Shown here: in pieces, positions 1 to 64,000 of the stretch
How positions within the stretch are numbered: the stretch's first letter is position 1
How the letters are laid out: each line of letters opens with the position of its first letter
NCBI GenBank assembly: GCA_946622645.1
Contig: CAMOQF010000002.1
Coordinates: 190-64,189 of the forward strand
Length of the DNA: 64,000 nucleotides
From: an uncultured Blautia sp.
GTDB lineage: Bacteria > Bacillota > Clostridia > Lachnospirales > Lachnospiraceae
Reading direction: 5' to 3'
Program-made: the position numbers and the translations under genes
The notes under the pieces: model-generated
Database searches by the model: none
What the model saw: the letters and a program-made list of their open reading frames with translations, nothing else
Told to the model about the DNA's origin: nothing

Positions 1-423
1 AACGCGGCCCAGGTCGAAGAGTATATGGTGAAGAAAGTCACGTTCTCAGACGATATATCGGTCAAGGGAGTGCGTGAGGACCAGATCGAAAAGGCGATGC
101 CCCTTATACAGACGGTGACAGACCCCGGTGAGCGTGTCATTGTATATGGAAACAAAGGGATCCTGAGCAAAGGAAAAGAATACTTTGCCGTGACGGACCG
201 GCGCACCATTTTTGTGAAGAAGAAAAATATAAAATCGGTCCTCCACGCGGATATAGCTTCGCTGCAGTTTCTGGACTGCGGGAACTGTTATGTGAACGGA
301 GACTATGACAAAGGGATCGTCAATCTTGACGGGCGCGGAACATTTCAGGGGGCGCTGATCGCGCTGATCTGTATGTTTGCATTGGAGGCGGATCCGGACA
401 GAGAAAAGATCCGGATCAGTTAA
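1..423 (+). CDS. Hypothetical protein with bacterial PH-like domain, possibly 5'-truncated by the window edge
   Basis: ORF 25..423; the frame is open back to position 1. YFAVTDRRTIFV resembles the bPH LTxxRxIF strand motif. Confidence 0.5.
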   Translation, partial: NAAQVEEYMVKKVTFSDDISVKGVREDQIEKAMPLIQTVTDPGERVIVYGNKGILSKGKEYFAVTDRRTIFVKKKNIKSVLHADIASLQFLDCGNCYVNGDYDKGIVNLDGRGTFQGALIALICMFALEADPDREKIRIS

Positions 424-479
424 GCAGCTGCTGCGGGCAGACCAGCAGGATACAGCGGACCTGAGGCAAAGGGAGAAAT

Positions 480-2459
480 ATGGATCATTTTGTTTTACAT
501 TCAGAATATGAACCGACCGGCGACCAGCCGCAGGCCATCGAAAAGCTGGTACAGGGCTTCAAGGACGGGAACCAGGCGCAGACGCTTCTGGGCGTGACCG
601 GCTCGGGCAAGACTTTTACCATGGCCAATGTGATCAAGGCTCTGAACAAGCCGACGCTGGTGCTGGCGCACAACAAAACGCTGGCTGCCCAGCTCTACGG
701 GGAATTCAAGGAATTCTTCCCGGAAAACGCGGTGGAATACTTCGTTTCCTACTATGACTATTATCAGCCGGAGGCGTATGTGCCTTCGACGGACACCTAT
801 ATCGCCAAGGACTCGGCCATCAACGATGAGATCGAAAAGCTGCGTCTGTCCGCGACAGCCGCCCTCTCGGAGCGGCGGGATGTGATCGTGGTCTCGTCCG
901 TGTCCTGCATCTACGGCATCGGTTCGCCCACGGATTTCCAGGAGATGATGATCTCGCTCCGCCCGGGCATGGAGAGGGAGAGGGACGACGTGATCCGTTC
1001 TCTCATCGATATCCAGTATGAGCGCAACGAGATGGATTTCCACCGGGGCACCTTCCGGGTGCGGGGCGATGTGCTGGAGATCTTTCCGGCCAACTATTCC
1101 GACCGGGCGATCCGCGTGGAATTCTTCGGCGACGAGATCGAACGGCTGACGGACATCGACGTCCTGACGGGGGAAGTCAAGAGCGTCTACCAGCATGTGG
1201 CGATCTTCCCGGCTTCCCACTATGTGGTTCCGCCCGAACAGATGCAGAAGGCGGCGGAGGAGATCCGGAAAGAGCTGAAAGAGCAGGTGGCTTTTTTCAA
1301 GAGCGAGGACAAGCTGCTGGAAGCCCAGCGGATCGCGGAACGGACGAACTTTGACATCGAGATGCTGAAGGAGACCGGCTTCTGCTCCGGCATCGAAAAC
1401 TATACACGTTATCTCTCCAATCTGCAGCCGGGGGAGGCGCCTTACACGCTGATGGATTATTTCGGGGACGATTATCTGCTGATCATCGACGAGTCGCACA
1501 AGACCATCCCTCAGGTGGGCGGCATGTTCAACGGCAACCTGAGCCGCAAAAAGACGCTGGTGGATTACGGCTTCCGGCTTCCGTCCGCGATGGACAACCG
1601 TCCTCTTTCCTTTGAGGAATTTGAAGAGAAGATCGACCAGGTGATGTTTGTCTCCGCCACGCCGGGCGATTATGAAGCGGAACACGAGCTCCTCCGCGCG
1701 GAGCAGATCATCCGTCCCACGGGGCTTCTGGATCCCAAGGTGGAGGTCCGCCCGGTGGAAGGACAGATCGACGATCTGATCAGCGAGGTGAACAAAGAGG
1801 CGGCCGCAAAACATAAGGTCCTGATCACCACCCTGACCAAGCGGATGGCGGAGGATCTGACCGAATACATGAAAAACGTCGGGATCCGGGTGCGGTATCT
1901 GCATTCCGACATCGACACGCTGGAGAGAGCCGAGATCATCCGCGACATGCGTCTGGACCATTTCGACGTGCTGGTGGGCATCAACCTCCTGCGGGAGGGC
2001 CTCGACATTCCGGAGATCACGCTGGTCGCGATCCTGGATGCGGACAAGGAAGGATTCCTGCGTTCCGGGACTTCCCTCATCCAGACCATCGGCCGGGCCG
2101 CCAGGAACAGTGAAGGCCGGGTCATCATGTACGCGGAGAACCGGACCGATTCCATGAAAATGGCCATCGAAGAGACCAACCGGCGCCGTGAGCTGCAGGA
2201 AGCTTACAACCGTGAGCACAATATCACGCCGACCACCATCCATAAGGCGGTGCGGGATCTGATCGCTGTCTCCAAGGCTGTGGCCGAGACCGAACGCAGG
2301 CTTAAGAAGGATCCGGAATCCATGAGCCGCAGCGAACTCCTGAAACTGATCGCCCAGGTGGAGAAGCAGATGAGGGCGGCAGCCGCCGATCTGAACTTCG
2401 AACAGGCCGCGGAGCTCCGCGACTGGATGATCGAGCTTCGAAAAAACCTGGATCATTAA
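480..2459 (+). CDS. uvrB: Excinuclease ABC subunit B
   Basis: Walker A GVTGSGKT, beta-hairpin [25 protein letters not shown]-terminal UVR domain ([11 protein letters not shown]). Confidence 0.99.
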
Positions 2460-2479
2460 AAAAGATTTCAATTAAACAG

Positions 2480-2508
2480 TTGACAAACCAGGACAAGGGT
2501 GCTACATT
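2480..2508 (+). promoter_or_regulatory. Sigma-A promoter of the hrcA-dnaK operon
   Basis: TTGACA (2480-2485), 17 bp, TACATT (2503-2508), directly upstream of CIRCE. Confidence 0.8.
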
Positions 2509-2519
2509 ATGTACAGATG

Positions 2520-2546
2520 TTAGCACTCTTTTCTTTTGAGTGCTAA
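2520..2546 (+). promoter_or_regulatory. CIRCE element (HrcA operator)
   Basis: Exact TTAGCACTC-N9-GAGTGCTAA upstream of hrcA. Confidence 0.98.
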
Positions 2547-2580
2547 CAATCCAAAATGAGATCAGAAAGGAGATGATCCT

Positions 2581-3621
2581 GTGGAGCAGGAGCTGGATGA
2601 GCGTAAGCGGAAGGTGCTGAAGGCCATTATCAAGACCTACATGGAGACCGGCGAGCCGGTGGGCTCCAGGACCATTTCCAAATATACGGATCTGAACGTG
2701 AGCTCCGCCACCATCCGGAACGAGATGTCGGACCTGACGGAGATGGGCTATATCATACAGCCCCACACCTCCGCCGGGAGGATCCCTTCGGACAAGGGCT
2801 ACAGGCTGTATGTGGACGCCCTGATGAAGGAAAAAGAGGATGAGATCGCGGAGATCCGCAATCTGATGATCGAAAAGACCGACAAGATGGAAAAGGTGCT
2901 GAAGCGTGTCGCCAAAGTGCTGGCTTCCAACACGAACTACGCCGCCATGGTGGCGGTTCCGCAGTACAGCGGCAGCCGGTTGAAATTCATACAGCTGTCA
3001 AGGGTGAGCGAGCTGCAGCTGGTGGCCGTTGTGGTGAACGATCACAACGTCATCCGCAACCAGATCATCGATCTGACAGAGGAGATGGACGACGAGACCA
3101 TCCTCAAGCTGAACCTGCTTCTGAACACCAACCTGAACGGCCTTCCCGTGCAGGACATCAGCCTTGGCATGATCGCCAGGCTGAAGGAGCAGGCAGGCAT
3201 GCACAGCCAGGTGGTGGGCATGGTGCTGGACGCTGTGGCGGCCACCATCCAGGTGGGCGAGGAGGACATGGAGATCTACACCTCCGGCGCTACCAACATC
3301 TTCAAGTATCCGGAGCTGGCCGACAAGAGCCGCGCAAGCGAGCTGATCTCCGCCTTTGAGGAAAAACAGCAGCTGGCCGATCTGGTCAAGGAACACCTCT
3401 CCGATACGGAGAACACAGGCCTGTCGGTGTATATCGGCGACGAGCTGCCGATCGGGACCATGAAGGACTGCAGCGTGGTCACGGCCACGTACGAGCTGGG
3501 ACAGGGGATGCACGGCACCATCGGGATCATCGGTCCCAAACGGATGGACTACGAAAACGTGGTGGACAGCCTGAAAGCCCTGAAGACCCAGCTGGACAGC
3601 ATTCTGGCGGATAAAACCTAG
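2581..3621 (+). CDS. hrcA: Heat-inducible transcription repressor HrcA
   Basis: GEPVGSRTI, SSATIRNEMSDL, HTSAGRIPSDKGYRLYVD, GIIGPKRMDY; GTG start; follows CIRCE. Confidence 0.98.
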   Translation: MEQELDERKRKVLKAIIKTYMETGEPVGSRTISKYTDLNVSSATIRNEMSDLTEMGYIIQPHTSAGRIPSDKGYRLYVDALMKEKEDEIAEIRNLMIEKTDKMEKVLKRVAKVLASNTNYAAMVAVPQYSGSRLKFIQLSRVSELQLVAVVVNDHNVIRNQIIDLTEEMDDETILKLNLLLNTNLNGLPVQDISLGMIARLKEQAGMHSQVVGMVLDAVAATIQVGEEDMEIYTSGATNIFKYPELADKSRASELISAFEEKQQLADLVKEHLSDTENTGLSVYIGDELPIGTMKDCSVVTATYELGQGMHGTIGIIGPKRMDYENVVDSLKALKTQLDSILADKT

Positions 3622-3668
3622 CCGGGTGCAATCGATACAAAGAGACTATGAAAGGTGGTTGAAAAGCC

Positions 3669-4358
3669 ATGGGAGAAGAAAATAAAGAAAAACTGGAAAA
3701 CGAATCTGACCTGCACGCGGAAGAGGGTTCCGCGGCAGAAGAGATCACCGAGGAGATCGTAGAAGACCTTCCCGATCCGGAGGAACAGGCGCCGGACACT
3801 GAAGAACCGGAAGAGTCCGAAGAGGAGACGGCTTCCGAAGCATCGGAGGAAGCTTCCCCGCTGGATACACAGAACCCCGGCGAAGAAAAGAAAAAGACTT
3901 CCTTCTTCGGCAGGAAAAAGAAAGAAGCGGACAAAGCCCAGGCGCAGATCGACGAGCTGACCGACCGCCTGAAAAGAAACCTGGCGGAATTCGACAATTT
4001 CCGTAAACGGACGGAAAAAGAAAAGTCGAGCATGTACATGATCGGCGCGCGGGATATCGTCGAAAAGATGCTTCCCGTGGTGGACAGCTTTGAAAGAGGG
4101 CTTGCCCAGGCGCAGGAGGGAGACGCTTTCGCGGACGGCATGAAGATGATCTACAAGCAGCTTCTGACAGCGCTGGAGGAAGCAGGCCTGACCCCCATCG
4201 ACGCGGTGGGAAAAGAGTTCGACCCCAACCTGCACAACGCCGTGATGCATGTGGAGGATGAATCCTTCGGAGAAAACATCGTCGCGGAAGAGCTGCAGAA
4301 AGGATATATGTTCAAAGACACTGTGGTACGCCACAGCATGGTAAAGGTGGCAAACTGA
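3669..4358 (+). CDS. grpE: Nucleotide exchange factor GrpE
   Basis: AEFDNFRKRT, FDPNLHNAV, QKGY..RHSMVKVAN; lies between hrcA and dnaK. Confidence 0.97.
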   Translation: MGEENKEKLENESDLHAEEGSAAEEITEEIVEDLPDPEEQAPDTEEPEESEEETASEASEEASPLDTQNPGEEKKKTSFFGRKKKEADKAQAQIDELTDRLKRNLAEFDNFRKRTEKEKSSMYMIGARDIVEKMLPVVDSFERGLAQAQEGDAFADGMKMIYKQLLTALEEAGLTPIDAVGKEFDPNLHNAVMHVEDESFGENIVAEELQKGYMFKDTVVRHSMVKVAN

Positions 4359-4368
4359 GCGCCCGTGA

Positions 4369-6321
<1,953 letters not shown>

Positions 6322-6445
6322 TTTTCATTCAGAATATGATATTATAATCCCATACCCGTCCTGGAGATCTTCTCCGGGGCGGGCAAAACTATGATTAGGA
6401 CCGTTGCAGACGGAGCCTTGGAAGAATGATCAGAGGATACTTAAA

Positions 6446-7609
6446 ATGGCCGATAAAAGAGACTACTACGAGGTGCTGGGTGTAGACAGAAATGCCGATG
6501 AAGCGGCGCTGAAAAGCGCGTACCGCAAACTGGCGAAGAAATACCATCCGGACGTCAATCCCGGCGACAAGGAAGCGGAAGCTAAATTCAAAGAAGCCAC
6601 CGAAGCCTACGGCGTTCTTTCCGATCCGGAAAAACGCCGCCAGTATGACCAGTTCGGGCACGCCGCTTTTGAAAACGGCGGCGGCGCGGGCGGCTTTGGG
6701 TTTGATTTTTCCGGCGCGGATTTCAGCGATATATTCGGAGATCTGTTCGGGGGCATGTTCGGCGGCGGAAGGAGCCGTTCCGGCAGGAACAACGGGCCGC
6801 AGCGGGGCGCAAGCCTGCGGGCGCGGATCAATATCACCTTTGAAGAGGCGGTGTTCGGCTGCGAGAAGGAGCTGGAGATCTCTCTCAAGGATGAGTGCAC
6901 GACCTGCGGCGGGACCGGCGCAAAGCCCGGGACGTCCCCGGTCAAATGTACCCGCTGTAAAGGGGAAGGCCGGATCGTCTATTCGCAGCAGTCTCTGTTT
7001 GGCATGATGCAGAACGTGCAGACCTGCCCGGACTGCCAGGGAAAAGGCACCGTCATCAAAGATAAATGTACCAGCTGTAAGGGAACCGGTTATACTTCCT
7101 CCTGGAAAAAGATCCAGGTCTCGGTGCCGGCCGGCATCGACGACGGACAGAGCATCCGGATCCGCGAGAAGGGCGAACCCGGTCTGAACGGCGGCCCCAG
7201 AGGAGATCTGCTGGTGGAAGTGCGCGTGGCGAGACATCCCATCTTCCAGCGCCAGGATATGAACCTGTTCTCCACCGCTCCGATCACCTTTGCGCAGGCT
7301 GCTTTGGGCGGACCCATCCGCATCAGCACCATCGACGGTGAGATCGAATACAAGATCAAGGCCGGAACACAGACCGACACCCGCATCCGTCTGGAAGGCA
7401 AGGGCGTACCTTCCCTCCGGAACAAGAACGTGCGCGGGGATCACTATGTCACGCTGGTCGTGCAGGTGCCGACCCACCTGAGCGCGGAGGCAAAAGAAGC
7501 ACTGGAGCGTTTCGACGCGGCCTGCGGAAACCGTCCGGCTTCCGGGGAACCCACGGAGAAAAAGAAAAAAAGCTTCATGGATAAACTGAAGGAGACTTTT
7601 GAAGACTGA
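6446..7609 (+). CDS. dnaJ: Chaperone DnaJ
   Basis: J domain with HPD, G/F-rich region, four CxxCxGxG repeats; start placed at [10 protein letters not shown]. Confidence 0.99.
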
Positions 7610-8319
7610 TGGACAAGAAAACCGGCAGGCAGACGTTTATAAGCAAATGGACGACGCGCTACGAGGTGATCCCTCTGATCACGATTTTTATCGTGAACCT
7701 GATCGTCTTCTCGGGTACCGGAGTGCTGACGGCCTCCTGGCATCATTATGACCTGACGACCGCGTTTGACCGCGCGGTCCCTTTCTGGCCGGTCTTTATC
7801 TGGCCTTATCTTCTGGCTTATTTCTTCTGGGCTGCCTGCTACATCCTGGCGGCGCAGAACGGGAAGGACTGGTTTTACAGGATGGTGGCGACGGACCTGA
7901 TGGTCCATCTGGTGTGCATGTTCTTTTTCCTCGTGATGCCGACCACCAACGTAAGGCCGGAGATCACGGGGAATTCAATCTCGGAGAAAGCGCTGGGCCT
8001 GATCTACTGGATCGACGGCGGCGACCTGCCGGGCAATCTTTTTCCGTCCATCCACTGTTATGTGAGCTGGCTTTCGTACCGGATCGTACGGGAGGTGAAG
8101 ACGCTGCCCAGGTGGGCAAGCCCCGCCGCTTTTGTGTGCGCTGTCATGATCATCGTCTCGACCCAGGTGCTGAAGCAGCACTACATCGCGGACGCCGTCG
8201 CAGGCGTCCTGCTGGTGGAGATCTTCTGGAGAGTGTTTATGAAGGGCAGTCGTCATATGCCCTTCTATCGTTTTTTTGAAAAGATCAACCAAAAAGTATG
8301 GAAGGATAAACTGGACTGA
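7609..8319 (+). CDS. PAP2-superfamily membrane phosphatase/phosphotransferase
   Basis: Several hydrophobic segments; FPSIH and KQHYIAD motifs; start and stop overlap dnaJ and prmA. Confidence 0.75.
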   Translation: MDKKTGRQTFISKWTTRYEVIPLITIFIVNLIVFSGTGVLTASWHHYDLTTAFDRAVPFWPVFIWPYLLAYFFWAACYILAAQNGKDWFYRMVATDLMVHLVCMFFFLVMPTTNVRPEITGNSISEKALGLIYWIDGGDLPGNLFPSIHCYVSWLSYRIVREVKTLPRWASPAAFVCAVMIIVSTQVLKQHYIADAVAGVLLVEIFWRVFMKGSRHMPFYRFFEKINQKVWKDKLD

Positions 8320-9275
8320 TGAAGTGGAACCGTTTTACGATCAAGACAATCGTGGATGCAGAAGATATGATCATCGCTTCTCTGGCGGATCTGGGGATCG
8401 AGGGAGTGGAGATCACGGATTCCCAGCCGCTTTCGGAGGAAGACAAGGCGCAGATGTTTGTGGATATCATGCCGGACAGCCCGGAAAATGACGGGACGGC
8501 TTCTCTCAGCTTCTATCTGGAAGAAACCGAAGAGCAGGAGTCTGTCCTTTCGGAAGTACGGGAGATGCTGGATTCTCTTCGGACCTTTATGGACATCGGG
8601 GAGGGGACCGTGGAGGTCTCTCAGACGGAGGACAAGGACTGGATCAACAACTGGAAGGAATACTTTCATCAGTTTTCCGTGGATGATATCCTGATCGTTC
8701 CCTCCTGGGAGGAAGCTTCCCCTGAAGACGCGGACAAGCTGATCCTTCATATCGATCCGGGCACCGCTTTCGGGACCGGCATGCATGAGACCACACAGCT
8801 CGTGCTCCGACAGATCAAGAAGCATCTGCAGAAGGGTGATGAGATCCTGGATATCGGCACGGGGAGCGGCATCCTGGGGATCGCCGCGCTGAAGATGGGC
8901 GCAGGCCATGTATCCGCAACGGATCTGGATCCCTGTGCGGTGAACGCGGTGGCCGAAAACCTGGAGGCCAACGATATCTCTCCGGAGGGTTTCATTCTGA
9001 CCATCGGCAATCTGATCGATGATCCAAAGACGCAGGAATGGGCTGGAAAAGCCTGTTATGACCTGGTGACGGCCAACATTCTGACCGAGGTACTGATCCC
9101 CCTCACTCCCGTGGCCGCAGCGTGCCTGAAGGAGGGCGGTTATTACATCACCTCCGGTATCCTGGAGGGAAAGGAAACTCTGGTCGCGGAAGCGGCTGAA
9201 AAAGCCGGCCTCACGGTGACGGAGATCACAAAGCAAGGCGAATGGATGTCCGTGACCGCCAGAAAAGGAGCGTAA
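8319..9275 (+). CDS. prmA: Ribosomal protein L11 methyltransferase
   Basis: WINNWKEYF, IDPGTAFGTGMHETT, LDIGTGSGIL, ANIL. Confidence 0.97.
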   Translation: MKWNRFTIKTIVDAEDMIIASLADLGIEGVEITDSQPLSEEDKAQMFVDIMPDSPENDGTASLSFYLEETEEQESVLSEVREMLDSLRTFMDIGEGTVEVSQTEDKDWINNWKEYFHQFSVDDILIVPSWEEASPEDADKLILHIDPGTAFGTGMHETTQLVLRQIKKHLQKGDEILDIGTGSGILGIAALKMGAGHVSATDLDPCAVNAVAENLEANDISPEGFILTIGNLIDDPKTQEWAGKACYDLVTANILTEVLIPLTPVAAACLKEGGYYITSGILEGKETLVAEAAEKAGLTVTEITKQGEWMSVTARKGA

Positions 9276-9276
9276 A

Positions 9277-10065
9277 ATGCCGCGCTTTTTTGCAGATCCG
9301 ACGGGGATCGACCGTTCTTCCAACACGATCACCCTCACCGGACCGGACGTCAACCACATCAAGAACGTGCTCCGCATGGGACCTGGGGAAGAGCTCTGGA
9401 TCAGCGACGGAGACAAAAAAGAATACCACTGCCGGATCGACCGGGTCTCTTCCGACCGGATCGAGACGACGATCCTGTACGAGCAGGAGCCTTCCTACGA
9501 GCTTCCGCTGGAGATCGTGCTTTTCCAGTGCATCCCGAAGGGGGACAAGATGGACCTGATCATCCAGAAAGCCGTGGAGCTGGGAGCTTCCGCCGTTGTG
9601 CCGGTGGACTCCGCCCGCTGTATCGTAAAGCTGGATGAAAAAAAGGCGGAAAAAAGGCGCGCCCGCTGGACGCAGATCGCGGAAGGCGCTGCCATGCAGT
9701 CCCGCAGGATGCGTCTGCCGCAGATCCTGCCGGTCATGAAATATAAAGACGCGCTGGAGCTGGCTTCTGAAAAAGACCTGTTTGTGATCCCCTACGAGCT
9801 GGAGGAGGGCATGCAGAATACCCGGACGGTATTCCGCTCCCTTGCCGGGAAAAAGTCCATCGCGGTCCTGATCGGGCCGGAGGGAGGATTTGAACCGGAC
9901 GAGGTCGAAAAGGCCAGAGAGAAGGGCGCGCTGCCCATCTCGCTGGGAAAACGGATCCTTCGCACCGAGACGGCAGGGATGACCTTCCTGTCGGCCCTCA
10001 TGCTTTGCCTGGAGGGGGCGTTCGCGCCGGATGAAAGCGGGACCGTCCCGAATAATGGAGAATAA
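9277..10065 (+). CDS. rsmE: 16S rRNA m3U1498 methyltransferase RsmE
   Basis: HIKNVLR, KGDKMDLIIQKAVELG, IGPEGGF, LGKRILRTETA. Confidence 0.97.
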   Translation: MPRFFADPTGIDRSSNTITLTGPDVNHIKNVLRMGPGEELWISDGDKKEYHCRIDRVSSDRIETTILYEQEPSYELPLEIVLFQCIPKGDKMDLIIQKAVELGASAVVPVDSARCIVKLDEKKAEKRRARWTQIAEGAAMQSRRMRLPQILPVMKYKDALELASEKDLFVIPYELEEGMQNTRTVFRSLAGKKSIAVLIGPEGGFEPDEVEKAREKGALPISLGKRILRTETAGMTFLSALMLCLEGAFAPDESGTVPNNGE

Positions 10066-10071
10066 TATAGA

Positions 10072-11226
10072 ATGGAAGCATATTTTGACAATTCCGCCAC
10101 CACCCGGGTCTATCCGGAGACGGCGGACCTGGTCCGTGACCTGATGACCGTCGATTATGGAAATCCCTCCTCAATGCACCGGAAGGGCGTGGAGGCGGAA
10201 CGGTACGTCCGCGAGGCGGCCGAGACCCTCTCCCGGATCCTGAAGGTGAACAAGGAGGAGATCCTGTTTACCTCCGGCGGGACCGAGTCGGACAACCTGG
10301 GGCTGATCGGCGCGGCGTTTGCCAACCGCAGGGCCGGAGACCATATCATCACTACGGCGGTGGAACATCCCGCCGTTTCCGCACCCGCAGCTTTCCTGGA
10401 GGAACAGGGCTTTCGCGTCACGTATCTTCCGGTGGACGGCGCGGGCGTTGTGCGTATGGACGCGCTTCTTTCCGCCCTCACGCCGGACACCATCCTGGTG
10501 TCCGTGATGCTCGTCAACAACGAGACCGGCGCCGTGATGCCTGTGGCGGAGATCGGGCGTATGGTCCATGAAAAATGCCCCAACGCCCTCTTTTTTGTGG
10601 ACGCCGTCCAGGCTTTCGGCCGGATGGAGATCCGTCCCCGGACGATGGGGATCGATCTGATGGCGGTGAGCGGACACAAGATCCACGCGCCCAAGGGCGT
10701 TGGTTTTCTGTATATCCGGAACGGAGCGAAGGTTCGCCCGATGCTTCTTGGCGGCGGGCAGCAGAACGGCATGCGTTCCGGTACCGACAACGTCCCCGGC
10801 ATATCCGGGATGGCATTTTCGGCCGGAAAGATGTATGATCATTTAAAGGAGAACACGGAGCATCTCTATGCGCTGAAACAGCGGATGGCGGAAGGCCTCC
10901 GGGCGATCCCGGATGTGGTGATCAACGGGATGCCGGTCTGCGAAGGCGCTCCCCACATCCTGAATGTGACTGTGCGCGGCGTGCGGAGCGAGGTGCTGCT
11001 GCATGCGCTGGAGGACAAAGGGATCTATCTTTCCGCCGGCTCGGCCTGTTCCAGCCATAAAAGACGCCCGAGCGCCGTCCTGACCGCCATGGGTCTTTCC
11101 AAAAGCGATATCGAGAGTACGGTCCGGATCAGCTTTTCGGAAGAGAACACGGTGGAAGAGGTGGATTACTGTCTGCAGACACTGGGCGAGACCGTGCCGG
11201 TGCTCCGCAGGTTTTCCCGCCGTTAA
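10072..11226 (+). CDS. iscS: Cysteine desulfurase (IscS/NifS family)
   Basis: YFDNSATT, GNPSS, FTSGGTESDN, SGHKIHAPKG (PLP Lys), SAGSAC; adjacent to thiI. Confidence 0.93.
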   Translation: MEAYFDNSATTRVYPETADLVRDLMTVDYGNPSSMHRKGVEAERYVREAAETLSRILKVNKEEILFTSGGTESDNLGLIGAAFANRRAGDHIITTAVEHPAVSAPAAFLEEQGFRVTYLPVDGAGVVRMDALLSALTPDTILVSVMLVNNETGAVMPVAEIGRMVHEKCPNALFFVDAVQAFGRMEIRPRTMGIDLMAVSGHKIHAPKGVGFLYIRNGAKVRPMLLGGGQQNGMRSGTDNVPGISGMAFSAGKMYDHLKENTEHLYALKQRMAEGLRAIPDVVINGMPVCEGAPHILNVTVRGVRSEVLLHALEDKGIYLSAGSACSSHKRRPSAVLTAMGLSKSDIESTVRISFSEENTVEEVDYCLQTLGETVPVLRRFSRR

Positions 11227-11252
11227 TAGAATACAAGGAGACAAAAACGACC

Positions 11253-12434
11253 ATGAAAGTACATGCTTACCTGATCAAATATGCCGAGATCGCTATCAAA
11301 GGCAAAAACCGCTATCTGTTTGAGGATGCGCTGGTCCGCGAGATCAGAAGAAGCCTCGGACGGCTCTCGGATGGATATACGGTGGAAAAAGAGCAGGGCC
11401 GGATCTATGTTTACTGTCCGGAGGAATATGAGGAAGAGGAGACAAGAGAGGCCCTTTCGAAGGTTTTCGGCATTGTCGAATTCTGCCCTGTCTGTATCTA
11501 TGAGGACCGGGGGATCGACGGGACAGGAGAGGATGTGCTCTCCTATATGCAGGACTTTCATCCCGGCTATTCAGGAAGCTTTAAAGTCCACACCAGACGG
11601 GCGAAAAAGAGCTATCCCCTGACCTCCATGGAGGTGAACGCGTTCCTGGGAGAGAAGATCCTGGATGCGTTCCCGGAGAGCCATGTGGACGTCCATGAGC
11701 CGGAGCTGGTGCTCCGTCTGGAGATCCGTGACAAGATCTATATCTATTCACAGTCCTGCAAGGGACCGGGCGGCATGCCCATCGGGACCAGCGGAAAAGC
11801 CATGGTGCTCCTGTCTGGCGGGATCGACAGCCCGGTGGCCGCCTATATGATCGCCAAAAGAGGCGTGACCATCGACGCGGTCTATTTTCATGCGCCGCCT
11901 TACACGAGCGACAGGGCACGGCAGAAGGTGGTCGACCTTGCGGCGATCGTAGCGCAGTACTGCGGGAAGATCCGCCTGCATGTGGTCAACTTTACGGATA
12001 TTCAGCTGTATATCTACGACCAGTGTCCCCACGATGAGCTGACCATCATCATGAGAAGATATATGATGCGGATCGCGGAACACTTTGCCGCGGAACGCAG
12101 GTGCCTGGGCCTGGTGACCGGCGAGAGCATCGGTCAGGTGGCGAGCCAGACCATGCAGAGCCTGGCGGCGACGGACGATGTGTGCACCATGCCGGTGTAC
12201 CGTCCTGTGATCGGGATGGACAAGCAGGAGATCGTGGAGCTTGCCCGGAAGATCGGGACTTTTGATACTTCCATCCTTCCCTATGAGGACTGCTGCACGA
12301 TCTTTGTGGCCAAGCATCCCGTGACCAAGCCTTCGATCAAGACCATCCGTCATTCCGAGACGCGTCTGGCGGAGAAGATCGATTCTCTTGTAGAGGAAGC
12401 CATCCGGACAACAGAGATCGTGGAGGTCGGATAA
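11253..12434 (+). CDS. thiI: tRNA 4-thiouridine(8) synthase ThiI
   Basis: THUMP domain, PP-loop LLSGGIDSPVA, GESIGQVASQT, PYEDCC. Confidence 0.97.
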   Translation: MKVHAYLIKYAEIAIKGKNRYLFEDALVREIRRSLGRLSDGYTVEKEQGRIYVYCPEEYEEEETREALSKVFGIVEFCPVCIYEDRGIDGTGEDVLSYMQDFHPGYSGSFKVHTRRAKKSYPLTSMEVNAFLGEKILDAFPESHVDVHEPELVLRLEIRDKIYIYSQSCKGPGGMPIGTSGKAMVLLSGGIDSPVAAYMIAKRGVTIDAVYFHAPPYTSDRARQKVVDLAAIVAQYCGKIRLHVVNFTDIQLYIYDQCPHDELTIIMRRYMMRIAEHFAAERRCLGLVTGESIGQVASQTMQSLAATDDVCTMPVYRPVIGMDKQEIVELARKIGTFDTSILPYEDCCTIFVAKHPVTKPSIKTIRHSETRLAEKIDSLVEEAIRTTEIVEVG

Positions 12435-12448
12435 AGAGAAAAGGGCAA

Positions 12449-12481
12449 TAAAAAAGACTGCCGCAGGACCCTGCGGCAGTC
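12449..12481 (-). terminator. Rho-independent terminator between the convergent thiI and HPr-like genes
   Basis: GACTGCCGCAGG/CCTGCGGCAGTC stem preceded by an A run on +, i.e. a U tract on the - strand. Confidence 0.75.
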
Positions 12482-12504
12482 ATACCATTTTTAAGGCATT
12501 TGAA

Positions 12505-12741
12505 TTATTCGACGATATATTTGCCGATCACGGATAAAACGTCATCCAGAGCAGCGCCGTCTGCATGAATGTTCAGGTCGATGGACTTGGACAGATCCAG
12601 GCTGAAGATGCCCATGATGGATTTGGCGTCGATGACATAACGTCCGGAAACCAGATCAAAATCACAGTCAAACCGGCTGATCTCGTTGACAAATGCTTTT
12701 ACTTTATCGATAGAATTCAAAGAAATTTTGATCGTTTTCAT
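12505..12741 (-). CDS. HPr-family protein lacking the His15 motif
   Basis: DAKSIMGIFSL (Ser46 motif) present; no GLHARP; 78 aa. Confidence 0.85.
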   Translation of the reverse strand: MKTIKISLNSIDKVKAFVNEISRFDCDFDLVSGRYVIDAKSIMGIFSLDLSKSIDLNIHADGAALDDVLSVIGKYIVE

Positions 12742-12779
12742 TTAAGTAACCTCCATTAATAATTTATGGCGCTGTTATT

Positions 12780-12808
12780 ATCTTACCGTTAACATAATCA
12801 AAAGTCAA
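12780..12808 (-). promoter_or_regulatory. Sigma-A promoter of the HPr-like gene
   Basis: Minus strand TTGACT (12808-12803), 17 bp, TAAGAT (12785-12780). Confidence 0.65.
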
Positions 12809-12819
12809 GAGGAAGACAA

Positions 12820-14151
12820 ATGAAAGTTAAAGCCGCTCTTCACAACCTGGGCTGCAAAGTGAATGCCTACGAGACCGAAGCCATGCAGCAGATGCTGGAA
12901 AACGCGGGCTTTGAGATCGTGCCTTTTGAACCGGGCGCGGACGTCTATGTGATCAACACCTGCTCGGTCACAAACATTGCGGACAGGAAATCCAGACAGA
13001 TGCTGCACAAGGCCAGGAAGATGAACCCGGACGCCATCGTCGTCGCGACAGGCTGCTATGCTCAGACGGACACGGAACAGCTGTCCCTCGATGAGGGCGT
13101 CGATCTGATCCTCGGCAACAACCGGAAGCAGACGCTGGTCGAGGCTGTAGAGCAGCTTTTACAGTCAAGAAAGAAAACTTCGGATGTGATCGATATCAAT
13201 CACACCTGCGAGTATGAGCCTCTGAACATCCATAAGACCGCCGAGCATGTGCGCGCGTTCATCAAAGTACAGGATGGCTGCAACCAGTTCTGCACCTATT
13301 GCATCATTCCTTACGCAAGGGGCCGGGTCCGGTCGCGCAGTCTGCCGGACATTCTGCAGGAAGTCGCTTCGCTGGCGCGGCGGGGCTATCAGGAGGTGGT
13401 CCTGACCGGGATCCATCTGAGCTCCTACGGTACCGACTTTTCCGGTGAAGATAAAACGGACCTGCTGTCTCTTATCCGCGCTGTACACGGGGTCGAAGGG
13501 ATCCGGAGGATCCGCCTTGGGTCGCTGGAGCCCGGCATCATCACGGAGGAATTTGCAGGCTCCCTCGCGCTTCTTCCCAAGGTCTGTCCGCATTTCCACC
13601 TGTCGCTCCAGAGCGGCTGCGACGCGACCCTGCGCCGGATGAACCGGAAGTACGATACGGCTGCTTACCGGGAAAAATGCGCCATCCTGCGAAAAGCCTT
13701 TCCCGGCTGCGCCCTCACGACCGACGTGATCACCGGCTTCCCCGGGGAGACGGAGGAGGAGTTCGACGTTTCCAGGCGTTTTGTGGAAGAGATGCATTTC
13801 TTCGAGACCCATATTTTCCCCTACTCCAAACGGCGGGGGACCCGCGCGGCTTCGATGGAGGGACAGCTCACCGAGGCGGTCAAAAAGGAGCGCGCGGATG
13901 TTCTGATCCGCCTTTCGGCAGAGAGAGAACGGGAGTATGCAGAAGGGTTTGTCGGAAGAACGGTATCGGTCCTTCTGGAGGAAAAAGTGCTTCTGGAGGG
14001 CAGAGAATGGCTCACGGGCCATTCCCGCGAATATCTGAGAGTGTCAGTGCCGTTTACAGAAGAGCTGGCCGTAAATGATATCATAGATGTGCGTGTGACC
14101 GGTTTTTTAGCAGATAGTCATTGTAATTTAACCGGGAATAGTATAAAATAA
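12820..14151 (+). CDS. mtaB: tRNA t6A37 methylthiotransferase MtaB
   Basis: LGCKVNAYE, INTCSVT, radical SAM GCNQFCTYC, C-terminal TRAM-like domain. Confidence 0.95.
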   Translation: MKVKAALHNLGCKVNAYETEAMQQMLENAGFEIVPFEPGADVYVINTCSVTNIADRKSRQMLHKARKMNPDAIVVATGCYAQTDTEQLSLDEGVDLILGNNRKQTLVEAVEQLLQSRKKTSDVIDINHTCEYEPLNIHKTAEHVRAFIKVQDGCNQFCTYCIIPYARGRVRSRSLPDILQEVASLARRGYQEVVLTGIHLSSYGTDFSGEDKTDLLSLIRAVHGVEGIRRIRLGSLEPGIITEEFAGSLALLPKVCPHFHLSLQSGCDATLRRMNRKYDTAAYREKCAILRKAFPGCALTTDVITGFPGETEEEFDVSRRFVEEMHFFETHIFPYSKRRGTRAASMEGQLTEAVKKERADVLIRLSAEREREYAEGFVGRTVSVLLEEKVLLEGREWLTGHSREYLRVSVPFTEELAVNDIIDVRVTGFLADSHCNLTGNSIK

Positions 14152-14185
14152 AATGGAATATGTAGATCGATCAGAGGAAAAAACA

Positions 14186-14455
14186 ATGGCAGACACAAAT
14201 CTCGGAAACACCCAGTATTTCAATACCAAACCGGAACAGGAGATCCCCGTCAAGGAGGTCCTGGATCTGGTCTATAACGCCATGGAGGAAAAGGGCTACA
14301 ACCCGGTCAGCCAGATCGTCGGCTACATCATGTCCGGGGATCCTACCTACATCACCAGCCATAAAGGCGCCCGCAGCATGATCATGAAGGTGGAGCGCGA
14401 CGAGCTGGTGGAAGAGCTTTTGTACGAATATATCAAAAACAGACCCTGGGAATAA
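14186..14455 (+). CDS. ireB: IreB family regulatory phosphoprotein (UPF0297/DUF965)
   Basis: [27 protein letters not shown]; upstream of ruvX as is typical in Firmicutes. Confidence 0.92.
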
Positions 14456-14460
14456 GAATC

Positions 14461-14892
14461 ATGCGTATCCTGGGACTTGATTATGGATCGAAGACCGTCG
14501 GGGTGGCCGTGAGCGACCCCCTGGGTCTTACTGCGCAGCCAGTGGAGACCATCTGGCGTGAAAAAGAAAACCATCTGCGGAAGACTCTGGCCAGGATCGA
14601 TCGTCTGGCGGCGGAGTACAAGGCAGAGTCCATTGTGCTGGGCTATCCGAAAAACATGAATAACACAGTCGGGGAGCGGGCTTTGAAATCTCTGGAATTT
14701 GGGCAGATGCTCAAGAGACGGACAGGCCTGCCTGTTGTTATGTGGGATGAAAGACTGACGACCTCCGAGGCGGAGAATATCCTGATCGAAGGTTCGGTGA
14801 GAAGAGAAAACAGAAAACAATATCTGGATACCATGGCTGCGGTGCTTATCCTGCAGGGGTATCTGGACAGCAATAGAAATAAAGGATCATAA
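14461..14892 (+). CDS. ruvX: RuvX/YqgF family nuclease (pre-16S rRNA maturation)
   Basis: [38 protein letters not shown]. Confidence 0.96.
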
Positions 14893-14896
14893 AAAT

Positions 14897-15151
14897 ATGG
14901 ATAAGATCAGCTTTGTCACAGAAGACGGAAATACAGAAGAATTCTACATAGAAGAACAGACCGTGATCGCAGGGACCTCTTATCTGCTGGTCTCTGATTC
15001 GGACGGCGATGAAGCCAACGCCTACATTCTCCGGGACACATCGGACCCGGACAGTCCCGACGCCTGTTATGAAATGGTGGAGGACGAACATGAGCTGGAC
15101 GCCGTCTATAAAGTATTTCAGACTCTTATGGAGGACGCTGATCTTGTGTAA
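14897..15151 (+). CDS. DUF1292 family small acidic protein
   Basis: 84 aa, acidic, immediately after ruvX (conserved Firmicutes order). Confidence 0.8.
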   Translation: MDKISFVTEDGNTEEFYIEEQTVIAGTSYLLVSDSDGDEANAYILRDTSDPDSPDACYEMVEDEHELDAVYKVFQTLMEDADLV

Positions 15152-15169
15152 TGCATGGAGGTGCATTTT

Positions 15170-17161
15170 TTGAGCAACGGCAATATAAATCACAGTAAAA
15201 ATACAGGAAAAACCCGGAATAAGCCGGTCAGAAACAATAAGAATAAAAACACATTTCTGAAAGGGTCTTCCCGAAAAACGGAAGCCGCAGATAAAAAGCC
15301 ATACAAAAAGCCGGAGTCACCGGCCAAAGCGCCGGTCAGAAAACCGGAGGCCAGAAAAACGGAGGTCAGAAAACCGGAGGTCAGAAAACCGGAGACCAGA
15401 AAACCGGAAGTCAGAAAACCGGAAGTCAGAAAACCGGAAGTCAGAAAACCGGCGCCCGCGACGTTTGTCAAAACCCCGGTGCGGTCCGCTTCCAAAAAGA
15501 GCAGAAAACAGGCTTCCCGCCTGAAGATCATCCCGCTTGGCGGTCTGGAACAGATCGGCATGAACATCACCGCCTTCGAGTACGAAGACAGCATCGTGGT
15601 CGTGGACTGCGGCCTGTCCTTCCCGGAGGACGACATGCTGGGCATCGACCTGGTGATCCCGGACGTGACCTACCTGAAAGAAAACATCCACAAAGTCAAG
15701 GGCTTTGTGATCACCCACGGACATGAGGACCACATCGGCGCGCTTCCCTATGTGCTGAAGGAAGTCAACGTCCCCATCTATTCCACCAAGCTGACCCTGG
15801 GCCTCATCACCAACAAGCTGCGTGAGCATAACATGGTCAAGACCACCAAAATGAAGGAGGTCCGCCATGGCCAGGTAATCAACCTGGGCGAGTTTGCCAT
15901 CGAATTCATCAAGACCAACCACAGTATCCAGGACGCTTCGGCCCTGGCCATCTATTCGCCGGTGGGCATCGTGGTCCACACGGGCGACTTTAAGGTGGAC
16001 TACACCCCGGTTTTCGGCGATGCCATCGATCTGCAGCGCCTTGCCGAGATCGGCAAAAAGGGCGTGCTTGCCCTGATGTGCGACAGCACCAACGCCGAAA
16101 GGCCCGGTTTTACCATGTCGGAACGGACCGTCGGCCATGTCTTTGACAATCTTTTCAACGAAAACCGGAATTCCCGGATCATCATCGCGACCTTCGCTTC
16201 CAACGTGGACCGTGTGCAGCAGATCATCAACACGGCTTACCGTTACGGGCGCAAGGTGGCGGTGGAAGGCCGCAGCATGGTCAACATCATCTCCGTCGCT
16301 TCGGAGCTCGGCTATCTGCGCGTGCCTGACCAGACGCTGATCGAGATCGACCAGGTCAAGAATTATCCCGACGACCAGGTGGTGCTGATCACCACCGGCA
16401 GCCAGGGCGAGTCCATGGCCGCGCTTTCACGCATGGCGGCCAGCATCCATAAAAAGATCACCATCAAGCCGAATGACACCATCATCTTCAGCTCCAACCC
16501 CATCCCCGGGAACGAAAAAGCCGTTTCCAAGGTGATCAACGAGCTGTCCATGAAGGGCGCCAAGGTCATCTTCCAGGATGCCCATGTATCGGGCCATGCC
16601 TGCCAGGAGGAGATCAAGCTCATCTATTCTCTGGTACGCCCCCGCTATGCGATTCCCGTGCACGGCGAGTACCGTCATCTGACAGCCCAGGCGCACATCG
16701 CGGAGGATCTTGGCTATGCAAAGGAGAACATCTTTATCCTTTCCTCCGGCAATATCCTGGAGCTGGATGAAAACGGCGCGGAGGTGACAGGCAGCGTGCA
16801 GACCGGAGCCATCTATGTGGACGGGCTGGGCGTCGGCGACGTGGGGAACGTGGTGCTGAGAGACCGGCAGAGACTGGCCGAAGACGGCATCATCATCGTG
16901 GTCATGACGCTGCAGCGCCACAGCAACGTTGTGATGTCCGGACCGGACATTGTCTCCCGCGGCTTTGTCTATGTTAAGGAATCAGAGGATCTGATGGAAC
17001 ATGCCCGTGAGGCGGTCCGGACAGCCCTGGATTCCTGCAGCGATAGAAACATCAATGACTGGAGCCGGATCAAGACGGAGGTGAAGGACGCTCTTTCCAG
17101 CTATGTCTGGAAGACGACCAAAAGAAGCCCCATGATCCTGCCCATCATCATGGAGGCCTGA
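15170..17161 (+). CDS. rnj: Ribonuclease J with a long basic N-terminal extension
   Basis: IIPLGGLEQIGMN, THGHEDHIG, HTGDFK, HVSGHA, PVHGE. Probable TTG start at 15170 after GGAGGTG; ATG 15155 is an alternative. Confidence 0.96.
   Translation: MSNGNINHSKNTGKTRNKPVRNNKNKNTFLKGSSRKTEAADKKPYKKPESPAKAPVRKPEARKTEVRKPEVRKPETRKPEVRKPEVRKPEVRKPAPATFVKTPVRSASKKSRKQASRLKIIPLGGLEQIGMNITAFEYEDSIVVVDCGLSFPEDDMLGIDLVIPDVTYLKENIHKVKGFVITHGHEDHIGALPYVLKEVNVPIYSTKLTLGLITNKLREHNMVKTTKMKEVRHGQVINLGEFAIEFIKTNHSIQDASALAIYSPVGIVVHTGDFKVDYTPVFGDAIDLQRLAEIGKKGVLALMCDSTNAERPGFTMSERTVGHVFDNLFNENRNSRIIIATFASNVDRVQQIINTAYRYGRKVAVEGRSMVNIISVASELGYLRVPDQTLIEIDQVKNYPDDQVVLITTGSQGESMAALSRMAASIHKKITIKPNDTIIFSSNPIPGNEKAVSKVINELSMKGAKVIFQDAHVSGHACQEEIKLIYSLVRPRYAIPVHGEYRHLTAQAHIAEDLGYAKENIFILSSGNILELDENGAEVTGSVQTGAIYVDGLGVGDVGNVVLRDRQRLAEDGIIIVVMTLQRHSNVVMSGPDIVSRGFVYVKESEDLMEHAREAVRTALDSCSDRNINDWSRIKTEVKDALSSYVWKTTKRSPMILPIIMEA
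15338..15457 (+). repeat. 15-bp tandem repeat (about 8 copies) encoding RKPEV-like pentapeptides
   Basis: Units AGAAAACCGGA(A/G)GTC and variants, read directly at 15338, 15353, 15368, 15383, 15398, 15413, 15428 and 15443. Confidence 0.95.
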
Positions 17162-17162
17162 C

Positions 17163-17504
17163 ATGGAACAGATCGACAGATTGACAGAAGAGCTTCTGCA
17201 GGCGATCCTGGACAGCAGCATCTACCGGGAATACGCCGAGCAGGAGGAAAGACTTTCCTCCGATCCCGAGCTTCTTGTCAGAGTCAACCGCTTTCGGGCG
17301 GACAATTTTCTGATGCAGCAGGAAAATCCCCAGGATCTTTTTGCCGTGTCGGAGATCATCGCTGAAAGATCATCGGAGCTTCGCAAGATCCCGGAGGCCA
17401 ACGCCTATCTGGAGGCTGAACTGGCCATGAACAAGCTGATGCAGAGGATCTGCTGCAGGCTGTTTGAAGGGATCGACTATAATGTTCCGGAGGAAATCAA
17501 TTAA
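17163..17504 (+). CDS. YlbF/YmcA (RicAF-like) family regulator
   Basis: 113-aa helical protein; AYLEAELAMNKLMQRI pattern; follows rnj. Confidence 0.75.
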   Translation: MEQIDRLTEELLQAILDSSIYREYAEQEERLSSDPELLVRVNRFRADNFLMQQENPQDLFAVSEIIAERSSELRKIPEANAYLEAELAMNKLMQRICCRLFEGIDYNVPEEIN

Positions 17505-17528
17505 AACAGCTTCGGGAAAGGAGCCGGC

Positions 17529-17933
17529 ATGAGCAACGTAAAGGATAAAGCCGGAAAGGTCGGCCTGGCGCTGGCGGGCGGCGTGTTTCACATCGCATTG
17601 TACGCCTGCGTGCTGGTGCTTCTGTTCTGGCTTGGAAAGACAGCCTATTATTTCGGATATGACGTGTTTAACCAGCAGGCCATGAGCCCGGGCGCGGGAC
17701 AGGAGGTCACCGTCGTCGTCCAGGAGGGGAGTTCCCCCTACAAGATCGGAAAGACCCTGGAAAGCAAAGGCCTGATCCGCAGCGCCTATGTGTTTGTGGT
17801 GCAGGAGCTGCTTTCCAATTATCACGGCAAGCTGCAGGCGGGCACGTATCTTCTGAGCACCGCTTATACGCCCAACCGCATCATGGGCATCATGGCCGGC
17901 GATAAAGAACAGGAAGGGGCCCAGAGCCCGTGA
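17529..17933 (+). CDS. Short MltG/YceG-like membrane protein (N-terminal part only)
   Basis: One TM segment, then VVQEGSSPYKIGKTLESKGLI and LQAGTYLLS, typical of the MltG N-terminal domain; no catalytic domain; located at the usual mltG position before trmR/U32. Confidence 0.7.
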   Translation: MSNVKDKAGKVGLALAGGVFHIALYACVLVLLFWLGKTAYYFGYDVFNQQAMSPGAGQEVTVVVQEGSSPYKIGKTLESKGLIRSAYVFVVQELLSNYHGKLQAGTYLLSTAYTPNRIMGIMAGDKEQEGAQSP

Positions 17934-18571
17934 TCGTCAATGAAAGAATGAAAGATTTTCTGGACTCTTTTGATACAGGAAACACGGCTTTCCTGGAGGA
18001 GCTTGAAAAGCGCTCCCTCCGTGAAAACGTGCCGATCATCAGAAGAGACACCCAGAGACTTCTGAAAACACTCATGGTCCTTGCAGGACCGATGAAGATC
18101 CTGGAGGTGGGGACAGCCGTAGGCTTCTCCACACTTCTTATGTGTGAGGCTGCGCCGGAGGGCGCAAGGATCACCACCATCGAAAATGATCCGTCCCGCT
18201 ATGAAAAGGCCAGAGAGAACGTCTCCGCCGCCGGCCGGGAGGAGCAGATCGATCTTCTGTTCGGCGACGCCGAAGAGATCCTTGCTTCCTTGTCGGGAGA
18301 ATGGGACATGATCTTTCTGGACGCTGCCAAGGCGCAGTATATCCGCTGGCTTCCGGTCCTGAAGGGACTTCTCAGGCCCGGAGGAATGCTGGTGTCCGAC
18401 AACGTGCTGCAGGAAGGCGACCTGACGGAGTCTCATTTCCTGGTGCAGCGGCGCGACCGTACGATCTACAAAAGGATGCGTGAATTTCTGTACGCCGTCA
18501 CACATGATCCGTCGCTTTCTACCGTCATCCTGCCGGTTGGCGACGGGGTGGCCCTGAGTGTAAAACAATAG
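17930..18571 (+). CDS. trmR: O-methyltransferase (TrmR/YrrM-like)
   Basis: ILEVGTAVGFS, IFLDAAK, GGMLVSDNVL, GDGVAL; next to a U32 gene. Confidence 0.8.
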   Translation: MIVNERMKDFLDSFDTGNTAFLEELEKRSLRENVPIIRRDTQRLLKTLMVLAGPMKILEVGTAVGFSTLLMCEAAPEGARITTIENDPSRYEKARENVSAAGREEQIDLLFGDAEEILASLSGEWDMIFLDAAKAQYIRWLPVLKGLLRPGGMLVSDNVLQEGDLTESHFLVQRRDRTIYKRMREFLYAVTHDPSLSTVILPVGDGVALSVKQ

Positions 18572-18638
18572 ATGTCACGCCGCAGGCAGCAGGGCTTTGC
18601 CCGGTCTCTGCCCGCGGGAACAAAGGGAGGACTCTGCC

Positions 18639-19889
18639 ATGAAAAAACCGGAGCTTCTGGTGCCGGCGGGCAGTCTGGAGGTCCTGAAGATCGCCGTGCT
18701 CTACGGAGCGGACGCCGTCTATATCGGCGGGGACGCCTACGGCCTGCGGGCCAAGGCCCGCAACTTTTCTCCCGCCGAGATGAGAGAAGGGATCCGTTTC
18801 GCCCACGAGCATGGCGCAAAAGTCCATGTGACCGTCAACATCCTGGCCCACAACCGGGACCTGGAGGGAGTGGCGGCCTATCTGCAGGAGCTGAAAACGC
18901 TTGCTCCTGACGCGCTGATCATCGCGGATCCGGGCGTCTTTACGCTGGCAAGGCAGATCTGCCCGGAGATCGAGATCCATATCAGCACCCAGGCAAATAA
19001 TACCAATTATGAGACCTGCCTGTTCTGGCACAGCCTCGGAGCCAGAAGGATCGTGATGGCCCGGGAGCTTACGCTCTCCGAGATCCGGGAGATCCGTGAA
19101 AAAGTTCCGGATTCCCTGCAGATCGAAGCCTTTATCCACGGCGCCATGTGCATCTCTTATTCCGGCAGATGTCTTCTCAGCAATTATCTGGCCGGACGGG
19201 ACGCCAACCAGGGAGAATGCACCCACCCCTGCCGCTGGAAATATGCGGTGGTGGAGGAGACGCGCCCCGGTGAATACATGCCCGTGGAGGAGAACGAGCG
19301 CGGCACCTTTATCTTTAATTCCAAGGATCTCTGCATGGTCGACCACATGGAGGATATCCTTTCGGCCGGGATCGACAGCCTGAAGATCGAAGGCCGCATG
19401 AAGACGGCCCTCTACGTCGCGACCGTAGCGCGCACTTACCGCAAGGCGATCGACGAGGCGGCGCAGGATCCTTCGCTCTATCACGCGCACATGGACTGGT
19501 ATCTGGAACAGATCGCCTGCTGCACCAACCGGCAGTTTACCACCGGCTTCTTCTACGGAAAACCGGACCGGGAAAGCCAGATCTATGACAGCAGCACTTA
19601 TATCAAAGACTATGTATATCTGGGGTATGTGGAGGAGGTCCGTCCGGACGGGCTCGTCCGCATCACCCAGCGGAATAAATTCAGTACGGGAGAGACCATC
19701 GAGATCATGAAGCCGGACGGACGCAACGTTGCTGTCCGGGTGCGGTCGATCCATGATCCGGACGGCCGGGAGATGGAGAGCGCTCCCCACGCGCAGCAGA
19801 CCCTGTATGTGGATCTGGGAGCAGACGTCTGTATGTATGATATCCTCCGCCGGAATGACGGCGGCATGGAGGAAGGAAAACAAAGTTGA
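18639..19889 (+). CDS. U32 family protein (TrhP-like tRNA hydroxylation)
   Basis: KPELLVPAG, GADAVYIG, HGAMCISYSGRCLLS, CTHPCRW, LKIEGRMK. Confidence 0.9.
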   Translation: MKKPELLVPAGSLEVLKIAVLYGADAVYIGGDAYGLRAKARNFSPAEMREGIRFAHEHGAKVHVTVNILAHNRDLEGVAAYLQELKTLAPDALIIADPGVFTLARQICPEIEIHISTQANNTNYETCLFWHSLGARRIVMARELTLSEIREIREKVPDSLQIEAFIHGAMCISYSGRCLLSNYLAGRDANQGECTHPCRWKYAVVEETRPGEYMPVEENERGTFIFNSKDLCMVDHMEDILSAGIDSLKIEGRMKTALYVATVARTYRKAIDEAAQDPSLYHAHMDWYLEQIACCTNRQFTTGFFYGKPDRESQIYDSSTYIKDYVYLGYVEEVRPDGLVRITQRNKFSTGETIEIMKPDGRNVAVRVRSIHDPDGREMESAPHAQQTLYVDLGADVCMYDILRRNDGGMEEGKQS

Positions 19890-22800
19890 AAAGAACGATC
19901 GAAGAACTTTGCAGCGGAAAACATGAATATGACGTTCCTGCGCTGATGTTTTCACAGGAAAAGATCGAGGTGACGCTTCCTCCGGGACAGACGACCCAGC
20001 GGGAGCTCTACATCGGTACGGAATCGGACCACCGCATCAGAGGCTATGTGACTTCTTCGGACCGCCGCCTGGTGCCCGGGCTTGAAAGCTTTTCCGGGAC
20101 GACCATCCGCCTTCCCTTCGGGGTCGACGCGGTAGGCCTGCCGAACGGGGAGGTCCGGGAGGAGTGGCTCTGCTTTACCACCAATCTGGGCGAATACCGG
20201 ATCCCGGTCACCATCCGTACGGAAGCGGAGCAGATGAAGACCGCCGGAGGCGAGATCCGTTCTCTGGACGAGTTTGCCGCGCTGGCATCCCGGAATTTCC
20301 GTGAAGCCTACCGGATGTTTACGGAACCGTCGTTCTATGACCTGATCCATGCCCAGGATGAAAAGACCCGGTCCTTGTACGCCGGTCTTTCCGCCCAGCC
20401 CGTCACATACCAGAACCTGGAAGAGTTCCTGGTGGCCTCCGGCAGGAAGGACAAGGTGGAGGTCCAGCTGGGAGAATACCAGAAGGAGATCTTCGAGATC
20501 CAGGAATCCACCCGGGAAAGCCTTCAGATCACCCGGAGCGGCTGGGGGCATCTGCGGATCGACGCGGTGGTGCGCGGGAGCTTTATCGAGCTCGAAAAAC
20601 GCGTCATCACGGACGAGGATTTTATCGGAAGCACCTACAATCTTTCCTACGTGATCCGGAGAGACAGGCTGGGAGAGGGCAACCAGTTCGGCGAGATCCG
20701 CATCATCACGCCTTACCAGGAGCTGGTATGCCAAGTGACGGCTTCCGCCACCATCCGTTCCAACCTGATGCTCCGTATGGAGGAAAAAAAGAGACGGCTC
20801 AACCTGATGCAGGATTATCTGGACTATCGATGCCAGATGGTGGATACGGCCGCGTGGGCGGCCCAGTCCCATTATGAGCTGAACCGTCTGAAGGACGCCG
20901 GGTTTGATTATCCGGAGTATAAAATGTATGAGGTCTACGTGCTGTGGACCGAGGGAAAAAAGGCGGAGGCCTACGATATCCTGCGGGAATATCACAAGGA
21001 GCCCTTCATCAAGGACGACCCGGAGCTCGCAGGGCTCTATCTGTATCTGGCCTTCGAGGCAGGCATCTACAAAGACTCTGAATCGGTGCTCCGAAGGCTG
21101 ACAGGCCTCTATGTGCAGAATGAAAAGAGCTTTCTGCTGCAGGAGATCCTGCTGCACCTGGATCCGGAGCTGATCCGGGTCCCCTCCAAAGCGCTGTATC
21201 ACCTGGAGGAGATCTTTTCGAAGGGCTGCAAGAATCCTCTGATGTATCTGGAAGCATGGGTGCGGATCTGCATGGACGAGAGTCTTCTGCACAGGATCAC
21301 CCCCTTCTGGATCCAGGTGTTCCTGTTTGCCGGGCGGAGAGGGCTCCTGACGGAAGAGCTGACCATGCGCTTCACCTATCTGTCCGGGTATGAAAAAGAA
21401 TTTTCCGAGTGTCTGTACCGCGCCCTGGTCTACGGGTACGAGGCATATCCGTCGGACGAATCCCTGGAGGCCATCTGCCGCTATATCATGACCGGGAACC
21501 CCAGGAAGAAGGAGTATTTCCGCTGGTTCTCCCTCGCGGTGGAGCGGGACATCCGTCTGACAAGAGTGTTCGAGTATTATATGGAGACTGTGGACACTTC
21601 CTACCACAAAGAGCTGCCCAAGTCTCTTCTGATGTATTTCAACTACAACAACAGCAATCTGGGCGATACCAGAAAGGCATATATCTACGCGGATGTCATT
21701 GCGGGCAAGGATCAGGATCCCAAGACCTACAACAGCTACCGCCAGACCATCACGAGCTTTGCCGCCCAGAAGATCCGCGAGGGCAGGATCAGCGAGGACT
21801 ACGCCATTCTCTATCAGGAGTATCTGCGTAAACCGGAAAACCAGGAGGAGGCCCGTATCCTCTCCGGCATCCTGTTCGCGAACCGTCTGTACTGCGACAA
21901 CCCGCGCGTGCGGTGCGTGATCGTCCGTCACAGCCAGCTCACAAAGGAGGAACTGTATCCCTGCGTGCACGGCGTGGCATATCCGCGGATCTACACGGAG
22001 GACGCGGCTGTCCTGTTCCAGGACGACAAACAGCGCCGGTACAGCGCCACCGTGGATTACAATCTGAAAAAACTGATGGATGACCGCGATCTGGTCCCCG
22101 CGATCATCGAAAAAAGATACACCGAGCCGGGACTCCTTTTAAACTACTGCGAATTACACGAGATCACGTCGGAAAATCTGCCGGTCTTCCAGCAGGTGGT
22201 CCAGTCGGATTCCTTTTCCGAGGACTACCAGATGGAGACCCGCCGGAAGATCCTCCGCTGGTACCGTGAGAACATGAAAGGCGCCGAACTCGACATGCTG
22301 CTGAAGCGGCTGGATCACAGGGAATACGCCCTGGTGGACCGCAAAGCCCTTCTGGAGGTCCTGATCGACCGCGGCATGTTCCGCCAGGCTTATCAGATCG
22401 TGGAGGAGTTCGGCTCCGAGGACGTGAGTCCCTCCGATCTGCTGAAGCTGGTGAGCCGCATGATCATCCGCCTGGAGCTTAAGGAGGACGACGAGCTGAC
22501 GGCTCTTTCCTCCAGGATCTTCCGGGGCGGGCTGTACGACGAGATGATCCTCCGGTATCTCATGCTGTACCGGACGGGCCCCATCGATGAGCTCTTTGAG
22601 ATCCGCCGCTGCGCGGTGGGATTCGATCTGGACACCTATGCGTTCGACGAGAGGATCCTGGGTCTTCTGATGCTGACCACCGACTTCCGGAAGGAAGGCG
22701 AAAAGATCCTGGAAAGCTATGTGAGATCCTCCGGCCGCGAGCAGGTCATCAGCGCCTATCTGACCATGCTCTCTTACGGAGCATTTGTAAAAGACTACAG

Positions 22801-23416
22801 TGTCAGTCCCTTTGTGCGGGAATGCCTGATGACGGTGTATAAAAACGGCTGGGAAGTCGACCAGGTCTGCCATCTTGCCCTTTTCAAGGCCCTCTCCCGG
22901 GAAAAAGATCCGGACGGTCTGTACAAAGATCTCAAGGCGGATCTTCTGAAAGAGTGCATGGACCAGGGCATGCTTTTCGGCTTTTACAAAAAACTGCCGC
23001 AGGACCTTCTGAGCCCCTGGCAGCTGGATGACAAGACCTTTGTGGAATGCCATGCGTCGCCGGGAGCCGTCGTGACTTTGTTTTATCAGCTGGATTCCGG
23101 CATCGGAGAGCCGGACGGCTTTGCTTCGCTGCCGATGACCCAGGTCTATGAAGGGATCTTTGTACGGACCTTCACCCTGTTTTACGGCGAGACGCTGCGT
23201 TATTATTTCGTGACAGAGGAAAAAGGAAAAACGCGGAAGACGCCGGAGCGTGTCCTGACCATGAACCGTGTGGAAGGCAATCCTTCCTCCCGGTATCAGC
23301 TCATCAACCGCATGCTGTCGTCCCGCAAGCTCGGCAAGAAGGACGAGACCCAGAGAGGCCTTAAGGATTACCTCCGTCAGGAGCAGTATGTAAACGAAAT
23401 GTTCGACCTGAAATGA
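19886..23416 (+). CDS. Large hypothetical protein (DUF5717-like), 1176 aa
   Basis: Long ORF with host-like codon usage; TTG start overlaps the U32 stop, after GGAGG. Beta-rich termini and helical middle. Family name is recalled from Lachnospiraceae annotations, not searched. Confidence 0.75.
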   Translation: MKRTIEELCSGKHEYDVPALMFSQEKIEVTLPPGQTTQRELYIGTESDHRIRGYVTSSDRRLVPGLESFSGTTIRLPFGVDAVGLPNGEVREEWLCFTTNLGEYRIPVTIRTEAEQMKTAGGEIRSLDEFAALASRNFREAYRMFTEPSFYDLIHAQDEKTRSLYAGLSAQPVTYQNLEEFLVASGRKDKVEVQLGEYQKEIFEIQESTRESLQITRSGWGHLRIDAVVRGSFIELEKRVITDEDFIGSTYNLSYVIRRDRLGEGNQFGEIRIITPYQELVCQVTASATIRSNLMLRMEEKKRRLNLMQDYLDYRCQMVDTAAWAAQSHYELNRLKDAGFDYPEYKMYEVYVLWTEGKKAEAYDILREYHKEPFIKDDPELAGLYLYLAFEAGIYKDSESVLRRLTGLYVQNEKSFLLQEILLHLDPELIRVPSKALYHLEEIFSKGCKNPLMYLEAWVRICMDESLLHRITPFWIQVFLFAGRRGLLTEELTMRFTYLSGYEKEFSECLYRALVYGYEAYPSDESLEAICRYIMTGNPRKKEYFRWFSLAVERDIRLTRVFEYYMETVDTSYHKELPKSLLMYFNYNNSNLGDTRKAYIYADVIAGKDQDPKTYNSYRQTITSFAAQKIREGRISEDYAILYQEYLRKPENQEEARILSGILFANRLYCDNPRVRCVIVRHSQLTKEELYPCVHGVAYPRIYTEDAAVLFQDDKQRRYSATVDYNLKKLMDDRDLVPAIIEKRYTEPGLLLNYCELHEITSENLPVFQQVVQSDSFSEDYQMETRRKILRWYRENMKGAELDMLLKRLDHREYALVDRKALLEVLIDRGMFRQAYQIVEEFGSEDVSPSDLLKLVSRMIIRLELKEDDELTALSSRIFRGGLYDEMILRYLMLYRTGPIDELFEIRRCAVGFDLDTYAFDERILGLLMLTTDFRKEGEKILESYVRSSGREQVISAYLTMLSYGAFVKDYSVSPFVRECLMTVYKNGWEVDQVCHLALFKALSREKDPDGLYKDLKADLLKECMDQGMLFGFYKKLPQDLLSPWQLDDKTFVECHASPGAVVTLFYQLDSGIGEPDGFASLPMTQVYEGIFVRTFTLFYGETLRYYFVTEEKGKTRKTPERVLTMNRVEGNPSSRYQLINRMLSSRKLGKKDETQRGLKDYLRQEQYVNEMFDLK

Positions 23417-23432
23417 CCGAAAGGAACCAACG

Positions 23433-24695
23433 ATGAATGAGATCAGGGATCTGATCCTCGGGATCGATTTTGGAAAAGAAAAGACACAGCTCTGCTACTA
23501 TGACCGGAGAGCAGGCGAACCCAGATCTCTCTCCATGAAAGTGGGCGCCAACGTGTACGAAGCTCCCACCAGGCTCTGCTATCTGAGCGACCAGGAGGAT
23601 TATACCGTCGGGCTGGAGGCAGACTATTTTGCCCGCGAGAGAAACGGGGAACTGATAGAAGGCCTCTACGATCTGAGCGGCACCGAGGACACCGTCCAGA
23701 TCGGGGGGAAGACCGTGACGCCGGTCGATCTTCTGACCCATTTTCTGAAGGGAATGCTGCGCTATGTGGGCGTGGTGGACGTGATCCGCAACACGAAGTG
23801 TCTTTGCATCACCTCCCCCGTGCTGACGGAGATCCGTGTGAAAAACCTGAAGGAAGCCTGCAGAAATGCAGGACTGTCCGATGAGCAGTTCATGCTCCTG
23901 GACCATGGAGAAAGCTTTTACTACTATGTGATGACCCAGAAAAAAGAGGTCGTGAGCCGGAGCGTCGCCTGGTATCTGTTTGACCAGGACCACGTCACCT
24001 TCCGGAAGATGACGCTCAACACGGCGAAAAAGCCTTTCCTGGTCCGGCTGGAGGATCCTGTCGAGACGGATCTTCCTCGTTCCGCCAAAGAGAGAGACTC
24101 GGCCTTCTGCGAGTTTATCCAGAAGACGATCGGGACGGAGCTTTTCTCCAGCGTACAGATCAGCGGGGAAGGATTCGGGACCGAATGGGCCCTGCAGTCC
24201 GTCAAGATCCTCTGCTTCCAGAAGCGGAAGGTCTATTACGGCAACAATCTTCACGCCGGCGGGGCATGCGCCTGCGCCAAGGAGAAAACGGAGGACAGGA
24301 GCCTGCGTTCCTACCGCTTTTTGAGCGAGTCCCTCGTGAAGAACGATGTGGGCATGGATATGCTGGTGATGGGCTCCCGGGCTTTTGTGCCGCTGATCAC
24401 CAACGGCGGAAACTGGTACGAGACCCACAGTCACTGCGAGCTGATCCTGGACGGAATGGAAGATCTGGTGTTTGTGGTCAGCTCCATGGGCGATACCGAA
24501 AAGAAACGCGTCGTCATGCGGCTGCCCGGTCTTCCCAAAAGACCGCGGAAGACCACCAGGCTTTCGCTGGACCTGTCCTACGTGTCTCCTGAAAAATGCG
24601 AGATCACCGTGAAGGATCTGGGCTTCGGCGAAATGTTCCCCAAAAGCGGGAAAGTCTGGAAAGAGACCGTTACCTGGGAGGAGGGCAGTCTATGA
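23433..24695 (+). CDS. Divergent Hsp70/DnaK-fold protein (DUF5716-like)
   Basis: ILGIDFG, CITSP, KEACRNAGL and RLPGLP...TVKDLGFG align in order with motifs of the DnaK in this window. Confidence 0.7.
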   Translation: MNEIRDLILGIDFGKEKTQLCYYDRRAGEPRSLSMKVGANVYEAPTRLCYLSDQEDYTVGLEADYFARERNGELIEGLYDLSGTEDTVQIGGKTVTPVDLLTHFLKGMLRYVGVVDVIRNTKCLCITSPVLTEIRVKNLKEACRNAGLSDEQFMLLDHGESFYYYVMTQKKEVVSRSVAWYLFDQDHVTFRKMTLNTAKKPFLVRLEDPVETDLPRSAKERDSAFCEFIQKTIGTELFSSVQISGEGFGTEWALQSVKILCFQKRKVYYGNNLHAGGACACAKEKTEDRSLRSYRFLSESLVKNDVGMDMLVMGSRAFVPLITNGGNWYETHSHCELILDGMEDLVFVVSSMGDTEKKRVVMRLPGLPKRPRKTTRLSLDLSYVSPEKCEITVKDLGFGEMFPKSGKVWKETVTWEEGSL

Positions 24696-25495
24696 GCGCT
24701 TATATCCTGTGTCAGACCAGACGGACGGAGACTCCCTTCTTTCTGGAAAACATCAGCACGAATATCTATTCGCTGGAAGAACTTTGCTATTTCCTGTATC
24801 ACAATCTGCCCCTGGTGGACGAGACCGTGATCCGGGAAGACCTCTGTAAGTGGATCGAGACGGAACTCCAGCTTCCCGGGCTGGCCGAACGGCTGAGACC
24901 TCATCTGGGACGGTTTTCCGACCTGCAGGATTTTCTGTATCCGATCTTCAAGGAGATCAATTATCTCAACTATGACGAGCTTCGTTCCCTGAGCTCCCGG
25001 CTTTCCCAGCTGGAATCCCAGACGTTCTATGAACGGCAGAAGCTGAAAGGCGATGCGATGGTCCGGAACGGGATGACCGTCAACGCGATCCGCGCCTATC
25101 AGAAGCTCCTGTCCTACGCGGAATTCAATCTTCCGCCCGAAGAGATGGTGGAGGAGGAAAAACGGTTCGCCTCCGCGGTCCATCACAACCTGGGATGCGC
25201 CTTCGCGCGCCTGTTCCAGATGGACAAGGCGGTGGAGTGCTTCTGGACCAGCTACGAGCTCGTTCCGGATCAGAAAGAGCTGGTGACTTATCTGCTTGCC
25301 TACAAAAATGCCAGGACGCCTCTGGAATACGAGAGCAGGCTCGCGGAACTGTCGATCGACGAATCGGTGAAGCGTCAGGTGGAAGAAAAGCTGGATCATT
25401 TTGCCCGCCTCCCGGAGACGCCTGTCTACGGACGCAGCACGGACACCATCCTGGAGAGGCTCACCAGAGAATACCACAGAAGCACCGGTTCGTGA
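24692..25495 (+). CDS. Hypothetical TPR-containing protein
   Basis: ATG 24692 overlaps the upstream stop (ATGA) after GGAGG; TPR-like HHNLGCAFARLFQMDKAVECF and KGDAMVRNG..NAIRAY. Confidence 0.75.
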   Translation: MSAYILCQTRRTETPFFLENISTNIYSLEELCYFLYHNLPLVDETVIREDLCKWIETELQLPGLAERLRPHLGRFSDLQDFLYPIFKEINYLNYDELRSLSSRLSQLESQTFYERQKLKGDAMVRNGMTVNAIRAYQKLLSYAEFNLPPEEMVEEEKRFASAVHHNLGCAFARLFQMDKAVECFWTSYELVPDQKELVTYLLAYKNARTPLEYESRLAELSIDESVKRQVEEKLDHFARLPETPVYGRSTDTILERLTREYHRSTGS

Positions 25496-25511
25496 CGGAA
25501 CGGTTTTTTTC
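25484..25511 (+). terminator. Possible rho-independent terminator after the three-gene module
   Basis: Imperfect ACCGGTTCG/CGGAACGGT stem followed by a T run. Confidence 0.45.
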
Positions 25512-25585
25512 TTGCTTTTGAATATAGCATGTTATATAATCTCACTTGTGTGTAAAAATTGGTTTTGAAAGGACTGGTACAGGAG

Positions 25586-26293
25586 ATGGAGAAAAGAGAG
25601 CAGCTCTATGAAGGAAAAGCCAAAAAGGTTTTTGCCACGGATGACCCGGATGTCGTGATCGTCAGCTACAAGGACGACGCCACCGCCTTCAACGGTGAAA
25701 AGAAGGGCACCATCCAGGGAAAGGGCGTCATCAACAACCGGATGACCAATCTGGTGTTTCAGAAATTTGCCGAGGCCGGCATCCCGACTCATTTTATCGA
25801 AGAACTGAACGACCGGGAGACCGCCGTGAAAAAAGTGGACATCGTTCCCCTGGAAGTCATCGTGCGGAACGTGGCGGCCGGCAGCTTTTCAAAACGCATG
25901 GGCGTGCCGGAAGGCACCGCGCTCCTCTGCCCCATCCTGGAGTTCAGCTATAAAAACGACGACCTGGGCGATCCCTTCATCAACGATGACTATGCCCTGG
26001 CTCTCGGTCTTGCCACCAGGGAAGAGCTGGATACCATCCGCAGATACACCCTGTCCGTCAACGAGATCATGAAGGAATACTTCCTCCAGGCAGGCCTTAA
26101 GCTGATCGACTTCAAGATCGAATTCGGCCGTTATCACGGTGAGATCCTCCTGGCGGATGAAGTGTCCCCGGACACCTGCCGTCTCTGGGACGTCAACACC
26201 AATGAAAAGCTTGACAAGGACCGCTTCCGCAGGGACCTTGGAAATGTAGAGGAGGCCTACAACGAGGTCTTCCATCGTCTCGGACTGGACTGA
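25586..26293 (+). CDS. purC: SAICAR synthetase
   Basis: [46 protein letters not shown]. Confidence 0.98.
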
Positions 26294-26305
26294 CGGAGAA
26301 CATCT

Positions 26306-27739
26306 ATGAGCACGGACAAGTATACAAGCCCCCTGTCGGAAAGGTATGCCGGCAAAGAGATGCAGTATATCTTTTCACAGGACATGAAATTCCGCACCTG
26401 GCGTAAACTCTGGATCGCTCTGGCGGAGACGGAGAAAGAGCTCGGCCTTCCCATCACCGACGAGCAGATCGAAGAGCTGAAAGCCCATGCGGAAGACATC
26501 AACTACGAAGTCGCCACGGAACGGGAAAAACTGGTCCGCCACGATGTGATGTCCCACGTGTACGCCTACGGGGTGCAGTGCCCCAAGGCCAAGGGCATCA
26601 TCCATCTGGGCGCCACCTCCTGTTATGTTGGCGATAATACGGATATGATCATCATGCGCGAAGCGCTCCGGCTGGTGAGAAAAAAACTGGTCAATGTGAT
26701 CGAACGGCTCTCTGTTTTTGCTGAAAAGTACAAGAGCCTTCCGACCCTCGCTTTCACGCATTTCCAGCCCGCGCAGCCCACCACCGTGGGGAAGAGGGCG
26801 ACTCTCTGGATCCAGGATCTTCTGATGGATCTGGAGGATCTGGAGTATGTCCTCTCGACCCTGAAGCTGCTTGGGTCGAAGGGTACCACGGGCACGCAGG
26901 CGAGTTTTCTGGAGCTGTTCAACGGCGATACCGAAAAGATCGACCGGATCGATCCCATGATCGCGGAGAAGATGGGCTTTTCGGCCTGCTACCCGGTCTC
27001 GGGACAGACTTATTCGCGCAAGGTGGACACCCGGGTCGTGCAGGTGCTGTCCGGAATCGCGCAGAGCGCGCACAAGATGTCCAACGACATCCGGCTTCTG
27101 CAGCATCTGAAAGAGGTGGAAGAGCCCTTTGAGAAAAACCAGATCGGGTCTTCCGCCATGGCCTATAAACGGAATCCGATGCGGAGCGAGCGGATCGCGT
27201 CGCTCTCCCGTTATGTGATGATCGATGCGCTGAACCCGGCCGTCACGGCGGCGACCCAGTGGTTTGAGCGCACGCTGGATGATTCCGCAAACAAGCGCCT
27301 TTCCATCCCGGAAGGGTTCCTCGCGGTGGACGGCATCCTGGATCTCTGCCTCAATGTGGCGGACGGTCTGGTGGTCTATCCCAAGGTCATCGAAAAGCAT
27401 CTGAGAAGCGAGCTTCCCTTCATGGCGACCGAGAACATCATGATGGACGCCGTAAAAGCCGGCGGGGACCGGCAGGAGCTGCACGAACGGATCCGCACCC
27501 TCTCCATGGAAGCGGGCCGGCATGTAAAAGAAGAAGGAAAAGAAAACGATCTGCTGGAGCTGATCGCACAGGATCCCGCGTTTCATGTTTCGCTGGAGGA
27601 GCTTTCCGCGGCGATGGATCCCGCGCGCTATACCGGCCGTTCCGCCGAGCAGACGGAGCATTTCCTCACCAGGGTCGTACGCCCGGTGCTGGAATCGCGT
27701 TCCGGCCTTCTGGGACTGACGGCGGAGATCAAGGTGTGA
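26306..27739 (+). CDS. purB: Adenylosuccinate lyase
   Basis: [15 protein letters not shown], signature [10 protein letters not shown]. Confidence 0.97.
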
Positions 27740-27767
27740 CAGATTACGTTTTTCGAAAGGATATAAA

Positions 27768-29042
27768 ATGGTTAAAGCGGTTGTAGGAGCAAACTGGGGA
27801 GACGAAGGCAAGGGAAAGATCACGGATATGCTCGCGCAGAATTCGGACATCATCATCCGGTTCCAGGGCGGCGCCAACGCCGGGCATACCATCGTGAACA
27901 ACTATGGCAAATTTGCCCTTCACACCCTGCCTTCCGGCGTGTTTTATGATCATACCACCAGCATCATCGGAAACGGCGTGGCCCTGAACATCCCGGTTTT
28001 CTTTAAGGAATTGAACGAACTGATCGAGAGAGGCGTGCCCGCCCCGAAGATCCTGATCTCGGACCGGGCGCAGATCGTGATGCCTTATCACATCCTGCTG
28101 GATCAGTACGAAGAGGAAAGACTGGGCGGCAAGTCCTTTGGATCTACCAAATCCGGCATCGCCCCCTTCTATTCGGATAAATACGCGAAGGTCGGTTTTC
28201 AGGTGAGCGAGCTGTTTTTTGAAGACAGTCTGCGCGAGAAGCTTGAGCGCGTCCTGGAGACCAAAAACGTGCTGATGGAGCATCTGTATCACAAACCGCT
28301 CCTGTCGGCGGATGAGATCTTTGACGAGCTGATGCGCTACCGCGAAATGGTGAAACCTTACGTGTGCGACGTTTCCGCTTTTCTGTATGAAGCCCTGAAG
28401 GCAGGAAAGGAGATCCTCCTGGAAGGCCAGCTGGGATCCCTCAAGGACCCCGACCACGGCATTTATCCCATGGTGACTTCATCCTCCACCCTGGCCGGCT
28501 TCGGGGCTGTGGGCGCGGGTATCCCGCCGTATGAGATCCGCCAGATCGTGACGGTCGTCAAAGCGTATTCAAGCGCTGTGGGCGCGGGCGCTTTTGTCTC
28601 CGAGATCTTTGGAGAGGAAGCGGACGAGCTCAGAAGACGCGGCGGAGACGGCGGAGAGTACGGCGCGACAACGGGCCGCCCCAGAAGAATGGGCTGGTTC
28701 GACTGCGTCGCGACACGGTACGGCTGCCGTATCCAGGGAACCACGGACGTGGCCTTCACCGTGCTGGATGTTCTGGGCTATCTGGATGAGATCCCGGTCT
28801 GCACAGGATACGAGATCGACGGGAAAGTCACAACGGACTTTCCGGCCACCGGACTTCTTTACAAGGCAAAACCGGTCTATGAAGTCCTGCCCGGGTGGAA
28901 GACGGACATCCGCGGGATCCGCAGATACGAGGATCTTCCGGAGAACTGCCGTAAATATGTGGAGTTTGCAGAAGAACATATCGGCTTCCCCATCACGATG
29001 ATCAGCAACGGTCCGGGAAGAAACGATATCATCTATCGGTGA
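27768..29042 (+). CDS. purA: Adenylosuccinate synthetase
   Basis: GANWGDEGKGK, GGANAGHT, EYGATTGRPRR. Confidence 0.98.
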   Translation: MVKAVVGANWGDEGKGKITDMLAQNSDIIIRFQGGANAGHTIVNNYGKFALHTLPSGVFYDHTTSIIGNGVALNIPVFFKELNELIERGVPAPKILISDRAQIVMPYHILLDQYEEERLGGKSFGSTKSGIAPFYSDKYAKVGFQVSELFFEDSLREKLERVLETKNVLMEHLYHKPLLSADEIFDELMRYREMVKPYVCDVSAFLYEALKAGKEILLEGQLGSLKDPDHGIYPMVTSSSTLAGFGAVGAGIPPYEIRQIVTVVKAYSSAVGAGAFVSEIFGEEADELRRRGGDGGEYGATTGRPRRMGWFDCVATRYGCRIQGTTDVAFTVLDVLGYLDEIPVCTGYEIDGKVTTDFPATGLLYKAKPVYEVLPGWKTDIRGIRRYEDLPENCRKYVEFAEEHIGFPITMISNGPGRNDIIYR

Positions 29043-29046
29043 AGAA

Positions 29047-29868
29047 ATGAAAGACAAGACAAAAAGAATCCTGGCGCTTCTGGGAGCCATCGTCATCCTG
29101 ATCTCAGCGCTTCTCCCGATGATATTCGCCTTCCGGAAAGGGGAAAATTCCCGGGGAGAATTCATGGCCGTCCTGGCCGTCGCGATCTTTGTACCGATCT
29201 TTGCCTTTTTGTGCATGATGGTCTACAAAACCCTGCGGGGAGACAGGAGAGAACCTCATTCCAGGATCAAAAACGTCATCTTCGACGTGGGAAACGTCCT
29301 GATGCTCTTTGACTGGCCCGGTTATCTGAAAAGCTTCGGTTTTCCGGAAGAAAAATATGAGCGCCTTGCGGACGTCATCTTCCGCAGCGACACCTGGAAC
29401 CAGCGGGACAAAGGCGGAAGGCCGGAAGAGGAATATGTGCAGGAGATGGTGGACGCCTGTCCGGAATACGAGGAGGACATCCGCGAGATCATGCGGCGCT
29501 CCTATGAATGTATCCATCCCGTGGAATACAGCGCGTCCTGGTTCCAGTTTTTAAGAACACAGGGCTACCGGACCTATATCCTGTCCAATTACTGCGCCTA
29601 CATGCTCCCCAAAAACCGGAAAGACATGGATTTCCTGCAGTGGGCGGACGGGGAAGTCTTTTCCTGCGAGGTCAATCTGATCAAACCGGGGGAGGAGATC
29701 TACGAGCTGCTGCTTTCACGGTATCATCTGAAACCGGAGGAGTGCGTCTTCATCGACGACCGGGAAGAAAACTGCGCGACAGCCGAGGCGCTGGGGATCA
29801 GGGCGATCCGGTTTAAAAACTTCCCGCAGGCAGCCAAGGAGCTTGAAAAACTGCTGTCGGTCAAGTGA
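29047..29868 (+). CDS. HAD-family phosphatase with two N-terminal TM segments
   Basis: VIFDVGNV, ILSNY, KP, FIDD HAD motifs; hydrophobic N-terminus. Confidence 0.85.
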   Translation: MKDKTKRILALLGAIVILISALLPMIFAFRKGENSRGEFMAVLAVAIFVPIFAFLCMMVYKTLRGDRREPHSRIKNVIFDVGNVLMLFDWPGYLKSFGFPEEKYERLADVIFRSDTWNQRDKGGRPEEEYVQEMVDACPEYEEDIREIMRRSYECIHPVEYSASWFQFLRTQGYRTYILSNYCAYMLPKNRKDMDFLQWADGEVFSCEVNLIKPGEEIYELLLSRYHLKPEECVFIDDREENCATAEALGIRAIRFKNFPQAAKELEKLLSVK

Positions 29869-29921
29869 CGGACATGTGACAGAACGTACTGTAAAGATTC
29901 AGCATAAAGTGAGGAGAAAAC

Positions 29922-30434
29922 ATGAGCGAAAAAACACTTCTGGAACAGTGGAGAGAGACAGCCTACGACGAAAAGGCTGACAAAGGAAAACTGCAGAAAT
30001 TCTGGGCGGATTATTTCAACATTGAAAAAGAGATCTACGAGCAGCTTCTGACGGAGCCGGACGTACAGGTTTCCGGGACCGTGAAAGAGCTTGCGGAAAA
30101 ATACGGACAGAGCGTCTTTACCATGACCGGTTTCCTCGACGGCATCAACGACAGCCTGATCGAGCCGAACCCCATCGAGACAATGGATGAGGATACGCCT
30201 GTATCCCTTGCTTTTGACAAGGAAAAACTGTATAAGAACATGGTGGATGCCAAAGCTGACTGGCTTTATGAGCTTCCCCAGTGGAACGACATCTTTACGG
30301 AAGAGCGGCAGAAAGAGCTTTATCTTGAACAGAAGAAGTCCGGCACCGTTGTAAAGCCTGCCAAGATCGGCCGCAACGATCCCTGCCCCTGCGGGAGCGG
30401 AAAGAAGTACAAATACTGCTGCGGCAGAGCGTAA
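29922..30434 (+). CDS. SEC-C motif protein
   Basis: C-terminal [21 protein letters not shown]. Confidence 0.9.
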
Positions 30435-30438
30435 AGAT

Positions 30439-31197
30439 ATGATCACAAGCATCTGTTTTTGTCTGGCCGGGCTTTGCCTGGCCTATTATTTTGCCGTCCT
30501 GGTCATGTCAGGGCTGAACACCAGCTTTTCCTGGTTCTGGGTCCTGCTGGCAGTGCTGCTGGCGGGCTTCGGCTGGCTCTATGGATGGAAGAGGGAGTTT
30601 CTCCGGGCCATTCCCGTTGCCGTGAAGGTGCTTCTGGCAGCGGCCGTTCTGGCCGGCGTGGTGATATTCGGGCTTCTTTTCGGCAGAATACTGCAGGCCA
30701 TGCATTCTGCAGAGCCTTCCGGGGCTGCTTATATGGTGGTGCTCGGCGCCAAGGTGAAACACGGACGCCCTTCCAGGGCTCTCTTGCTGCGTCTGGAGAG
30801 CGCTCTGGCGTATGCGGAAGAAAACCCGGATACGGTCCTGATCCTTTCAGGCGGCCAGGGACCGGACGAGGCCGTGTCGGAGGCTGCGTGCATGCAGGAA
30901 TGGATGCTGTCAAAGGGTATGAAGGAGAGCCGGCTGGTTCTGGAGGATCGTTCCACCAGCACAAGGGAAAACCTGGTGTTTTCGGACCGGATGACAGGAT
31001 GTAAAAAAGGACCGGCCCTGGTCGTCACAAACGACTTTCATGTATACCGGGCGGTGCAGCTTGCCAGAAAGCTGGGCTATCAGGATGTGTACGGTCTGCC
31101 GGCGCCTACCCGCCCGCAGTATATGTTTCTGCACTATGCAGTCCGTGAGGTCTTTGCAAGCGTCAAGGAGATCCTGACCGGGAGCATGTCAATGTGA
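30439..31197 (+). CDS. YdcF/DUF218 family membrane protein
   Basis: VVLGAK, LILSGGQG, SEA, LEDRSTSTRENL, VVTNDFHVYRA; N-terminal TM segments. Confidence 0.88.
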   Translation: MITSICFCLAGLCLAYYFAVLVMSGLNTSFSWFWVLLAVLLAGFGWLYGWKREFLRAIPVAVKVLLAAAVLAGVVIFGLLFGRILQAMHSAEPSGAAYMVVLGAKVKHGRPSRALLLRLESALAYAEENPDTVLILSGGQGPDEAVSEAACMQEWMLSKGMKESRLVLEDRSTSTRENLVFSDRMTGCKKGPALVVTNDFHVYRAVQLARKLGYQDVYGLPAPTRPQYMFLHYAVREVFASVKEILTGSMSM

Positions 31198-31245
31198 GAG
31201 GACAAGCTAAGGTTTGTCCGTATTCCTGCGATTGGAGAAATACAT

Positions 31246-32124
31246 ATGATTACTGGGAATACACGATTACTGGGGCTTCTGGGGAAGCCGGTGCGGCACA
31301 GCATGTCGCCGCTGATGCACAATGAGGCCTTCCGGATACTGGGACTGGATTATGTGTATCTGTGTTTCGAGATCGGCGAAGAGGAACTGCCGGAAGCGGT
31401 CCGCGGCCTGGTACGGCTGGGCGCAAGAGGGTTTAACCTGACCATGCCCAACAAGAACAGGATCCTGCCGCTCCTGGACCGGCTGTCGGACGAGGCAGAG
31501 CTGATCGGCGCCGTCAACACCGTAGTGGTGGAAGAGGACGGCCGGACCACAGGCTATAACACGGACGGGATCGGATTTGTACGTTCGGCTGCGGAGAAAG
31601 GCTGCCCGGTGGAGAACAGCGTCATTACGCTGATGGGAGCGGGCGGCGCAGCCACGGCGGTCTGTGCCCAGGCAGCTTTATCCGGCGCTTCCGTGATCCA
31701 TCAGTTTGTGCGGAGAGACAGCCGGTTTCGTCCGCGCGCGGAGGCTCTGGCCCGAAAGATCAATGCGGCCCTCCCCTGCAGGGCGGTCCTGCATGATCAT
31801 GAGAACATGGAGGAACTGAACGAGTGTCTCGCTCAGAGCGATCTTCTGATCAATGCTACGAGCGTAGGTATGGCGCCCGACGCGGACCGGTGTATTCTGC
31901 CGGAGGAGATCGTCCTGCGCAGGGATCTCGCAGTGGCTGATATCATTTATAACCCGAGGGAGACGCGTCTTTTATCCCGCGCCCGTGCGTGCGGGTGCCT
32001 CGCCTTCAACGGCCTGGATATGCTCCTCTACCAGGGAGCTGAGGCCTTCCGTCTGTGGACAGGACAGGAGATGCCGGCCGGGCCGGTCCGCAAAATCATC
32101 GAGAATCAACAGGAGAGAAAATGA
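31246..32124 (+). CDS. aroE: Shikimate dehydrogenase
   Basis: HSMSPLMHN, NLTMPNK, GAVNT, GYNTDG, GAGGAA, GLDMLLYQG. Confidence 0.95.
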   Translation: MITGNTRLLGLLGKPVRHSMSPLMHNEAFRILGLDYVYLCFEIGEEELPEAVRGLVRLGARGFNLTMPNKNRILPLLDRLSDEAELIGAVNTVVVEEDGRTTGYNTDGIGFVRSAAEKGCPVENSVITLMGAGGAATAVCAQAALSGASVIHQFVRRDSRFRPRAEALARKINAALPCRAVLHDHENMEELNECLAQSDLLINATSVGMAPDADRCILPEEIVLRRDLAVADIIYNPRETRLLSRARACGCLAFNGLDMLLYQGAEAFRLWTGQEMPAGPVRKIIENQQERK

Positions 32125-32125
32125 T

Positions 32126-32890
32126 ATGATCAAACCAGTCTATGTAAGAAATATGGAGATCGGCACGGGGATCCCGAAGATCTGTGTGCCGCTGACCGGG
32201 AAGAACGATGCGGAGCTGCTGAGCCAGGCCGCCGGGGTCGTGGAAGGCGAAGCCGATTTTGTGGAATGGCGTGTGGACTGCTGGGAGGAGGAACACCCGA
32301 TCTACCGGGTTGAGGAGATGCTTTTTGCCCTCCGTAAGATCCTGCATGAAATGCCGATCCTGCTCACCTTCCGTTCGGAGGAGGAAGGGGGAGAAAGAGC
32401 TGCTTCCCCTGCGGAGCAGGTCGCGCTCATCCGCCGGGCAGCCGACAGCGGACAGCTGGACATGGCGGATGTGGAATACCTGCGCTCTCCGGATGAATTT
32501 GCTCCGCTGATCAGAGACATGGAGGAGAGAGGCGTACGGATCATCGCATCCTCCCATGATTTTGAAAAAACCGGCACGCGGGAAGAGCTGTGTGACAGGC
32601 TGCGGGCTCTGTCTTCTTCCGGCGCCGATATCATAAAGCTTGCCGTGATGCCCGCCTGTCCGGAGGACGTCACCCTTCTGATGGATACGGTGTCCGAAAT
32701 GACAAAGGAAGAGATCACCTGTCCGGTGATCGCCATGTCCATGGGAGAGCTTGGAGCAGAGAGCCGCGTGGAAGGAGAAAAATATGGATCTTCGGTCACA
32801 TTCGGAACCGCGGGAGCATCATCTGCACCGGGGCAGCTGCCCGTCCGGGTCCTTCGTGAAAAGCTGGAAACACTGCACGCCCGGATCTGA
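32126..32890 (+). CDS. aroD: Type I 3-dehydroquinate dehydratase
   Basis: PKICVPL, EWRVD, TFRSEEEGG, SSHDF, KLAVMP, MSMG, SAPGQ; start placed at ATG 32126. Confidence 0.95.
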   Translation: MIKPVYVRNMEIGTGIPKICVPLTGKNDAELLSQAAGVVEGEADFVEWRVDCWEEEHPIYRVEEMLFALRKILHEMPILLTFRSEEEGGERAASPAEQVALIRRAADSGQLDMADVEYLRSPDEFAPLIRDMEERGVRIIASSHDFEKTGTREELCDRLRALSSSGADIIKLAVMPACPEDVTLLMDTVSEMTKEEITCPVIAMSMGELGAESRVEGEKYGSSVTFGTAGASSAPGQLPVRVLREKLETLHARI

Positions 32891-32901
32891 TCTCCGCCGG
32901 A

Positions 32902-32995
32902 TCACGAAGGATCACGAAAGATCGCGAAGACTCACGAAGTTTCACGAATTTCCAGGATCACTCACGATTTTTCCACGAAGATTCACGAGAAAAAA
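32902..32995 (+). repeat. 10-bp-phased array of TCACGAA-like motifs upstream of the sigma factor gene
   Basis: TCACGAA at 32902, 32912, 32932, 32942; TCGCGAA 32922; TCACGAT 32962; CCACGAA 32973; TCACGAG 32983. Confidence 0.9.
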
Positions 32996-33017
32996 CAGGA
33001 AAAGTTTCTGACAGTTC

Positions 33018-33046
33018 CATACAAAATAAAACGTCTCCTGTATAAT
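33018..33046 (+). promoter_or_regulatory. Putative sigma-A promoter with perfect -10 and weak -35
   Basis: TATAAT at 33041-33046; the hexamer 17 bp upstream is CATACA (poor -35). Confidence 0.5.
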
Positions 33047-33148
33047 GTGGTGCAGGGCTCAGAAGACCGGATCATATGTCCCGCACATAGGCCGCGGTTC
33101 TTCCTGCCCGGACAACAAAGGTTGTCTTTCATCGGGGAGGTACAGGAG

Positions 33149-33751
33149 ATGAGAACAGATCGTCTGCCGGAGCCGCTCTCCAGGCAGCAGGAAGAGGGAC
33201 TGCTGTTCCTGATGCGGAAGAAGGGGAGTCGGGCAGCCCGGGAAAAACTGATCATCCATAATCTTCGCCTGGTCTATGCCATAGCCTGGGAATACGCCGG
33301 GATCCTTGAACTGGAAGACCTGGTTTCCTGCGGCGTCATCGGCCTGATCAAAGCGGTGGATGCGTACGATGGTTCCCGGAAGGCAGGGCTCGGAAGCTTT
33401 GCCGCGCGCTGCATCCGGAACGAGATCATCTCGGAGCTTCGCAGGATGAAAAGAAACGAGAGAGAAACGCTGGAGGCGATCACGCCGGAGCAGGAGATGA
33501 CGCTCTGGTCTCTGCACAGACATGAGCTGGATCCCCAGAGCATGATCGAAAGATCCGAAGAAAGAGAGGCGCTGTACAAAGCGCTGAAACATCTGGGGAG
33601 AGAGGACCGGCAGCTGCTGAAAAAGCGTTATCTTTCCGCTCAGAAGTGTTCTCAGCAGAAACTGGCGGAACAGACCGGACTTCATCAGTCCAGCATCGCC
33701 CGTCGGGAGATGCGTATTCTCGAAACGCTTCGCAGGCAGCTGCCTTCCTGA
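33149..33751 (+). CDS. Orphan sigma-E/sigma-K-like RNA polymerase sigma factor without pro-sequence
   Basis: LPEPLS, HNLRLVYAIA, EDLVSCGVIGLIKAVD, FAARCIRNEI, SQQKLAEQTGLHQSSIARRE match the sporulation sigE pattern; ATG 33149 follows GGAGG/AGGAG. Confidence 0.85.
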   Translation: MRTDRLPEPLSRQQEEGLLFLMRKKGSRAAREKLIIHNLRLVYAIAWEYAGILELEDLVSCGVIGLIKAVDAYDGSRKAGLGSFAARCIRNEIISELRRMKRNERETLEAITPEQEMTLWSLHRHELDPQSMIERSEEREALYKALKHLGREDRQLLKKRYLSAQKCSQQKLAEQTGLHQSSIARREMRILETLRRQLPS

Positions 33752-33760
33752 AAAAAACCG

Positions 33761-33789
33761 TTTACTTTTACACGACAGAGTGATATTAT
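33761..33789 (+). promoter_or_regulatory. Putative sigma-A promoter of paaK
   Basis: TTTACT, 17 bp, TATTAT with extended -10 TG. Confidence 0.45.
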
Positions 33790-33889
33790 GGTAAAATAAA
33801 CCTGGCCGGAAGTACTTTCCGGTCATAACGTCTCCCCGACATTCAAGCGTGGCATCAGGACAATCTGGAGAAAGAGAGGAAGAAGCAAA

Positions 33890-35197
33890 ATGGGCAATTA
33901 TTATCAACCGGAAATCGAGACCGCTTCCCGGGAACAGATACGGGCATGGCAGAGCGAAAGGCTCTCCCAACAGATCCGTAACGTGTGGGACAACGTACCC
34001 ATGTACCGTAAAAGAATGGAGGAAGCCGGGCTGACTCCGGACGATATCAAAACCGTGGACGACCTGTCCAGACTGCCGTTTATCACAAAGGATGACCTTC
34101 GGGACGAATATCCCTACGGCCTTCTGGCAAGACCTCTGGCGGACTGTGTCCGTATTCAGTCTACCAGCGGAACGACAGGACGGCGCGTGGTCGCCTTCTA
34201 CACCCAGCATGATGTGGATCTCTGGGAAGAATGCTGCGCAAGAGCCATTGTGGCTGCAGGCGGGACAAAAGAGGACGTGGTACAGGTGTGTTACGGTTAC
34301 GGCCTGTTTACAGGCGGTCCCGGACTGCACGGCGGCTCCCATAAGGTGGGCAGCCTGACGCTTCCTATGTCCTCCGGCAACACGGAGCGGCAGATCCAGT
34401 TCATGACAGACCTGGGCACCACCATTCTTTGCTGTACGCCGTCCTATGCGGCTTATCTGGCAGAGAGCATCCACGAAAGAGGCGTGCGCGACCAGATCAG
34501 GCTGAAGGCAGGCATCTTCGGCGCCGAAGCCTGGACGGAGGAGATGCGCCATGACATCGAAGACAAGCTTGGGCTCAAAGCCTATGACATCTACGGACTG
34601 ACCGAGATCTCCGGCCCCGGCGTTTCCTTTGAGTGCGAAGAACAGAAGGGAATGCACGTGAACGAAGACCACTTCATAGCGGAAGTCATCAATCCCCTGA
34701 CCGGCGAAGTGCTCCCGGACGGTGAAAAAGGCGAGCTCGTATTCACCAGCATCACCAAGGAAGCCTTCCCCCTGATCAGATACCGCACCCGCGATATCTG
34801 CATCCTGTCCCACGAAAAATGTTCCTGCGGCAGGACTCATGTCCGCATGACCAAACCGCTCGGACGCAGCGACGACATGCTGATCGTCAAGGGCGTGAAC
34901 GTGTTCCCGTCCCAGATCGAGACCGTCCTGATCAACAAGGGCTATCCGGCCAACTACCAGATCATCGTGGACCGCGTCAACAACAGCGACACCATCGAGG
35001 TGCAGGTGGAGATGACTCCGGAGATGTTCTCCGACAGCCTGAGCGCCGTTTCCTCGAAGGAGAAAGAGCTGGTGGACGCTCTGAAAGCGATGCTGGGCAT
35101 CTACGCCAAGGTGAAGCTCGTCAACCCGAAGACCATCACCAGGAGCGAGGGAAAAGCCGTCCGCGTCATCGACAAACGAAACCTGTACAAGGGCTGA
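33890..35197 (+). CDS. paaK: Phenylacetate-CoA ligase family protein
   Basis: LPFITKDDLRD, IQSTSGTTG, YGYGLFTGG, DIYGLTE, RYRTRD, GRSDDMLIVKGVNVFPSQIE. Confidence 0.9.
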   Translation: MGNYYQPEIETASREQIRAWQSERLSQQIRNVWDNVPMYRKRMEEAGLTPDDIKTVDDLSRLPFITKDDLRDEYPYGLLARPLADCVRIQSTSGTTGRRVVAFYTQHDVDLWEECCARAIVAAGGTKEDVVQVCYGYGLFTGGPGLHGGSHKVGSLTLPMSSGNTERQIQFMTDLGTTILCCTPSYAAYLAESIHERGVRDQIRLKAGIFGAEAWTEEMRHDIEDKLGLKAYDIYGLTEISGPGVSFECEEQKGMHVNEDHFIAEVINPLTGEVLPDGEKGELVFTSITKEAFPLIRYRTRDICILSHEKCSCGRTHVRMTKPLGRSDDMLIVKGVNVFPSQIETVLINKGYPANYQIIVDRVNNSDTIEVQVEMTPEMFSDSLSAVSSKEKELVDALKAMLGIYAKVKLVNPKTITRSEGKAVRVIDKRNLYKG

Positions 35198-35215
35198 CTG
35201 TAAAGGAGAGAAAAA

Positions 35216-35644
35216 ATGACTGTAAAGCAGATTTCCGTATTTTTGGAGAACAAGCCTGGAAAGCTGGCGGATTTTACGGATGTTCTTTCCGCCAACAAGA
35301 TCGATATGCGTGCCCTGTCCCTGGCGGAGGCCGCCGACTTCGGCATCGCCCGGATCCTCGTGGACGACGTTTACAACGCTTCCACGGTCCTGAAGGATGC
35401 CGGCTATATCTTTTCCATCACCAAGGTGCTGGCTGTGGAAATGCCCGATGAGCCGGGCGCTCTTTCCGGGATCATCCGTATCCTCGGCGACAACGGGATC
35501 AACCTGGAGTATATGTATGCTTTCACGGCCCCCAAAAAGAATTCGGCCTACATGATCCTTCGCGTGGCGGACAATGAAGCTGCCATCGAAGCTCTCGGCA
35601 AACACGGGATCCGTCCGGTGTGCCACGACGACCTGATCGACTGA
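35216..35644 (+). CDS. ACT domain-containing protein
   Basis: KQISVFLENKPGKL, DEPGALS, INLEYMYAF; the usual partner of paaK. Confidence 0.9.
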   Translation: MTVKQISVFLENKPGKLADFTDVLSANKIDMRALSLAEAADFGIARILVDDVYNASTVLKDAGYIFSITKVLAVEMPDEPGALSGIIRILGDNGINLEYMYAFTAPKKNSAYMILRVADNEAAIEALGKHGIRPVCHDDLID

Positions 35645-35674
35645 CGGATCAGAACTCAATACAGAAGTGATTTC

Positions 35675-35710
35675 GGAGCCATGGACGCTTTGCCGCCATG
35701 GCTCCTTAAC
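35675..35710 (+). terminator. Hairpin, probable terminator of paaK-ACT
   Basis: GGAGCCATGG/CCATGGCTCC 10-bp stem with a short T-rich tail. Confidence 0.5.
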
Positions 35711-35741
35711 ATTTTCGCGGCGGGTTCCGCCCCCGTTTTCA

Positions 35742-35769
35742 TTGACACTACCGGGCAGAGTGATATAAT
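35742..35769 (+). promoter_or_regulatory. Sigma-A promoter of trkA-trkH
   Basis: TTGACA, 16 bp, TATAAT with TG extension. Confidence 0.75.
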
Positions 35770-35820
35770 AACTATATCTGCATAGATATGTATTTAATCA
35801 TCTTATATACGAGGTGTATC

Positions 35821-37182
35821 ATGAGAGTAATGATCGTCGGGTGCGGCAAAGTGGGCAGCACCATCGCGGAACAGCTGCAGGAAGAAGAAAATATCGACCT
35901 TACGCTGATCGATATAAAAGAAGAAAAGCTGCAGGAACTGGGAGATGAAGTGGACGCTCTTGCCATCACGGGCAACGGAGCCAGTATCAACACGCTGCAG
36001 GAGGCCGGCATCAAGGACACCGACGTACTGATCGCCGTGACCGGTTCGGACGAACTGAACCTGCTGTGCTGCCTGATCGCCCAGAAAGCCAGCACCACCC
36101 ATACCATCGCCAGAGTACGGAATCCCATTTACAGCAAGGAGATCCCCTTCTTCAAAGAGAGACTGGGCGTTTCCGTGTTCATCAATCCGGAATACGCTGC
36201 AGCCATGGAGATATCGCGTATCCTGCGGTTTCCCTCTGCCATGAAGATCGATACCTTTGCAAGAGGAAGGGTGGAGCTCATCAAATTCAAGGTGGAGCCG
36301 GAGTTCGGCCTCAACGGGCTTTCTCTCTCCAGGATCTCTGAAAAATACCACTATGACATGCTGTTCTGCGCGGTGGAGAACGGTTCCTCCATCACCATCC
36401 CGAACGGCGATACCGTGATCCATGACGGCGATCTTGTTTCCATCGTCACCACGCCGAGGATCGCTGCCGAATTCTTCAAGAGGATCGGGCTCAAGACCAC
36501 ACAGGTGCGGGACGCCATGCTGATCGGCGGCGGGACGATCTCGTACTATCTGGCCAGAATGCTTCTGGATATGAAGATCGGCGTCAAGATCATCGAGAAA
36601 GACAAGGCACGCTGTGAGACGCTGTGCGAGCTTCTTCCCAAGGCTACCATCATCTGGGGCGACGGAACAGACAGAGCCCTCCTGATGGAAGAGGGGCTTC
36701 GGACAGCCGAGGCCGTTGTCTGTCTGACCGACATGGATGAGGAGAATATCTTCCTGTCTCTCTCCGCAAGAAAAGTTTCGCAGGCCAAGCTGGTCGCGAA
36801 GGTCAACCGCCTTACCTACAACGATGTCATCGATGACCTGGATCTGGACAGCGTCGTCTATCCCAAATATATCACGGCAGATTATATCCTGCAGTATGTA
36901 CGTGCCACCCAGAACAGCATCGGCAGCAATGTGGAGACGCTCTATCACATTCTGGACAACCGGGCGGAAGCACTGGAATTCCGTATCCGTGAAAAATCCG
37001 CGGTCGTGGGCGTGCCGCTGGCCCAGCTGAAACTGAAAAAGGATCTGCTGGTAGCCTGTATCAACCGCAAAGGAGAGATCCGTATTCCTCGCGGCCAGGA
37101 TACCATCCAGATCCAGGATACGGTGATCATCGTTACCACCGACCGGGGGCTCAGGGATATCACGGACATTCTGGAAAGGTAG
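35821..37182 (+). CDS. trkA: Trk potassium uptake NAD-binding subunit TrkA
   Basis: Two RCK Rossmann motifs (IVGCGKVG; LIGGGTIS); start placed at ATG 35821. Confidence 0.95.
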   Translation: MRVMIVGCGKVGSTIAEQLQEEENIDLTLIDIKEEKLQELGDEVDALAITGNGASINTLQEAGIKDTDVLIAVTGSDELNLLCCLIAQKASTTHTIARVRNPIYSKEIPFFKERLGVSVFINPEYAAAMEISRILRFPSAMKIDTFARGRVELIKFKVEPEFGLNGLSLSRISEKYHYDMLFCAVENGSSITIPNGDTVIHDGDLVSIVTTPRIAAEFFKRIGLKTTQVRDAMLIGGGTISYYLARMLLDMKIGVKIIEKDKARCETLCELLPKATIIWGDGTDRALLMEEGLRTAEAVVCLTDMDEENIFLSLSARKVSQAKLVAKVNRLTYNDVIDDLDLDSVVYPKYITADYILQYVRATQNSIGSNVETLYHILDNRAEALEFRIREKSAVVGVPLAQLKLKKDLLVACINRKGEIRIPRGQDTIQIQDTVIIVTTDRGLRDITDILER

Positions 37183-37191
37183 GCCCTGCAG

Positions 37192-38631
37192 ATGAATTAT
37201 TCTATCATTATTTATATCGTAGGGATGATCCTGAACCTGGAAGCGGTATTGATGGTCCTTCCGGGCGTGACCGCCATCATCTATGGAGAAAAAGCAGGGT
37301 TCGCGTTCCTGATCACCATAGCCATCTGTCTTGCGATCGGGATCCCGGTCTCTGTCAAAATATCCAGAAAGCAGGTATTCTATGCGCGGGAAGGCTTTGT
37401 GGCCGTGGCGCTGAGCTGGATCACGCTTTCCATCATAGGCGCGGTGCCGTTTGTGCTGACCGGCAGCATTCCCAACCCGATCGACGCGCTGTTTGAGACC
37501 GTATCCGGTTTTACGACCACCGGAGCCAGCATCCTGACAGACGTGGAGGTCCTTCCGCACAGCGTCCTGATCTGGCGGAGCTTTACGCACTGGATCGGAG
37601 GCATGGGCGTGCTGGTGTTCGTGCTGGCCATCCTGCCGCTGACCGGCGGTTATCACATGGCGCTTATGAAGGCGGAGAGTCCGGGCCCTTCGGTCAGCCG
37701 GATGCTGCCGACGGTGCAGTCTACCGCCAAGGTTCTGTATGCGATCTACATCGGACTCACCGTCACCCAGATCCTGCTGATGCTGATCACGGGGATGCCG
37801 CTGTTTGACGCTTTATGCATCTCTTTCGGAACCGCAGGTACCGGCGGTTTCGGCGTTTTAAACGCAAGCTGCGGGAGCTATACCACGATCCAGCAGATCA
37901 TTATCACGGTCTTCATGATCCTGTTCGGCATCAATTTCAATGTCTATTTCCTGGCATTGATGAAGCAGTTCGGACAGGCCGTCAGGGTGGAGGAGCTTCG
38001 TTATTATCTGGGCATCATCGGAGCGGCCATTCTGGCGATCACCATCAATACGGTCCATCTGTTCAGCAATGTGGGTGAAGCGATCCAGCAGGTATCGTTC
38101 CAGGTGGGTTCCATCATCACCACGACGGGATATTCGACCACGGACTTTGATCAATGGCCCGTCTTTTCCAAGACGATCCTGGTGATGCTGATGTTCATCG
38201 GCGCATGCGCCGGCAGTACCGGCGGCGGCATCAAAGTGTCCCGTATCATGATCCTGATCAAATCCGTCGGCAAGGAGATGATGCTGTTCCTGCATCCGAA
38301 CGCCATTAAAAAGATCAAGATCGACCAGAAGCCGGTGGCACACGAGGTGGTCCGTTCCACCAATATCTTTATCATTGTCTATGTGGTGATCTTTGCTTTT
38401 TCCACGCTGATCATCAGTATCGACAATTTCAGCTTTACCACCAATTTTACGGCGGTCGCGGCGACTTTGAACAATATCGGCCCCGGCCTCGAGATGGTCG
38501 GACCTACCGGGAACTATTCTCTGTTCTCCGGGTTTTCCAAGCTGATCCTGACGTTCGATATGCTGGCCGGGAGACTGGAGATCTTCCCGCTGATGATGCT
38601 GTTCTACTACAAGACCTGGACAAAAGTGTGA
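37192..38631 (+). CDS. trkH: Trk potassium uptake membrane subunit TrkH
   Basis: FETVSGFTTTG, HWIGGMG, TAGTGGF, GACAGSTGGGIK, LNNIGPG, GRLEI. Confidence 0.96.
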   Translation: MNYSIIIYIVGMILNLEAVLMVLPGVTAIIYGEKAGFAFLITIAICLAIGIPVSVKISRKQVFYAREGFVAVALSWITLSIIGAVPFVLTGSIPNPIDALFETVSGFTTTGASILTDVEVLPHSVLIWRSFTHWIGGMGVLVFVLAILPLTGGYHMALMKAESPGPSVSRMLPTVQSTAKVLYAIYIGLTVTQILLMLITGMPLFDALCISFGTAGTGGFGVLNASCGSYTTIQQIIITVFMILFGINFNVYFLALMKQFGQAVRVEELRYYLGIIGAAILAITINTVHLFSNVGEAIQQVSFQVGSIITTTGYSTTDFDQWPVFSKTILVMLMFIGACAGSTGGGIKVSRIMILIKSVGKEMMLFLHPNAIKKIKIDQKPVAHEVVRSTNIFIIVYVVIFAFSTLIISIDNFSFTTNFTAVAATLNNIGPGLEMVGPTGNYSLFSGFSKLILTFDMLAGRLEIFPLMMLFYYKTWTKV

Positions 38632-38713
38632 CCGTGGGTGCTGCGGCGGTTTATCCGGATTTCCTGCGTGGACCGCTGTTTTGAACGCCATGATCAATAT
38701 AAATGTACATGAA

Positions 38714-38745
38714 ACGGGGAAGAGCTATGCTCTCCCTGTTTTTTT
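38714..38745 (+). terminator. Rho-independent terminator after trkH
   Basis: GGGGAAGAGC-TAT-GCTCTCCCTG followed by T7. Confidence 0.7.
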
Positions 38746-38939
38746 GCTCTGCCTTCTGGTCAGGCTTTGTCTGCGGGCTCTTCTGATCAAATATCTGTTG
38801 ACGAAATGCACGAAAAACCTTAAAATAACAAGTGAAAGATTGTGAATGTTGCAAGCAATCGCAGCTGTTCTGAAGGATCACGACAGCTGCAGACGATCAT
38901 GGATGCTTTTAAAGACAAAGAGAGGAGGGGATTGATGGG

Positions 38940-40880
38940 ATGAGATCCAGAAAGCGGCGTCTGTCTGCTGTGACCGGCCTTCTGCTGGCAGCTGTTGTCA
39001 GTCTGTCCGGGCCGCTGCAGATCACAGCCGCAGAAACAAACGCGCAGAGCATCGATCTGGAAGAATTCTGGAAGGAGCGCACGGAAGGACAGGAGGGAGA
39101 GAACACTCCGACGCCTGCCCCGCAGACTCCGGACGACAAACAGACAACGCCGGCGCCGCAGACCCCGGATGACACGCAGCCGACGCCGGCGCCGCAGACT
39201 CCGGACGATCCGCAGCCGACGCCGATCCCCGGCGATACCGGCACCGACGATCATGTGATCTCGACGGAACCGCAGGTCACGTACGATGATCTGGAGCGGA
39301 TGAACAACGGCCAGGAGATCGTTCTGTTTTCGGATGAAGGCTATCTGATTTTTCTGTTTGGAAAATACTATGACAAGCAGGTCCATGACCAGGAAGAAGC
39401 GATCGCCTCCCTCCAATGCATGGCCGGTCTGCTCGGACTGTCCAAGGGTTCGGAGTTTTACAGTGTCTTCGGCATGCAGGATCCGCTGGGCTACACCTAT
39501 TATATCTACCAGCAGCGGTACGGGGACATCACTCTCCAGAACGCCGTCCTCAAGGTGATCGTAGACCCGGAAGGCTACCCCTGCGGCCTGGTCTCTTCTT
39601 TCACGCCGAATATCGGCATCGCGCCGGATGATGAACCGCTGGTCACGGCAGATGAAGCGCTGGAGATCGTAAAGAAGCGCTACCAGGGCACGGCCATCAC
39701 CTTTTATCCGGAAGCCACCCGCCAGACATCGGTGACTTTCCACAATGTTGCCTATCATGCCTGGGCGGTTTTCAGCAGCCATCCCGCCGAGACAAGGCCG
39801 ACAGAAGGTCCTGCATATCTGGAACATCTGGTTTCATATGACGGATTGTATCTCTACAGCATGGCCGTCCGGTCTCCGGAGGAGATGGTCCTGGGAGACA
39901 ATATCCCCGGAGAGCTTGCCGCGGCCTGGTTCGACGGAAAAGAAGCCGGCACCTACACGGGGGAAGTCACTCTCTGCGACGGGACCAAAGAAACCATCAC
40001 AGTTCCGGTTGTCTGGGATCCGGAACAGAATACCTACATCCTGGCGGATCCCGAAAGAAAGATCCTGGTGGCTGATCACAAGACCTTCCGGGACAGGCTG
40101 GAGCTGAAAACCATCACCTCTCCCGACAACACCGGCTGGCCGGAGCATTACCTGAAAACCTACAACACGTACATCAAAGTCTATGACTTTTTCGACAGTC
40201 ACAACTTCCATTCCGTGGATGGCTTTGGAGTCCCCATCCTGATCCTGTATGATTTTGTGGATGACATGGATCTTCCGTACGACAACGCCTGCTATCTGGG
40301 CAGAGCGGACGGGTGGGCCTGCTTTGGAGCAAGCGCCATCAACGATTATGGTGAAGCGCTCGATGTCATCGGCCACGAGTTCACACACGGCATTACGGAA
40401 TGGGCTATGGGAGGCCAGCTCTACGAAAATGAATCAGGCGCTCTGAACGAGGCTCTGAGCGATATCCTGGGAAATCTCTGCGAGATGATCTCGGGCGAGA
40501 CCGACGATACGGAATGGCTGATCGGAGAGAAGAGCGGCAGAAAATTACGGAGCATGAGCTTTCCGTGGAAGTATAAAAATCCCGGCATGATCGGCGATGA
40601 GTTTTATATCCCGGTCCAGGAGAGACCTTCCTACTATGATGACTACGGCGGGGTGCACACCAACAGTTCCCTGGTCAATCTGATCGCCTGGAACCTGTGT
40701 GCCCGCGGCATGTCGCTGGAGGATGCCTTTACGCTCTGGGTGGAAACGATCCACCTGTTAAGCCCGACCTCCGGTTTCCGTGAGGTCCACGCCGCTCTGG
40801 CAGCCGCCTCCGAGATCCTGGGACTGGACATCACGGTGGAGGGACAGATCCACATGATCTGCCAGCAGATGGGTTTCTGA
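38940..40880 (+). CDS. Secreted M4 (thermolysin-like) zinc metallopeptidase
   Basis: Signal peptide; DVIGHEFTHG (HExxH), ESGALNEALSD, GGVHTNS; FTP/PepSY-like pro-region. Confidence 0.9.
   Translation: MRSRKRRLSAVTGLLLAAVVSLSGPLQITAAETNAQSIDLEEFWKERTEGQEGENTPTPAPQTPDDKQTTPAPQTPDDTQPTPAPQTPDDPQPTPIPGDTGTDDHVISTEPQVTYDDLERMNNGQEIVLFSDEGYLIFLFGKYYDKQVHDQEEAIASLQCMAGLLGLSKGSEFYSVFGMQDPLGYTYYIYQQRYGDITLQNAVLKVIVDPEGYPCGLVSSFTPNIGIAPDDEPLVTADEALEIVKKRYQGTAITFYPEATRQTSVTFHNVAYHAWAVFSSHPAETRPTEGPAYLEHLVSYDGLYLYSMAVRSPEEMVLGDNIPGELAAAWFDGKEAGTYTGEVTLCDGTKETITVPVVWDPEQNTYILADPERKILVADHKTFRDRLELKTITSPDNTGWPEHYLKTYNTYIKVYDFFDSHNFHSVDGFGVPILILYDFVDDMDLPYDNACYLGRADGWACFGASAINDYGEALDVIGHEFTHGITEWAMGGQLYENESGALNEALSDILGNLCEMISGETDDTEWLIGEKSGRKLRSMSFPWKYKNPGMIGDEFYIPVQERPSYYDDYGGVHTNSSLVNLIAWNLCARGMSLEDAFTLWVETIHLLSPTSGFREVHAALAAASEILGLDITVEGQIHMICQQMGF
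39108..39224 (+). repeat. 36-bp tandem repeat (about 3.3 copies) encoding PTPAPQTPDDxQ
   Basis: Units start at 39108, 39144, 39180 and (partial) 39216. Confidence 0.9.
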
Positions 40881-40916
40881 CCCGGCCGCCGGCCTGACTC
40901 GTTTTCAATAATGCAA

Positions 40917-40975
40917 GTATGAAAGAGACTTTCATACCCGTTTATGAAAATGTCCTTGCGAGCAAGCGTTTTCAT
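40917..40975. promoter_or_regulatory. Two adjacent inverted repeats (candidate LacI/CcpA-type operators)
   Basis: GTATGAAAG-AGA-CTTTCATAC (40917-40937) and ATGAAAA..CTTGC-GA-GCAAG..TTTTCAT (40944-40975). Confidence 0.45.
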
Positions 40976-41010
40976 GGCACTGGAAGTGATACAAAGAAAG
41001 GAGACACAGT

Positions 41011-42234
41011 ATGAAAAAAAGAATGAAAGCAGCCGCATGCGCTCTTCTGGCAGCCGTTCTGGTATCGGGAACCGTCCATGCTGAAAGCCTGTTTTCAGGC
41101 CTGGGCCAGGAGATCGACCAGCTCTCGTTTACCCCCATGGGCGTCGGGGCGGATCAGACCGTGGTAGCCCTGGATGACATCGGGATCTCGGTCAGTGTAT
41201 CGCAGTATACGGCCATCCGTCAGGAGGACGGATTCGTGTATATCTTCACCCAGGACGACAGGTCCATGCCCTATGTGATCGTGGGAAGCTACGGCTACTC
41301 CTCCGATGGATTTGTGAATGATTTTACGGATTTCATGACAGAGAAATACCCTGATCTCCGCATCACGATCCAGCCTGCCTCGATCACGCTGAACAACATC
41401 CCCTTTACAAGCATCACATATTCCTACATGGTAAGCGGCTATAGTGTAACGGATACAAGGCTCTTCACGGCCCTGAACGGCTTTACATACATGTTCGGCG
41501 CCAAAGAAGTGCTGGAGCTTGGCTATGAACTTCCGGTCGGTTTCCTGGAGAGGACGGCAGGGAGCTGCTCCATGCTTGCCGGAGGATGGGATGATTACGC
41601 AAATCATGTAGACGCCGATCACAGCCTGGAAGGCGGTTCTGCAGATACGCCTGGGCTTGACAACACAGGAGGCGATTTCCTTCCGGGACCGACAGACGGC
41701 AATCCGGAACCCGCTCCGGGTCCCGGCAATGATGAAGGCCCGACAAGCGGCCCCGTTGATCCGAATCCCATGCCGGATGATGTCAGCGGACAGATCAACT
41801 TCAAAGAATCCGTCGCAAACTACAACGGTGTCTGGATCCCCTTCGATGACGGCTTTAAGCTCTATATGCCTTCCGACTGGCTTTCCTATGAACTGAGTCA
41901 GGAACAGAAACAGGCCGGCGCCCTCTTCCTGGCATATGACGGGAGCCGCGCAGGCAATCCGCCTTATATCGAAGTGGACTTTGGCTCCAGCGAAGGCTGC
42001 TCCACGCTGGATGAGCTTGCAGCAGTGCTTACAGACGCAGGATATATCGTGGAGGATAAGATCTCCTTTAACGGGATCCCCTGCATCTCCTACAGCAATC
42101 CGTCAGACGATATGACCGGGCTCATGTTCTTCCATCCGCAGACCACGGACTATATCATGGTCGTGATCGCAGGACAGCTCTCGGTCGATGAGGATACGCT
42201 CTCCTGCATCCTCTGCTCCCTGTCTCCGAACTGA
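41011..42234 (+). CDS. Secreted hypothetical protein, two domains joined by a Pro/Gly/Asp-rich linker
   Basis: Signal peptide MKKRMKAAACALLAAVLVSGTVHA; linker PGPTDGNPEPAPGPG. Confidence 0.8.
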   Translation: MKKRMKAAACALLAAVLVSGTVHAESLFSGLGQEIDQLSFTPMGVGADQTVVALDDIGISVSVSQYTAIRQEDGFVYIFTQDDRSMPYVIVGSYGYSSDGFVNDFTDFMTEKYPDLRITIQPASITLNNIPFTSITYSYMVSGYSVTDTRLFTALNGFTYMFGAKEVLELGYELPVGFLERTAGSCSMLAGGWDDYANHVDADHSLEGGSADTPGLDNTGGDFLPGPTDGNPEPAPGPGNDEGPTSGPVDPNPMPDDVSGQINFKESVANYNGVWIPFDDGFKLYMPSDWLSYELSQEQKQAGALFLAYDGSRAGNPPYIEVDFGSSEGCSTLDELAAVLTDAGYIVEDKISFNGIPCISYSNPSDDMTGLMFFHPQTTDYIMVVIAGQLSVDEDTLSCILCSLSPN

Positions 42235-42262
42235 GAAACGGGTCATCAGAGAGGAAAAACGC

Positions 42263-43834
42263 ATGAAAAACCATTGGATGGCAGGACTTACCCTGGCTCT
42301 TGCAGCAGGTCTCGCGTTTCCCGTATGGGCGATGCCGGCCGACAACTGCGGAACCTGTTATGAAGTGTTTGTATATTCGTTCTGCGACAGCAACGGCGAC
42401 GGGATCGGAGATCTGCCCGGCCTGACAGGAAAACTGGATTATATCAATGACAACGATCCGCAGACGGACCGTGATCTGGGATGCGATATGATCTGGCTCA
42501 TGCCGGTCTTTCCCTCGCCTACCTATCACAAATACGATGCGACGGATTTTACCGGCATCGATCCGGCGTACGGTACCCTGGAGGATTTTACCGCTCTGGC
42601 GGAAGCCGCCCATGACCGCGGCATCCGCCTGATCCTGGACCTCCCCGTCAATCATACCTCCACGGAACATCCCTGGTTTGCGCAAGCCTCCGAATATCTT
42701 CGGGGGCTTTCCTCTGAAGAGGAGATAAACGCGGCGGACTGTCCGGAGGCGGCGTACTATCACTTTTCTACAGAACCACAGACCGGTTATGCGCCTCTTG
42801 CAGGAACGCCCTGGTATTACGAGGCGCAGTTCTGGGAAGGCATGCCGGACCTGAATCTGGACAACCCCGAGGTGGTCGCTCAGATCCACGATGCGATGGC
42901 TTTCTGGATGGAAAAAGGAGCCGACGGCTTCCGTCTGGATGCAGTGACTTCCTACTATACCGGAGACAATCAGGCCAACATCCGCTTCCTGACGGACCTG
43001 GCTTCATACGCGAAGGAGCAATGGCCGGACATCTATATGGTGGGAGAGTGCTGGGCCGATCAGCAGACCTACGCAAAATTCTACGAGAGCGGGATCGATT
43101 CTTTCTTTGACTTTGACTTTGCCGGACCGGAAGGCGTGATCACCCGCACGGTCAAAGGAAGCGTCAAGGCTGCGGCCTTCGGGAAACGCCTTGCGGAGGA
43201 ACAGGCGCTCTTTGCGGAAAACGGACAACAGGCCGTCAACGCGCCTTTCTTTACCAACCATGATATGGCCAGGAGCGCAGGGTATTTTACCAAAGACGAC
43301 GGTACGCGCGTCCGGTTTGCCTGGGGCCTGAACATGATGATCCCCGGCAACGCATTCCTGTATTACGGCGAAGAGCTGGGTATGAAAGGATCCGGGATCG
43401 ACGAGAACAAAAGAGCGCCCATGTACTGGAGCGCAGATCCGGACGCACCGGGAATGTGCGTGGGTCCGCCTGCCATGGAAGAAGTCAGGATGAAATACGG
43501 CTCCTGGGAAGAGCAGAACGAAGATGAGGGCTCCATTCTGAGCTATGTACGGAAGGCCATCCATCTGCGTATGGATCATCCGGCCATTCGCTGCGGGACG
43601 GTCACGCTGGATGAGGACCTTTCCAACGATCATATCTGCGTTCTCCGTTATACGACGGACGAAGAACAGCTCTCACTCATCGTGAATACTTTCAAAGAAG
43701 CAGATGAGATCACGCTTCCCGAAACGCCCGTTATAGCGGATACGCTTTCCGCCACAGGGGAGGAGCCTGTCCTCTCTGAGAATACCATCGTACTGCCGCC
43801 GTTTACCATCCTGGTCGTTGAGAACGCCGACTGA
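42263..43834 (+). CDS. Secreted GH13 alpha-amylase family glycoside hydrolase
   Basis: DSNGDGIGDLPG, DLPVNH, GFRLDAV, VGECW, FFTNHD; signal peptide; start placed at ATG 42263. Confidence 0.92.
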   Translation: MKNHWMAGLTLALAAGLAFPVWAMPADNCGTCYEVFVYSFCDSNGDGIGDLPGLTGKLDYINDNDPQTDRDLGCDMIWLMPVFPSPTYHKYDATDFTGIDPAYGTLEDFTALAEAAHDRGIRLILDLPVNHTSTEHPWFAQASEYLRGLSSEEEINAADCPEAAYYHFSTEPQTGYAPLAGTPWYYEAQFWEGMPDLNLDNPEVVAQIHDAMAFWMEKGADGFRLDAVTSYYTGDNQANIRFLTDLASYAKEQWPDIYMVGECWADQQTYAKFYESGIDSFFDFDFAGPEGVITRTVKGSVKAAAFGKRLAEEQALFAENGQQAVNAPFFTNHDMARSAGYFTKDDGTRVRFAWGLNMMIPGNAFLYYGEELGMKGSGIDENKRAPMYWSADPDAPGMCVGPPAMEEVRMKYGSWEEQNEDEGSILSYVRKAIHLRMDHPAIRCGTVTLDEDLSNDHICVLRYTTDEEQLSLIVNTFKEADEITLPETPVIADTLSATGEEPVLSENTIVLPPFTILVVENAD

Positions 43835-43903
43835 TGAAAACACTGATGAGCGCAGCTTCGGAAACTGCCTGAAAACAGGCTTAAAGGGACAGGAGCGGTG
43901 GAA

Positions 43904-43933
43904 TTGACATGATCTGGTGGTGTCTGTTATAAT
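43904..43933 (+). promoter_or_regulatory. Sigma-A promoter of the ftsW-like gene
   Basis: TTGACA, 18 bp, TATAAT. Confidence 0.7.
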
Positions 43934-43977
43934 CTGAAGAATACAAAAACTGACAGAAAAGAGTGCGGATCACCTTC

Positions 43978-45183
43978 ATGGAAGATACCAGACAGCGGAG
44001 AACGCCGTTCTCCGAGATGTTCAACGGAAAACCGAAAAAAGAAAACCCGACGGATTACTATGATTTCAGCCTGCTGGCCGTGATCATTCTGCTGACGTGC
44101 TTCGGGCTGGTCATGCTGTACAGCACCAGCGCCTATATGGCGGAGCTTGACTTCAGCGACGATATGTACTATTTCAAAAAGCAGGCTCTGATCAGTGCGG
44201 CCTCGATCGTCATTGCCGTGGTCATTTCCAGGATCGACTATCACATCCTGTCGAACTTTACGACCATCGCTTACATCGGCAGCCTGGTCCTGATGTTCCT
44301 GGTCAAAACGCCTCTGGGCGTCACCTCGCACGGCGCAAGGCGGTGGCTCGGCGTCGGGGAGAACCTTTCGTTTCAGCCGGCCGAGGTGGCCAAGATCGCC
44401 CTGATCCTCTACCTGGCCCAGCTGGTGGTCTCCATGGGACGTCGGATCCGTACCACAAAAGCCTTTTTCACCATGATGGTTCTGGGCGGGGCGCAGGCTT
44501 TCTTCGCCCTGGTCTTTACGGACAACCTGAGCACGGCCATCATCATCATGGGCATCACCATCGGCATTATCTTCATCTCCCATCCCAACAAAAGGCTTTT
44601 CTGGGCGGTCATGCTCCTTGTCGGGATCCTTGCGGCCATCGTGGTGATCTTTATCATGACGACCATGAAGTCCAGCGACAACTTCCGTATTCAGCGGATC
44701 CTGGTCTGGCTCCATCCGGAGGATTACGCTTCCGGCGACGGATACCAGACTCTCCAGGCGCTGTACGCGATCGGCAGCGGCGGATTCTTCGGCCGGGGCC
44801 TCGGCAACTCCATCCAGAAGCTGGGCAGCGTCCCTGAAGCGCAGAACGACTTTATCTTCTCCATCATCTGTGAAGAACTCGGCATGGTGGGCGGCATCAT
44901 CGTTCTCCTGTTTTTCGGTTATCTTCTCTACAGGCTGTTCTTCATCGCGCAGAACGCGCCGGATATGTACGGCTCCCTCATCGTGAGCGGCATTTTTATC
45001 CATATTTCACTGCAGGTGGTCCTCAACATCGCTGTGGTGCTGAACCTGCTTCCCAACACGGGCGTTACGCTGCCGTTCATCAGTTATGGGGGAACCTCGG
45101 TGCTCTTCCTGATGGCGGAGATGGGGCTGGCGCTGTCCGTGGCCCGCAAGATACGCCTGAAAGAGACCGAAGTGCTTTTGTAA
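43978..45183 (+). CDS. FtsW/RodA/SpoVE family SEDS glycosyltransferase
   Basis: GARRWL, FQPAEVAK, GYQTLQALYAIGSGG, PEAQNDFIF, GVTLPFISYGG; alternative GTG start at 43963. Confidence 0.93.
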   Translation: MEDTRQRRTPFSEMFNGKPKKENPTDYYDFSLLAVIILLTCFGLVMLYSTSAYMAELDFSDDMYYFKKQALISAASIVIAVVISRIDYHILSNFTTIAYIGSLVLMFLVKTPLGVTSHGARRWLGVGENLSFQPAEVAKIALILYLAQLVVSMGRRIRTTKAFFTMMVLGGAQAFFALVFTDNLSTAIIIMGITIGIIFISHPNKRLFWAVMLLVGILAAIVVIFIMTTMKSSDNFRIQRILVWLHPEDYASGDGYQTLQALYAIGSGGFFGRGLGNSIQKLGSVPEAQNDFIFSIICEELGMVGGIIVLLFFGYLLYRLFFIAQNAPDMYGSLIVSGIFIHISLQVVLNIAVVLNLLPNTGVTLPFISYGGTSVLFLMAEMGLALSVARKIRLKETEVLL

Positions 45184-45215
45184 ACGGCAAAGACTTTTTC
45201 TGTTTCATATAAGAC

Positions 45216-45244
45216 TTGACAAACGATAGTCCTGATACTATGAT
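45216..45244 (+). promoter_or_regulatory. Sigma-A promoter of acpP-gltX
   Basis: TTGACA, 17 bp, TATGAT. Confidence 0.7.
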
Positions 45245-45332
45245 GAAAAAAGCGTTACAGTCAACACCGCCTGTATGCGGGTTCTGACTTGTTTGCCGTT
45301 GGATTTACAACATAGAACAGAGGAGAGTTATT

Positions 45333-45566
45333 ATGTTAGAGAAGATGAAAAAAATGCTGGCAGAACAGCTGAGCTGCGACGCCGACTCCATCACACTGGA
45401 GACTTCATTTAAGGATGACCTTGGCGCGGATTCTCTGGATCTGTTCGAACTGATCATGATGCTGGAGGATGAATACAACATGGAGTTTCCGGCCGACGAG
45501 CTCGCAGGGCTCAACACGGTGGGAGATGTCATCGAGTATCTCAGACAAAACGGGATCGACGCCTGA
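45333..45566 (+). CDS. acpP: Acyl carrier protein
   Basis: DLGADSLDLFEL phosphopantetheine site; 77 aa, acidic. Confidence 0.95.
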   Translation: MLEKMKKMLAEQLSCDADSITLETSFKDDLGADSLDLFELIMMLEDEYNMEFPADELAGLNTVGDVIEYLRQNGIDA

Positions 45567-45635
45567 AAATCGGCTCTCCGGAACCCTCCGGAGAGCTTCT
45601 TTAATTACAATGCCCTAAGAACGGCAGGAGGAACC

Positions 45636-47090
45636 ATGAATAACAAACCAAGAACCAGATTTGCCCCCAGTCCGACAGGACGCATGCACGTAGGAAACCT
45701 TCGGACGGCTCTCTACGCTTATCTCATCACCAAACATGAGGGCGGCGATTTTATTCTCCGCATCGAGGATACCGATCAGGAACGCCTGATGGAAGGCGCC
45801 ATCGACATCATCTACCGCACCATGCAGAAGACCGGCCTCCTTCATGACGAAGGCCCGGATAAAGACGGCGGATTCGGCCCTTACATCCAGAGCCAGCGCC
45901 AGGAGCTTGGCATCTATCAGAAATATGCCGAACAGCTGGTCGCTCAGGGCGACGCCTACTACTGCTTCTGCCAGAAGGAAGAGCTGGAGAACATGAAACG
46001 GATCGTGGCAGGGAAAGAGATCAACGTGTACGACAAACGCTGCCTGTCCCTCCCCAAAGAGGAAGTGGAGCGCCGTCTTGCCGCCGGTGAACCCCATGTG
46101 ATCCGCTTCAACATGCCGACCGAAGGCACCACGACCTTCCACGATGTGATCTACGGCGACATCACCGTGGAAAACGCCGAGATGGAAGACCTGATCCTGA
46201 TCAAATCGGACGGCTATCCCACCTACAACTTTGCCAACGTGGTGGACGATCATCTGATGAAGATCACCCATGTGGTCCGCGGGAACGAATACCTCTCCTC
46301 CGCGCCGAAGTACAACCGCATCTACGAAGCCTTCGGCTGGCAGATCCCGACCTACGTACACTGCCCGCTTCTCACGGATGAAGACCACCAGAAGCTTTCC
46401 AAACGTTCCGGCCATTCTTCCTTTGAAGATCTTCTGGAGCAGGGATTTGTGGCGGAAGCCATCGTAAACTATGTGGCCCTTCTGGGCTGGAGCCCCTCCG
46501 ACAACCGCGAGATCTTCTCTCTTCCGGAGCTGGTGGAAGCCTTCGACTACCATCATATCAGCAAATCTCCGGCCGTCTTCGATATGGGCAAGCTGCGCTG
46601 GATGAACGGGGAATACTTCAAAGCGATGGATCCCGACGTGTTCTATGAGCAGGCGCTTCCCTGGCTGAAACAGATCCTTCCGGAGACCATGGATCTCAAG
46701 AAAGTCTCCGCCATGGTCCAGACCCGGATCGAAGTTTTCCCGGACATCTGTGACCAGATCGATTTCTTTGCGAAGGTGCCGGAATACGACATCGCGATGT
46801 ACACGCACAAGAAGATGAAGACCAACACGGAAACCTCCCTGGAGGTCCTGAAGGAGACCCTCCCGATCCTGGAAGCACAGGAGGATTATTCCAACGATGC
46901 CCTCTTTGCGGCCCTGTCCGCCTATGTCGCGGAAAAAGGCGTAAAGACAGGCTATGTGATGTGGCCGCTCAGGACAGCTCTGTCCGGCAAGCAGACCACG
47001 CCTGCCGGCGCCACCGAGATCATGGAGATCCTCGGAAAAGAAGAAACACTCAAACGCATACGCTCCGCTATCGAAAAACTGTCTGTATGA
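45636..47090 (+). CDS. gltX: Glutamate-tRNA ligase
   Basis: RFAPSPTG, HVGN (HIGH), LRIEDTDQ, KLSKR (KMSKS). Confidence 0.98.
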   Translation: MNNKPRTRFAPSPTGRMHVGNLRTALYAYLITKHEGGDFILRIEDTDQERLMEGAIDIIYRTMQKTGLLHDEGPDKDGGFGPYIQSQRQELGIYQKYAEQLVAQGDAYYCFCQKEELENMKRIVAGKEINVYDKRCLSLPKEEVERRLAAGEPHVIRFNMPTEGTTTFHDVIYGDITVENAEMEDLILIKSDGYPTYNFANVVDDHLMKITHVVRGNEYLSSAPKYNRIYEAFGWQIPTYVHCPLLTDEDHQKLSKRSGHSSFEDLLEQGFVAEAIVNYVALLGWSPSDNREIFSLPELVEAFDYHHISKSPAVFDMGKLRWMNGEYFKAMDPDVFYEQALPWLKQILPETMDLKKVSAMVQTRIEVFPDICDQIDFFAKVPEYDIAMYTHKKMKTNTETSLEVLKETLPILEAQEDYSNDALFAALSAYVAEKGVKTGYVMWPLRTALSGKQTTPAGATEIMEILGKEETLKRIRSAIEKLSV

Positions 47091-48913
47091 AACTGAATGC
47101 TGCTCAGCAAAGGGCGATCGCCCACCTGTCGGGACCCATGATGGTCCTGGCAGGTCCCGGTTCGGGAAAAACTTCCGTTATCGCAGAGAGAACTGCATAT
47201 CTGGTACGATCCGGCGCGACATCACCAGCCAATATCCTGGTGGTGACTTTTTCGCGCGCCGCGGCTAAGGAAATGCGGGAACGGTTTCTGCAGAAGACGG
47301 CGTCCGGCAGGACCGACGTAACCTTCGGCACCTTTCACGGCGTCTTTTTCGGCATCCTCTGCGACGCCTTTCGTCTGACGTCCGCAAACATCCTCACCGA
47401 CAAAGAAAAGACGGAGATCCTGCGGGGTCTTGCGATGGAACACTGTCCCGGGCTCTGTTCGGAAGGAGACTTCCTGGAGGATCTTGCCCGCGAGATCAGC
47501 GTCGTCAAAGAAAACCGGATCGATACAGCGCATTATTATTCCGCCTCCTGCCCGGATGAAGTCTTCAGCCGGATCTACCGGGAGTATCTCCGGGAGCAGC
47601 AGAACAGGCGAAAACTGGATTTCGACGACATGCTGCTGCGGACCTGGGAGCTGTTCCACAAAAGGCCGGACATCCTGGAGAGGTGGCAGAAGCGTTTTAC
47701 CCATATCCTGGTGGATGAGTTCCAGGACGTCAACCGTCTCCAGTACGAGATCGTCCGTATGCTGGCGTCTCCGGAGGACAACCTTTTCGTGGTGGGGGAC
47801 GACGACCAGTCCATCTATCATTTCAGAGGAGCCTCTCCCGGGATCATGCTGGGGTTTTCAAGAGACTATCAGAATGCAGACCGCGTTCTCCTGGATATCA
47901 ACTATCGATGCACAAAAGAGATCCTTTCGGCCGCCTCGCGCCTGATCGCGAACAACCGGGAACGGTTTTCCAAAAAGCTCTCGACGCCCAATCCAAAAGG
48001 CAGGCCGGTCGCAAGCCTCGTCTATGAGGATCCGCGGGAACAGTTCCTCTCCGTAGTCAAGGTTCTCCGGAACCGCCTGGATGCGGGAGAAGACATCTCG
48101 GACTCGGCCGTCCTTTTCCGGACGAACCAGGAGGCGGAAGAGCTGGTGCGGCTTTTTCTGGAATACCAGATCCCCTTCATGATGAAGGAGAAGCTTCCCA
48201 ACCTTTTCGACCACTGGATCTGCCGCGACCTGATGGCCTATCTGCATCTGTCGCAGGGAGATTTCAGCAGGCAGGATCTGCTGACGATCATGAACCGTCC
48301 GAACCGGTACATCCGCCGCGAAGCGGTGAGCAGCGCGGTGAAGGATCTTTCCCCCTTGTTTGCCTACTACCGGACGCAGGACTGGATGATCGAAAGACTG
48401 AACACTTTTCGCGTCCAGCTGAAGGTCATCTCCAGGCTGAATCCCTTCGCGGCCGTCAATTATATCCGGAATGCGGTCGGATACGAAGAGTACTTGCAGG
48501 AATACGCCGAGTATCGTAAAATAAAGCCGGACGAACTGACAGAGATCCTGGACAGGCTCCAGGAAAGCACCCGCGGCAAGAAGGATCTCATGGCCTGGGA
48601 GGAGTCGATCCGCACCTACACGGAACAGCTTGCAGCCCGCAATAACGCTGCCCCCAGGAAGGAGCCCGGTGTGTGCGTCTCCACACTGCACGGCGCAAAA
48701 GGACTGGAGTATCCGTTCGTCTGGATCCTGAACTGCAACGAAGGAAGCATTCCCTACAGGAAGGCCGTGCTTCCCGAAGCCGTCGAAGAGGAGAGGAGGC
48801 TTCTGTACGTGGGTATGACCCGCGCCAGGGAGCAGCTCACCCTCTGCCATGTCAAAAGCAGCTATGAACATCAACGGGAGCCCTCCCGTTTTCTGAAGGA
48901 GGCCGGGTTATGA
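47087..48913 (+). CDS. UvrD/PcrA-family ATP-dependent DNA helicase
   Basis: LAGPGSGKT, VDEFQD, VGDDDQSIY, NYR, STLHGAKGLE, EERRLLYVGMTRA; ATG overlaps the gltX stop. Confidence 0.93.
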   Translation: MKLNAAQQRAIAHLSGPMMVLAGPGSGKTSVIAERTAYLVRSGATSPANILVVTFSRAAAKEMRERFLQKTASGRTDVTFGTFHGVFFGILCDAFRLTSANILTDKEKTEILRGLAMEHCPGLCSEGDFLEDLAREISVVKENRIDTAHYYSASCPDEVFSRIYREYLREQQNRRKLDFDDMLLRTWELFHKRPDILERWQKRFTHILVDEFQDVNRLQYEIVRMLASPEDNLFVVGDDDQSIYHFRGASPGIMLGFSRDYQNADRVLLDINYRCTKEILSAASRLIANNRERFSKKLSTPNPKGRPVASLVYEDPREQFLSVVKVLRNRLDAGEDISDSAVLFRTNQEAEELVRLFLEYQIPFMMKEKLPNLFDHWICRDLMAYLHLSQGDFSRQDLLTIMNRPNRYIRREAVSSAVKDLSPLFAYYRTQDWMIERLNTFRVQLKVISRLNPFAAVNYIRNAVGYEEYLQEYAEYRKIKPDELTEILDRLQESTRGKKDLMAWEESIRTYTEQLAARNNAAPRKEPGVCVSTLHGAKGLEYPFVWILNCNEGSIPYRKAVLPEAVEEERRLLYVGMTRAREQLTLCHVKSSYEHQREPSRFLKEAGL

Positions 48914-49503
48914 AAGGAACCATCTATTTTGCGGTCATCCCGGAAAAGGACCGGAAAAAAAAGCTGGAACATATGATCGCGGAAGAACTTCTGCGCACAG
49001 GACTGAAGGAAGAGTACGGAAAGGACCTGGATTTTGAACCCAGGGCCAAAGGCGAATACGGCAAGCCCTTCTTTACGCTGGAGCCTTCCATCCATTACAA
49101 CATCAGCCATTCCGGCAAATATGTTCTCTGCATCCTTTCGGACCAGGAGGTAGGGATCGACGTGCAGGAGCACACCCGGGTGAACCGGGAGCAGATGCTT
49201 TCCCGCATGGTGCCGCCGGAGATGATCCGGCCAATACTGGACGCCGATGACCCGGAGAAGGCTTTCTTTGCCCAATGGGCCCTGCGGGAAGCCTATATCA
49301 AATGGACCGGGCAGGGACTGTCGCGGGACATGCGTACCATCCCCATGGATGACGGCGCCTCCATGATGCTGGATCTGGAGGAAGGCTACAGCGCGGCCGT
49401 CTGGTCGCGGCATCCGATGGATATCGAGATGAAACGAGTCGAAGTGAAACTGCCGGAACCCGGCGTCAAACCGGAAAACAGAGAGGAGAAGACCCTTGCC
49501 TGA
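48910..49503 (+). CDS. 4'-phosphopantetheinyl transferase (Sfp family)
   Basis: GKP, YNISHSG, VGIDVQE, WALREAYIKWTGQGL. Confidence 0.9.
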   Translation: MKGTIYFAVIPEKDRKKKLEHMIAEELLRTGLKEEYGKDLDFEPRAKGEYGKPFFTLEPSIHYNISHSGKYVLCILSDQEVGIDVQEHTRVNREQMLSRMVPPEMIRPILDADDPEKAFFAQWALREAYIKWTGQGLSRDMRTIPMDDGASMMLDLEEGYSAAVWSRHPMDIEMKRVEVKLPEPGVKPENREEKTLA

Positions 49504-51085
49504 CTTACGATCAGAAATTGAAAAAAGAAGAACCTTTGCGATCATTTCCCACCCGGACGCAGGAAAAACGACCCTGACGGAAAAGTTCCTGCTCTACGGA
49601 GGCGCCATCAACCTGGCCGGTTCCGTCAAAGGCAAAGCGACGGCCCGCCATGCCGTATCCGACTGGATGGAGATCGAAAAGGAGAGAGGTATCTCCGTCA
49701 CCTCCTCGGTGCTCCAGTTCCACTACGGCGGACGCTGCATCAACATCCTGGACACGCCGGGACACCAGGACTTTTCGGAGGATACCTACCGTACCCTCAT
49801 GGCGGCAGATTCGGCCGTCATGGTGATCGACGCCTCCAAGGGCGTGGAAGCCCAGACCCGGAAGCTTTTCAAGGTCTGCGTGATGCGCCATATTCCCATC
49901 TTTACCTTTATCAACAAGCTGGACCGGGACGCCAACGACACCTTTGACCTCGTGGATGAGATCGAAAAAGAGCTGGGCATCGCCACCTGTCCCATCAACT
50001 GGCCCATCGGTTCGGGAAAGAAGTTCCGCGGCGTCTACGACCGCTTCGCGAAGTGCGTCCTGACGTTTTCAGACACCCAGAAGGGCACAAAAGAGGGCGT
50101 TTCGGAGGAGATCCCGCTTACGGATGCGCGCATCGACCAGGTGATGGATCCGGAGCAGAAGGAACAGCTGCTGGAGGAGATCGAGCTGCTGGACGGAGCC
50201 AGCGCGGACTTTGACCAGGAGATGGTCAGCAAAGGAGAGCTGACGCCCGTGTTCTTTGGCTCCGCCCTGACGAACTTCGGGGTGGAGACTTTCCTGCAGC
50301 ATTTTCTCTCCATGACGACCAGCCCGCTTCCGCGGAATTCGGACGCAGGCCTGATCGATCCGATGGAGGACTATTTCTCCGCGTTTGTATTTAAGATCCA
50401 GGCCAATATGAACAAGGCCCACCGCGACCGGATCGCGTTCATGCGTGTCTGTTCCGGCAGATTTGACGCTTCGGAAGAGGTCTATCATGTACAGGGCGAC
50501 AAAAAGATGCGCCTGCTGCAGCCGCAGCAGATGATGGCGGAATCCCGCCATGTGGTGGACGAGGCGTATGCCGGGGATATCATCGGCGTGTTCGATCCGG
50601 GCATCTTTTCCATCGGGGACACCATCGTGACGCCGGGACATAAGTTTGCTTTTGAAGGGATCCCGACATTCGCGCCGGAGCATTTCGCACGGGTGACGCA
50701 GCTGGATACCATGAAGCGAAAGCAGTTTGTCAAGGGCATCAACCAGATCGCCCAGGAGGGCGCCATCCAGATCTTCCAGGAGCTGAACACCGGCCTGGAA
50801 GAGATCATCGTGGGCGTGGTCGGCGTGCTGCAGTTCGACGTGCTCAAATATCGTCTGGAAAACGAGTACAATGTGGAGATCCGCCTGGACATGCTTCCCT
50901 ATGAGCACATCCGTTGGATCGCGAATAAGGACGAGGTCAATGTCGAGACTCTCACAGGCACCTCGGATATGAAGAAGGTCACCGACCTGAAAGGAAATCC
51001 GCTGCTCCTGTGGATCAACCCCTGGAGCGTCGGAATGACGCTCGACCGGAACCCGGGCCTCGAACTCGCCGAATTCTCGCGTTGA
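49496..51085 (+). CDS. prfC: Peptide chain release factor 3
   Basis: RRTFAIISHPDAGKTT, SDWMEIEKERGISV, DTPGHQDF; TTG start. Confidence 0.97.
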   Translation: MPDLRSEIEKRRTFAIISHPDAGKTTLTEKFLLYGGAINLAGSVKGKATARHAVSDWMEIEKERGISVTSSVLQFHYGGRCINILDTPGHQDFSEDTYRTLMAADSAVMVIDASKGVEAQTRKLFKVCVMRHIPIFTFINKLDRDANDTFDLVDEIEKELGIATCPINWPIGSGKKFRGVYDRFAKCVLTFSDTQKGTKEGVSEEIPLTDARIDQVMDPEQKEQLLEEIELLDGASADFDQEMVSKGELTPVFFGSALTNFGVETFLQHFLSMTTSPLPRNSDAGLIDPMEDYFSAFVFKIQANMNKAHRDRIAFMRVCSGRFDASEEVYHVQGDKKMRLLQPQQMMAESRHVVDEAYAGDIIGVFDPGIFSIGDTIVTPGHKFAFEGIPTFAPEHFARVTQLDTMKRKQFVKGINQIAQEGAIQIFQELNTGLEEIIVGVVGVLQFDVLKYRLENEYNVEIRLDMLPYEHIRWIANKDEVNVETLTGTSDMKKVTDLKGNPLLLWINPWSVGMTLDRNPGLELAEFSR

Positions 51086-51096
51086 CGGAAAAGCCC

Positions 51097-51125
51097 TTGC
51101 CACGGTCAAAGCGACCTGTTATAAT
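51097..51125 (+). promoter_or_regulatory. Sigma-A promoter of the asp23-nusB-...-recN operon
   Basis: TTGCCA, 17 bp, TATAAT. Confidence 0.7.
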
Positions 51126-51207
51126 AAAGTCAGAAAAGAAAAGGGCTTTCCGGCCCTTATGAGAAGCAGGAAAAGCAGGGGCATAAAACCCCGTGCAGGA
51201 GGATCAT

Positions 51208-51591
51208 ATGGCTGAAAAAAGAAACGTATACAAGATACAGGACATAGGAGGCGTCGGAGAGGTTCACATCTCCGATGAAGTGATCGCAATGATCGCGGCG
51301 CTTGCCGCCACGGACGCGGAAGGCGTTTCGCTGAACGGCACCAATACCAGGGAACTCAGGCAGAAATCCAGCACCAAAAACCTCTCCAAGGGCGTTAAGA
51401 TCACCATGGAGGAGGGTACCGTCGCTGTCGACCTGAACCTGAACCTGGCCTACGGTCAAAGCATCCTGGATACCGGAAAGACCGTTCAGGAAAGGGTCAA
51501 GTCCTCCATCGAAAACATGACCGGCCTTACGGTGACAGACGTCAATATCCATGTGGGCTCTGTCAATATGGACACCGCCGGCGCACAATAA
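51208..51591 (+). CDS. Asp23/Gls24 family protein
   Basis: ISDEVIAMIA, KGVKI, VQERVKSSIENMTGLTVTDVNIHV. Confidence 0.92.
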   Translation: MAEKRNVYKIQDIGGVGEVHISDEVIAMIAALAATDAEGVSLNGTNTRELRQKSSTKNLSKGVKITMEEGTVAVDLNLNLAYGQSILDTGKTVQERVKSSIENMTGLTVTDVNIHVGSVNMDTAGAQ

Positions 51592-51661
51592 TACACAGAC
51601 AGAACCGGTAGGGCTGCCTTCATGGCAGCCCTTATACTGTACAAAGACCAAGGAGGAAGCC

Positions 51662-52075
51662 ATGCGCCGCACGGAACTTCGAGAACACATTTTCAAACTG
51701 CTCTTTATGGCAGAATTCAACACCCCGGAGGAAATGCCGGAACAGCTCCGCCTCTATTTTGAAGAGATGGAGGAGCTCTCCCCGGAGGATCAGGCCTACA
51801 TGGAGGCAAAGTATGCAGCCGTGCGGGAGAACCAGTCCTCCATCGACGAGATGCTGAACAGGACCAGCAAAGGCTGGAAGACAACCCGGATGAACCGCGT
51901 GGATCTTTCGGTGCTCCGTCTGGCCGTGTACGAGCTGGTCTATGACGACAGCATTCCGGAAGGCGTTGCGATCAACGAAGCCGTGGAGATCGCCAAACGC
52001 TTCGGCGGCGAGGACTCCCGTTCCTTTGTGAACGGCATCCTGGGCAGGATCGCATCCGAGGCTTCCCATGAATAA
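51662..52075 (+). CDS. nusB: Transcription antitermination factor NusB
   Basis: RRTELRE, DLSVLRLAVYE, VAINEAVEIAKRF, FVNGILG. Confidence 0.96.
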   Translation: MRRTELREHIFKLLFMAEFNTPEEMPEQLRLYFEEMEELSPEDQAYMEAKYAAVRENQSSIDEMLNRTSKGWKTTRMNRVDLSVLRLAVYELVYDDSIPEGVAINEAVEIAKRFGGEDSRSFVNGILGRIASEASHE

Positions 52076-53273
52076 TGTCTATACCGTAGCGCAGGTAAAC
52101 CGCTATATCCACAACATGTTTACCCAGGACTTCTTCCTTAAGCGGATCTACGTTAAGGGGGAAGTGTCCAACTGCAAATACCACACCAGCGGGCACATCT
52201 ACTTTTCTCTGAAGGACGAGTCCGGAGCCATCGCCTGCGTCATGTTTGCAGGCGCCCGCAAAGGCCTTTCCTTCCGCATGAAGGATGGAGACAAGGTGAC
52301 GGTCGGCGGTTCTGTGGAAGTCTATGAAAGGGACGGCCGTTACCAGCTCTATGCAAAGGAGATCACCCTGGAAGGAGCCGGCGCCCTCTACGAGCGGTAT
52401 CTGCGGCTCAAACAGGAGCTGGAAGAGATGGGCATGTTCGCCCGGGAGTACAAACAGCCCATCCCGGCTTATATCAAAAAACTCGGCGTTGTGACAGCCC
52501 CCACGGGCGCTGCCGTCCAGGACATCCGGAACGTTTCTCTGCGGCGCAATCCATACCTGCAGATCATCCTGTATCCGGCACAGGTACAGGGCGAAGGCGC
52601 TGCTGAAAGCATCGTGCGCGGTCTGCAGATGCTCGATGCATATGGCGTGGATGTGATCATCTGCGGCCGCGGCGGCGGTTCGATCGAGGACCTGTGGGCC
52701 TTTAACGAAGAGATCGTGGCCAGGGCCATCTTCGAGTGCAGGACGCCCGTGATCTCCGCCGTCGGACATGAGACGGATTTTACCATCGCGGATTTTGTGG
52801 CGGACATGCGCGCACCGACGCCTTCCGCAGCTGCGGAACTGGCAGTCTATGATCTTTCTGCCCTTCTGGAAAAGATCCATGCCCTGCAGGGACGCATGGA
52901 CAGAGCGGCTCTGTCCCACGTACGCGACAACCGCCAGACGCTGCAGGCTTTGCAGCACAGACTGAAACTTTCAGGCCCGGAGAACCGCCTTCTTCAGGAT
53001 CGTCAACATGCCGCCGACCTGGAGGAAAAGCTCCGCTCCCTGATGTCGAACATACTGCTCGAGAAGCGTCACCGCATGACGATTCTGTCCGGTCAGCTCG
53101 AAGGGCTCTCGCCCCTCAGAAAGCTCCGGAGCGGATATTCATATGTACGCACATCCGATGGATCCGCCGTCACCAGCATCTCCCAGGTATCCCCCGGCGA
53201 TCCGCTTGAGATCTGCGTGACCGACGGTACCGTCAAAGCATCCGTGCTGGAAAGGAACCCCTATGGAAAATAA
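52068..53273 (+). CDS. xseA: Exodeoxyribonuclease VII large subunit
   Basis: GEVSN, SGHIYFSLKD, GRGGGSIEDLWAFN, SAVGHETD, APTPSAAAE. Confidence 0.97.
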   Translation: MNNVYTVAQVNRYIHNMFTQDFFLKRIYVKGEVSNCKYHTSGHIYFSLKDESGAIACVMFAGARKGLSFRMKDGDKVTVGGSVEVYERDGRYQLYAKEITLEGAGALYERYLRLKQELEEMGMFAREYKQPIPAYIKKLGVVTAPTGAAVQDIRNVSLRRNPYLQIILYPAQVQGEGAAESIVRGLQMLDAYGVDVIICGRGGGSIEDLWAFNEEIVARAIFECRTPVISAVGHETDFTIADFVADMRAPTPSAAAELAVYDLSALLEKIHALQGRMDRAALSHVRDNRQTLQALQHRLKLSGPENRLLQDRQHAADLEEKLRSLMSNILLEKRHRMTILSGQLEGLSPLRKLRSGYSYVRTSDGSAVTSISQVSPGDPLEICVTDGTVKASVLERNPYGK

Positions 53274-53487
53274 AGAAGCTGAAGAAAAGTCCCTTGAACA
53301 GGCATTCCACGAACTGGAAGAGATCACCGCGCGGCTGGAAGACCGCGGGACCTCCCTGGAAGACAGCTTTGCCTTGTATCAGAAGGGGGTCGCGCTGGTG
53401 CGTCTGTGCACGGAAAAACTGGATACTGTCGAGAAAAAAATACTGCAGCTGAACGAGGATGGTACGACCAGTGAATTTTCAAGATGA
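53263..53487 (+). CDS. xseB: Exodeoxyribonuclease VII small subunit
   Basis: LEEITARLE, SLEDSFALYQKGV; follows xseA. Confidence 0.93.
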   Translation: MENKEAEEKSLEQAFHELEEITARLEDRGTSLEDSFALYQKGVALVRLCTEKLDTVEKKILQLNEDGTTSEFSR

Positions 53488-54358
53488 ACTAAACAGCAGA
53501 ACCCGCGAAGCAGAAGATATTCTGCTTCTGTTTCTCCCCCGGGAAGAAGGTTATCGAAGCCGTCTGGCGGAGGCCTGTGCCTACAGCCTGACAGCAGGCG
53601 GAAAACGGATCCGCATGCTTCTGATGCAGGAGACATACCGCATTTTCGGCGGAAATGAGGATGTGATCCGCCCGTTTATGGCGGGCATGGAGATGATCCA
53701 CACCCATTCGCTCATCCACGATGACCTGCCGGCACTGGATAATGACGATTACCGCCGGGGGCGTCTGACCACGCACAAAGTCTATGGGGAAGCCATGGGC
53801 GTGCTGTCCGGCGACGCCTTGCTGAACCTGGCTTACGAGACCATGCTGTCCGGCTTTGCCGGGACCGCTTTTCCGGAGAGAGCCGTCCGCGCGATGCAGG
53901 TCATTGCGGAAAAGACCGGCATCCGGGGCATGCTGGGAGGACAGAGTACGGATGTGGAAAATGACGGGAAACCCGTGGACCTTTCGCTTCTCGACTATAT
54001 TTACGAAAACAAGACCGCGGCCCTTCTGGAAGCCCCGCTGATGGCAGGCGCCATCCTGGCCGGAGCGGATGAAGATACGGTCAGGAGCCTGGAAAAGACC
54101 GGCAGCTGCCTGGGAGCAGCCTTCCAGATCAGGGACGATATCCTGGACGTCACCTCCACCACCGAGGTGCTGGGGAAGCCGGTCCACAGCGATGAAAAAA
54201 ACCGGAAGACCACGTACGCGACGCTTTTGGGGACGGAAGCGGCAGCTCAGAAAGTCCGGGAGCTGACAGAGAAGGCCGTAAGCCTGCTGGAAGGACTGTC
54301 CGGAGACACTGCCTTCCTGACCGCCTTTGTCCGAAGCATGGCATCAAGAGAAAAATGA
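53471..54358 (+). CDS. ispA: Polyprenyl (geranyl/farnesyl) diphosphate synthase
   Basis: GGKRIR, SLIHDDLPALDNDDYRRG, GMLGGQ, FQIRDDILD; GTG start assumed. Confidence 0.94.
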   Translation: MNFQDELNSRTREAEDILLLFLPREEGYRSRLAEACAYSLTAGGKRIRMLLMQETYRIFGGNEDVIRPFMAGMEMIHTHSLIHDDLPALDNDDYRRGRLTTHKVYGEAMGVLSGDALLNLAYETMLSGFAGTAFPERAVRAMQVIAEKTGIRGMLGGQSTDVENDGKPVDLSLLDYIYENKTAALLEAPLMAGAILAGADEDTVRSLEKTGSCLGAAFQIRDDILDVTSTTEVLGKPVHSDEKNRKTTYATLLGTEAAAQKVRELTEKAVSLLEGLSGDTAFLTAFVRSMASREK

Positions 54359-54416
54359 TCCCGGAGGAAACAGATCTTCTGCCGGCATCATCGAACAGTA
54401 CAAGAGGAGAGGACGA

Positions 54417-56279
54417 ATGATTCTAGACAGGATCAACGCGCCAAACGATCTTCATAACATAGACCTGAAGGATTTTCCGGTCCTGGCTTCCGAGATCCGG
54501 GAGCTGATCCTGGAGACCGTCAGCAAAAACGGGGGGCATCTGGCCTCCAACCTGGGGGCAGTGGAGCTTACGCTGGCCCTTCATAACGTGCTGCATTTTC
54601 CGGAGGACAAGCTGATCTGGGATGTAGGCCATCAGTGCTATACCCACAAGATCCTCACCGGACGGAAGGATACGTTTTCCACCATCCGGCAGGAGAACGG
54701 ACTGAGCGGATTCCCCAAAAGAAACGAGAGCAGCTGCGATGCCTTCGACACAGGGCACAGCTCCAATTCCATCTCGGCCGGCCTCGGCTATGTCCGGGCA
54801 AGAGACCTGACCGGAGGAGGCGGCTATGTCGTCTCGGTCATCGGAGACGGTTCTCTCACCGGCGGGATGGCTTACGAGGCCATGAACAACGCGGCTGTCC
54901 TGGAGACCAACTTCATCATCGTCCTGAACGATAACGACATGTCCATCTCCAAGAACGTAGGAGGGATGTCAACGTATCTCTCCGCGCTCCGGACGGCCGA
55001 GGCCTACACAGGACTGAAGCTCGGCGTCACCAAGACGCTCAACAGGATCCCCCGTGCGGGAGAGGCCATAGTGCGGCAGGTGCGGAAAACCAAAAGCAGC
55101 ATCAAGCAGCTCTTCATCCCCGGCATGCTGTTCGAGAACATGGGACTCACCTATCTGGGGCCTGTGGACGGACACAACATGCGCCAGATGATGCGGCTCT
55201 TTAACGAAGCAAAAAAAGTAAAAGGACCTGTCCTGGTCCATGTGCTGACCCGGAAAGGCTGCGGCTATCCGCCGGCCGAGAAAGAACCGGACCGGTTCCA
55301 TGGCATCGGTCCTTTTGATCTGAAGACGGGACAGCCCCTCTGCAAAGAGACGGCTCCGTCCTATACCGAGATTTTCGGAGACACGCTGTGTTCCCTGGCC
55401 CTTGAAAACGAGCGTCTGTGCGCCGTCACCGCGGCCATGCCCTCCGGAACAGGGCTGACAGCCTTCTCCAAGGCTTTTCCTTCCCGCTTTTTTGACGTCG
55501 GGATCGCTGAGGAACACGCCGTGACTTTTGCGTCCGCGCTTGCCCTGGGAGGCATGACGCCCGTGGTGGCGGTTTATTCTTCCTTCCTGCAGCGCTCCAT
55601 CGACCAGATCATGGGCGACGTCTGTATGCAGAACCAGCATGTGATCTTCGCGGTGGACCGTGCCGGTCTGGTAGGCGCCGACGGAGAGACGCATCATGGC
55701 TGTTTTGACATTACCTACCTGAGCATGATGCCCAACATGTCGCTTCTTGCCCCCAAGGACGGTCCGGAGCTCAAAAAGATGCTGGAATACGCAGTCTCTG
55801 CCGAAGGTCCCGTTGCCATACGCTATCCACGGGGATCGGCCGGAACCTCCGGTCTGGACACTGAAAAACCGATCGAATGCGGCAGGAGCGAAGTCCTCCT
55901 GGAAGGACAGGATATCTGCGTCATCGCTGTCGGCAGCATGAACGAAACCGCGTACAAGGCGGTGCGGATCCTGCAGGAGAAGGGCTTTTCCCCGACCCTT
56001 GTAAACGCTCGTTTTGTAAAGCCTCTGGACACCCGGCTGCTGGATGCGCTTTCCGGGACCCACAGGCTGTTCTTCACGCTCGAGGAAAACACGATCCGCG
56101 GCGGGTTCGGAGAGCATGTATGCGGATATATTAAAAGCCGCTGTCCGGATATCCGTGTGGTACCCCTGGGTCTTCCGGATCATTTTATCACGCACGGCAG
56201 TACTGAAAGCCTTTTGTCCCGGCTGGATCTTACGCCGGAAGCTGTGGCGCGGCGTATCGAACAGGAGGCGCGGCTATGA
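54417..56279 (+). CDS. dxs: 1-deoxy-D-xylulose-5-phosphate synthase
   Basis: GGHLASNLG, WDVGHQ, GDGSLTGG, NDNDMSI, DVGIAEEHAV, DRAGLVGADG. Confidence 0.98.
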   Translation: MILDRINAPNDLHNIDLKDFPVLASEIRELILETVSKNGGHLASNLGAVELTLALHNVLHFPEDKLIWDVGHQCYTHKILTGRKDTFSTIRQENGLSGFPKRNESSCDAFDTGHSSNSISAGLGYVRARDLTGGGGYVVSVIGDGSLTGGMAYEAMNNAAVLETNFIIVLNDNDMSISKNVGGMSTYLSALRTAEAYTGLKLGVTKTLNRIPRAGEAIVRQVRKTKSSIKQLFIPGMLFENMGLTYLGPVDGHNMRQMMRLFNEAKKVKGPVLVHVLTRKGCGYPPAEKEPDRFHGIGPFDLKTGQPLCKETAPSYTEIFGDTLCSLALENERLCAVTAAMPSGTGLTAFSKAFPSRFFDVGIAEEHAVTFASALALGGMTPVVAVYSSFLQRSIDQIMGDVCMQNQHVIFAVDRAGLVGADGETHHGCFDITYLSMMPNMSLLAPKDGPELKKMLEYAVSAEGPVAIRYPRGSAGTSGLDTEKPIECGRSEVLLEGQDICVIAVGSMNETAYKAVRILQEKGFSPTLVNARFVKPLDTRLLDALSGTHRLFFTLEENTIRGGFGEHVCGYIKSRCPDIRVVPLGLPDHFITHGSTESLLSRLDLTPEAVARRIEQEARL

Positions 56280-57091
56280 AAAAAAGACTGGATCTTCTGC
56301 TTGTGGAAAAAGGCTTTTTTACCTCGCGTGAAAAAGCCAGAACCACCATCATGGCCGGCAATGTCTATGTCAAAGGCCAGAAGGAGGACAAACCGGGCAG
56401 CCTTTTTCCCGAAGACGTATCGATCGAGGTGCGGGGCGGCACGCTTCCCTATGTGAGCCGCGGCGGCCTGAAGCTTGCAAGAGCCATGGAGGTCTTCCCC
56501 ATCGCCCTGCAGGATCGGATCTGCATGGATATCGGGGCTTCTACGGGCGGCTTTACCGACTGCATGCTCCAGAACGGAGCTGCGAAGGTCTATGCCGTGG
56601 ATGTGGGATACGGCCAGCTGGACTGGGGCCTCCGGAACGACCCGCGGGTCGTCTGTATGGAAAAGACCAACATCCGCTATGTAAAGCCGGAGGATATCCC
56701 GGACAGAATATCCTTCGCTTCGGTGGATGTTTCGTTCATATCACTCACGAAAGTGCTCGGACCTGCCAGAGAACTGCTGACGGACGACGGTGAGATCGTG
56801 TGTCTTATCAAACCGCAGTTTGAAGCGGGCCGGGAAAAGGTTGGCAAAAAGGGCGTGGTGCGGGATCCGCAGGTTCACGAGGAAGTGATCGACGCGGTCA
56901 TCGCCTTCGCGGAAAGCATCGGCTTTTTTGCGTACGGCCTCACCTGGTCCCCGATCAAAGGACCGGAAGGAAACATCGAATATCTCCTGCACCTCAGAAG
57001 ACAGGACGACGGGGAACGGCAGGAGATCAGAGTCCACGATACGGTGGAGAGATCCCACAGACTTCTGGATCAGGGAAACAGACAATCATGA
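56276..57091 (+). CDS. tlyA: TlyA family rRNA methyltransferase
   Basis: S4 domain, YVSRGGLKL, DIGASTGGFT, DVSFIS, LIKPQFE. Confidence 0.95.
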   Translation: MKKRLDLLLVEKGFFTSREKARTTIMAGNVYVKGQKEDKPGSLFPEDVSIEVRGGTLPYVSRGGLKLARAMEVFPIALQDRICMDIGASTGGFTDCMLQNGAAKVYAVDVGYGQLDWGLRNDPRVVCMEKTNIRYVKPEDIPDRISFASVDVSFISLTKVLGPARELLTDDGEIVCLIKPQFEAGREKVGKKGVVRDPQVHEEVIDAVIAFAESIGFFAYGLTWSPIKGPEGNIEYLLHLRRQDDGERQEIRVHDTVERSHRLLDQGNRQS

Positions 57092-57978
57092 AATCTTTTT
57101 ACATCGTACCCAACAGGGACAAAGATAAAGACCTTGAAGTGACCCGCCAGGTCACGGATTATCTGGCCAGGAACGGATGCAGGTCCGTTGTCTGCCAGCC
57201 GCAGCGGGAAAAAGCCGGAAGGCGTCACTATACCGACCCGGACCAGGTCCCGGACGGGACCGACTGTGTGCTTGTGCTCGGCGGAGACGGTACCCTTCTG
57301 CAGGCCGCACGGGATCTGGTGGACAAAAAGCTTCCGCTCCTCGGCATCAATCTGGGCAGGCTCGGCTTTCTGGCGGAGGTGGAAAAAAGCAGTCTCTTTC
57401 CCTCTCTGGACATGGTGATCCGGGATGAATATACCATCGAAGAACGGATGATGGCGCGCGGCACCGTCAGCTGTAAAGGCAGGGTCGTGGGACAGGATAC
57501 GGCCCTGAACGACATCGTCATCGCCCGGGAAGGCCATCTGCGTGTGGTCAGTTTTATCAGCTATGTGAACGGAGAATTCCTGAATTCCTGTTCTGCGGAC
57601 GGGATGATCATTTCCACGCCGACGGGCTCCACCGGCTACAACCTTTCGGCTGGAGGCCCGCTGGTATCGCCGCAGGCCTCCATGTTCATCATGACGCCGG
57701 TCGCGCCCCACACGATCAGCACACGGAGCCTTGTCTTTCCCGAGGAGGATGTGATCACGGTGGAAGTCGGCGCAGGACACATGTACGAGAGCGAAAAGGC
57801 GTTTGCCTGTTTTGACGGCGACACGGTCTTCCCCATGGAGACCGGAGACACTATCACCATCTGCCGGGCCGAGACGTCCGTGCGGATCCTGAAATTGAAA
57901 AAACTCAGCTTTGTCGAGGTGCTGCGGCAGAAAATGAACAGCACCCAGGAGGTACAGCGTGAAACCCCAACGTCATAA
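57088..57978 (+). CDS. nadK: NAD kinase
   Basis: LGGDGT, GINLGRLGFL, LND, TPTGSTGYNLSAGGP. Confidence 0.96.
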   Translation: MKSFYIVPNRDKDKDLEVTRQVTDYLARNGCRSVVCQPQREKAGRRHYTDPDQVPDGTDCVLVLGGDGTLLQAARDLVDKKLPLLGINLGRLGFLAEVEKSSLFPSLDMVIRDEYTIEERMMARGTVSCKGRVVGQDTALNDIVIAREGHLRVVSFISYVNGEFLNSCSADGMIISTPTGSTGYNLSAGGPLVSPQASMFIMTPVAPHTISTRSLVFPEEDVITVEVGAGHMYESEKAFACFDGDTVFPMETGDTITICRAETSVRILKLKKLSFVEVLRQKMNSTQEVQRETPTS

Positions 57979-58411
57979 AAAGATTCTGGAACTGATCAGG
58001 ACAGAAGCGATCGAGACACAGGAGGAGCTTGCCAACCGTCTGAACGAGGCAGGCTTCCACGTCACGCAGGCCACGGTCTCACGGGATATCCGCGCCCTGA
58101 AGCTTACCAAGATGACCCGGAAGGACGGCCGTTCTTACTATGCCGTCCTGGAGGAGAACAATCCGGTGACGGGAGACAAATACACCCGCGTGATCCGCGA
58201 GGCGCTCGTCTCCATGGACGCGGCCGAAAACCTGGTGGTCATCAAGACCGTCTCCGGCATGGCCATGGCGGTGGCGGCCTCTCTGGACTCCATGAAATGG
58301 GAGGAGCTTCTGGGATGCATTGCGGGGGACGACACCATCATGTGCGCTGCCCGTACGGCGGAAGGCGCCCGCACAGTGATCGATAAGCTGGATGCCCTCC
58401 TGCACGCATAA
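57959..58411 (+). CDS. argR: Arginine repressor
   Basis: TQEEL, TQATVSRDI, GCIAGDDT; GTG start. Confidence 0.96.
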   Translation: MKPQRHKKILELIRTEAIETQEELANRLNEAGFHVTQATVSRDIRALKLTKMTRKDGRSYYAVLEENNPVTGDKYTRVIREALVSMDAAENLVVIKTVSGMAMAVAASLDSMKWEELLGCIAGDDTIMCAARTAEGARTVIDKLDALLHA

Positions 58412-58424
58412 TTGGGAGAATAAA

Positions 58425-60101
58425 ATGCTGGTAAATCTGCACGTAAAAAACCTTGCGCTGATCGAAGAGGCGGAGGTGAACTTCGGCCCCGGCCTCAACA
58501 TCCTGACGGGGGAGACCGGCGCGGGCAAATCCATACTTCTGGGCTCCATGCAGCTGATCCTGGGCGGAAAGATCCAAAAGAACATGGTTCGGACAAACGC
58601 CCCGTACGCGCTGGTGGAGCTCCTTTTTGAAACGGAAGACGAACAGACGCTCCGGAATCTGGCAGAGCTTTCTGTCTTTCCCGAAGACGGCCAGATCCTG
58701 CTGTCCCGTCGCATCACCGACGGACGCAGCGTGAGCCGCATCAACGGAGAGACCTGTACCATCAGTCAGATGAAGGCGGCGGCTGCCTGCCTGCTGGATA
58801 TCCACGGACAGCATGAACATCAGTCTCTTCTGTACCGGGACAAGCAGCTGGAGATCCTGGACGCTTTCGCGTCTGACAAGACACGCCCCCTGTTGGAAAA
58901 GGTCAGGACCGCCTTCGCTGCCGTGAAGCAGTGTGAGAAAAATCTGCAGGAGCTGGATATCGATGAAGAACAGCGTTCCCGCGAGATCTCTTTCCTGGAG
59001 TACGAGATTCATGAGATCGAAAAAGCGGCTCTGGTCCCCGGCGAGGACGAAGAGCTGGAAAAACGGTACAAAAAGCTTTCCAACAGCCGCCGCATGATGG
59101 AGACCTTGTCCTCTGTCCACGCGCTTACAGGCTCCGACAGGGGGGCGGGAGAACAGACCGGACAGGCGGTACAGGAGCTTGGACATATTCTGCAGTACGA
59201 TGATGAACTGCAGCCGCTGAGCGACCTTCTGATGCAGGCGGACAGCCTTCTGTCGGACTTCGCGCGGGAGCTTTCTTCCTACATGGACGATCTTGTCTTC
59301 GACGAGGAGGTCTTCTACGAGACCGAAAAACGTCTGGATCTGATCAATGATCTGAAAGCCCGCTTTGGAAAGACCATCGAAGAGATCCTGGAGGGAAGGG
59401 ACCGCAGGTCGGAAAGGCTCTCGGCCCTGCAGGACCATGCCTCCCGGGTGGAAAAGGCCAGACGTAAGCTTGCGGAAGCGGAGGCTTCCTACGCGGAGGC
59501 GGCCGGGCTTCTCTCCGAAGAGCGGCAGAAGGCATCGCGGGAACTGATCCTGCAGGTCGTCGAATCGCTGCAGGACCTGAACTTCCTGGACGTACGTTTT
59601 GACATCCGCTTTGACAAAAAAGCGCCTGCCTCCAACGGAACGGATGAGATCGAATATCTGATATCCGTCAATCCCGGCGAGGAGATCCGTCCTCTGGGAC
59701 AGATCGTTTCGGGCGGAGAGCTTTCCCGGATCATGCTGGCGCTGAAGGCCATCCTGGCCTCCCGGGATCAGATCGGGACTCTGATCTTCGACGAGATAGA
59801 CGCCGGCATCAGCGGTCGTACGGCGCAGAAGGTATCGGTCAAGCTTTCTCAGATCGCACAGACCCGGCAGGTGCTCTGCATCACCCATCTGCCGCAGATC
59901 GCGGCGATGGCGGACCGGCACTTTGAGATCGAAAAACACGGGGACGAGGAAAACGGGACTGCGACGGAGGTCCATCTTCTGACAGAAGAAGACACCATCC
60001 GCGAGCTTGCGCGCCTTCTGGGGACCGACGATATCACAGACGTGGCGATCCGGAACGCGGCCGAAATGCGCAGGTCCGCCCTGGAACAAAAAGGGCGGTA
60101 G
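58425..60101 (+). CDS. recN: DNA repair protein RecN
   Basis: LTGETGAGKS, IHGQHEHQ, SGGELSRIMLA, FDEIDAG, ITHLPQIAA. Confidence 0.98.
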   Translation: MLVNLHVKNLALIEEAEVNFGPGLNILTGETGAGKSILLGSMQLILGGKIQKNMVRTNAPYALVELLFETEDEQTLRNLAELSVFPEDGQILLSRRITDGRSVSRINGETCTISQMKAAAACLLDIHGQHEHQSLLYRDKQLEILDAFASDKTRPLLEKVRTAFAAVKQCEKNLQELDIDEEQRSREISFLEYEIHEIEKAALVPGEDEELEKRYKKLSNSRRMMETLSSVHALTGSDRGAGEQTGQAVQELGHILQYDDELQPLSDLLMQADSLLSDFARELSSYMDDLVFDEEVFYETEKRLDLINDLKARFGKTIEEILEGRDRRSERLSALQDHASRVEKARRKLAEAEASYAEAAGLLSEERQKASRELILQVVESLQDLNFLDVRFDIRFDKKAPASNGTDEIEYLISVNPGEEIRPLGQIVSGGELSRIMLALKAILASRDQIGTLIFDEIDAGISGRTAQKVSVKLSQIAQTRQVLCITHLPQIAAMADRHFEIEKHGDEENGTATEVHLLTEEDTIRELARLLGTDDITDVAIRNAAEMRRSALEQKGR

Positions 60102-60185
60102 AGCGGCTTTCCGGACTGTCACGAATCCCTTGTACTGCGCGCATTTCGTAAGAAAACACACCGGTGGATTTCACGAAAATTCACG

Positions 60186-60218
60186 AGAAAAAAAGAGGCT
60201 TCCGGGCCTCTTTTTTCT
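60186..60218. terminator. Bidirectional rho-independent terminator after recN
   Basis: AGAAAAAAAGAGGC-TTCCGG-GCCTCTTTTTTCT. Confidence 0.75.
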
Positions 60219-60351
60219 TGCATTCTGTCATGAACGGTGCTAACAATGGATGCAGGGAGCGGCTTCTTTGGAAGGGAAAGACGCACGCTTCTTACGAGGC
60301 CTCGTATCGACAAAATCAACTGGTTCACGTATGACAGGAGGGGAGTTTCAT

Positions 60352-60990
60352 ATGAATAAGATCAATGTCGCTGTCGTCTCCGGACGGGAGCTGAAACCTG
60401 ATGACCTGCTGCTCCGGATGATCCGGGAGGACGGCTCGCTCTACTATGTGGGCACCGTTTCCAATGAGGATGAAGTGAAAAACCTGATGGAGCTCGATCC
60501 GCCCGACATGCTTCTGTTTTCTTCCATCGTACCGAAACTCTGGCGGCGCGACGGACGGCTGTTTTCCAGCGCGCAGAATCTGACCGGGACCCGCTACAGC
60601 ATCCCGGGGAGCGCGCTTCCGCTCCGCGAAGAAAACCTGGAGCTGATCGTCAGCAACATCCTGCACGAGCTGGGGGTGCCCACCCACATCAGCGGTTTCG
60701 GTTTTATCCGCGACGCCGTGATCCTGGCCGTCTATGACCAGGGGCAGCTGGGAAAGATCACGAAGGTCATGTATCCCACCATCGCAAAGAAGAACATGAC
60801 GACGCCCAGCAAGGTGGAACGGGCCATCCGCCATGCCATCGATCTGGCGTGGGAGAGAGGGAGCCTCAAGTATATCGACGAACTCTTCGGAAGCGATCTG
60901 CGGGACAAACGCATCAAACCTACCAATTCGGAATTCATCGCTTTGATCGCGGATAAGATCCGGATGGACTGGAAAAACAGGAAATATTAA
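60352..60990 (+). CDS. spo0A: Spo0A homolog with intact DNA-binding domain and degenerate, truncated receiver
   Basis: C-terminal LHELGVPTHISG, ITKVMYPTIAK, TTPSKVERAIRHAI and KPTNSEFIALIADK are Spo0A_C signatures; located at the canonical position after recN; 212 aa. Confidence 0.9.
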   Translation: MNKINVAVVSGRELKPDDLLLRMIREDGSLYYVGTVSNEDEVKNLMELDPPDMLLFSSIVPKLWRRDGRLFSSAQNLTGTRYSIPGSALPLREENLELIVSNILHELGVPTHISGFGFIRDAVILAVYDQGQLGKITKVMYPTIAKKNMTTPSKVERAIRHAIDLAWERGSLKYIDELFGSDLRDKRIKPTNSEFIALIADKIRMDWKNRKY

Positions 60991-60999
60991 CAAAATCTG

Positions 61000-61028
61000 T
61001 TGCCCCTTTAGGGATATTGAGGTATAAT
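61000..61028 (+). promoter_or_regulatory. Sigma-A promoter of glgA-recA-recX
   Basis: TTGCCC, 17 bp, TATAAT. Confidence 0.55.
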
Positions 61029-61092
61029 ATGCATATATAGTGCCATGAAAATGCATGTTTTACCCCCAAAACCTTTGAGGAGGAACAATGGT

Positions 61093-62538
61093 ATGAAAAA
61101 CATTCTCTTTGCTGCTTCAGAAGCAGTACCTTTTATCAAGACCGGCGGGCTGGCTGACGTGGCGGGCGCGCTGCCCAAATGCTTTGACAAACAGTATTTT
61201 GACGTACGTGTCATTCTTCCCAAATACGCCTGCATGAAGCAGGAGTGGAAAGACCGTATGGAATATGTGACGCACTTCTATATGGACATCGGTTTCAAAA
61301 ACTGCTATGTCGGCATCATGCACATCGAGTATGAGGGCATCCACTTCTATTTCATCGACAACGAGTATTACTTCAGCGGACCGACCCCGTACGATTCAGC
61401 TCCGTGGGATCTGGAAAGATTCGCATACTTCTCCAAAGCCGTGCTCTCGGTCCTTCCGGTCATCGGCTTCCGTCCGGACATCATTCACTGCCACGACTGG
61501 CAGACCGGCCTGGTGCCTGTCTATCTGCATGACAGCTTCCAGCAGAATGAGTTCTTCCGCGGCATCAAGTCCATTATGACCATCCACAACCTGAAATTCC
61601 AGGGCGTGTGGGACGTCAAGACCGTCCGTGAACTCACCGGCCTTTCGGACTATTATTTCACCCCGGATAAACTGGAAGCCTACAAGGACGCCAACTTCCT
61701 CAAAGGAGGCATCGTCTTTGCAGACGCAGTTACGACCGTCAGCAACACCTATGCGGAAGAGATCAAGACGCCGTTCTACGGGGAGCGCCTGGACGGCCTG
61801 TTAAACGCCAGGAGCCAGAGCCTTCGCGGCATCGTAAACGGTATCGACTACGATATCTTCAATCCCGAGACAGACCAGTACATCACCAATCCGTACAACG
61901 CGGTCACCTTCCGCAAGGAGAAATACAAAAACAAAGTCCAGCTGCAGAAGGATCTCGGACTCGACGAGGATCCCAAGGTCATGATGATCGGCATCATCTC
62001 CAGACTGACCGACCAGAAGGGCTTTGACCTGATCGCCTACATGATGGATGAGCTCTGCCAGGATGCGGTTCAGATCGTGGCTCTCGGCACAGGCGAAGAA
62101 CGGTATGAGAACATGTTCCGCCACTTCGACTGGAAATACCATGGCAAGGTTTCGGCTCACATCTATTATGATGATGCCCTGGCCCACAGGATCTATGCTG
62201 CGTCGGATGCTTTCCTGATGCCCTCGCTCTTTGAGCCCTGCGGCCTGAGCCAGCTCATGAGCCTTCGCTACGGCACACTGCCCATCGTCCGCGAGACCGG
62301 CGGCCTGAAGGACACCGTGGAGCCCTACAACGAATACGAAGGCACCGGCACCGGCTTCAGCTTCCGCAATTACAATGCTCACGAGATGCTCTACACCATC
62401 CGTAATGCGGAACGTATCTTCTACGACAAGAAACGGGAGTGGAACAAGATGGTGGACCGCGCCATGGCCGCGGACTTCTCGTGGAACAATTCTGCCCGCC
62501 AGTATGAAGAGATGTACAACTGGCTGATCGGAGAATAA
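61093..62538 (+). CDS. glgA: Glycogen synthase
   Basis: [40 protein letters not shown]. Confidence 0.97.
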
Positions 62539-62554
62539 AAAACAGGAGAAAAAA

Positions 62555-63583
62555 ATGGTAAACGAAGACAAGAAAAAAGCACTGGACGCTGCCCTCACCC
62601 AGATCGAAAAAACCTTTGGAAAAGGCTCTGTCATGAAGCTGGGTGATCAGACCGCTCTGCAGGTGGAGGCGGTACCCACCGGCTCTTTAAGCCTGGATAT
62701 CGCCCTCGGTGTAGGCGGCGTTCCAAGGGGGCGCATCATCGAGATCTACGGTCCGGAATCCGGCGGAAAGACCACGGTGGCGCTCCATATGGTCGCTGAA
62801 GTCCAGAAGCGCGGCGGCATCGCCGGCTTTATCGATGCGGAGCACGCGCTCGACCCCACTTATGCCAGGAACATCGGCGTGGACATCGACAACCTGTATA
62901 TTTCACAGCCGGACAACGGCGAACAGGCCCTTGAGATCACCGAGACCATGGTGCGCTCGGGCGCTGTGGACATCGTCATTGTGGACTCCGTTGCCGCCCT
63001 GGTTCCCAAGGCGGAGATCGACGGAGACATGGGAGATTCCCATGTAGGCCTGCAGGCCAGGCTCATGTCCCAGGCCCTCCGCAAGCTGACCGGCGTCATC
63101 AGCAAATCCAACTGTGTTGTCGTTTTCATCAACCAGCTGAGAGAAAAAGTCGGCGTAATGTTCGGCAATCCCGAGACCACCACCGGCGGCCGCGCCCTCA
63201 AGTTCTATTCCTCCATCCGTCTGGAAGTCAGACGCGGGGAAGCCATCAAGCAGGGCGGCGAGGTGATCGGAAGCCACACCAAGGTCAAGGTGGTCAAAAA
63301 CAAAGTGGCTCCGCCCTTCAAGACGGCCGAGTTCGACATCATGTTCGGCACCGGCATCTCTATGGAAGGCGACGTGCTGGATCTGGCTGCCGAATGCGAC
63401 ATCATCAACAAGAGCGGCGCCTGGTACGCCTACAACGGTGAAAAGATCGGCCAGGGCCGTGAGAACGCCAAGCAGTATCTGAAAGACAATCCGGATGTCC
63501 TGGAGGAAGTCGACCGCCTGGTCAGAGAACGTTACAATATCATCTCCGCGGACGGACCTGAGATACCGGAGGAGGAAGACTGA
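62555..63583 (+). CDS. recA: Recombinase RecA
   Basis: [41 protein letters not shown]. Confidence 0.99.
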
Positions 63584-64000
63584 TGCTGCAGCCTTCAGAC
63601 AAAAATGAAGCCCGGAAGAAAGCGCTTTCGCTTTTGGAGATCCGGGACCGCACGGAGAAGGAGCTGAGAGATCGGCTCCTTCGCTGTGGTTTTGACGAAG
63701 AGACCGTTCTGGACGCTGTCGAATATGTCCGGTCTTTTCATTATATCGACGACCGCCGGTTCGCGGAAAACTATATCCTGAACCATAAGGATTCCCAGAG
63801 CCGTCAGAAGATCCTGAATAGTCTGTTCACAAAAGGCGTGGATCCCGCGCTGTCGCGGGAAGTGTGGGAGGATTCTGTCGGACCGGAGCATTCCGAACTG
63901 TCACAGGTCGAAAAAGAGCTCCGGAAAAAATGGCCGGAAGGAACCGTCCTTCCGCCTGACAAGCTTCGAAATCTGTATGCGGCTCTCGCCCGGAAAGGCT
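63583..64000 (+). CDS. recX: Regulatory protein RecX (3'-truncated by the window end)
   Basis: ATG overlaps the recA stop; manual translation gives [32 protein letters not shown]...YIDDRRFAENY. Confidence 0.88.
   Translation, partial: MLQPSDKNEARKKALSLLEIRDRTEKELRDRLLRCGFDEETVLDAVEYVRSFHYIDDRRFAENYILNHKDSQSRQKILNSLFTKGVDPALSREVWEDSVGPEHSELSQVEKELRKKWPEGTVLPPDKLRNLYAALARKG

Follow-up and report, generated by a model that had tools for sequence, protein, structure and literature searches.

The gene at positions 23433-24695 of the window, i.e. of the whole 64,000-nucleotide stretch of DNA that was analysed, encodes a DUF5716 protein that branched off the Hsp70/DnaK family long ago and has diverged strongly from it. 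According to our main reading, to which we give a probability of about 60%, this Hsp70-derived protein would not cycle and would serve as a clamp or scaffolding subunit within a stable complex; the loss of ATPase activity, the complex itself and the clamping of peptides are all predicted. The module to which it belongs, which is common in Blautia and other gut Lachnospiraceae, points to an undescribed Hsp70-type machine that is probably non-enzymatic.

The DUF5716 gene lies on the + strand and its 420-residue product is composed of an NBD without subdomain IIB, a hydrophobic linker and an SBD-beta, without any lid. The open reading frame starts with an ATG, 8 nt downstream of a ribosome-binding site (AAAGGA, 23420-23425, + strand, as read from the sequence), and is separated by 16 nt from the stop codon (23414-23416) of the preceding DUF5717 gene. 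The preliminary description of this region had called the protein DUF5716-like, which is borne out by Pfam: DUF5716_C (PF18980) matches residues 124-415 with an E-value of 1.6e-93 and 313.4 bits, for a cutoff of 34.7, and it also matches 100 of the 100 family representatives. Pfam has no model for residues 1-123, and NCBIfam gives no match for either DUF5716 or DUF5717. The family is large, with 1569 clusters at 50% identity, and certain of its 90% identity clusters contain thousands of gut-metagenome sequences. All the public names found for its members are 'hypothetical', 'uncharacterised' or 'DUF', and no paper describing DUF5716 or DUF5717 was found in a literature search.

The relationship to Hsp70 can be followed within the window itself, as it contains a dnaK gene (4396-6321; Pfam HSP70, E 7.5e-247, 820 bits). 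The nine motif pairs that had been quoted in support of this relationship are all present in both proteins, in a strictly colinear order. Their offsets, taken as the position in DUF5716 minus that in DnaK, are +4, +9, +10, +9 and +13, then -67, -68, -68 and -68. They correspond to a single net deletion of 80 residues between the phosphate-2 and adenosine motifs, after which the register stays constant through the remaining NBD and SBD-beta, over four motifs located on both sides of the NBD/SBD boundary. When the two proteins are directly compared by BLASTP, the similarity is marginal, with one segment at E 0.021 (residues 8-174) and another at E 0.071 (residues 363-400). Neither phmmer with the single DUF5716 sequence nor a narrow profile of 36 family sequences retrieves any Hsp70 among PDB sequences, and hhalign of this narrow profile against DnaK reaches a probability of just 25%. 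The Hsp70 signal emerged solely with a diverse profile, built from 119 representatives sharing at most 50% identity. With this profile, hhalign against the window DnaK gives a probability of 94.2% (E 1.1e-7; residues 7-194 aligned), and DnaK is the sole family found below E 1 when all PDB sequences are searched by hmmsearch (best E 1.3e-5), the match consisting of two colinear stretches, one in the NBD and one in the SBD; the remaining match is YlbL, at E 1. In a near-global hhalign alignment, residues 5-418 of DUF5716 are colinear with residues 1-490 of DnaK. The Pfam HSP70 model, for its part, matches neither the window protein at E <= 0.1 nor any of 100 representatives at E <= 1 (0/100). 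Because it falls below this Pfam threshold, DUF5716 is considered here as a derived relative of Hsp70 and not as a member.

The actin/Hsp70 fold and the SBD-like beta-sandwich that had been proposed, the absence of either of which would have spoken against the proposal, are both recovered by structure prediction: in the AlphaFold2 model (pLDDT 87.8, pTM 0.85), the NBD is actin-like and an eight-stranded beta-sandwich comes after it. When this model is compared to the PDB with Foldseek, the top 50 matches are all two-domain Hsp70s (E 1e-19 to 1e-14), with alignments spanning 500-565 columns at 12-14% identity, and the top matches in a viral structure library are likewise just Hsp70 homologues. 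The NBD-like part (residues 1-290; 23433-24302, + strand) was delimited from the model secondary structure, hhalign and the motif offsets. It comprises IA, IB, IIA and the C-terminal NBD helix (residues 273-288), which includes NLHAGGACACA and has a counterpart in DnaK. It is followed by a hydrophobic interdomain linker, YRFL (residues 294-297; 24312-24323, + strand), the counterpart of VLLL in DnaK; across the DUF5716 family, this linker reads [YF]-[VLI]-[YF]-L, and it is modelled as a beta-strand. The SBD-beta-like, eight-stranded sandwich (residues 304-414; 24342-24674, + strand), on which BLASTP, the AlphaFold2 model, the profile, hhalign and conservation agree, contains 'MRLPGLPKRPRKTTRL' and VKDLGFGE (AKDLGTGK in DnaK), both with DnaK counterparts. 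The chain stops about 5-6 residues past strand 8, at a position equivalent to residue ~490 of the 628 of DnaK, and the helical lid is thus missing, as had been noticed beforehand.

The rmsd values given by Foldseek are of 10-12 A to SBD-docked DnaK structures (7kru, 7krv, 4b9q) and of 16-22 A to undocked, ADP-type states (2kho, 2v7y, 4ani). The best-conserved SBD residues are located in loops L2,3 (A-G-x-N-W-Y-E), L5,6 and L7,8, and the conservation of the cleft loops L1,2 and L3,4 is merely moderate. Taken together, the pTM, the rmsd comparison, the strand-like linker and the SBD conservation suggest that the two domains could form a rigid, docked body. The beta-sandwich is a putative peptide-binding domain.

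The deletion of about 80 residues matches NBD subdomain IIB of DnaK, which forms the adenine-side wall of the nucleotide cleft and the docking lobe for GrpE/exchange factors. Its junction, the exact position of which is our estimate from the offset jump (+13 to -67) and the model topology, is located approximately at residues 214-217 (24072-24083, + strand). In the model, the deletion site is flanked by a strand (210-213) and a helix (218-232), directly followed by the adenosine-motif strand. The earlier statement that much of NBD lobe II is missing has to be corrected: a single block of the size of IIB is absent, and the protein still has the strands of IIA, the G-x-G remnant of the adenosine motif and the helix that ends the NBD.

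The phosphate-binding loops are both degenerate, in agreement with the preliminary description, with GKE instead of GTT in the first one and FDQDH instead of LGGGT in the second one. In the phosphate-1 loop GIDFGKEKT (residues 10-18; 23460-23486, + strand), the Asp is kept and Thr-Thr, which binds phosphate in Hsp70s, is changed into Lys-Glu; the family has D/N/E at position 15 and D/E/K at position 16, i.e. mostly acidic residues where DnaK has Thr-Thr. In the phosphate-2 loop WYLFDQDHVT (residues 180-189; 23970-23999, + strand), neither Asp is left, nor is the Gly-Gly-Gly-Thr stretch, and this loop is variable and Gly-poor in the family, without a Gly-rich version in any clade of the 119 representatives. 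The adenosine motif, identified by profile columns and hhalign, is reduced to the remnant QISGEGF (residues 242-248; 24156-24176, + strand; LLVGGST in DnaK), in which G245 is invariant across the family, and G247 and F248 almost so.

Residues D8, K70, E171, D194, T199 and D201 of E. coli DnaK correspond to D12, Y79, L156, L182, H187 and T189, respectively, so that a single one of these six catalytic or Mg/phosphate positions is kept (D8 = D12) and five are replaced. At the family level, position 12 is acidic in 117/119 representatives (D89/E28), and E160 and S161 are invariant or nearly so. An acidic residue is kept at the D194 position in 84/119 representatives, where the window protein has a Leu, and a Gln is found at the E171 position in 64/119. 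As far as can be judged from its sequence, DUF5716 is thus strongly suggested to be catalytically dead. A residual binding of metal or nucleotide in many family members would fit the conserved acidic residues, and a minimal actin/ASKHA fold is able to bind ATP without a lobe of the Hsp70 IIB type.

DUF5716 is not encoded alone. Immediately downstream, a gene (24692-25495, + strand), the product of which (267 residues) is already recorded as a called protein, encodes an all-helical TPR protein matched by Pfam TPR_1/TPR_2, both below the gathering cutoff. The junction between both genes (24676-24695, + strand, as read from the sequence) has the features of translational coupling, with a GGGAGGAGGG ribosome-binding site followed by an ATGA, where the start codon of the TPR gene (ATG, 24692-24694) overlaps the TGA stop of the DUF5716 gene (24693-24695). 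The TPR protein is composed of a conserved N-terminal domain of about 110 residues (C7, P15, E29-E30, C32-Y33), roughly three TPR motifs (residues ~113-200) and a conserved C-terminal tail, EYHRSTGS. Its profile matches consensus TPRs and, weakly, the TPR domains of Hop/Sti1, FKBP51 and Tah1 (E 0.002-0.02); NCBIfam gives MamA alone, below threshold (E 0.056), and no enzyme fold was found by Pfam or profile search.

Other Lachnospiraceae encode DUF5716 and the TPR protein as one fused chain, which was found in several clusters at 50% identity and in dozens of clusters at 90% identity, the latter of 690-790 residues. In these fusions, still preceded by DUF5717, the TPR helical module is placed right behind SBD-beta, at the position of the Hsp70 lid, and one of them (P0147) can be aligned over its residues 431-683 with the TPR protein of the window (E 7e-33). 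That the TPR protein could be a diverged Hsp70 lid was rejected, as hhalign against DnaK gives a probability of 0.3%, which leaves a positional analogy only. The view of DUF5716 as a minimal and lidless Hsp70 is correct as to the lid, but it overlooks the coupled TPR gene, the lid-position fusions and the fixed three- to four-gene module.

On the upstream side, the DUF5717 gene (19886-23416, + strand; Pfam DUF5717_N, E 5.4e-248, and DUF5717, E 3.2e-91) encodes a protein of 1176 residues, and its TTG start overlaps the stop codon of the preceding U32 peptidase gene. This protein has two Ig-like (ASH/PapD-like) beta-sandwiches, followed by a TPR-like alpha-solenoid and a second solenoid with a small beta domain between them, and its C-terminal part is made of a beta-sandwich followed by a helical hairpin (AlphaFold2 model: pLDDT 80, pTM 0.49). 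Its Foldseek matches are just TPR/HAT solenoid scaffolds (Ctr9, IFT-A, SKI3, Naa15) and ASH/Ig arrays, without any enzyme fold among them, and its profile has no match among PDB sequences. A search for a J-domain within DUF5717 gave neither a Pfam DnaJ match nor an HPD motif in the helical insert 127-184.

The organisation of the module is highly conserved. DUF5717 is located directly upstream of DUF5716 in 83/83 Blautia-type loci, as well as in the distant loci L084-L087. The complete order DUF5717 - DUF5716 - TPR is found in 82 of 83 related loci, the exception being a cut contig, and also in the window and in L084-L087, with the TPR part either separate or fused. The trio is the same and the flanks differ: infA and dinB in the Blautia loci compared, where the module comes directly after the ribosomal-protein/infA cluster, vs the U32 peptidase gene and purC in the window, where it comes after a pair of genes, for an O-methyltransferase and a U32 peptidase, that presumably resembles tRNA-modification genes. 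Because the flanking genes differ between genera, these neighbourhood hints are weak. Four distant loci contain a homologous fourth gene, encoding a coiled coil and two TM segments (E 2e-20). Neither this membrane coiled-coil gene nor the PG_binding_1 neighbour of the distant loci was found in the window or in the 83 Blautia-type loci.

As regards expression, sigma-A-like -35/-10 promoters are present upstream of DUF5717 in the loci L001 and L084-L086, with a TG extension in three of these four. Within the window, a promoter/terminator scan of positions 17000-26500 gives nothing above shuffle expectation inside the module, and Rfam finds no family at gathering score over the whole length. Contigs of a bovine-gut metatranscriptome span all three genes, at low depth and with possible DNA carry-over. 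According to Pfam, neither a J-domain nor a GrpE-like gene is present in the module or its neighbours across the loci examined, and the sole dnaJ and grpE of the window belong to the canonical hrcA-grpE-dnaK-dnaJ operon at 2581-7609. No homologue was found in a plasmid search. Five 'Bacteriophage sp.' records match, and a phage origin was rejected after examination of one of the five, MT835486 (UNVERIFIED), a bacterial contig in which MgsA, ValRS and glycosyltransferase genes surround the same module. Finally, PADLOC yields no match for the three module proteins, PADLOC 2.0 being anterior to the description of CoCoNuTs.

In the mechanism that we propose, DUF5716 would no longer run the ATP-driven cycle of opening and closing, and would serve instead as a fixed clamp or scaffold in a stable cytoplasmic complex. 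One of its partners would be the translationally coupled TPR protein, which occupies the lid position in fused relatives, and the second one would be the 1176-residue, Ig/TPR-solenoid DUF5717 protein. In many other Lachnospiraceae, the two-TM coiled-coil protein encoded by the fourth gene could tether the complex to the membrane. The beta-sandwich might hold an extended peptide, which could belong either to a dedicated client or to a partner chain that serves as an internal pseudo-substrate, in the manner of Zuo1 for yeast Ssz1. A broader and more tentative proposal is that DUF5716 might define a fourth prokaryotic class of Hsp70, beside DnaK, HscA and HscC: a nucleotide-independent, 'frozen' Hsp70 with a TPR substitute for the lid, separately encoded or fused. 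With the giant DUF5717 scaffold and, in most lineages, a membrane coiled-coil anchor, it would make up a dedicated machine for assembling or holding a client.

Three other explanations were weighed against this mechanism. DUF5716 could be a working, although unconventional, nucleotide-dependent chaperone, in which the reduced ASKHA site (Asp12, Glu160 and G-x-G) would bind ATP, another nucleotide or a metal and drive substrate capture, the TPR protein being a lid in trans or a co-chaperone. This would account for the conservation of E160, S161, G245 and G247, for the acidic residues at D8 (117/119) and D194 (84/119) and the Gln at E171 (64/119), and for that of the hydrophobic linker, which transmits allostery in Hsp70s; furthermore, minimal actin-fold ATPases are generally known to function without a IIB-type lobe. 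However, the equivalents of D194, E171, K70, T199 and D201 are Leu, Leu, Tyr, His and Thr, the Thr-Thr site of the phosphate-1 loop is Lys-Glu here and mostly acidic family-wide, no clade has a Gly-rich phosphate-2 loop, IIB is gone and the module encodes neither a J-protein nor an exchange factor. We thus consider such a chaperone as rather unlikely, at about one chance in a handful. A superficial resemblance, with a generic actin fold of the MreB/FtsA/PilM type, an unrelated beta-sandwich and motifs shared by chance, is in our opinion very improbable. It would explain the marginal BLASTP E-values (0.021 and 0.071), the absence of matches in single-sequence and narrow-profile PDB searches and the 0/100 representatives reaching Pfam HSP70 even at E <= 1, but not that the diverse profile retrieves DnaK as the sole family below E 1, over both domains, nor the 94% hhalign probability and the constant register over four motifs across the NBD/SBD boundary. 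In addition, the top structural matches in two independent libraries are two-domain Hsp70s, and not MreB, FtsA or actin.

The third explanation, which we regard as doubtful and would retain in perhaps one case out of ten, is that DUF5716 is an adaptor associated with nucleic acids or ribosomes, like CnuD, the module being a system of defence or RNA surveillance. The location of the module right after the ribosomal-protein/infA cluster in the Blautia loci compared would be in line with this, as would the O-methyltransferase and U32 peptidase pair of the window, which presumably resembles tRNA-modification genes. CnuD also associates an Hsp70-like NBD/SBD having degenerate motifs with helical repeats and coiled coils (PMC11090510). 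Nevertheless, neither the module nor the genes around it encode a McrB-like GTPase, DUF2357, HEPN or another nuclease, PADLOC matches none of the three proteins, no plasmid copy was found and the 'phage' record examined is a bacterial chromosomal contig. The housekeeping surroundings, the identical gene order at every locus examined and the sigma-A-type promoters are also unlike patchy defence islands.

A recent review distinguishes three types of prokaryotic Hsp70s, all of them ATP-driven (PMC8215388). A widespread family such as DUF5716, with the Hsp70 body but without IIB, lid and catalytic loops, would show how bacteria can turn this fold into a static module for binding, in parallel to eukaryotic Ssz1. 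The pairing with a TPR protein, including the fusion at the lid position, amounts to a concrete and testable hypothesis of complex, and it offers a starting point from which a function could be assigned to a conserved module of Blautia and related bacteria, with three genes in the window and four in other lineages. Should the fourth-class proposal be true, a dedicated machine would exist in Lachnospiraceae, which are among the most abundant bacteria of the human and ruminant gut.

Among known systems, DUF5716 shares with DnaK its domain order and fold (actin-like NBD with IA, IB and IIA, hydrophobic linker and eight-stranded SBD-beta) and the motifs G-I-D-L/F-G, I-T-V/S-P, a G-x-G remnant, a G-A helix, L-x-G-[IL]-P-x-x-P-R and K-D-L-G-x-G. 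In contrast to DnaK, it is devoid of IIB, of the SBD-alpha lid, of the phosphate-1 Thr-Thr, of the phosphate-2 Gly loop and of five of the six catalytic residues, and its operon contains no J-protein or GrpE. HscA and HscC, which are specialised bacterial Hsp70 paralogues having deletions relative to DnaK and no dependence on GrpE, have retained a complete NBD and the lid, together with the residues for ATP binding and hydrolysis, and work with J-proteins of their own (PMC8215388). DUF5716 has neither the full catalytic set nor a complete NBD, a lid or a J-protein. CnuD/CnuCD of the Type III CoCoNuT systems (McrBC-type), with an Hsp70-like NBD/SBD and degenerate ATPase motifs, has been proposed to be a nucleic-acid- or ribosome-associated adaptor (PMC11090510). 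As compared by description only, CnuD and DUF5716 have in common an NBD/SBD followed by alpha-helical repeats (HEAT-like in CnuD, TPR in fused DUF5716 proteins) and links to coiled coils. The DUF5716 loci nevertheless lack the NxD McrB-like GTPase (CnuB), McrC/DUF2357 (CnuC), HEPN RNases and other nucleases, and the module is a chromosomal operon of housekeeping type rather than a defence island.

The association of an Hsp70-type protein with a small protein of about three TPRs is reminiscent of Hop/Sti1, FKBP51, Tah1 and CHIP, although the matches to the TPRs of Hop/Sti1, FKBP51 and Tah1 are no better than those to generic consensus TPRs. The eukaryotic pairing relies on the EEVD tail at the C-terminus of Hsp70, whereas DUF5716 has no EEVD; unlike in Hop-type pairs, the conserved tail (EYHRSTGS) is carried by the TPR protein, and the DUF5716 and TPR genes are sometimes fused.

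Ssz1/HSPA14 differs from DUF5716 in that it keeps a full, four-subdomain NBD, whereas DUF5716 has no IIB; Ssz1 binds ATP. On the eukaryotic ribosome, it forms a stable heterodimer with Zuo1/MPP11, a J-domain protein, in contrast to the TPR and Ig-solenoid partners proposed for DUF5716, in a bacterium and without a J-domain. Ssz1 structures (6sr6, 5mb9 and 7x3k) are found among the Foldseek matches of DUF5716. Ssz1 is lidless, unable to run the canonical Hsp70 cycle and a stable subunit of the ribosome-associated complex RAC, in which Zuo1 extends its SBD-beta and inserts a stabilising pseudo-substrate (PMC7083937). Beyond the shared Hsp70 superfamily, this likeness is a functional analogy only: both would be lidless, non-cycling Hsp70-type proteins working within a complex with their partners.

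The DUF5716 protein is homologous to DnaK, and the resemblance between the two is not due to chance. All nine motif pairs that the preliminary description had drawn with the DnaK of the window (ORF 4396-6321; Pfam HSP70, E 7.5e-247) are present and colinear. Their offsets (query minus DnaK) are +4, +9, +10, +9 and +13 for the first five and -67, -68, -68 and -68 for the last four, indicating that the register is kept except for a single net 80-residue deletion between the phosphate-2 and adenosine motifs, after which it stays constant across the boundary between the nucleotide-binding (NBD) and substrate-binding (SBD) domains. Pairwise BLASTP is marginal (residues 8-174, E 0.021; residues 363-400, E 0.071), and neither a single-sequence nor a narrow-profile search of PDB sequences gave a match. 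A family profile, run over 1.84 billion cluster representatives, gathered 1569 DUF5716 clusters at E <= 1e-3, and a diverse profile, A2, was built from 119 family representatives at <=50% identity. Aligned with window DnaK by hhalign, A2 reaches a probability of 94.2% (E 1.1e-7, 178 columns), and a near-global run makes DUF5716 residues 5-418 colinear with DnaK 1-490. When all PDB chain sequences are searched with A2 (hmmsearch), DnaK is the sole family under E 1 (best E 1.3e-5), in two colinear stretches, one in the NBD (8-153 on 4-142) and one in the SBD (354-400 on 415-461); the single non-DnaK match, YlbL, lies at E 1. The Pfam HSP70 model matches none of 100 DUF5716 representatives, even at E <= 1, which places the family outside Hsp70 by the curated definition. 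DUF5716 is thus a derived relative of Hsp70, not a member.

The predicted structure leads to the same family. The AlphaFold2 model, computed with 36 homologues as input, has a mean pLDDT of 87.8 and a pTM of 0.85, and Foldseek retrieves 339 PDB matches at E <= 0.001, and the 50 best of them are all Hsp70s (DnaK, Hsc70, BiP, mortalin, Ssb, Ssz1 and Sse1; E 1e-19 to 1e-14, 500-565 alignment columns, 11-15% identity). In a viral structure library, the best matches are closterovirus Hsp70h and giant-virus Hsp70s. Secondary-structure elements follow each other in the order of Hsp70: the phosphate-1 hairpin (strands 7-13 and 17-24) and then the IB insert, the "ITSP" strand (121-128), the counterpart of the helix carrying the catalytic Glu of DnaK (158-167), the phosphate-2 hairpin (177-184 and 187-196), the remainder of IIA (two more strands and helix 218-232), the adenosine-motif strand (238-246), the last NBD helix (273-288), a linker forming a short beta-strand (294-296) and an eight-stranded beta-sandwich (304-414). 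The block that forms subdomain IIB in DnaK, inserted there after the IIA strands and before the IIA helix, is absent, and its size is compatible with the 80-residue deletion. The alpha-helical lid is wholly absent, as the chain stops at residue 420, just after the sandwich, where DnaK runs on for about 140 residues. The preliminary description, whose reading is borne out for fold, domain losses and motif decay, had proposed a Foldseek comparison, which recovers both the actin-like/Hsp70 order and an SBD-like sandwich. It was right about the lid and partly right in holding that much of NBD lobe II is missing: IIB is gone but IIA is retained.

The catalytic site is degenerate. Residues were read from the hhalign register and from counts per column across the 119 representatives, in E. 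coli DnaK numbering, and only one of six catalytic positions is kept in the DUF5716 protein. DnaK D8 corresponds to D12 (Asp in 89 representatives, Glu in 28), K70 to Y79 (hydrophobic in the family), E171 to L156 (Gln 64, Ile 20, Leu 14), D194 to L182 (Asp 54, Glu 30) and D201 to T189 (variable). Both phosphate loops have decayed, as had been noticed from the sequence: K15-E16 stands for T11-T12 (mostly Asp, Asn or Glu in the family) and D-Q-D-H for G196-G198/T199, which is variable, with a Gly run in no clade. What persists across the 119 representatives is a remnant of the adenosine motif, with G245 invariant and G247 and F248 invariant or nearly so, and, in the last NBD helix, an invariant G277 followed by A278, invariant or nearly so. 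In Hsp70, IIB is the lobe that closes over adenine and binds GrpE. Given established Hsp70 enzymology, the single kept position, the degenerate loops and the loss of IIB make an ATP-driven cycle very unlikely, and "dead ATPase" is a well-motivated reading of the protein.

The eight strands of the sandwich align with the eight strands of DnaK SBD-beta, the most Hsp70-like segments being MRLPGLPKRPRKTTRL and VKDLGFGE, the latter against AKDLGTGK of DnaK. Family-wide, conservation is best in loop 2,3 (A324-G325-x-N327-W328-Y329-E330), in the loop 5,6 region (L364/P368/R370/P371/T375/R376) and in loop 7,8 (D395-x-G397-F398-G399-E400), together with W409, and just moderate in the cleft loops L1,2 and L3,4. 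Peptide binding by this domain, as first proposed, is likewise a well-motivated inference. The linker, [YF]-[VLI]-[YF]-L, is hydrophobic like the VLLL of DnaK. The model superposes on SBD-docked DnaK states (7kru, 7krv, 4b9q) with a Foldseek rmsd of 10-12 A, versus 16-22 A for undocked states (2kho, 2v7y, 4ani), and loop 2,3, with its conserved Trp, is placed at the end of the sandwich that touches the NBD in docked Hsp70s. The strand-like hydrophobic linker, a pTM high for two domains, the rmsd contrast and the loop 2,3 conservation suggest that the two domains of DUF5716 may form one rigid body, with the SBD permanently docked and not mobile.

The DUF5716 gene (23433-24695, + strand; 420 aa, ATG start with the RBS AAAGGA 8 nt 5') follows the preceding gene closely, with 16 nt between the stop of that gene and its own start. 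Pfam DUF5716_C (PF18980) matches residues 124-415 (E 1.6e-93); residues 1-123 match no Pfam model, and the protein has no match in NCBIfam. An opposite-strand ORF (23361-24434) is unsupported and is the usual by-product of a coding region with 55% G+C. In the Blautia DUF5716 cluster of 5069 sequences, many members are recorded as 264 aa, not 415 aa, on contigs of up to 95 kb; the gene calls may have missed the N-terminus, or the NBD part may truly be disrupted in a common strain. Public names of family members are solely "hypothetical", "uncharacterised" or "DUF", and the searchable literature holds no discussion of DUF5716 or DUF5717.

The gene belongs to a module in strict synteny. Upstream lies the DUF5717 gene (19886-23416; 1176 aa; Pfam DUF5717_N, 5.4e-248, and DUF5717, 3.2e-91). 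Downstream, a TPR gene is translationally coupled, its true start ATG at 24692 forming an ATGA overlap with the DUF5716 stop, with GGGAGGAGGG just before; its 267-aa product is recorded as a called protein. The order DUF5717-DUF5716-TPR is found in 82 of 83 loci of Blautia-type genomes, the exception being a 2.7-kb contig that ends early. The trio is flanked by infA and dinB in Blautia and, in the window, by a U32 peptidase gene and purC. In other Lachnospiraceae, DUF5716 and the TPR protein are recurrently fused as one protein of 670-790 aa (several 50%-identity and dozens of 90%-identity clusters), and the window TPR protein aligns with residues 431-683 of one such fusion (E 7e-33). In the fusions, SBD strand 8 is followed after only about 15 residues by the conserved N-terminal domain of the TPR protein, so that an all-helical module occupies the exact position of the Hsp70 lid. 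A direct test of homology to the DnaK lid was negative, indicating replacement by position, not by descent. DUF5717 is directly upstream of the fused genes too (loci L084-L086). There, a fourth gene comes next (L084 10156-11352, L085 10265-11500, L086 10256-11440), as it does in a distant, unfused locus (L087 11002-12180). Its copies are homologous (E 2e-20) and have no Pfam match, and the product, of about 395 aa, is a two-helix membrane hairpin with long coiled coils on either side. Neither the window nor any of the 83 Blautia-type loci has the gene, which has thus been lost or moved in that lineage.

The AF2 model of DUF5717 (pLDDT 80, pTM 0.49) consists of two Ig-like beta-sandwiches (20-112 and 193-286) with a small helical insert between them, two alpha-solenoids (293-660 and 736-1026) on either side of a small beta domain (665-729), and a further beta-sandwich (1031-1125) followed by a helical hairpin. 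Its Foldseek matches are TPR/HAT-type scaffolds (Ctr9, IFT-A subunits, SKI3, Naa15) and ASH/PapD-like Ig arrays (ciliary central-pair proteins, the SPD-2 domain of CEP192), with no enzyme fold among them, and its profile has no match among PDB sequences. In the TPR protein, about three TPR motifs (residues 113-200) lie between an N-terminal domain and a C-terminal tail, EYHRSTGS, that are both conserved; the strong matches of its profile are consensus TPR proteins, and Hop/Sti1, FKBP51 and Tah1 are weak ones. The tail, encoded at 25472-25495 and a candidate for a docking peptide, has an invariant Y261 and a nearly invariant G266 and reads [EQ]-Y-R-x-A-A-G in the fused forms. Inspection by eye shows no N-terminal signal peptide or membrane helix in any of the three module proteins. 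No catalyst is recognisable in the module, which has the look of a scaffold or adaptor complex of the cytoplasm.

The window comes from the chromosome of a Lachnospiraceae bacterium of the ruminant gut, with Blautia the nearest among named genomes (<=70% protein identity), and its DNA is present in gut metagenomes of sheep and cattle. It carries housekeeping genes (uvrB, hrcA-grpE-dnaK-dnaJ, prmA, and those of RNase J, an O-methyltransferase and a U32 peptidase, and purC). Its cumulative GC skew climbs almost monotonically, nearly all long supported ORFs lie on the + strand, and an Rfam scan of the whole 64 kb (1-64000) gave no RNA family reaching the gathering score. A canonical heat-shock operon, hrcA-grpE-dnaK-dnaJ (2581-7609; Pfam HrcA, GrpE, HSP70 at 820 bits, and DnaJ), lies 16 kb upstream of DUF5716, so the genome has a normal DnaK system besides it; the dnaK ORF as listed begins at an upstream TTG, and a Met 13 codons in is its likely true start. 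O-methyltransferase (Methyltransf_3) and U32 peptidase genes (17930-19889), a pair which presumably resembles the TrmR/U32-type tRNA-modification genes of B. subtilis, are directly 5' of the tightly packed module, and the overlap of the U32 stop with the DUF5717 TTG start (19886-19889) makes the module look co-transcribed with them here. Purine genes lie 3' of the module in the window (25559-29042), L084 (13676-17467) and L085 (11635-16019), not in Blautia: purC, with purB and purA assigned to the ORFs 3' of it from translated sequence, in the window, and purF-like genes in the relatives. A divergent gene for a 432-aa peptidoglycan-binding (PG_binding_1) protein is just 5' of DUF5717 in L085 (2837-4135, -) and L086 (2920-4218, -); one is also near the module in L084 (1-586), and the window has no homologue. 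The purine genes probably reflect ancestral or lineage synteny rather than a functional link, and the divergent gene is probably lineage synteny as well. No neighbouring gene is conserved across genera to a degree that would point to a client.

Sigma-A-type promoters were read from sequence 5' of DUF5717 in four relatives: TTGCGC-17-TATAAT, 3' of an infA terminator, in L001, TGTTATACT in L084, and TTGCCA-17-TGTTACACT in L085 and L086. Within the window module, no internal promoter or terminator exceeds shuffle expectation. Low-depth bovine-gut metatranscriptome contigs cover parts of all three genes, weak evidence of expression. No plasmid matches the module. Five "phage" matches are unverified virome contigs, recorded from human faeces as "UNVERIFIED: Bacteriophage sp." (MT835486.1, MT835719.1, MT835988.1, MT837634.1, MT837190.1); in the one record examined, L087 (MT835486.1 1-19152), MgsA, split ValRS and glycosyltransferase genes flank the module, so this is bacterial chromosome. 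Four module contigs (L008, L017, L075, L086) bear MAG labels of Eggerthellaceae, Prevotella, Ruminococcus bicirculans or Muribaculum, most likely binning errors.

Taken together, our results suggest that DUF5716 is most likely a non-cycling, Hsp70-derived clamp or scaffold subunit. It would not hydrolyse ATP, would form a stable complex with DUF5717 and with the TPR protein at the lid position, and would grip an extended segment of a client or partner in its beta-sandwich; in most lineages, the fourth gene product would tether this complex to the membrane. Alternatively, DUF5716 might still be an active, unconventional nucleotide-dependent chaperone. Much of the family conserves acidic residues that would still allow some residual binding of metal or nucleotide, and the decay of both loops and the loss of IIB make such activity unlikely. 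A role as an RNA, ribosome or defence adaptor, like the CnuD proteins of CoCoNuT systems, would fit the shared architecture, and PADLOC gives no match for the module proteins; we regard it as rather improbable. As for a merely fortuitous likeness to Hsp70, the marginal pairwise scores would allow it, and it is scarcely credible given the profile and structural matches. The clamp or scaffold subunit is the reading that we retain. What the preliminary description took for a single minimal Hsp70 is better seen as the Hsp70-derived centre of a conserved module, of three genes here and four in other lineages. The family matters as it is abundant in gut Lachnospiraceae and unannotated, and the predictions are directly testable.

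The closest functional precedent for this proposal is yeast Ssz1, an Hsp70 that has no lid, cannot run through the cycle and owes its stability to strands and a pseudo-substrate that its partner Zuo1 provides (PMC7083937). A 2021 review (PMC8215388) recognises three types of prokaryotic Hsp70, DnaK, HscA and HscC, with ATPase residues conserved in all. DUF5716 shares with Hsp70 the fold, the domain order and the linker, and differs from it by falling below the Pfam threshold and by lacking intact catalytic motifs, subdomain IIB, the lid and a J-protein partner. The one earlier description of degenerate bacterial Hsp70-like NBD/SBD units joined to helical repeats is that of CnuD/CnuCD in Type III CoCoNuT systems (PMC11090510). 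Compared by description, CnuD and DUF5716 have an architectural theme in common, whereas the McrBC-type partners that define the CoCoNuT systems are absent from the DUF5716 module.

What the first reader, a model, noticed from the sequence alone, without database searches (positions are those of the whole stretch)
32902..60990. Candidate repurposed Spo0A to sigma-E regulatory circuit with its own variant operator
Seen: the window's two sporulation-derived regulators are both atypical. Spo0A (60352..60990) lacks the phosphoacceptor, and the sigE-like factor (33149..33751) lacks a pro-sequence and its processing partner. Their upstream regions share a 22-bp element: CACGAAGATTCACGAGAAAAAA (32974-32995) and CACGAAAATTCACGAGAAAAAA (60172-60193), identical at 21/22 positions. 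Each lies about 45-50 bp upstream of a putative -10. Known: in Bacillus, Spo0A binds TGNCGAA (0A box), activates the sigma-A promoter of spoIIGA-sigE and autoregulates spo0A. TCACGAA differs from the 0A box at one position. Inference: the Spo0A-to-sigE link and spo0A autoregulation may have survived loss of the sporulation machinery, giving a phosphorylation-independent, cleavage-independent cascade with a shifted operator and a new, unknown output.
Basis: partly seen in the sequence, partly recalled or inferred. Interest (0 to 1): 0.85.

Follow-up and report, generated by a model that had tools for sequence, protein, structure and literature searches.

The report
Stripped-down Spo0A–sigma-E circuit relic
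An uncultured rumen relative of Blautia keeps the first two regulators of the spore-forming pathway, each without its usual activation step, and both genes still carry rows of Spo0A-type binding sites, so the old link between them probably survives for an unknown purpose.

Summary
The 22-mer occurs twice, 21 of 22 bases identical, with 0 matches expected by chance. It is the promoter-proximal end of arrays of 7-bp TCACGAA boxes spaced 10 bp apart. There are eight boxes upstream of the sigma gene and three upstream of the spo0A-like gene.

Synteny shows what the two genes are. The 212-aa protein sits in the spo0A slot (recN, spoIVB lost, spo0A, glgA, recA). It has a canonical Spo0A DNA-binding domain but only half a receiver domain, with no acid pocket and no phosphoacceptor. 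The 200-aa sigma sits where Blautia schinkii has spoIIGA-sigE, between aroD and paaK. It lacks spoIIGA and the pro-sequence.

The box arrays correspond in position to the 0A-box sites of the spoIIG and spo0A promoters. Relatives keep two perfect TTCGACA boxes beside the sigma gene's -35. Box sequence differs between species but matches between the two promoters within a genome. Both genes are under purifying selection.

Not shown: binding, whether regulation is positive or negative, genome-wide loss of sporulation genes, and a real shift in specificity. I judge it a new variant of a known circuit, of moderate to high interest.

The parts
32902..32989 (+). Array of direct 7-bp boxes at a 10-bp period, upstream of the sigE-derived gene. 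Boxes: TCACGAA x4, TCGCGAA, TCACGAT, CCACGAA, TCACGAG. One slot, at 32952, has decayed.
   Evidence: assembled identically in independent metagenomes
32974..32995 (+). Shared 22-mer, copy 1: the proximal box pair plus an A-tract. It corresponds in position to TGTCGAAacaTAACGAGaaa of the B. schinkii spoIIG promoter.
33005..33023 (+). TTTCTGACA g TTCCATACA. Probable decayed remnants of the two reverse-orientation canonical 0A boxes (TTCGACA x2) that relatives carry at this position. CATACA now serves as a weak -35.
   Evidence: comparison and alignment; inference
33041..33046 (+). -10-like hexamer TATAAT of the sigma gene promoter (putative).
   Evidence: conserved in L009; not called by the consensus scan because the -35 is weak
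33149..33751 (+). 200-aa sigma factor. It is the positional orthologue of sigE, without a pro-sequence and without spoIIGA.
   Evidence: omega 0.14
60119..60125 (+). Distal TCACGAA box upstream of the spo0A-like gene.
   Evidence: kept as TTACGAA in L010
60171..60193 (+). Proximal box pair TCACGAA aat TCACGAG plus an A-tract; contains the shared 22-mer, copy 2 (60172-60193). It corresponds in position to AGTCGAAagaTATCGAAcgaaaaag of a full-length spo0A promoter.
60189..60216 (+). Conserved 12-bp hairpin with A-run and T-run arms. It is a likely terminator of recN, lying between the boxes and the -35.
   Evidence: all five species; 2 pairs with compensatory change
60218..60246 (+). Putative sigma-A promoter of the spo0A-like gene: TTGCAT, 17 nt, TAACAA, with TG at 60237-60238. 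It is 97% identical in L010. CTTGC and TGnTAAnnA are invariant in five species.
   Evidence: not called by the consensus scan
60352..60990 (+). 212-aa Spo0A derivative. Residues 4-56 form a half receiver with no DD pocket and no phosphoacceptor Asp. Residues 59-91 are a disordered linker. Residues 92-208 are a canonical Spo0A_C DNA-binding domain.
   Evidence: omega 0.03-0.19

Best explanation
This is a pared-down remnant of the top of the sporulation cascade in an uncultured ruminant-gut relative of Blautia (Lachnospiraceae).

The spo0A orthologue has lost the phospho-accepting half of its receiver domain but keeps an intact Spo0A DNA-binding domain. The sigE orthologue has lost its pro-sequence and its processing protease gene, spoIIGA.

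The TCACGAA direct-repeat arrays descend from the 0A-box clusters of the spo0A and spoIIG promoters.

Most likely mechanism (inferred): the receiver-less Spo0A binds these boxes head-to-tail along one face of the DNA without needing phosphorylation. Many weak boxes (CGAA core kept, G2 lost) would give cooperative, concentration-dependent occupancy. Binding would feed back on its own sigma-A promoter and drive the sigma gene. The sigma product is active as made and directs an unknown regulon.

Shown: the identity and orthology of both genes, the loss of the activation modules, the positional correspondence and conservation of the box sites, and purifying selection.

Inferred: binding, activation rather than repression, and constitutive activity.
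For: **Orthology**
- Full-length-Spo0A relatives have recN-spoIVB-spo0A-glgA-recA. The window and four related species have recN-[212-aa gene]-glgA-recA.
- B. schinkii has aroD-spoIIGA-sigE-...-paaK-ACT, with SigE scoring 389.7 bits, above the 339 cutoff. The window and three relatives have aroD-[sigma]-paaK-ACT.

**DNA-binding domain**
- PF08769 scores 124.8 bits. The match to 1LQ1 and 1FC3 has E 1e-36 over residues 92-208. The recognition helix reads S-K-VERAIRHAI.
- The isolated Spo0A DNA-binding domain binds its targets without phosphorylation (PMC3485338). The sad67 allele is constitutively active (PMC4689505).

**Sites**
- The B. schinkii spoIIG promoter has TAGCGAA/TGTCGAA/TAACGAG at 10-11 bp spacing, followed by TTGACA-21 nt-TATAAT.
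- Receiver-less relatives have 3 forward boxes plus 2 perfect TTCGACA boxes 10 bp apart next to the -35 of the sigma gene.
- A full-length spo0A promoter has AGTCGAAagaTATCGAAcgaaaaag at the corresponding place.
- Chains of 3 or more CGA[AG] at 10-11 bp spacing occur only at these promoters in all fetched relatives' loci.

**Co-variation**
- Each genome uses its own box variant at both promoters. The window has TCACGAA at both. L007 and L028, from the same sample, share GTCGAAAAACCTCG.
- The two copies within the window are 21/22 identical. By my own hand comparison, each is about 13/22 identical to its counterpart in a relative.
- Between the window and the strain with a 99%-identical protein, non-box upstream DNA is 61% identical and the boxes are 86% identical. 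All three box differences are C to T at box position 2. One of the three protein differences is A158S in the recognition helix.

**Selection and expression**
- Omega is 0.03-0.19 for spo0A-like and 0.14 for the sigma gene.
- Both genes appear in rumen metatranscriptome assemblies.
Against: - There are no binding or expression data.
- The boxes lack G2, one of three base-specifically contacted positions. A single change there lowers affinity about 10-fold in C. difficile (PMC3485338). The reading-head residues are unchanged, so the affinity of each box should be low.
- In this species the promoter-proximal canonical boxes at the sigma gene have lost their CG core. The nearest intact box is centred about 67 bp upstream of the inferred start site. 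Contact with sigma-A region 4, as at the classical spoIIG promoter, is not possible from there.
- The sigma protein evolves very fast: syntenic orthologues are about 40% identical, and one copy (L028) looks frameshifted. The downstream half of the circuit may be decaying in some lineages.
- A metatranscriptome contig runs from aroD through the array into the sigma gene. The gene may therefore also be read through from upstream.
- The link between L007 and L028 as one organism rests only on a shared sample.
Confidence: 0.6

Rival explanations
1. The arrays are non-functional relics. They would be decaying former 0A boxes whose 10-bp unit was amplified by replication slippage, and the two regulators would no longer be connected.
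For: The boxes have lost G2. The proximal canonical boxes at the sigma promoter have decayed. Tandem Repeats Finder calls the sigma-side array a 10-bp tandem repeat, as slippage would produce. The sigma protein diverges quickly.
Against: Slippage cannot explain 21/22 identity with a site 27 kb away. Between strains the boxes are 86% identical while neighbouring non-box DNA is 61% identical. Arrays persist in at least five diverged species at both promoters. Both genes are under purifying selection.
Confidence: 0.15
2. A different DNA-binding protein, for example an OmpR/PhoB-type response regulator that reads 10-11-bp direct repeats, recognises the TCACGAA boxes. The likeness to 0A boxes would then be coincidental or inherited without function.
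For: TCACGAA is not a canonical 0A box. Direct repeats at a helical period are typical of many response regulators (own knowledge). The reading head of the Spo0A derivative has not visibly changed to match the new box.
Against: The sites lie where accepted Spo0A target sites lie at the two classical Spo0A-regulated promoters. Relatives carry perfect TGTCGAA boxes at the sigma promoter. No candidate regulator is encoded nearby. The only recognition-helix change between close strains coincides with a concerted change at one box position.
Confidence: 0.12
3. The repeats act mainly as intrinsic DNA structure. Phased A-tracts would curve the DNA or act as an UP element and boost weak sigma-A promoters without a dedicated protein. 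On the spo0A side they would also form part of the recN terminator.
For: In relatives the unit is CTCGAAAAA(G/C) repeated every 10 bp, which gives phased A5 tracts. The 22-mer ends in A6-A7. At spo0A the A-run pairs with the T-run of a conserved hairpin.
Against: In the window's eight-box array most spacers lack A-tracts (GGA, AGA, GAC, GTT). The invariant part is CACGA, not the A-run. Across species the invariant columns are the two CG dinucleotides 10 bp apart.
Confidence: 0.08

Closest known systems
Canonical Spo0A~P activation of the spoIIG (spoIIGA-sigE) promoter and autoregulation of spo0A in Bacillus and Clostridia
   Same: The two genes are the same by synteny. The DNA-binding domain fold and recognition helix are the same. 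0A-type boxes with a CGAA core sit upstream of both genes. Relatives keep two perfect TTCGACA boxes 10 bp apart beside the -35 of the sigma gene, and B. schinkii keeps the long 21-nt spacer.
   Different: There is no phosphoacceptor, no acid pocket and no alpha4-beta5-alpha5 dimerisation face. spoIVB, spoIIGA and the pro-sigma-E sequence are absent. In this species the boxes read TCACGAA, so G2 is lost. The upstream site has expanded to eight boxes, the proximal site has decayed, and the spacer is an ordinary 17 nt.
Laboratory phosphorylation-independent forms of Spo0A: the sad67 allele and the isolated C-terminal domain
   Same: The DNA-binding domain is freed from receiver control. The isolated domain binds genuine targets (PMC3485338), and sad67 switches on early sporulation genes without phosphorylation (PMC4689505).
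   Different: Here the truncation is natural. It is fixed in at least four species-level lineages and is under purifying selection. A conserved 58-residue half-receiver of unknown role is retained.
Aspartate-less or pseudo-receiver response regulators (e.g. ChxR; PMC4395418, PMC12632262)
   Same: It is a response-regulator descendant that lacks the phospho-Asp and presumably acts without a kinase.
   Different: Those proteins keep a complete receiver fold. This one keeps only beta1-alpha1-beta2-alpha2-beta3. I found no Spo0A-type member described in the searchable literature.
Spo0A retained in non-spore-forming Firmicutes (bioRxiv 10.1101/2022.02.25.481979; PMC8340488)
   Same: spo0A is kept after other sporulation genes are lost.
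   Different: In the sections I read, those surveys report presence or absence of spo0A and do not mention a receiver-less form or a surviving Spo0A-to-sigE promoter link.

Membership tests
Spo0A (TIGR02875 equivalog) | C-terminal Spo0A_C DNA-binding domain with the recognition helix SRVERAIRHAI | tested here: met
   PF08769 scores 124.8 bits against a cutoff of 25. 1LQ1 and 1FC3 match with E about 1e-36 over residues 92-208. The helix reads SKVERAIRHAI.
Spo0A (TIGR02875 equivalog) | Receiver domain with D10, D11, D56 (phosphoacceptor) and K108 | tested here: not met
   DD is replaced by SG and D56 by S. The beta4-to-alpha5 region, including the K108 equivalent, is deleted. There is no PF00072 hit. 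The functional residues are listed in bioRxiv 10.1101/2022.02.07.479450.
Spo0A (TIGR02875 equivalog) | Full-length score above the curated cutoff | tested here: not met
   The score is 160.4 bits against a cutoff of 200. Only model positions 143-260 are matched.
Spo0A (TIGR02875 equivalog) | Orthologous chromosomal position (recN-spoIVB-spo0A) | tested here: met
   The window has argR-recN-[gene]-glgA-recA. Blautia has argR-recN-spoIVB-spo0A-glgA-recA. spoIVB itself is absent.
Sporulation sigma factor SigE (NF006158 / TIGR02835) | Score above the equivalog cutoff | tested here: not met
   113.8 bits against 339 and 107.1 against 348.6. SigK models score the same, 114.1 bits.
Sporulation sigma factor SigE (NF006158 / TIGR02835) | N-terminal pro-sequence removed by SpoIIGA | tested here: not met
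   The protein starts 5 residues before the LPEPL motif. The upstream frame is interrupted by a stop codon in the 85%-identical relative.
Sporulation sigma factor SigE (NF006158 / TIGR02835) | Encoded directly after spoIIGA | tested here: not met
   aroD is the upstream gene. No Peptidase_U4 gene was found among the + strand genes scanned in the window.
Sporulation sigma factor SigE (NF006158 / TIGR02835) | Positional orthology to a bona fide sigE | tested here: met
   B. schinkii has aroD-spoIIGA-sigE(389.7 bits)-...-paaK-ACT. The window has aroD-sigma-paaK-ACT.
0A box (Spo0A operator, TGNCGAA) | Seven-base core with G2, C4 and G5, the base-specifically contacted positions (PMC3485338) | tested here: not met
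   C4, G5, A6 and A7 are present in 11/11, 11/11, 11/11 and 8/11 boxes. Position 2 is C in 11/11 boxes.
0A box (Spo0A operator, TGNCGAA) | Location at the spo0A and spoIIG promoters, often as tandem boxes one helical turn apart | tested here: met
   The positions correspond to the box clusters of B. schinkii spoIIG and of a full-length spo0A promoter. Spacing is 10 bp. That tandem 10-bp geometry matches abrB and the 1LQ1 complex is from my own knowledge.
0A box (Spo0A operator, TGNCGAA) | Bound by Spo0A | not testable with these tools
   This needs EMSA, footprinting or DAP-seq.

The most novel reading that the evidence does not exclude
A natural two-node module, receiver-less Spo0A driving a pro-less sigma-E, works as a kinase-independent and protease-independent switch in a lineage that no longer sporulates. 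Multi-box cooperative operators replace phosphorylation as the source of threshold behaviour. Operator and reading head co-evolve: box position 2 changes in concert with recognition-helix residue 158 (A, S or G within the clade). The fast-evolving sigma factor directs a new, non-sporulation regulon.
Probability: 0.3. Interest if true: 0.8.

Novelty: new variant of a known kind. Interest (0 to 1): 0.62.

Why it matters
Sporulation is lost repeatedly in gut Firmicutes, and it is an open question what the master regulators that remain are doing. This case offers a concrete and testable example. Both regulators have shed their signal-dependent activation steps, phosphorylation for one and proteolysis for the other. 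Their cis-regulatory link appears to be maintained and even elaborated.

If confirmed, it would show how a developmental cascade can be cut down to a minimal transcriptional module and reused. It would also provide a natural constitutively active Spo0A for studying operator recognition. Finally, it warns that counting spo0A or sigE as present in metagenome-assembled genomes does not indicate the ability to sporulate.

Tried and rejected
- **Prophage or mobile element.** I considered this as the context for the sigma gene and rejected it. The whole window is housekeeping chromosome: uvrB, the dnaK operon, pur and aro genes, trkAH, dxs, recN and recA.
- **Pro-sequence in the longer ORF.** The 234-aa ORF starting at GTG 33047 would overlap the -10. 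The relative L009 has a stop codon in that frame. The ATG at 33149 has a strong, conserved ribosome-binding site. Rejected.
- **Known RNA element.** There are no Rfam matches and no tRNAs in the 64 kb. The fold of the sigma 5' leader is not significant, z -1.1.
- **Species-representative genome scan with the sigma protein.** It returned no close relative, so the organism is not among the species representatives.
- **Metagenome scan for CACGAANNNTCACGAGAAAAA.** It returned 20 hits, none related to the window. By my rough estimate about 15 would be expected by chance, assuming roughly 500 Gb of sequence. The element is therefore not a widespread dispersed repeat. The species is also absent from that collection, so its regulon could not be mapped.
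- **Transcription start sites from raw RNA reads.** No reads were laid on the window in three 2026 runs. Only low-depth metatranscriptome contigs exist.
- **Tracing the run that holds L009 and L010** to recover that strain's sigma-side array.
- **Consensus promoter and terminator scans.** They call nothing at either promoter. The hairpin was confirmed with RNAalifold instead.
- **PaaK as a synteny probe.** It did lead to L027-L030 and L033.

Full report
**1. The observation**

They are 21/22 identical. No match appeared in 100 dinucleotide-preserving shuffles, even with three mismatches allowed.

They are the promoter-proximal ends of larger arrays. Upstream of the sigma gene there are nine in-phase slots at a 10-bp period, starting at 32902, 12, 22, 32, 42, 52, 62, 73 and 83. 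Eight hold a TCACGAA-like box. Upstream of the spo0A-like gene there are three boxes, at 60119, 60171 and 60181.

The consensus of the 11 boxes is T-C-A-C-G-A-A, with C2, C4, G5 and A6 invariant. Pairs matching YCRCGAR-N3-YCRCGAR occur six times in the window, all at these two places, against 0.1 expected.

The array has the same sequence in contigs assembled from independent sheep, goat and bovine gut samples, so it is not an assembly artefact.

The 22-mers end 46 and 48 bp before the -10-like hexamers TATAAT (33041) and TAACAA (60241, preceded by TG). The -35 elements are poor, and a consensus scan calls no promoter at either site.

**2. The two genes**

The window is ordinary chromosome. 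It contains uvrB, hrcA-grpE-dnaK-dnaJ, purCBA, aroE-aroD, paaK, trkAH, gltX, pcrA, prfC, asp23-nusB-xseAB-ispA-dxs-tlyA-nadK-argR-recN, glgA and recA. PaaK and Spo0A similarities place the organism close to Blautia, in the Lachnospiraceae. The samples that hold it are ruminant gut metagenomes. It is absent from the species-representative genome collection and from the JGI metagenome collection.

*The Spo0A-like protein (212 aa).*
- Residues 92-208 are a canonical Spo0A C-domain. PF08769 scores 124.8 bits and PDB entries 1LQ1 and 1FC3 match at E about 1e-36. The recognition helix reads SKVERAIRHAI.
- The N-terminus aligns with the receiver of full-length Blautia Spo0A, but DD is replaced by SG and the phosphoacceptor Asp by Ser. 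About 70 residues are missing, covering beta4 to alpha5 and the linker, including the Lys of the pocket.
- AlphaFold models residues 4-56 as beta-alpha-beta-alpha-beta, residues 59-91 as disordered, and the rest as the helical DNA-binding domain.
- Only five database clusters have this 212-aa form: one near-identical, three at 67-69% identity, and one fragment. All others are full length.
- The half-receiver is conserved within the clade.
- dN/dS is 0.03 against the closest strain and 0.17-0.19 against the distant ones. It is a maintained gene, not a pseudogene.

*Synteny of spo0A.* Relatives with full-length Spo0A have argR-recN-spoIVB-spo0A-glgA-recA. The window and the other receiver-less species have argR-recN-[gene]-glgA-recA. 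This is the spo0A orthologue, and spoIVB has been deleted.

*The sigma factor (200 aa).*
- It has region 2 and a weak region 4. It hits the SigK and SigE models equally, at about 114 bits, far below their cutoffs.
- Protein searches find only one close homologue, 85% identical. After that come ordinary 235-240-aa pro-SigE/K proteins at 39%.
- Synteny settles its origin. In Blautia schinkii the aroD-paaK interval holds spoIIGA and a bona fide sigE, which scores 389.7 bits against a cutoff of 339 and has a pro-sequence.
- In the window and in three related contigs the same interval holds a single short sigma gene and no spoIIGA.
- These syntenic sigmas are only about 40% identical to each other and to true SigE. 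They keep the core-binding motif GLIKAVD, and all lack the canonical pro-sequence.
- The window's protein begins five residues before the LPEPL motif, which lies just after the processing site. The upstream frame carries a stop codon in the 85% relative.
- dN/dS against that relative is 0.14. The gene is constrained but evolves fast.

**3. The repeats**

*Sigma promoter side.* The B. schinkii spoIIG promoter has three forward boxes, TAGCGAA, TGTCGAA and TAACGAG, 10-11 bp apart. They are followed by TTGACA-21 nt-TATAAT. From my own knowledge, that long spacer is typical of Spo0A-dependent spoIIG promoters. The proximal pair TGTCGAAacaTAACGAGaaa sits where the window has CCACGAAgatTCACGAGaaa.

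In the receiver-less relatives the sigma gene is preceded by three forward boxes, such as GGTCGAAAAA CCTCGAAAAA CCTCGGGAAA. Two perfect canonical 0A boxes in reverse orientation follow (TTCGACAtttTTCGACA). The second of these ends 21 nt before TATAAT.

*spo0A promoter side.* A full-length gene has AGTCGAAagaTATCGAAcgaaaaag, then a small hairpin and the promoter. The receiver-less relatives have GCTCGAAaaaGCTCGAAcgaaaaag or AGTCGAAaaaCCTCGGAaaaCGTCGTAcgaaaaag at the same place.

In an alignment of five species the invariant columns are:
- two CG dinucleotides exactly 10 bp apart, with following As;
- the hairpin;
- CTTGC at the -35;
- TGnTAAnnA at the extended -10.

Chains of three or more CGA[AG] at 10-11 bp spacing occur nowhere else in the fetched relatives' loci I scanned or in the window. 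Shuffles give 0.3 per 64 kb.

The arrays therefore descend from the Spo0A target sites of the two classical Spo0A-controlled promoters.

**4. Evidence that the sites are still used, and by one factor**

- Each genome has its own box variant, and the variant is the same at both promoters.
  - The window has TCACGAA at both.
  - L007 (spo0A side) and L028 (sigma side) come from the same sample. They share GTCGAAAAACCTCG(G/A)AAAA.
  - The CTCGAAAAA type is seen at spo0A in L001 and L008 and at the sigma gene in L029 and L030.
- The two copies within the window (21/22) are far more alike than either is to its counterpart in a relative (about 13/22 by direct comparison).
- In the strain whose protein is 99% identical, the upstream non-box DNA is only 61% identical but the boxes are 86% identical. 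The only differences are C to T at box position 2 in all three boxes.
- One of the three amino-acid differences between these two proteins is A158S, inside the recognition helix. This residue is G in P0002 and A in the seven full-length Spo0A sequences aligned here. It hints at co-evolution of operator and reading head, but it is anecdotal.

**5. Caveats**

- The boxes lack G2. Spo0A makes base-specific contacts with G2, C4 and G5, and single changes cost about 10-fold in affinity (PMC3485338). The residues I recall as the contacting ones (E213, R214, R217 in B. subtilis numbering; own knowledge) are unchanged. A true change of specificity is therefore not demonstrated. Low-affinity boxes used in multiples is the simpler reading.
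- In this species the two reverse canonical boxes next to the -35 have lost their CG core (TTTCTGACA, TTCCATACA at 33005-33023), and the spacer is now 17 nt. The nearest intact box is centred about 67 bp upstream of the inferred start. Activation, if it occurs, cannot work as at the classical spoIIG promoter.
- A metatranscriptome contig spans aroD, the array and the start of the sigma gene. Read-through is possible.
- Both genes appear in several rumen metatranscriptome assemblies. Raw-read runs gave no reads, so start sites are unknown.
- Loss of sporulation is shown only locally. spoIVB and spoIIGA are deleted, and no spoIIIA operon lies beside asp23-nusB. That spoIIIA normally lies there is from my own knowledge. 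The rest of the genome could not be examined.

**6. Mechanism proposed**

The receiver-less Spo0A cannot be phosphorylated, and it lacks the face used for phosphorylation-driven dimerisation (residues listed in bioRxiv 10.1101/2022.02.07.479450). Isolated Spo0A DNA-binding domains and the sad67 allele act without phosphorylation (PMC3485338, PMC4689505).

I therefore propose a constitutively competent regulator whose activity is set by its concentration. It would bind cooperatively, head-to-tail, to phased weak boxes. It would feed back on its own promoter and control the sigE-derived gene. That gene's product needs no processing. The target genes of the sigma factor are unknown.

My estimate is 0.6 for this explanation, 0.15 for non-functional relics, 0.12 for a different binding protein and 0.08 for purely structural DNA.

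**7. Comparison with what is known, and novelty**

Retention of spo0A in non-spore-formers is known. It is found in 32 of 42 asporogenous Clostridia (bioRxiv 10.1101/2022.02.25.481979). Aspartate-less receivers are a known class (PMC4395418, PMC12632262).

I found no description of a receiver-truncated Spo0A clade, of a pro-less sigE orthologue without spoIIGA, or of the retained operator link between them.

The protein fails the Spo0A equivalog test on the receiver and on score. The sigma fails the SigE test on score, pro-sequence and spoIIGA. Both are orthologues by position. I rate it a new variant of a known kind, with interest 0.62.

Noticed in passing
window 60293-60312: The leader of the spo0A-like gene has a perfect 14-bp palindrome, TACGAGGCCTCGTA, equivalent to two head-to-head TACGAG boxes. 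ATCGACA follows it (reverse complement TGTCGAT, 6/7 of a 0A box). Both are fully conserved in the 99% strain. Relatives carry a different palindrome, GGAAGCGGCCGCTTC, in their leaders. This could be a downstream operator or an RNA hairpin.
   Followed up: partly
L001 9918-10003, L008 279-369, L007 834-923, window 60253-60354: RNAalifold pairs a CGCTTC-containing leader segment with the GGAGGGG ribosome-binding site of the spo0A-like mRNA, which might mask the Shine-Dalgarno sequence. No compensatory changes support it.
   Followed up: partly
P0074, P0046, P0011 (alignment A3): Three Blautia-like Spo0A proteins keep DD and D56 but have other internal deletions in the receiver domain (219, 223 and 315 aa). 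They may be independent receiver erosion or misassemblies. All are singleton clusters.
   Followed up: no
L028 4299-4781 versus L027 9303-9875: The sigma gene in L028 reads as 160 aa, with a frameshifted C-terminus lacking region 4. The otherwise near-identical L027 copy is 190 aa. This is either a sequencing error or pseudogenisation in one population.
   Followed up: no
window 33047-33148; L009 1-106: The leader of the sigma gene is about 95 nt and has exactly the same length in the 85% relative. In the window its in-frame translation ends ...LSFIGEVQE, faintly like the YYIGG motif before the pro-sigma-E cleavage site. This may be a trace of the deleted 5' coding region.
   Followed up: partly
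window 15334-15452: A 15-bp tandem repeat (GGTCAGAAAACCGGA, 7.9 copies, 91% matches) lies inside the 5' part of the RNase J gene. It would encode a repeated pentapeptide in the N-terminal extension.
   Followed up: no
window 39108-39224: A 36-bp tandem repeat (3.2 copies, Pro/Asp/Thr-rich when translated) lies in the N-terminal part of a thermolysin-type (M4) peptidase gene.
   Followed up: no
window 19886-24695: A large gene pair, DUF5717 (1176 aa) and DUF5716 (420 aa), of unknown function sits between peptidase U32 and purC. The DUF5716 gene and the neighbouring ORF and purC are also seen in the relatives L027, L029 and L030.
   Followed up: no
window 33149-33751 versus 60352-60990, compared with L009 and L010 (same sequencing run): Against contigs from one sequencing run, the sigma gene shows dS 0.60. 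The spo0A-like gene and the 5' end of paaK show dS 0.23-0.28. The sigma locus may be unusually variable, or two strains may be mixed in that run.
   Followed up: no
L032 6773-7021: The relative with full-length Spo0A carries a Coat_F (spore coat) gene between glgA and recA. It is absent at that position in the window and in the receiver-less relatives.
   Followed up: no

Follow-up and report, generated by a model that had tools for sequence, protein, structure and literature searches.

Between aroD and a gene for a SigE/SigK-like sigma factor, the 64-kb window (the whole stretch of DNA analysed here) carries eight TCACGAA-like heptamers, repeated at steps of about 10 bp. The locus raises the question of what such an array is for, and which protein, if any, would read it. 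We addressed this by examining the geometry and conservation of the array, the occurrence of related sites in the window and in relatives, and the candidate binding protein encoded 27 kb downstream, a Spo0A lacking a working receiver domain (here called Spo0A').

Sequence and geometry of the array

Direct reading and pattern searches returned the eight heptamers exactly at the starts (Table 1) and with the spacing (10, 10, 10, 10, 20, 11 and 10 bp) given by a first-pass annotation of this DNA. With linkers in lower case, letters 32899-32995 read gga TCACGAA gga TCACGAA aga TCGCGAA gac TCACGAA gtt TCACGAA ttt CCAGGAT cac TCACGAT tttt CCACGAA gat TCACGAG aaaaaa. The 20-bp step, between the units at 32942 and 32962, contains the degenerate slot at 32952, with which the spacing becomes 10, 10, 10, 10, (10, 10), 11, 10, and the whole takes the form of tandem boxes with a 3-bp linker. 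The linkers differ from unit to unit.

The array is far beyond chance. Eight units with at most one mismatch inside 88 bp are unique in the 64-kb window, where no other place has more than 3 near-matches per 100 bp, and Tandem Repeats Finder picks up letters 32899-32948 as an array of period 10. The tandem pattern TSWCGAA-N4-SWCGAR has 3 matches in the window versus 0.13 expected, and all three belong either to this array or to a second site at 60171, described below.

The repeat of 10.0 bp is slightly under-wound relative to B-DNA; compared with a helical turn of 10.5 bp it drifts by about 17 degrees per unit, or roughly 100 degrees over 81 bp. Neighbouring units therefore lie on the same side of the helix, whereas the first and last units do not; the earlier proposal of all copies on about one face thus holds for neighbours but not from end to end.

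Table 1. Features of the aroD-sigma and recN-spo0A' regions (positions in the window)
Feature	Position	Strand	Remarks
aroD, type I 3-dehydroquinate dehydratase, upstream gene	32126..32890	+	197 bits
Distal block, five units at exact 10-bp steps	32902..32948	+	All slots kept in L126
Units TCACGAA	32902, 32912, 32932, 32942	+	
Unit TCGCGAA	32922	+	
Degenerate ninth slot CCAGGAT	32952..32958	+	In register; not counted as a unit
Proximal block TCACGAT, CCACGAA, TCACGAG, steps 11 + 10 bp	32962..32989	+	Identical in L126
Unit TCACGAT	32962	+	
Unit CCACGAA	32973	+	
Unit TCACGAG	32983	+	
A6 tract directly 3' of the last unit	32990..32995	+	Common to the spo0A' site (A7)
Conserved core-promoter block, CTGACA through TATAAT to the likely start region	33008..33052	+	43/45 identical to L126
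TATAAT, -10 hexamer of the sigma promoter	33041..33046	+	TATAAT/TACAAT in L126, L127, L128, L129, L132
GGGGAGG, ribosome-binding site of the sigma gene	33134-33140	+	
Sigma gene, SigE/SigK-like, sigma-70 family, without pro-sequence	33149..33751	+	200 aa
Further TCACGAA	60119	+	
Tandem site TCACGAA-aat-TCACGAG	60171..60187	+	Between recN stop and spo0A' promoter; followed by A7 (60188-60194)
recN terminator hairpin GAGGC-TTCCGG-GCCTC, A7/T6 flanks	60195..60210	.	Conserved in L121, L125
spo0A' promoter, TTGCAT and TAACAA	60218-60223, 60241-60246		Conserved in L121, L125
spo0A', candidate binding protein	60352..60990	+	212 aa; Spo0A_C 124.8 bits

The sigma gene and its promoter

The array is non-coding, lying between the aroD stop at 32890 and the sigma ATG at 33149, and 51 nt separate its last unit from the -10 hexamer of the sigma promoter. 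The poor -35 noted at first pass was borne out: no TTGACA-like hexamer occurs 16-18 bp upstream of the TATAAT at 33041, where a standard sigma-70 promoter scan also gave no match, and the sole hexamer of this kind is CTGACA (33008-33013), 27 nt from the -10.

In NCBIfam the sigma protein scores 114 bits both for SigK (cutoff 252) and for SigE (cutoff 339), far below the two curated cutoffs. Aligned to SigE, it has no counterpart to residues 1 to 24-26, and thus no N-terminal pro-sequence. Among 5.8 billion proteins, one relative only is more than 39% identical, the syntenic orthologs described below are 33-36% identical, and an exact-sequence look-up found no database record.

Conservation of the array

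The one close relative, represented by contig L126, has 86% identity in AroD and 85% in the sigma protein; contig L001 of the 85% relative ends at the -10 hexamer and does not carry the array, which was obtained through the aroD homolog on L126. Its aroD-sigma spacer is also 258 bp long and aligns to that of the window without a gap. All nine slots are present in it, which answers positively the question, raised at first pass, of whether the array is conserved in close relatives. The eight heptamer cores are identical at 52/56 positions (93%), the linkers at 17/25 (68%), and the third codon positions of the flanking genes at 72-74%, that is, with about 27% silent-site divergence. The difference between cores and linkers is significant (Fisher p=0.006), and so is that between cores and all other array positions (p=0.0004). 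The degenerate slot six (32952) retains only 2/7 positions and reads CCGCTGA in L126. From the identity of cores versus linkers we therefore conclude that the heptamers are under purifying selection while the linkers are close to neutral, a pattern opposite to that of a minisatellite homogenised by slippage. The same result upholds the earlier preference for selected sites over slippage.

Copy number across strains, a comparison proposed at first pass, was likewise stable. Contigs from seven independent rumen metagenomes cover the array with unchanged copy number and no indel, although they belong to the same species as the window and thus are a weak test of copy number; three point differences only are found in or next to the array (32893, 32931 and 32935). 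An inverted TCACGAA at 32853, inside aroD, is without conservation in L126 and was treated as a chance occurrence.

A second site upstream of a receiver-less spo0A gene

The tandem site at 60171, 27 kb from the array, shares 22/24 positions with the array's proximal end (CCACGAA-gat-TCACGAG-A6). It ends 53 nt before the -10 of spo0A', compared with 51 nt for the array, and the recN terminator sits between it and the spo0A' promoter. In a pattern scan, tandem pairs were absent elsewhere in the 64-kb window, so that these sites precede genes of known Spo0A target classes, a SigE/K-like sigma gene and spo0A' itself, and nothing else in the window. The canonical box TGTCGAA occurs 8 times in the window, which is the chance level, with none of the matches near either promoter.

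The spo0A' gene is found at its ancestral position after recN. The gene usually found between recN and spo0A, spoIVB, is absent here. In the encoded protein, residues 92-208 align to PDB 1LQ1 and 1FC3, and the C-terminal DNA-binding domain is intact. The N-terminal part has no Response_reg match in Pfam, and what remains of the receiver in the alignment has SG in place of DD, a serine in place of the acceptor D56, and three internal deletions, leaving no phospho-acceptor to be phosphorylated. Three other proteins of 212 aa, 67-69% identical to Spo0A', have the same receiver-degenerate form, and the nearest full-length Spo0A proteins are those of Lachnospiraceae. If Spo0A' is indeed what binds the array, it would thus be an unusual regulator, constitutive in form. 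In the literature searched we found neither a receiver-less Spo0A nor TCACGAA repeats described.

The Spo0A box is TGTCGAA, originally written TGNCGAA (PMC4690370), and TCACGAA agrees with the latter at 6/7 positions and with the former at 5/7, keeping C4, G5, A6 and A7 and replacing G2 by C. Spo0A makes base-specific contacts to G2, C4 and G5, and single changes at contacted bases, for example G2A, cost about 10-fold in affinity (PMC3485338). In the recognition helix of Spo0A' (SKVERAIRHAI) the one departure from the canonical sequence is Arg to Lys at the position equivalent to B. subtilis Arg211, a residue described as a backbone contact (PMC13577027). A changed base specificity of Spo0A' accordingly has no support, as the sole change in the recognition helix falls on this backbone-contact position, and we prefer to regard the units as individually weak boxes.

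Promoters of relatives

The gene orders aroD-sigma-paaK-ACT and argR-recN-spo0A'-glgA-recA are kept in distant relatives, in one of which (genome B) both loci are on a single 84.5-kb contig (L127 for sigma, L121 for spo0A'). A permissive tandem pattern, applied to about 57 kb of the relatives' loci, matched almost only the sigma and spo0A' promoters, the sole exception being one match elsewhere in L125. In L127, three phased direct units (TCTCGAA aaa CCTCGAA aaa GCTCGAA) are followed, after 14 nt, by ATTCGACA ggg TTCGACA and, after a further 21 nt, by TATAAT; these are two perfect inverted 0A boxes (TGTCGAA), the proximal of which supplies a -35-like TCGACA at 21-nt spacing. The layout of L132 is that of L127, with GCTCGAT as last direct unit and TACAAT as -10. 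L128 has TGTCGAT-tct-GCTCGAA and one inverted TGTCGAA, and L129 has CCTCGGA-tct-TCCCGAG with inverted TGTCGAA and TGTCGAT. The spo0A' promoters have GCTCGAA aaa TCTCGAA aaa GCTCGAA in L121 and AGTCGAA-aaa-CCTCGGA-aaa-CGTCGTA in L125.

The register of these sites is tightly kept. In 9/9 promoters (six sigma, three spo0A'; L129 and L132 counted by hand from the sequence), 51-53 nt lie between the end of the proximal direct unit and the -10; in the distant relatives the distance is 53 nt in every case. A -35 at normal spacing is found in 0/6 of the sigma promoters read, all of which have TATAAT as -10 except L132; the conserved -10 and the missing normal -35 bear out the earlier call of an activator-type promoter, with activation itself suggested by analogy. 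TCGACA lies 21 nt upstream of the -10 hexamer in L127, L128, L129 and L132.

A position profile was compiled from 34 direct units. Positions 4 (C) and 5 (G) are invariant in 34/34 and A6 is present in 30/34, while position 2 is C in 31/34 and G in 3/34. Within the window lineage C occupies position 2 in 18/18 units. Position 3 is A or G in the window lineage and T (once C) in the other lineages. The inverted boxes of these promoters carry G at position 2, and G-type boxes (TGTCGAT, AGTCGAA) also occur among the direct units of relatives, in the same arrays as C-type ones.

Taken by their sequences, the relatives' sigma promoters look like spoIIG-type, Spo0A-dependent promoters, and the array of the window occupies the position of their direct boxes. 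The window lineage differs from them in that it has eight units where they have two or three, its units carry A at position 3 and, without exception, C at position 2, and its promoter lacks a canonical -35 box. In the window and in L126 the -35-like CTGACA is 27 nt from the -10, with no 0A box there, so that the spacing is not that of spoIIG.

A proposed model of regulation by Spo0A'

In our view, the array may be a lineage-specific, expanded operator of variant 0A boxes that is cooperatively bound by the organism's own receiver-less Spo0A', a reading to which we would give an even chance. It would serve as cis-regulatory operator for the sigma-A-type promoter of the SigE/SigK-derived sigma gene. 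The isolated DNA-binding domain of Spo0A binds its targets without phosphorylation (PMC3485338), and since Spo0A' has kept this domain and lost a working receiver, it is expected to bind unphosphorylated, with no dimerisation through the receiver. For want of the G2 contact, single units would be weak, and occupancy would then depend on cooperative head-to-tail binding. With the proximal unit at about -64 to -70 and the proximal units reaching to -90, the bound protein could assist RNA polymerase where a usable -35 is missing. Through the tandem site upstream of spo0A', the protein would also regulate its own gene, and the multiplication of units may compensate both for the lost -35 boxes and for the lost dimerisation.

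We infer all three elements of this model, namely Spo0A' as the binder, cooperative binding, and activation over repression, from sequence features; the two points that would favour activation are the analogy with spoIIG and the missing -35. The Spo0A idea of the first-pass annotation gains from the inverted TGTCGAA boxes of relatives and from the units before spo0A', and is weakened by the departure of the core at the contacted G2. The earlier statement that tandem 0A boxes about 10 bp apart are known for Spo0A agrees with footprints over two imperfect boxes 3 bp apart (PMC2731898). On the whole, the comparison with relatives largely upholds the first-pass interpretation, with Spo0A as a probable binder and a core that is non-canonical at a contacted base.

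Against Spo0A' as the binder, the C at position 2, present in 18/18 units of the lineage, looks selected rather than tolerated, and no base contact of the recognition helix has changed in a way that could account for a preference for it. For this reason the serious alternative is another DNA-binding protein with a preference for C-(A/T)-CGAA, such as a response regulator or a polymerising ribbon-helix-helix protein, with Spo0A' binding only the inverted TGTCGAA boxes. The contrast between C2 in 31/34 direct units and G in the inverted boxes of the same promoters suggests two site classes, and the window lineage has kept and expanded the C-type units while losing the G-type boxes. On the other hand, G- and C-type units alternate within single phased arrays (L128, L125), which argues for one site class; the invariant positions coincide with the Spo0A contacts C4 and G5; and no regulator gene is syntenic with either the sigma or the spo0A' locus in the relatives. 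On balance we consider a different protein unlikely.

The likeness between sites deserves a separate comment. In each genome, the sigma and spo0A' sites are alike over 24-29 nt, linkers included, and this could reflect gene conversion between the two promoters instead of a shared factor. The two known sites come from 64 kb of this genome. A metagenome scan with the shared 21-mer (YCACGAA-N3-TCACGAGAAAA) gave 34 matches, about the number expected by chance and none from this species, so that further members of a regulon were not found.

The most interesting aspect of the array is its context, the retention by a rumen clade of both a receiver-less Spo0A' and a pro-less SigE/K-like sigma. A broader and more tentative scenario, possible although we would put it somewhat below an even chance, is that this clade has reduced the sporulation switch to a bare remnant and re-uses it as a free-standing two-gene circuit, composed of a non-phosphorylatable Spo0A and a SigE/K-derived sigma without pro-sequence in uncultured, rumen Lachnospiraceae-like bacteria. 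In the window's lineage, the operators of the two promoters would have shifted together from (G/C)TCGAA to CACGAA; the -35 boxes would have been lost, and the upstream array would have grown from 2-3 units to eight in compensation.

Spo0A is the textbook example of a phosphorylation-gated master regulator, and its gene is normally lost together with sporulation, only 15/1358 gut Firmicutes genomes keeping it at low sporulation score (PMC8340488). The small clade described here has retained both a Spo0A without receiver, in the ancestral place next to recN, and a fast-evolving SigE/K-like sigma, whose promoter retains a Spo0A-box architecture, and the box sequence has changed in step in the two promoters. 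If binding is true, the locus makes testable the re-use of a developmental circuit after loss of its signal input, the replacement of receiver-driven dimerisation by many weak phased sites, and the evolution of operator sequence and copy number over short distances. If the two-gene circuit is also true, it would represent a natural rewiring of operator and promoter around a constitutive master regulator. Should binding by Spo0A' not be confirmed, the array would still be a clean, conserved multi-site operator in need of its protein.

Explanations without a DNA-bound regulator

The array region has a GC content of 37-44%, versus 56% for the window, and a high AT skew. Together with the 10-bp periodicity and the A-rich tail, this would suit a structural element, such as bent DNA, an UP-element-like sequence or a landing pad for a nucleoid protein. 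However, conservation falls on the core C and G and not on the A/T-rich linkers, and most units have no A-tracts, which makes such an element very improbable.

A neutral 10-bp minisatellite arising by replication slippage, with no sequence-specific role, would explain the period-10 repeat found by Tandem Repeats Finder, and such repeats seem to arise readily: a genome-wide scan for three phased TCACGAA units gave more than 119 loci in many phyla, among the matches listed none from this organism. The listed loci are mostly intergenic, heterogeneous and without a common neighbouring gene family, and are thus uninformative for this array. Against slippage, the seven samples show no copy-number variation or indels; L126 has the same nine slots, without an indel despite about 27% silent-site divergence; the cores are conserved far above the linkers, whose differences indicate that no homogenisation has taken place; and the register to the -10 is conserved, with the same site at a second promoter. 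We therefore regard a neutral repeat as hardly credible.

The third possibility is action at the RNA level, the array being transcribed by read-through from aroD and offering phased sites to a TRAP-like RNA-binding protein that would control the sigma cistron. A search of the + strand from the aroD stop to the array was negative for terminator-like sites, and two contigs from metatranscriptomes, X2 (32761-33170) and X22 (32845-32995), run across the end of aroD and the array. Since these RNA contigs cover the array itself, transcription seems to reach it to some extent by aroD read-through; their depth is 2-3 only, DNA carry-over being possible. The array gives no structure signal (z = 0.19), and an Rfam scan of 32700-33300 returned nothing relevant. 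Moreover, the occurrence of both box orientations in the orthologs and the fixed distance to the -10 are properties of the DNA level, and the spo0A' site lies upstream of a terminator. Control through RNA is, in consequence, barely plausible. The runs containing the window sequence are gut metagenomes of cattle, goat and sheep.

A DnaA-box cluster and a parS site were also discarded, since only unit 8 (TTTTCCACG) resembles a DnaA box and unit 5 matches one parS half-site only (GTTTCACG).

Comparison with known operators

The closest parallel to operation by Spo0A' is the spoIIG operon of B. subtilis, which encodes pro-sigma-E, is activated by Spo0A~P, and is likewise a SigE-type sigma target. 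Its boxes lie over the -35, and according to Satola, Moran and Spiegelman its -35-like and -10 elements are reportedly 22 bp apart. The sigma promoters of relatives L127, L128, L129 and L132 are similar: they belong to the sigma-A type, combine a good -10 with a -35-like hexamer 21 nt away, and have, as in spoIIG, 0A boxes overlapping the -35 region with further boxes upstream. Both spo0A and spoIIG are Spo0A targets, and true early-sporulation targets, spoIIG included, use degenerate boxes (PMC3485338); the spoIIG boxes are weak and degenerate (PMC3485338, citing Baldus 1994), as the units here would be. Unlike spoIIG, the window lineage has no canonical -35 box, eight direct units upstream instead of one upstream pair, and the core TCACGAA, not TGTCGAA. 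It also has no spoIIGA gene, a sigma without pro-sequence and a regulator that is not phosphorylatable. Because this lineage has lost the inverted -35 boxes, a spoIIG-like mechanism cannot apply unchanged.

The tandem boxes of abrB and of promoter A2c of phages phi29 and Nf share with the array the 7-bp box, the 3-bp gap and the 10-bp head-to-tail repeat, an arrangement also represented by the crystal complex 1LQ1. At abrB and A2c a single pair of boxes overlaps the core promoter and acts in repression, whereas the array has 5 + 3 units far upstream, at about -64 to -151. A Spo0A dimer on tandem boxes protects 25-30 bp (PMC2731898).

The site before spo0A' recalls the autoregulation of spo0A in B. 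subtilis (Pv/Ps) and C. difficile, where Spo0A-type boxes are likewise found upstream of the gene. The C. difficile gene has a consensus box 75 bp ahead of its start codon (PMC3485338), and B. subtilis spo0A has several boxes with attractive interactions between occupied ones (PMC12090719). Here a tandem pair precedes the recN terminator, and the promoter has the look of a sigma-A promoter without a sigma-H element. In B. subtilis, moreover, the boxes are mainly repressive in their net effect.

Phased short repeats occupied cooperatively by a weak binder are also known from CtsR heptads, the omega heptads of pSM19035, ParR-parC iterons and Tor boxes. These operators have unrelated cores, and no gene for such a protein is found near the array. 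The omega heptads are contiguous, with a 7-bp period, whereas the heptads of the array share the CGAA and the layout of 0A boxes.

Promoter and leader regions of the sigma and spo0A′ genes

The promoters of the SigE/SigK-like sigma gene and of spo0A′ have in common the heptamer TGCAGGG, which in both cases begins 4 nt past the -10 hexamer, and which is likewise present after the sigma promoter of L126, the aroD–sigma locus of a close relative. This heptamer could be a common start-site or leader element, or the trace of a gene conversion between the two promoters. The sigma 5′ leader is weakly conserved overall, with 53 of 81 positions identical between the window and L126, and contains a conserved stretch, GCCCGGACAACAaAGGtTGT, which from its sequence can form a small predicted hairpin (GACAAC/GTTGTC) immediately upstream of the sigma ribosome-binding site.

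At spo0A′, the tandem TCACGAA-type boxes are followed by the recN terminator hairpin and then by the promoter -35, a layout kept in the recN–spo0A′ loci of two relatives (L121 and L125). Lying upstream of the terminator, the boxes form part of the recN transcript, at its 3′ end.

At a depth of only 2–3, rumen metatranscriptome contigs lead from the end of aroD through the array and into the sigma gene (runs X2, 32761-33170, and X22, 32845-32995). Three RNA runs cover the sigma gene proper, again at about this low a depth. The contigs crossing the array reflect either read-through from aroD or DNA carried in the libraries. Read-through would fit the outcome of the + strand search, in which aroD was followed by no terminator-like site.

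Coordinates of the features discussed
Feature	Location	Remarks
Sigma promoter, downstream of -10	window 33051-33057	TATAAT gtgg TGCAGGG
spo0A′ promoter, downstream of -10	window 60251-60257	TAACAA tgga TGCAGGG
Conserved leader stretch	window 33113-33130	inside sigma 5′ leader
recN terminator hairpin	window 60188-60216	A7-GAGGC-TTCCGG-GCCTC-T6; bidirectional in form
SigE/SigK-like sigma without pro-sequence	window 33149-33751; L126 2736-3338; L127 6937-7554; L128 4931-5551	
Spo0A ortholog, degenerate receiver	window 60352-60990 (+)	ancestral recN–spo0A position
Period-10 TCACGAA arrays, examples	L061 6164; L066 1582; L070 772; L095 3652; L055 4784	
Seven phased TGTCAC(G/A)AA-type units	L029 5142-5260	Acetatifactor sp. 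rumen MAG

Divergence of the sigma factor and of Spo0A

The pro-less sigma factor evolves very fast. The protein of the closest relative is 85% identical to that of the window, and syntenic orthologs are only 33–36% identical, although their AroD retains 51–62% identity. The sigma gene is inverted in L134, which comes from a more distant relative, and missing from locus L130.

The receiver domain of the window Spo0A is a remnant: the acidic pocket and the acceptor Asp are gone, and the domain is shortened by three deletions. Relatives at 67–69% identity (P0122–P0124) have the protein in this 212-aa form too, and no description of it was found in the literature searched. The gene usually found between recN and spo0A is spoIVB, and the window interval is devoid of it.

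Phased TCACGAA arrays in other organisms

A scan of TCACGAA alone gave period-10 arrays of this heptamer at more than 119 loci (including L002–L120), in Acidobacteriota, Bacteroidota, Planctomycetota, Chloroflexota, Actinomycetota and other phyla. Among the matches listed, no common neighbouring gene was found, and 104 of 119 arrays are not within long ORFs. Many have an inverted TTCGTG array after them, and in several genomes a near-identical array element is present in 2–5 copies.

The Acetatifactor units are unrelated to the window locus. They stand immediately upstream of the promoter-like TGTGATATGAT, with a 1046-aa ORF on one side and, on the other, small genes whose N-terminal sequences, by eye, resemble those of MobC and of a CHC2-type primase. 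The site may be an oriT or iteron-like site of a mobile element.

Follow-up and report, generated by a model that had tools for sequence, protein, structure and literature searches.

A diverged sigE orthologue without pro-peptide and spoIIGA in a Blautia lineage that lost endospore formation

In Bacillus and Clostridia the sporulation factor sigma-E is encoded in the spoIIGA-sigE operon as pro-sigma-E, and the pro-peptide of about 27 residues is cut by SpoIIGA. The spoIIG promoter of B. subtilis is activated by Spo0A and has as its hallmark an over-long spacer between the -35 and -10 elements. The SigK of Clostridioides difficile naturally lacks a pro-peptide and is controlled through its synthesis instead. 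In B. subtilis, SigE is kept inactive by its N-terminal 27 residues (PMC10141391); with the first 17 removed, the constructs no longer need SpoIIGA for activity in vivo (PMC10141391 and its reference 60). The pro-less SigK of C. difficile is the topic of a separate study (PMC5025042). Gut Firmicutes have lost sporulation many times. This loss is well described (PMC8340488). According to the excerpted text of Galperin et al. (bioRxiv 10.1101/2022.02.25.481979), Spo0A is encoded in 32 of 42 non-spore-forming Clostridia, and the four sporulation sigma genes are present in every spore-former; the same excerpt contains no description of a retained, remodelled sigE in non-sporulating genomes. Our literature search returned neither a description of a natural sigE orthologue persisting without pro-peptide and spoIIGA after sporulation loss nor one of the fate of the compartment-specific sigma factors after such loss.

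Here we describe a sigE orthologue that is missing both parts of the activation checkpoint, the pro-peptide and SpoIIGA. It lies in a stretch of 64,000 nucleotides (the window) from the metagenome-assembled genome (MAG) of an uncultured Blautia sp. (G000; 2.5 Mb, 186 contigs, 92.9% complete, 4.6% contamination). In total 41 genomes were searched, the window's own and 40 relatives.

The pro-less gene and its slot

The part of the window around the gene carries the following features.

32126 to 32890, forward strand: aroD, a type I 3-dehydroquinase (PF01487, 3e-66), the conserved left flank of the spoIIGA-sigE slot
32902 to 32995, forward strand: array of TCACGAA-type heptamers with 10-bp phasing, a candidate Spo0A binding array upstream of the promoter
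33039 to 33046, forward strand: likely -10 element, TGTATAAT; a good -35 hexamer is missing at 16-18 nt
33047 to 33148, forward strand: 5' leader and no pro-peptide; only in this genome is the frame open from GTG 33047
33134 to 33140, forward strand: Shine-Dalgarno sequence GGGGAGG, 8 nt before ATG 33149 (GAGGAGG in the sister contig L075)
33149 to 33751, forward strand: pro-less, strongly diverged SigE orthologue of 200 aa (from family scores, predicted structure, synteny and dN/dS)
33890 to 35197, forward strand: paaK-like AMP-forming ligase, the conserved right flank, with its own sigma-A-like promoter at 33761-33789

The neighbours named in an earlier, sequence-only reading of this DNA, aroD and paaK, were confirmed as a type I dehydroquinase and an AMP-binding gene of the phenylacetate-CoA-ligase type, the latter followed by an ACT-pair gene. 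The sporulating genome G001 has thrS-aroD-spoIIGA-sigE, with products of 282 aa for spoIIGA and 243 aa, pro-peptide included, for sigE, and the Blautia records L078, L084 and L097 show (aroD-)spoIIGA-sigE-paaK, with aroD-spoIIGA-sigE seen in G001, L078 and L097. The window has aroD-sigma-paaK and spoIIGA is missing from the slot. Since sporulating relatives have aroD-spoIIGA-sigE-paaK, the window gene occupies the sigE slot with spoIIGA deleted. The gene is a positional orthologue and vertical descendant of sigE, in agreement with the SigE-derived factor first proposed. The operon spoIIGA-sigE-sigG named in the sequence-only reading stood in part: spoIIGA-sigE is found in sporulating relatives, but sigG is not beside sigE in G001 and G002.

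As first read, only 5 residues precede LPEPL in the product (N-terminus MRTDR-LPEPLS), versus 35 in pro-sigma-E of the same genus. The stretch of about 27 residues that SpoIIGA removes as pro-peptide is absent. Pfam identified Sigma70_r2 (3.4e-13), with region 4 below threshold only, and the score against the sigma-70 superfamily model TIGR02937 (100.4 bits) exceeded the cut-off of 42.9, as for a two-domain sigma factor. The AlphaFold2 model of the 200-aa protein comprises a predicted sigma-2 domain (about residues 1-103) and a four-helix sigma-4 helix-turn-helix domain (136-197), both at pLDDT 80-95, joined by a disordered linker (104-134) at pLDDT below 50; the top structural matches of the model are sigma factors. 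Alignment with SigE of the same genus bore out two further points of the sequence-only reading. Compared with SigE, about 10 residues are missing between regions 2 and 4, in line with the shortened region 3 noted earlier, and the promoter-reading motifs have drifted (GSFAARCIRNEIISE versus ATYASRCIENEILMY; LHQSSIARRE versus ISQSYISRLE). The gene had also been called an orphan, and among 5.8 billion protein clusters we found a single close homologue, P0002, at 85% identity, the second-best cluster being an ordinary SigE of 235-245 aa at 39% identity. Searches with the 200-aa protein gave no match above 45% identity in a metagenome scan and none above 40% in the genomes of the genus.

In nine non-sporulating genomes of the genus the sigE slot is occupied by a pro-less gene that scores below threshold (G000, G004, G006, G083, G113, G125, G059, G092 and G080; G125 is the same record as L076). 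Eight of these genes adjoin aroD and six of the eight are also flanked by paaK; G083, a short contig, and G059 show part of the slot only. Scores against the SigE model run from 268 bits in G080 down to 88-127 bits, and identity to true SigE over the aligned part is 55% for the G080 gene and about 31% for the window gene. The G080 copy lies directly after thrS, a different deletion endpoint, and is therefore probably an independent event. The motifs CI.NEI..YLR of region 2.4 and SQS..SR of region 4.2 are widely kept in the pro-less genes. The residues between these motifs vary from lineage to lineage, and we take them to align with the sigma-70 positions that contact the upstream end of the -10 element. 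The changed 4.2 helix, HQSSIAR, is found among the pro-less genes only in the window's lineage.

Two of these loci have an organization of their own. In G125 (C8; L076 3160-3735, reverse strand) the pro-less gene is inverted relative to aroD and paaK and encodes 191 aa without the LPxPL N-terminal motif. In G006 (C128; L039 2931-4787) aroD and the sigma gene are separated by an inserted gene for a multi-pass membrane protein of 618 aa, and the 0A boxes of this genome are located between the membrane protein gene and the sigma gene.

Host genome and promoter region

Two further features of the window bear on the host and on the regulation of the gene.

19886 to 19889, no strand assigned: junction of a clean sigK deletion, where the flanking genes overlap
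60352 to 60990, forward strand: spo0A homologue, probable upstream regulator (PF08769 at residues 100-203)

SigE was found above the family cut-off in 35 of the 41 genomes, most of which also have SigK and SigF/G. In G000 the SigE model matched three loci only: the window gene, a 451-aa frame that is probably sigma-A and a 222-aa frame that by eye appears SigH-like. In relatives this model detects SigK (about 200 bits) and SigF/G (about 85 bits), so that SigK and SigF/G would have been seen in G000; the profile search of this 92.9% complete MAG detected no true sigE, sigK, sigF or sigG. The genome search for spoIIGA that the sequence-only reading had proposed gave the same picture. The models for spoIIGA (TIGR02854) and spoIVA (TIGR02836) found neither gene in G000, G004, G006, G113, G083, G080 and G011, and detected both in G001 and G002 and spoIIGA also in G014. 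With spoIVA and the other sporulation sigmas absent and canonical sigma-E promoters not enriched, the gene probably does not direct the early mother-cell regulon (spoIIID, spoIVA, spoIIIA etc.).

Both spoIIGA and sigK are missing through deletion from a contig that is itself intact, and not through gaps in the assembly. Over about 30 kb, from about 2.5 kb to 31 kb of the window, gene order is collinear with the complete genome G002. The sigK of G001 and of G002 is flanked by the orthologues of two window genes, 18597-19889 and 19886-23416. In G001 sigK is alone in that interval; in G002 the interval spans about 9 kb, sigK included. The two window genes themselves overlap by 4 bases; thus sigK was cleanly deleted from its own slot. 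The host is a gut/rumen Blautia-like lineage that lost endospore formation.

Several observations on sporulation genes were made in the relatives. G014 keeps spoIIGA and a full-score sigE, its spoIVA (C2:708252-709685) is riddled with stops and its sigK (C1:630688-631326) has an in-frame TGA; judging from these sequences, the lineage looks like one caught mid-loss of sporulation. At the SigK loci L063-L066 and L073, from sporulating members of the same genus, the stop-to-stop frames are 209-212 aa and start about 7 residues before F-x-K-P-L, so SigK of these relatives seems to lack a pro-peptide, like that of C. difficile. In other families of the order the SigK frames measure 230-251 aa, and several begin with a visibly hydrophobic N-terminus. 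The SigK-type match falls into two halves 5-10 kb apart in G028 (C38, 12921-13217 and 22814-23179) and G038 (C63, 14761-15066 and 19550-19915), from two other families of the order, as expected for a skin-like element in sigK.

A consensus scan found no full sigma-70 promoter upstream of 33149. The -10 element TGTATAAT without a usable -35 suggests that the gene is driven by an activator-dependent sigma-A promoter. The window promoter is without the canonical 0A boxes of its orthologues and has the TCACGAA array in their place; a regular-expression count in 32902-32995 gave five TCACGAA/TCGCGAA heptamers and one TCACGAG. Canonical boxes were present in all four relatives scanned. G004, G113 and G006 have two TTCGACA boxes at a distance of 10 bp, of which the second precedes TATAAT by 21 nt; G004 and G006 have additional forward TGTCGAA boxes, and canonical boxes also lie upstream in G059. 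Upstream of spoIIGA, the sporulating G001 has TGTCGAA, and TTGACA 21 nt before TATAAT; L078 likewise has TGTCGAA, with TTGACA about 22 nt before TATAAT. Spo0A is the likely activator of the window gene. In Pfam the spo0A homologue at 60352-60990 matched only the C-terminal DNA-binding domain, with no receiver-domain match at 1e-5. Upstream of the sigma gene of G080 (C14; L072, reverse-complement position 2221) AGCGAAA repeats are found 10 bp apart and canonical TGTCGAA is not; they may be another respelling of the activator site.

Nine other genomes of the genus without any sporulation sigma match have lost the pro-less gene, so it is dispensable in many non-sporulating lineages. The Spo0A C-terminal domain (Spo0A_C) was found in 21 of 22 genomes, including eight of these nine; retention of Spo0A is therefore independent of the sigma gene, and the idea that Spo0A is kept only where the sigma gene is kept was ruled out. 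A second short frame (112-184 aa; G000:C22:23478-23783), matching only the Spo0A C-terminal domain at 74-105 bits, occurs in nearly every genome of the genus, sporulating and non-sporulating alike.

Origin and maintenance of the gene

We consider it probable that the gene is a processing-independent descendant of sigE, in a lineage that lost sporulation, kept for another regulon. During the loss of endospore formation spoIIGA was deleted from aroD-spoIIGA-sigE-paaK. The N-terminal pro-peptide region of about 30 residues was lost from sigE as well, and the present protein starts at roughly the same point as mature sigma-E. By analogy with truncated SigE, and as the sequence-only reading had proposed, such a protein should need no activation step after its synthesis; it would bind core RNA polymerase at once, and its activity would be set by transcription alone. 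Transcription would start from the TGTATAAT promoter, activated by the receiver-less Spo0A on the heptamer array, and the old link from Spo0A to spoIIG would thereby be kept. Freed from the sporulation regulon, the sigma factor diverged fast, including at the -10-proximal recognition positions. More tentatively, several non-sporulating Blautia might use a two-step switch, in which Spo0A (receiver-less here) turns on a processing-independent sigma-E descendant with lineage-specific specificity, for a new non-sporulation programme such as stationary phase or host adaptation. Lineage-specific specificity enters this reading because the -10-proximal residues vary by lineage and, in the window, both the 4.2 helix and the spelling of the Spo0A boxes have changed.

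That the gene is instead a decaying, functionless leftover of sigE, its frame not yet disabled by mutation, appears unlikely. Such decay would fit the retention by the window's protein of only 55 of the 128 positions invariant in SigE across 17 genera (43%; SigK sequences keep 69-81), the branches of 2-6 substitutions per site for the diverged genes, the loss of the gene in the nine genomes mentioned above and of the remaining cascade, and the scan for canonical sigma-E promoters. In the whole genome the pattern [GT][AC]ATA[AT][AT]-N13-15-CATA...T showed no enrichment (12 matches versus 10 in the mirrored null); the strict form gave 3 matches versus 1, and no regulon was readable. However, the reading frame is intact in all nine genomes with the gene. 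Its start codon is conserved, as is the Shine-Dalgarno sequence, and the motifs for core binding and the helix-turn-helix (NLRLV, GLIKA, CI.NEI and SQS..SR) are retained. Both domains are modelled with confidence. Moreover, two independent pairs gave a dN/dS of 0.14 at dS 0.6-0.7: the window versus L075 (dN 0.084, dS 0.60, dN/dS 0.140), this single sister contig of 1139 bp being the basis of the estimate for the window's lineage, and G006 versus G083 (dN 0.095, dS 0.69, dN/dS 0.138). In the comparison with L075, dN/dS is alike across all four segments of the protein. The gene is thus maintained by purifying selection and therefore probably serves some regulon outside sporulation. Pairs of true SigE from the genus have dN 0.016-0.111, dS 0.88-4.37 and dN/dS 0.018-0.055, and the dN/dS of the window gene is about 7 times that of true SigE (about 0.02). 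This sigE orthologue has diverged faster than the ancient paralogue SigK has, yet under purifying selection.

An origin from sigK, which in this genus appears to be pro-less itself (frames of 209-212 aa in relatives), is very improbable, even though several sequence measures lean to it or do not separate the two. The SigK model NF004471 scored marginally higher than the SigE model NF006158 (114.1 bits, cut-off 252, versus 113.8 bits, cut-off 339), and the best PDB sequence match is a sigma-K fragment. The second SigE equivalog score (NF006158 / TIGR02835 equivalogs) was 107.1 versus a cut-off of 348.6; true SigE of the relatives reaches 349-410 bits against the SigE model. The maximum-likelihood tree separates SigK as a clade (97/90) and groups the diverged genes with SigE (91/88). 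The branches are very long, and the clustering of the diverged genes may in part be long-branch attraction; the AU test did not reject the SigK grouping (p = 0.091). In this phylogeny, which the sequence-only reading had called for, the protein does not group with the unrelated alternative sigma factors that would have spoken against that reading. Sequence by itself does not decide between SigE and SigK, with the model scores tied, the AU test non-significant and the PDB matches non-discriminating; the question is settled by synteny. The gene lies in the spoIIGA-sigE slot, from aroD to paaK, and the sigK slot between the orthologues of the two overlapping genes is empty, which, with the sub-cut-off score, sets the gene outside SigK (NF004471 / TIGR02846). 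In addition, alignment column 259 in region 4.2 is Q in at least 27 of 30 SigE and R in at least 12 of 14 SigK sequences, and the pro-less genes of the alignment have Q in seven of seven, the window gene retaining this SigE-type residue. This position (Q217 in B. subtilis SigE) is presumably the determinant of -35 specificity between SigE and SigK.

Even less credible is a true start at GTG 33047, which would give a 234-aa protein with a novel 34-residue pro-peptide for another protease; the sequence-only reading had named this start as one that would overturn it. The frame is indeed open from 33047 in this genome. However, in the sister contig L075, which shares the ATG and the Shine-Dalgarno sequence, a TGA interrupts the frame within the corresponding stretch. 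The L075 leader is 72% identical to that of the window, the coding sequence showing 85% protein identity. The GTG starts one base after the TATAAT hexamer (33041-33046) and has no Shine-Dalgarno sequence, unlike ATG 33149 with GGGGAGG. Alignment to the SigE and SigK profiles starts only at residue 3-5 of the 200-aa form and at profile positions 34 and 26, respectively, past the pro-peptide, and all eight other pro-less genes are without a long N-terminus. On this comparison the extension is not real. We also considered the leader as a relic of the pro-peptide; its FIGE resembles YIGG of mature SigE, but the spacing differs and L075 reads FLTE, and we regard the resemblance as a coincidence.

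Horizontal acquisition, for example of a phage or mobile-element sigma factor that landed beside aroD, is the least plausible explanation of all, for despite the near lack of close homologues in public data the gene occupies the same slot in nine genomes of the genus, matches its neighbours in GC (0.57) and GC3 (0.68), is flanked by no mobile-element genes and nests in the tree with SigE of the same order.

Comparison with known systems

The natural series from G080 (55%) to the window gene (about 31%) offers a view of how a developmental sigma factor escapes its checkpoint and gains a new job, and the same series can be used to follow the joint change of sigma recognition residues, activator boxes and promoters. 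For annotation and sporulation-prediction tools, a "SigE/SigK-like" match in such genomes is no sign of sporulation.

The closest described system is pro-sigma-E/SpoIIGA, the spoIIGA-sigE operon of Bacillus and Clostridia (NF006158 / TIGR02835), with which the gene shares its slot, the two-domain layout and the Q of region 4.2. Like spoIIG, it has an upstream promoter region with repeats resembling Spo0A boxes. In contrast to pro-sigma-E, the window gene has about 30 fewer N-terminal residues and a linker about 10 residues shorter, scores at a third of the family cut-off and evolves with a dN/dS about 7 times higher, in a genome without spoIIGA and a host without sigF, sigG, sigK and spoIVA. 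Truncated B. subtilis SigE is likewise a sigma-E without its inhibitory pro-sequence and provides the mechanistic precedent for activity without processing; it consists, however, of laboratory constructs in a sporulating organism, whereas the window gene is a natural, much diverged allele that is fixed in non-sporulating lineages. The SigK of C. difficile is also a naturally pro-less mother-cell sigma factor, but a different paralogue and one still used for sporulation. Spo0A of non-spore-forming Clostridia is likewise a sporulation regulator that survives the loss of sporulation, and in the window's lineage, to judge from the locus and its relatives, what was a developmental switch seems to have taken on a different use.
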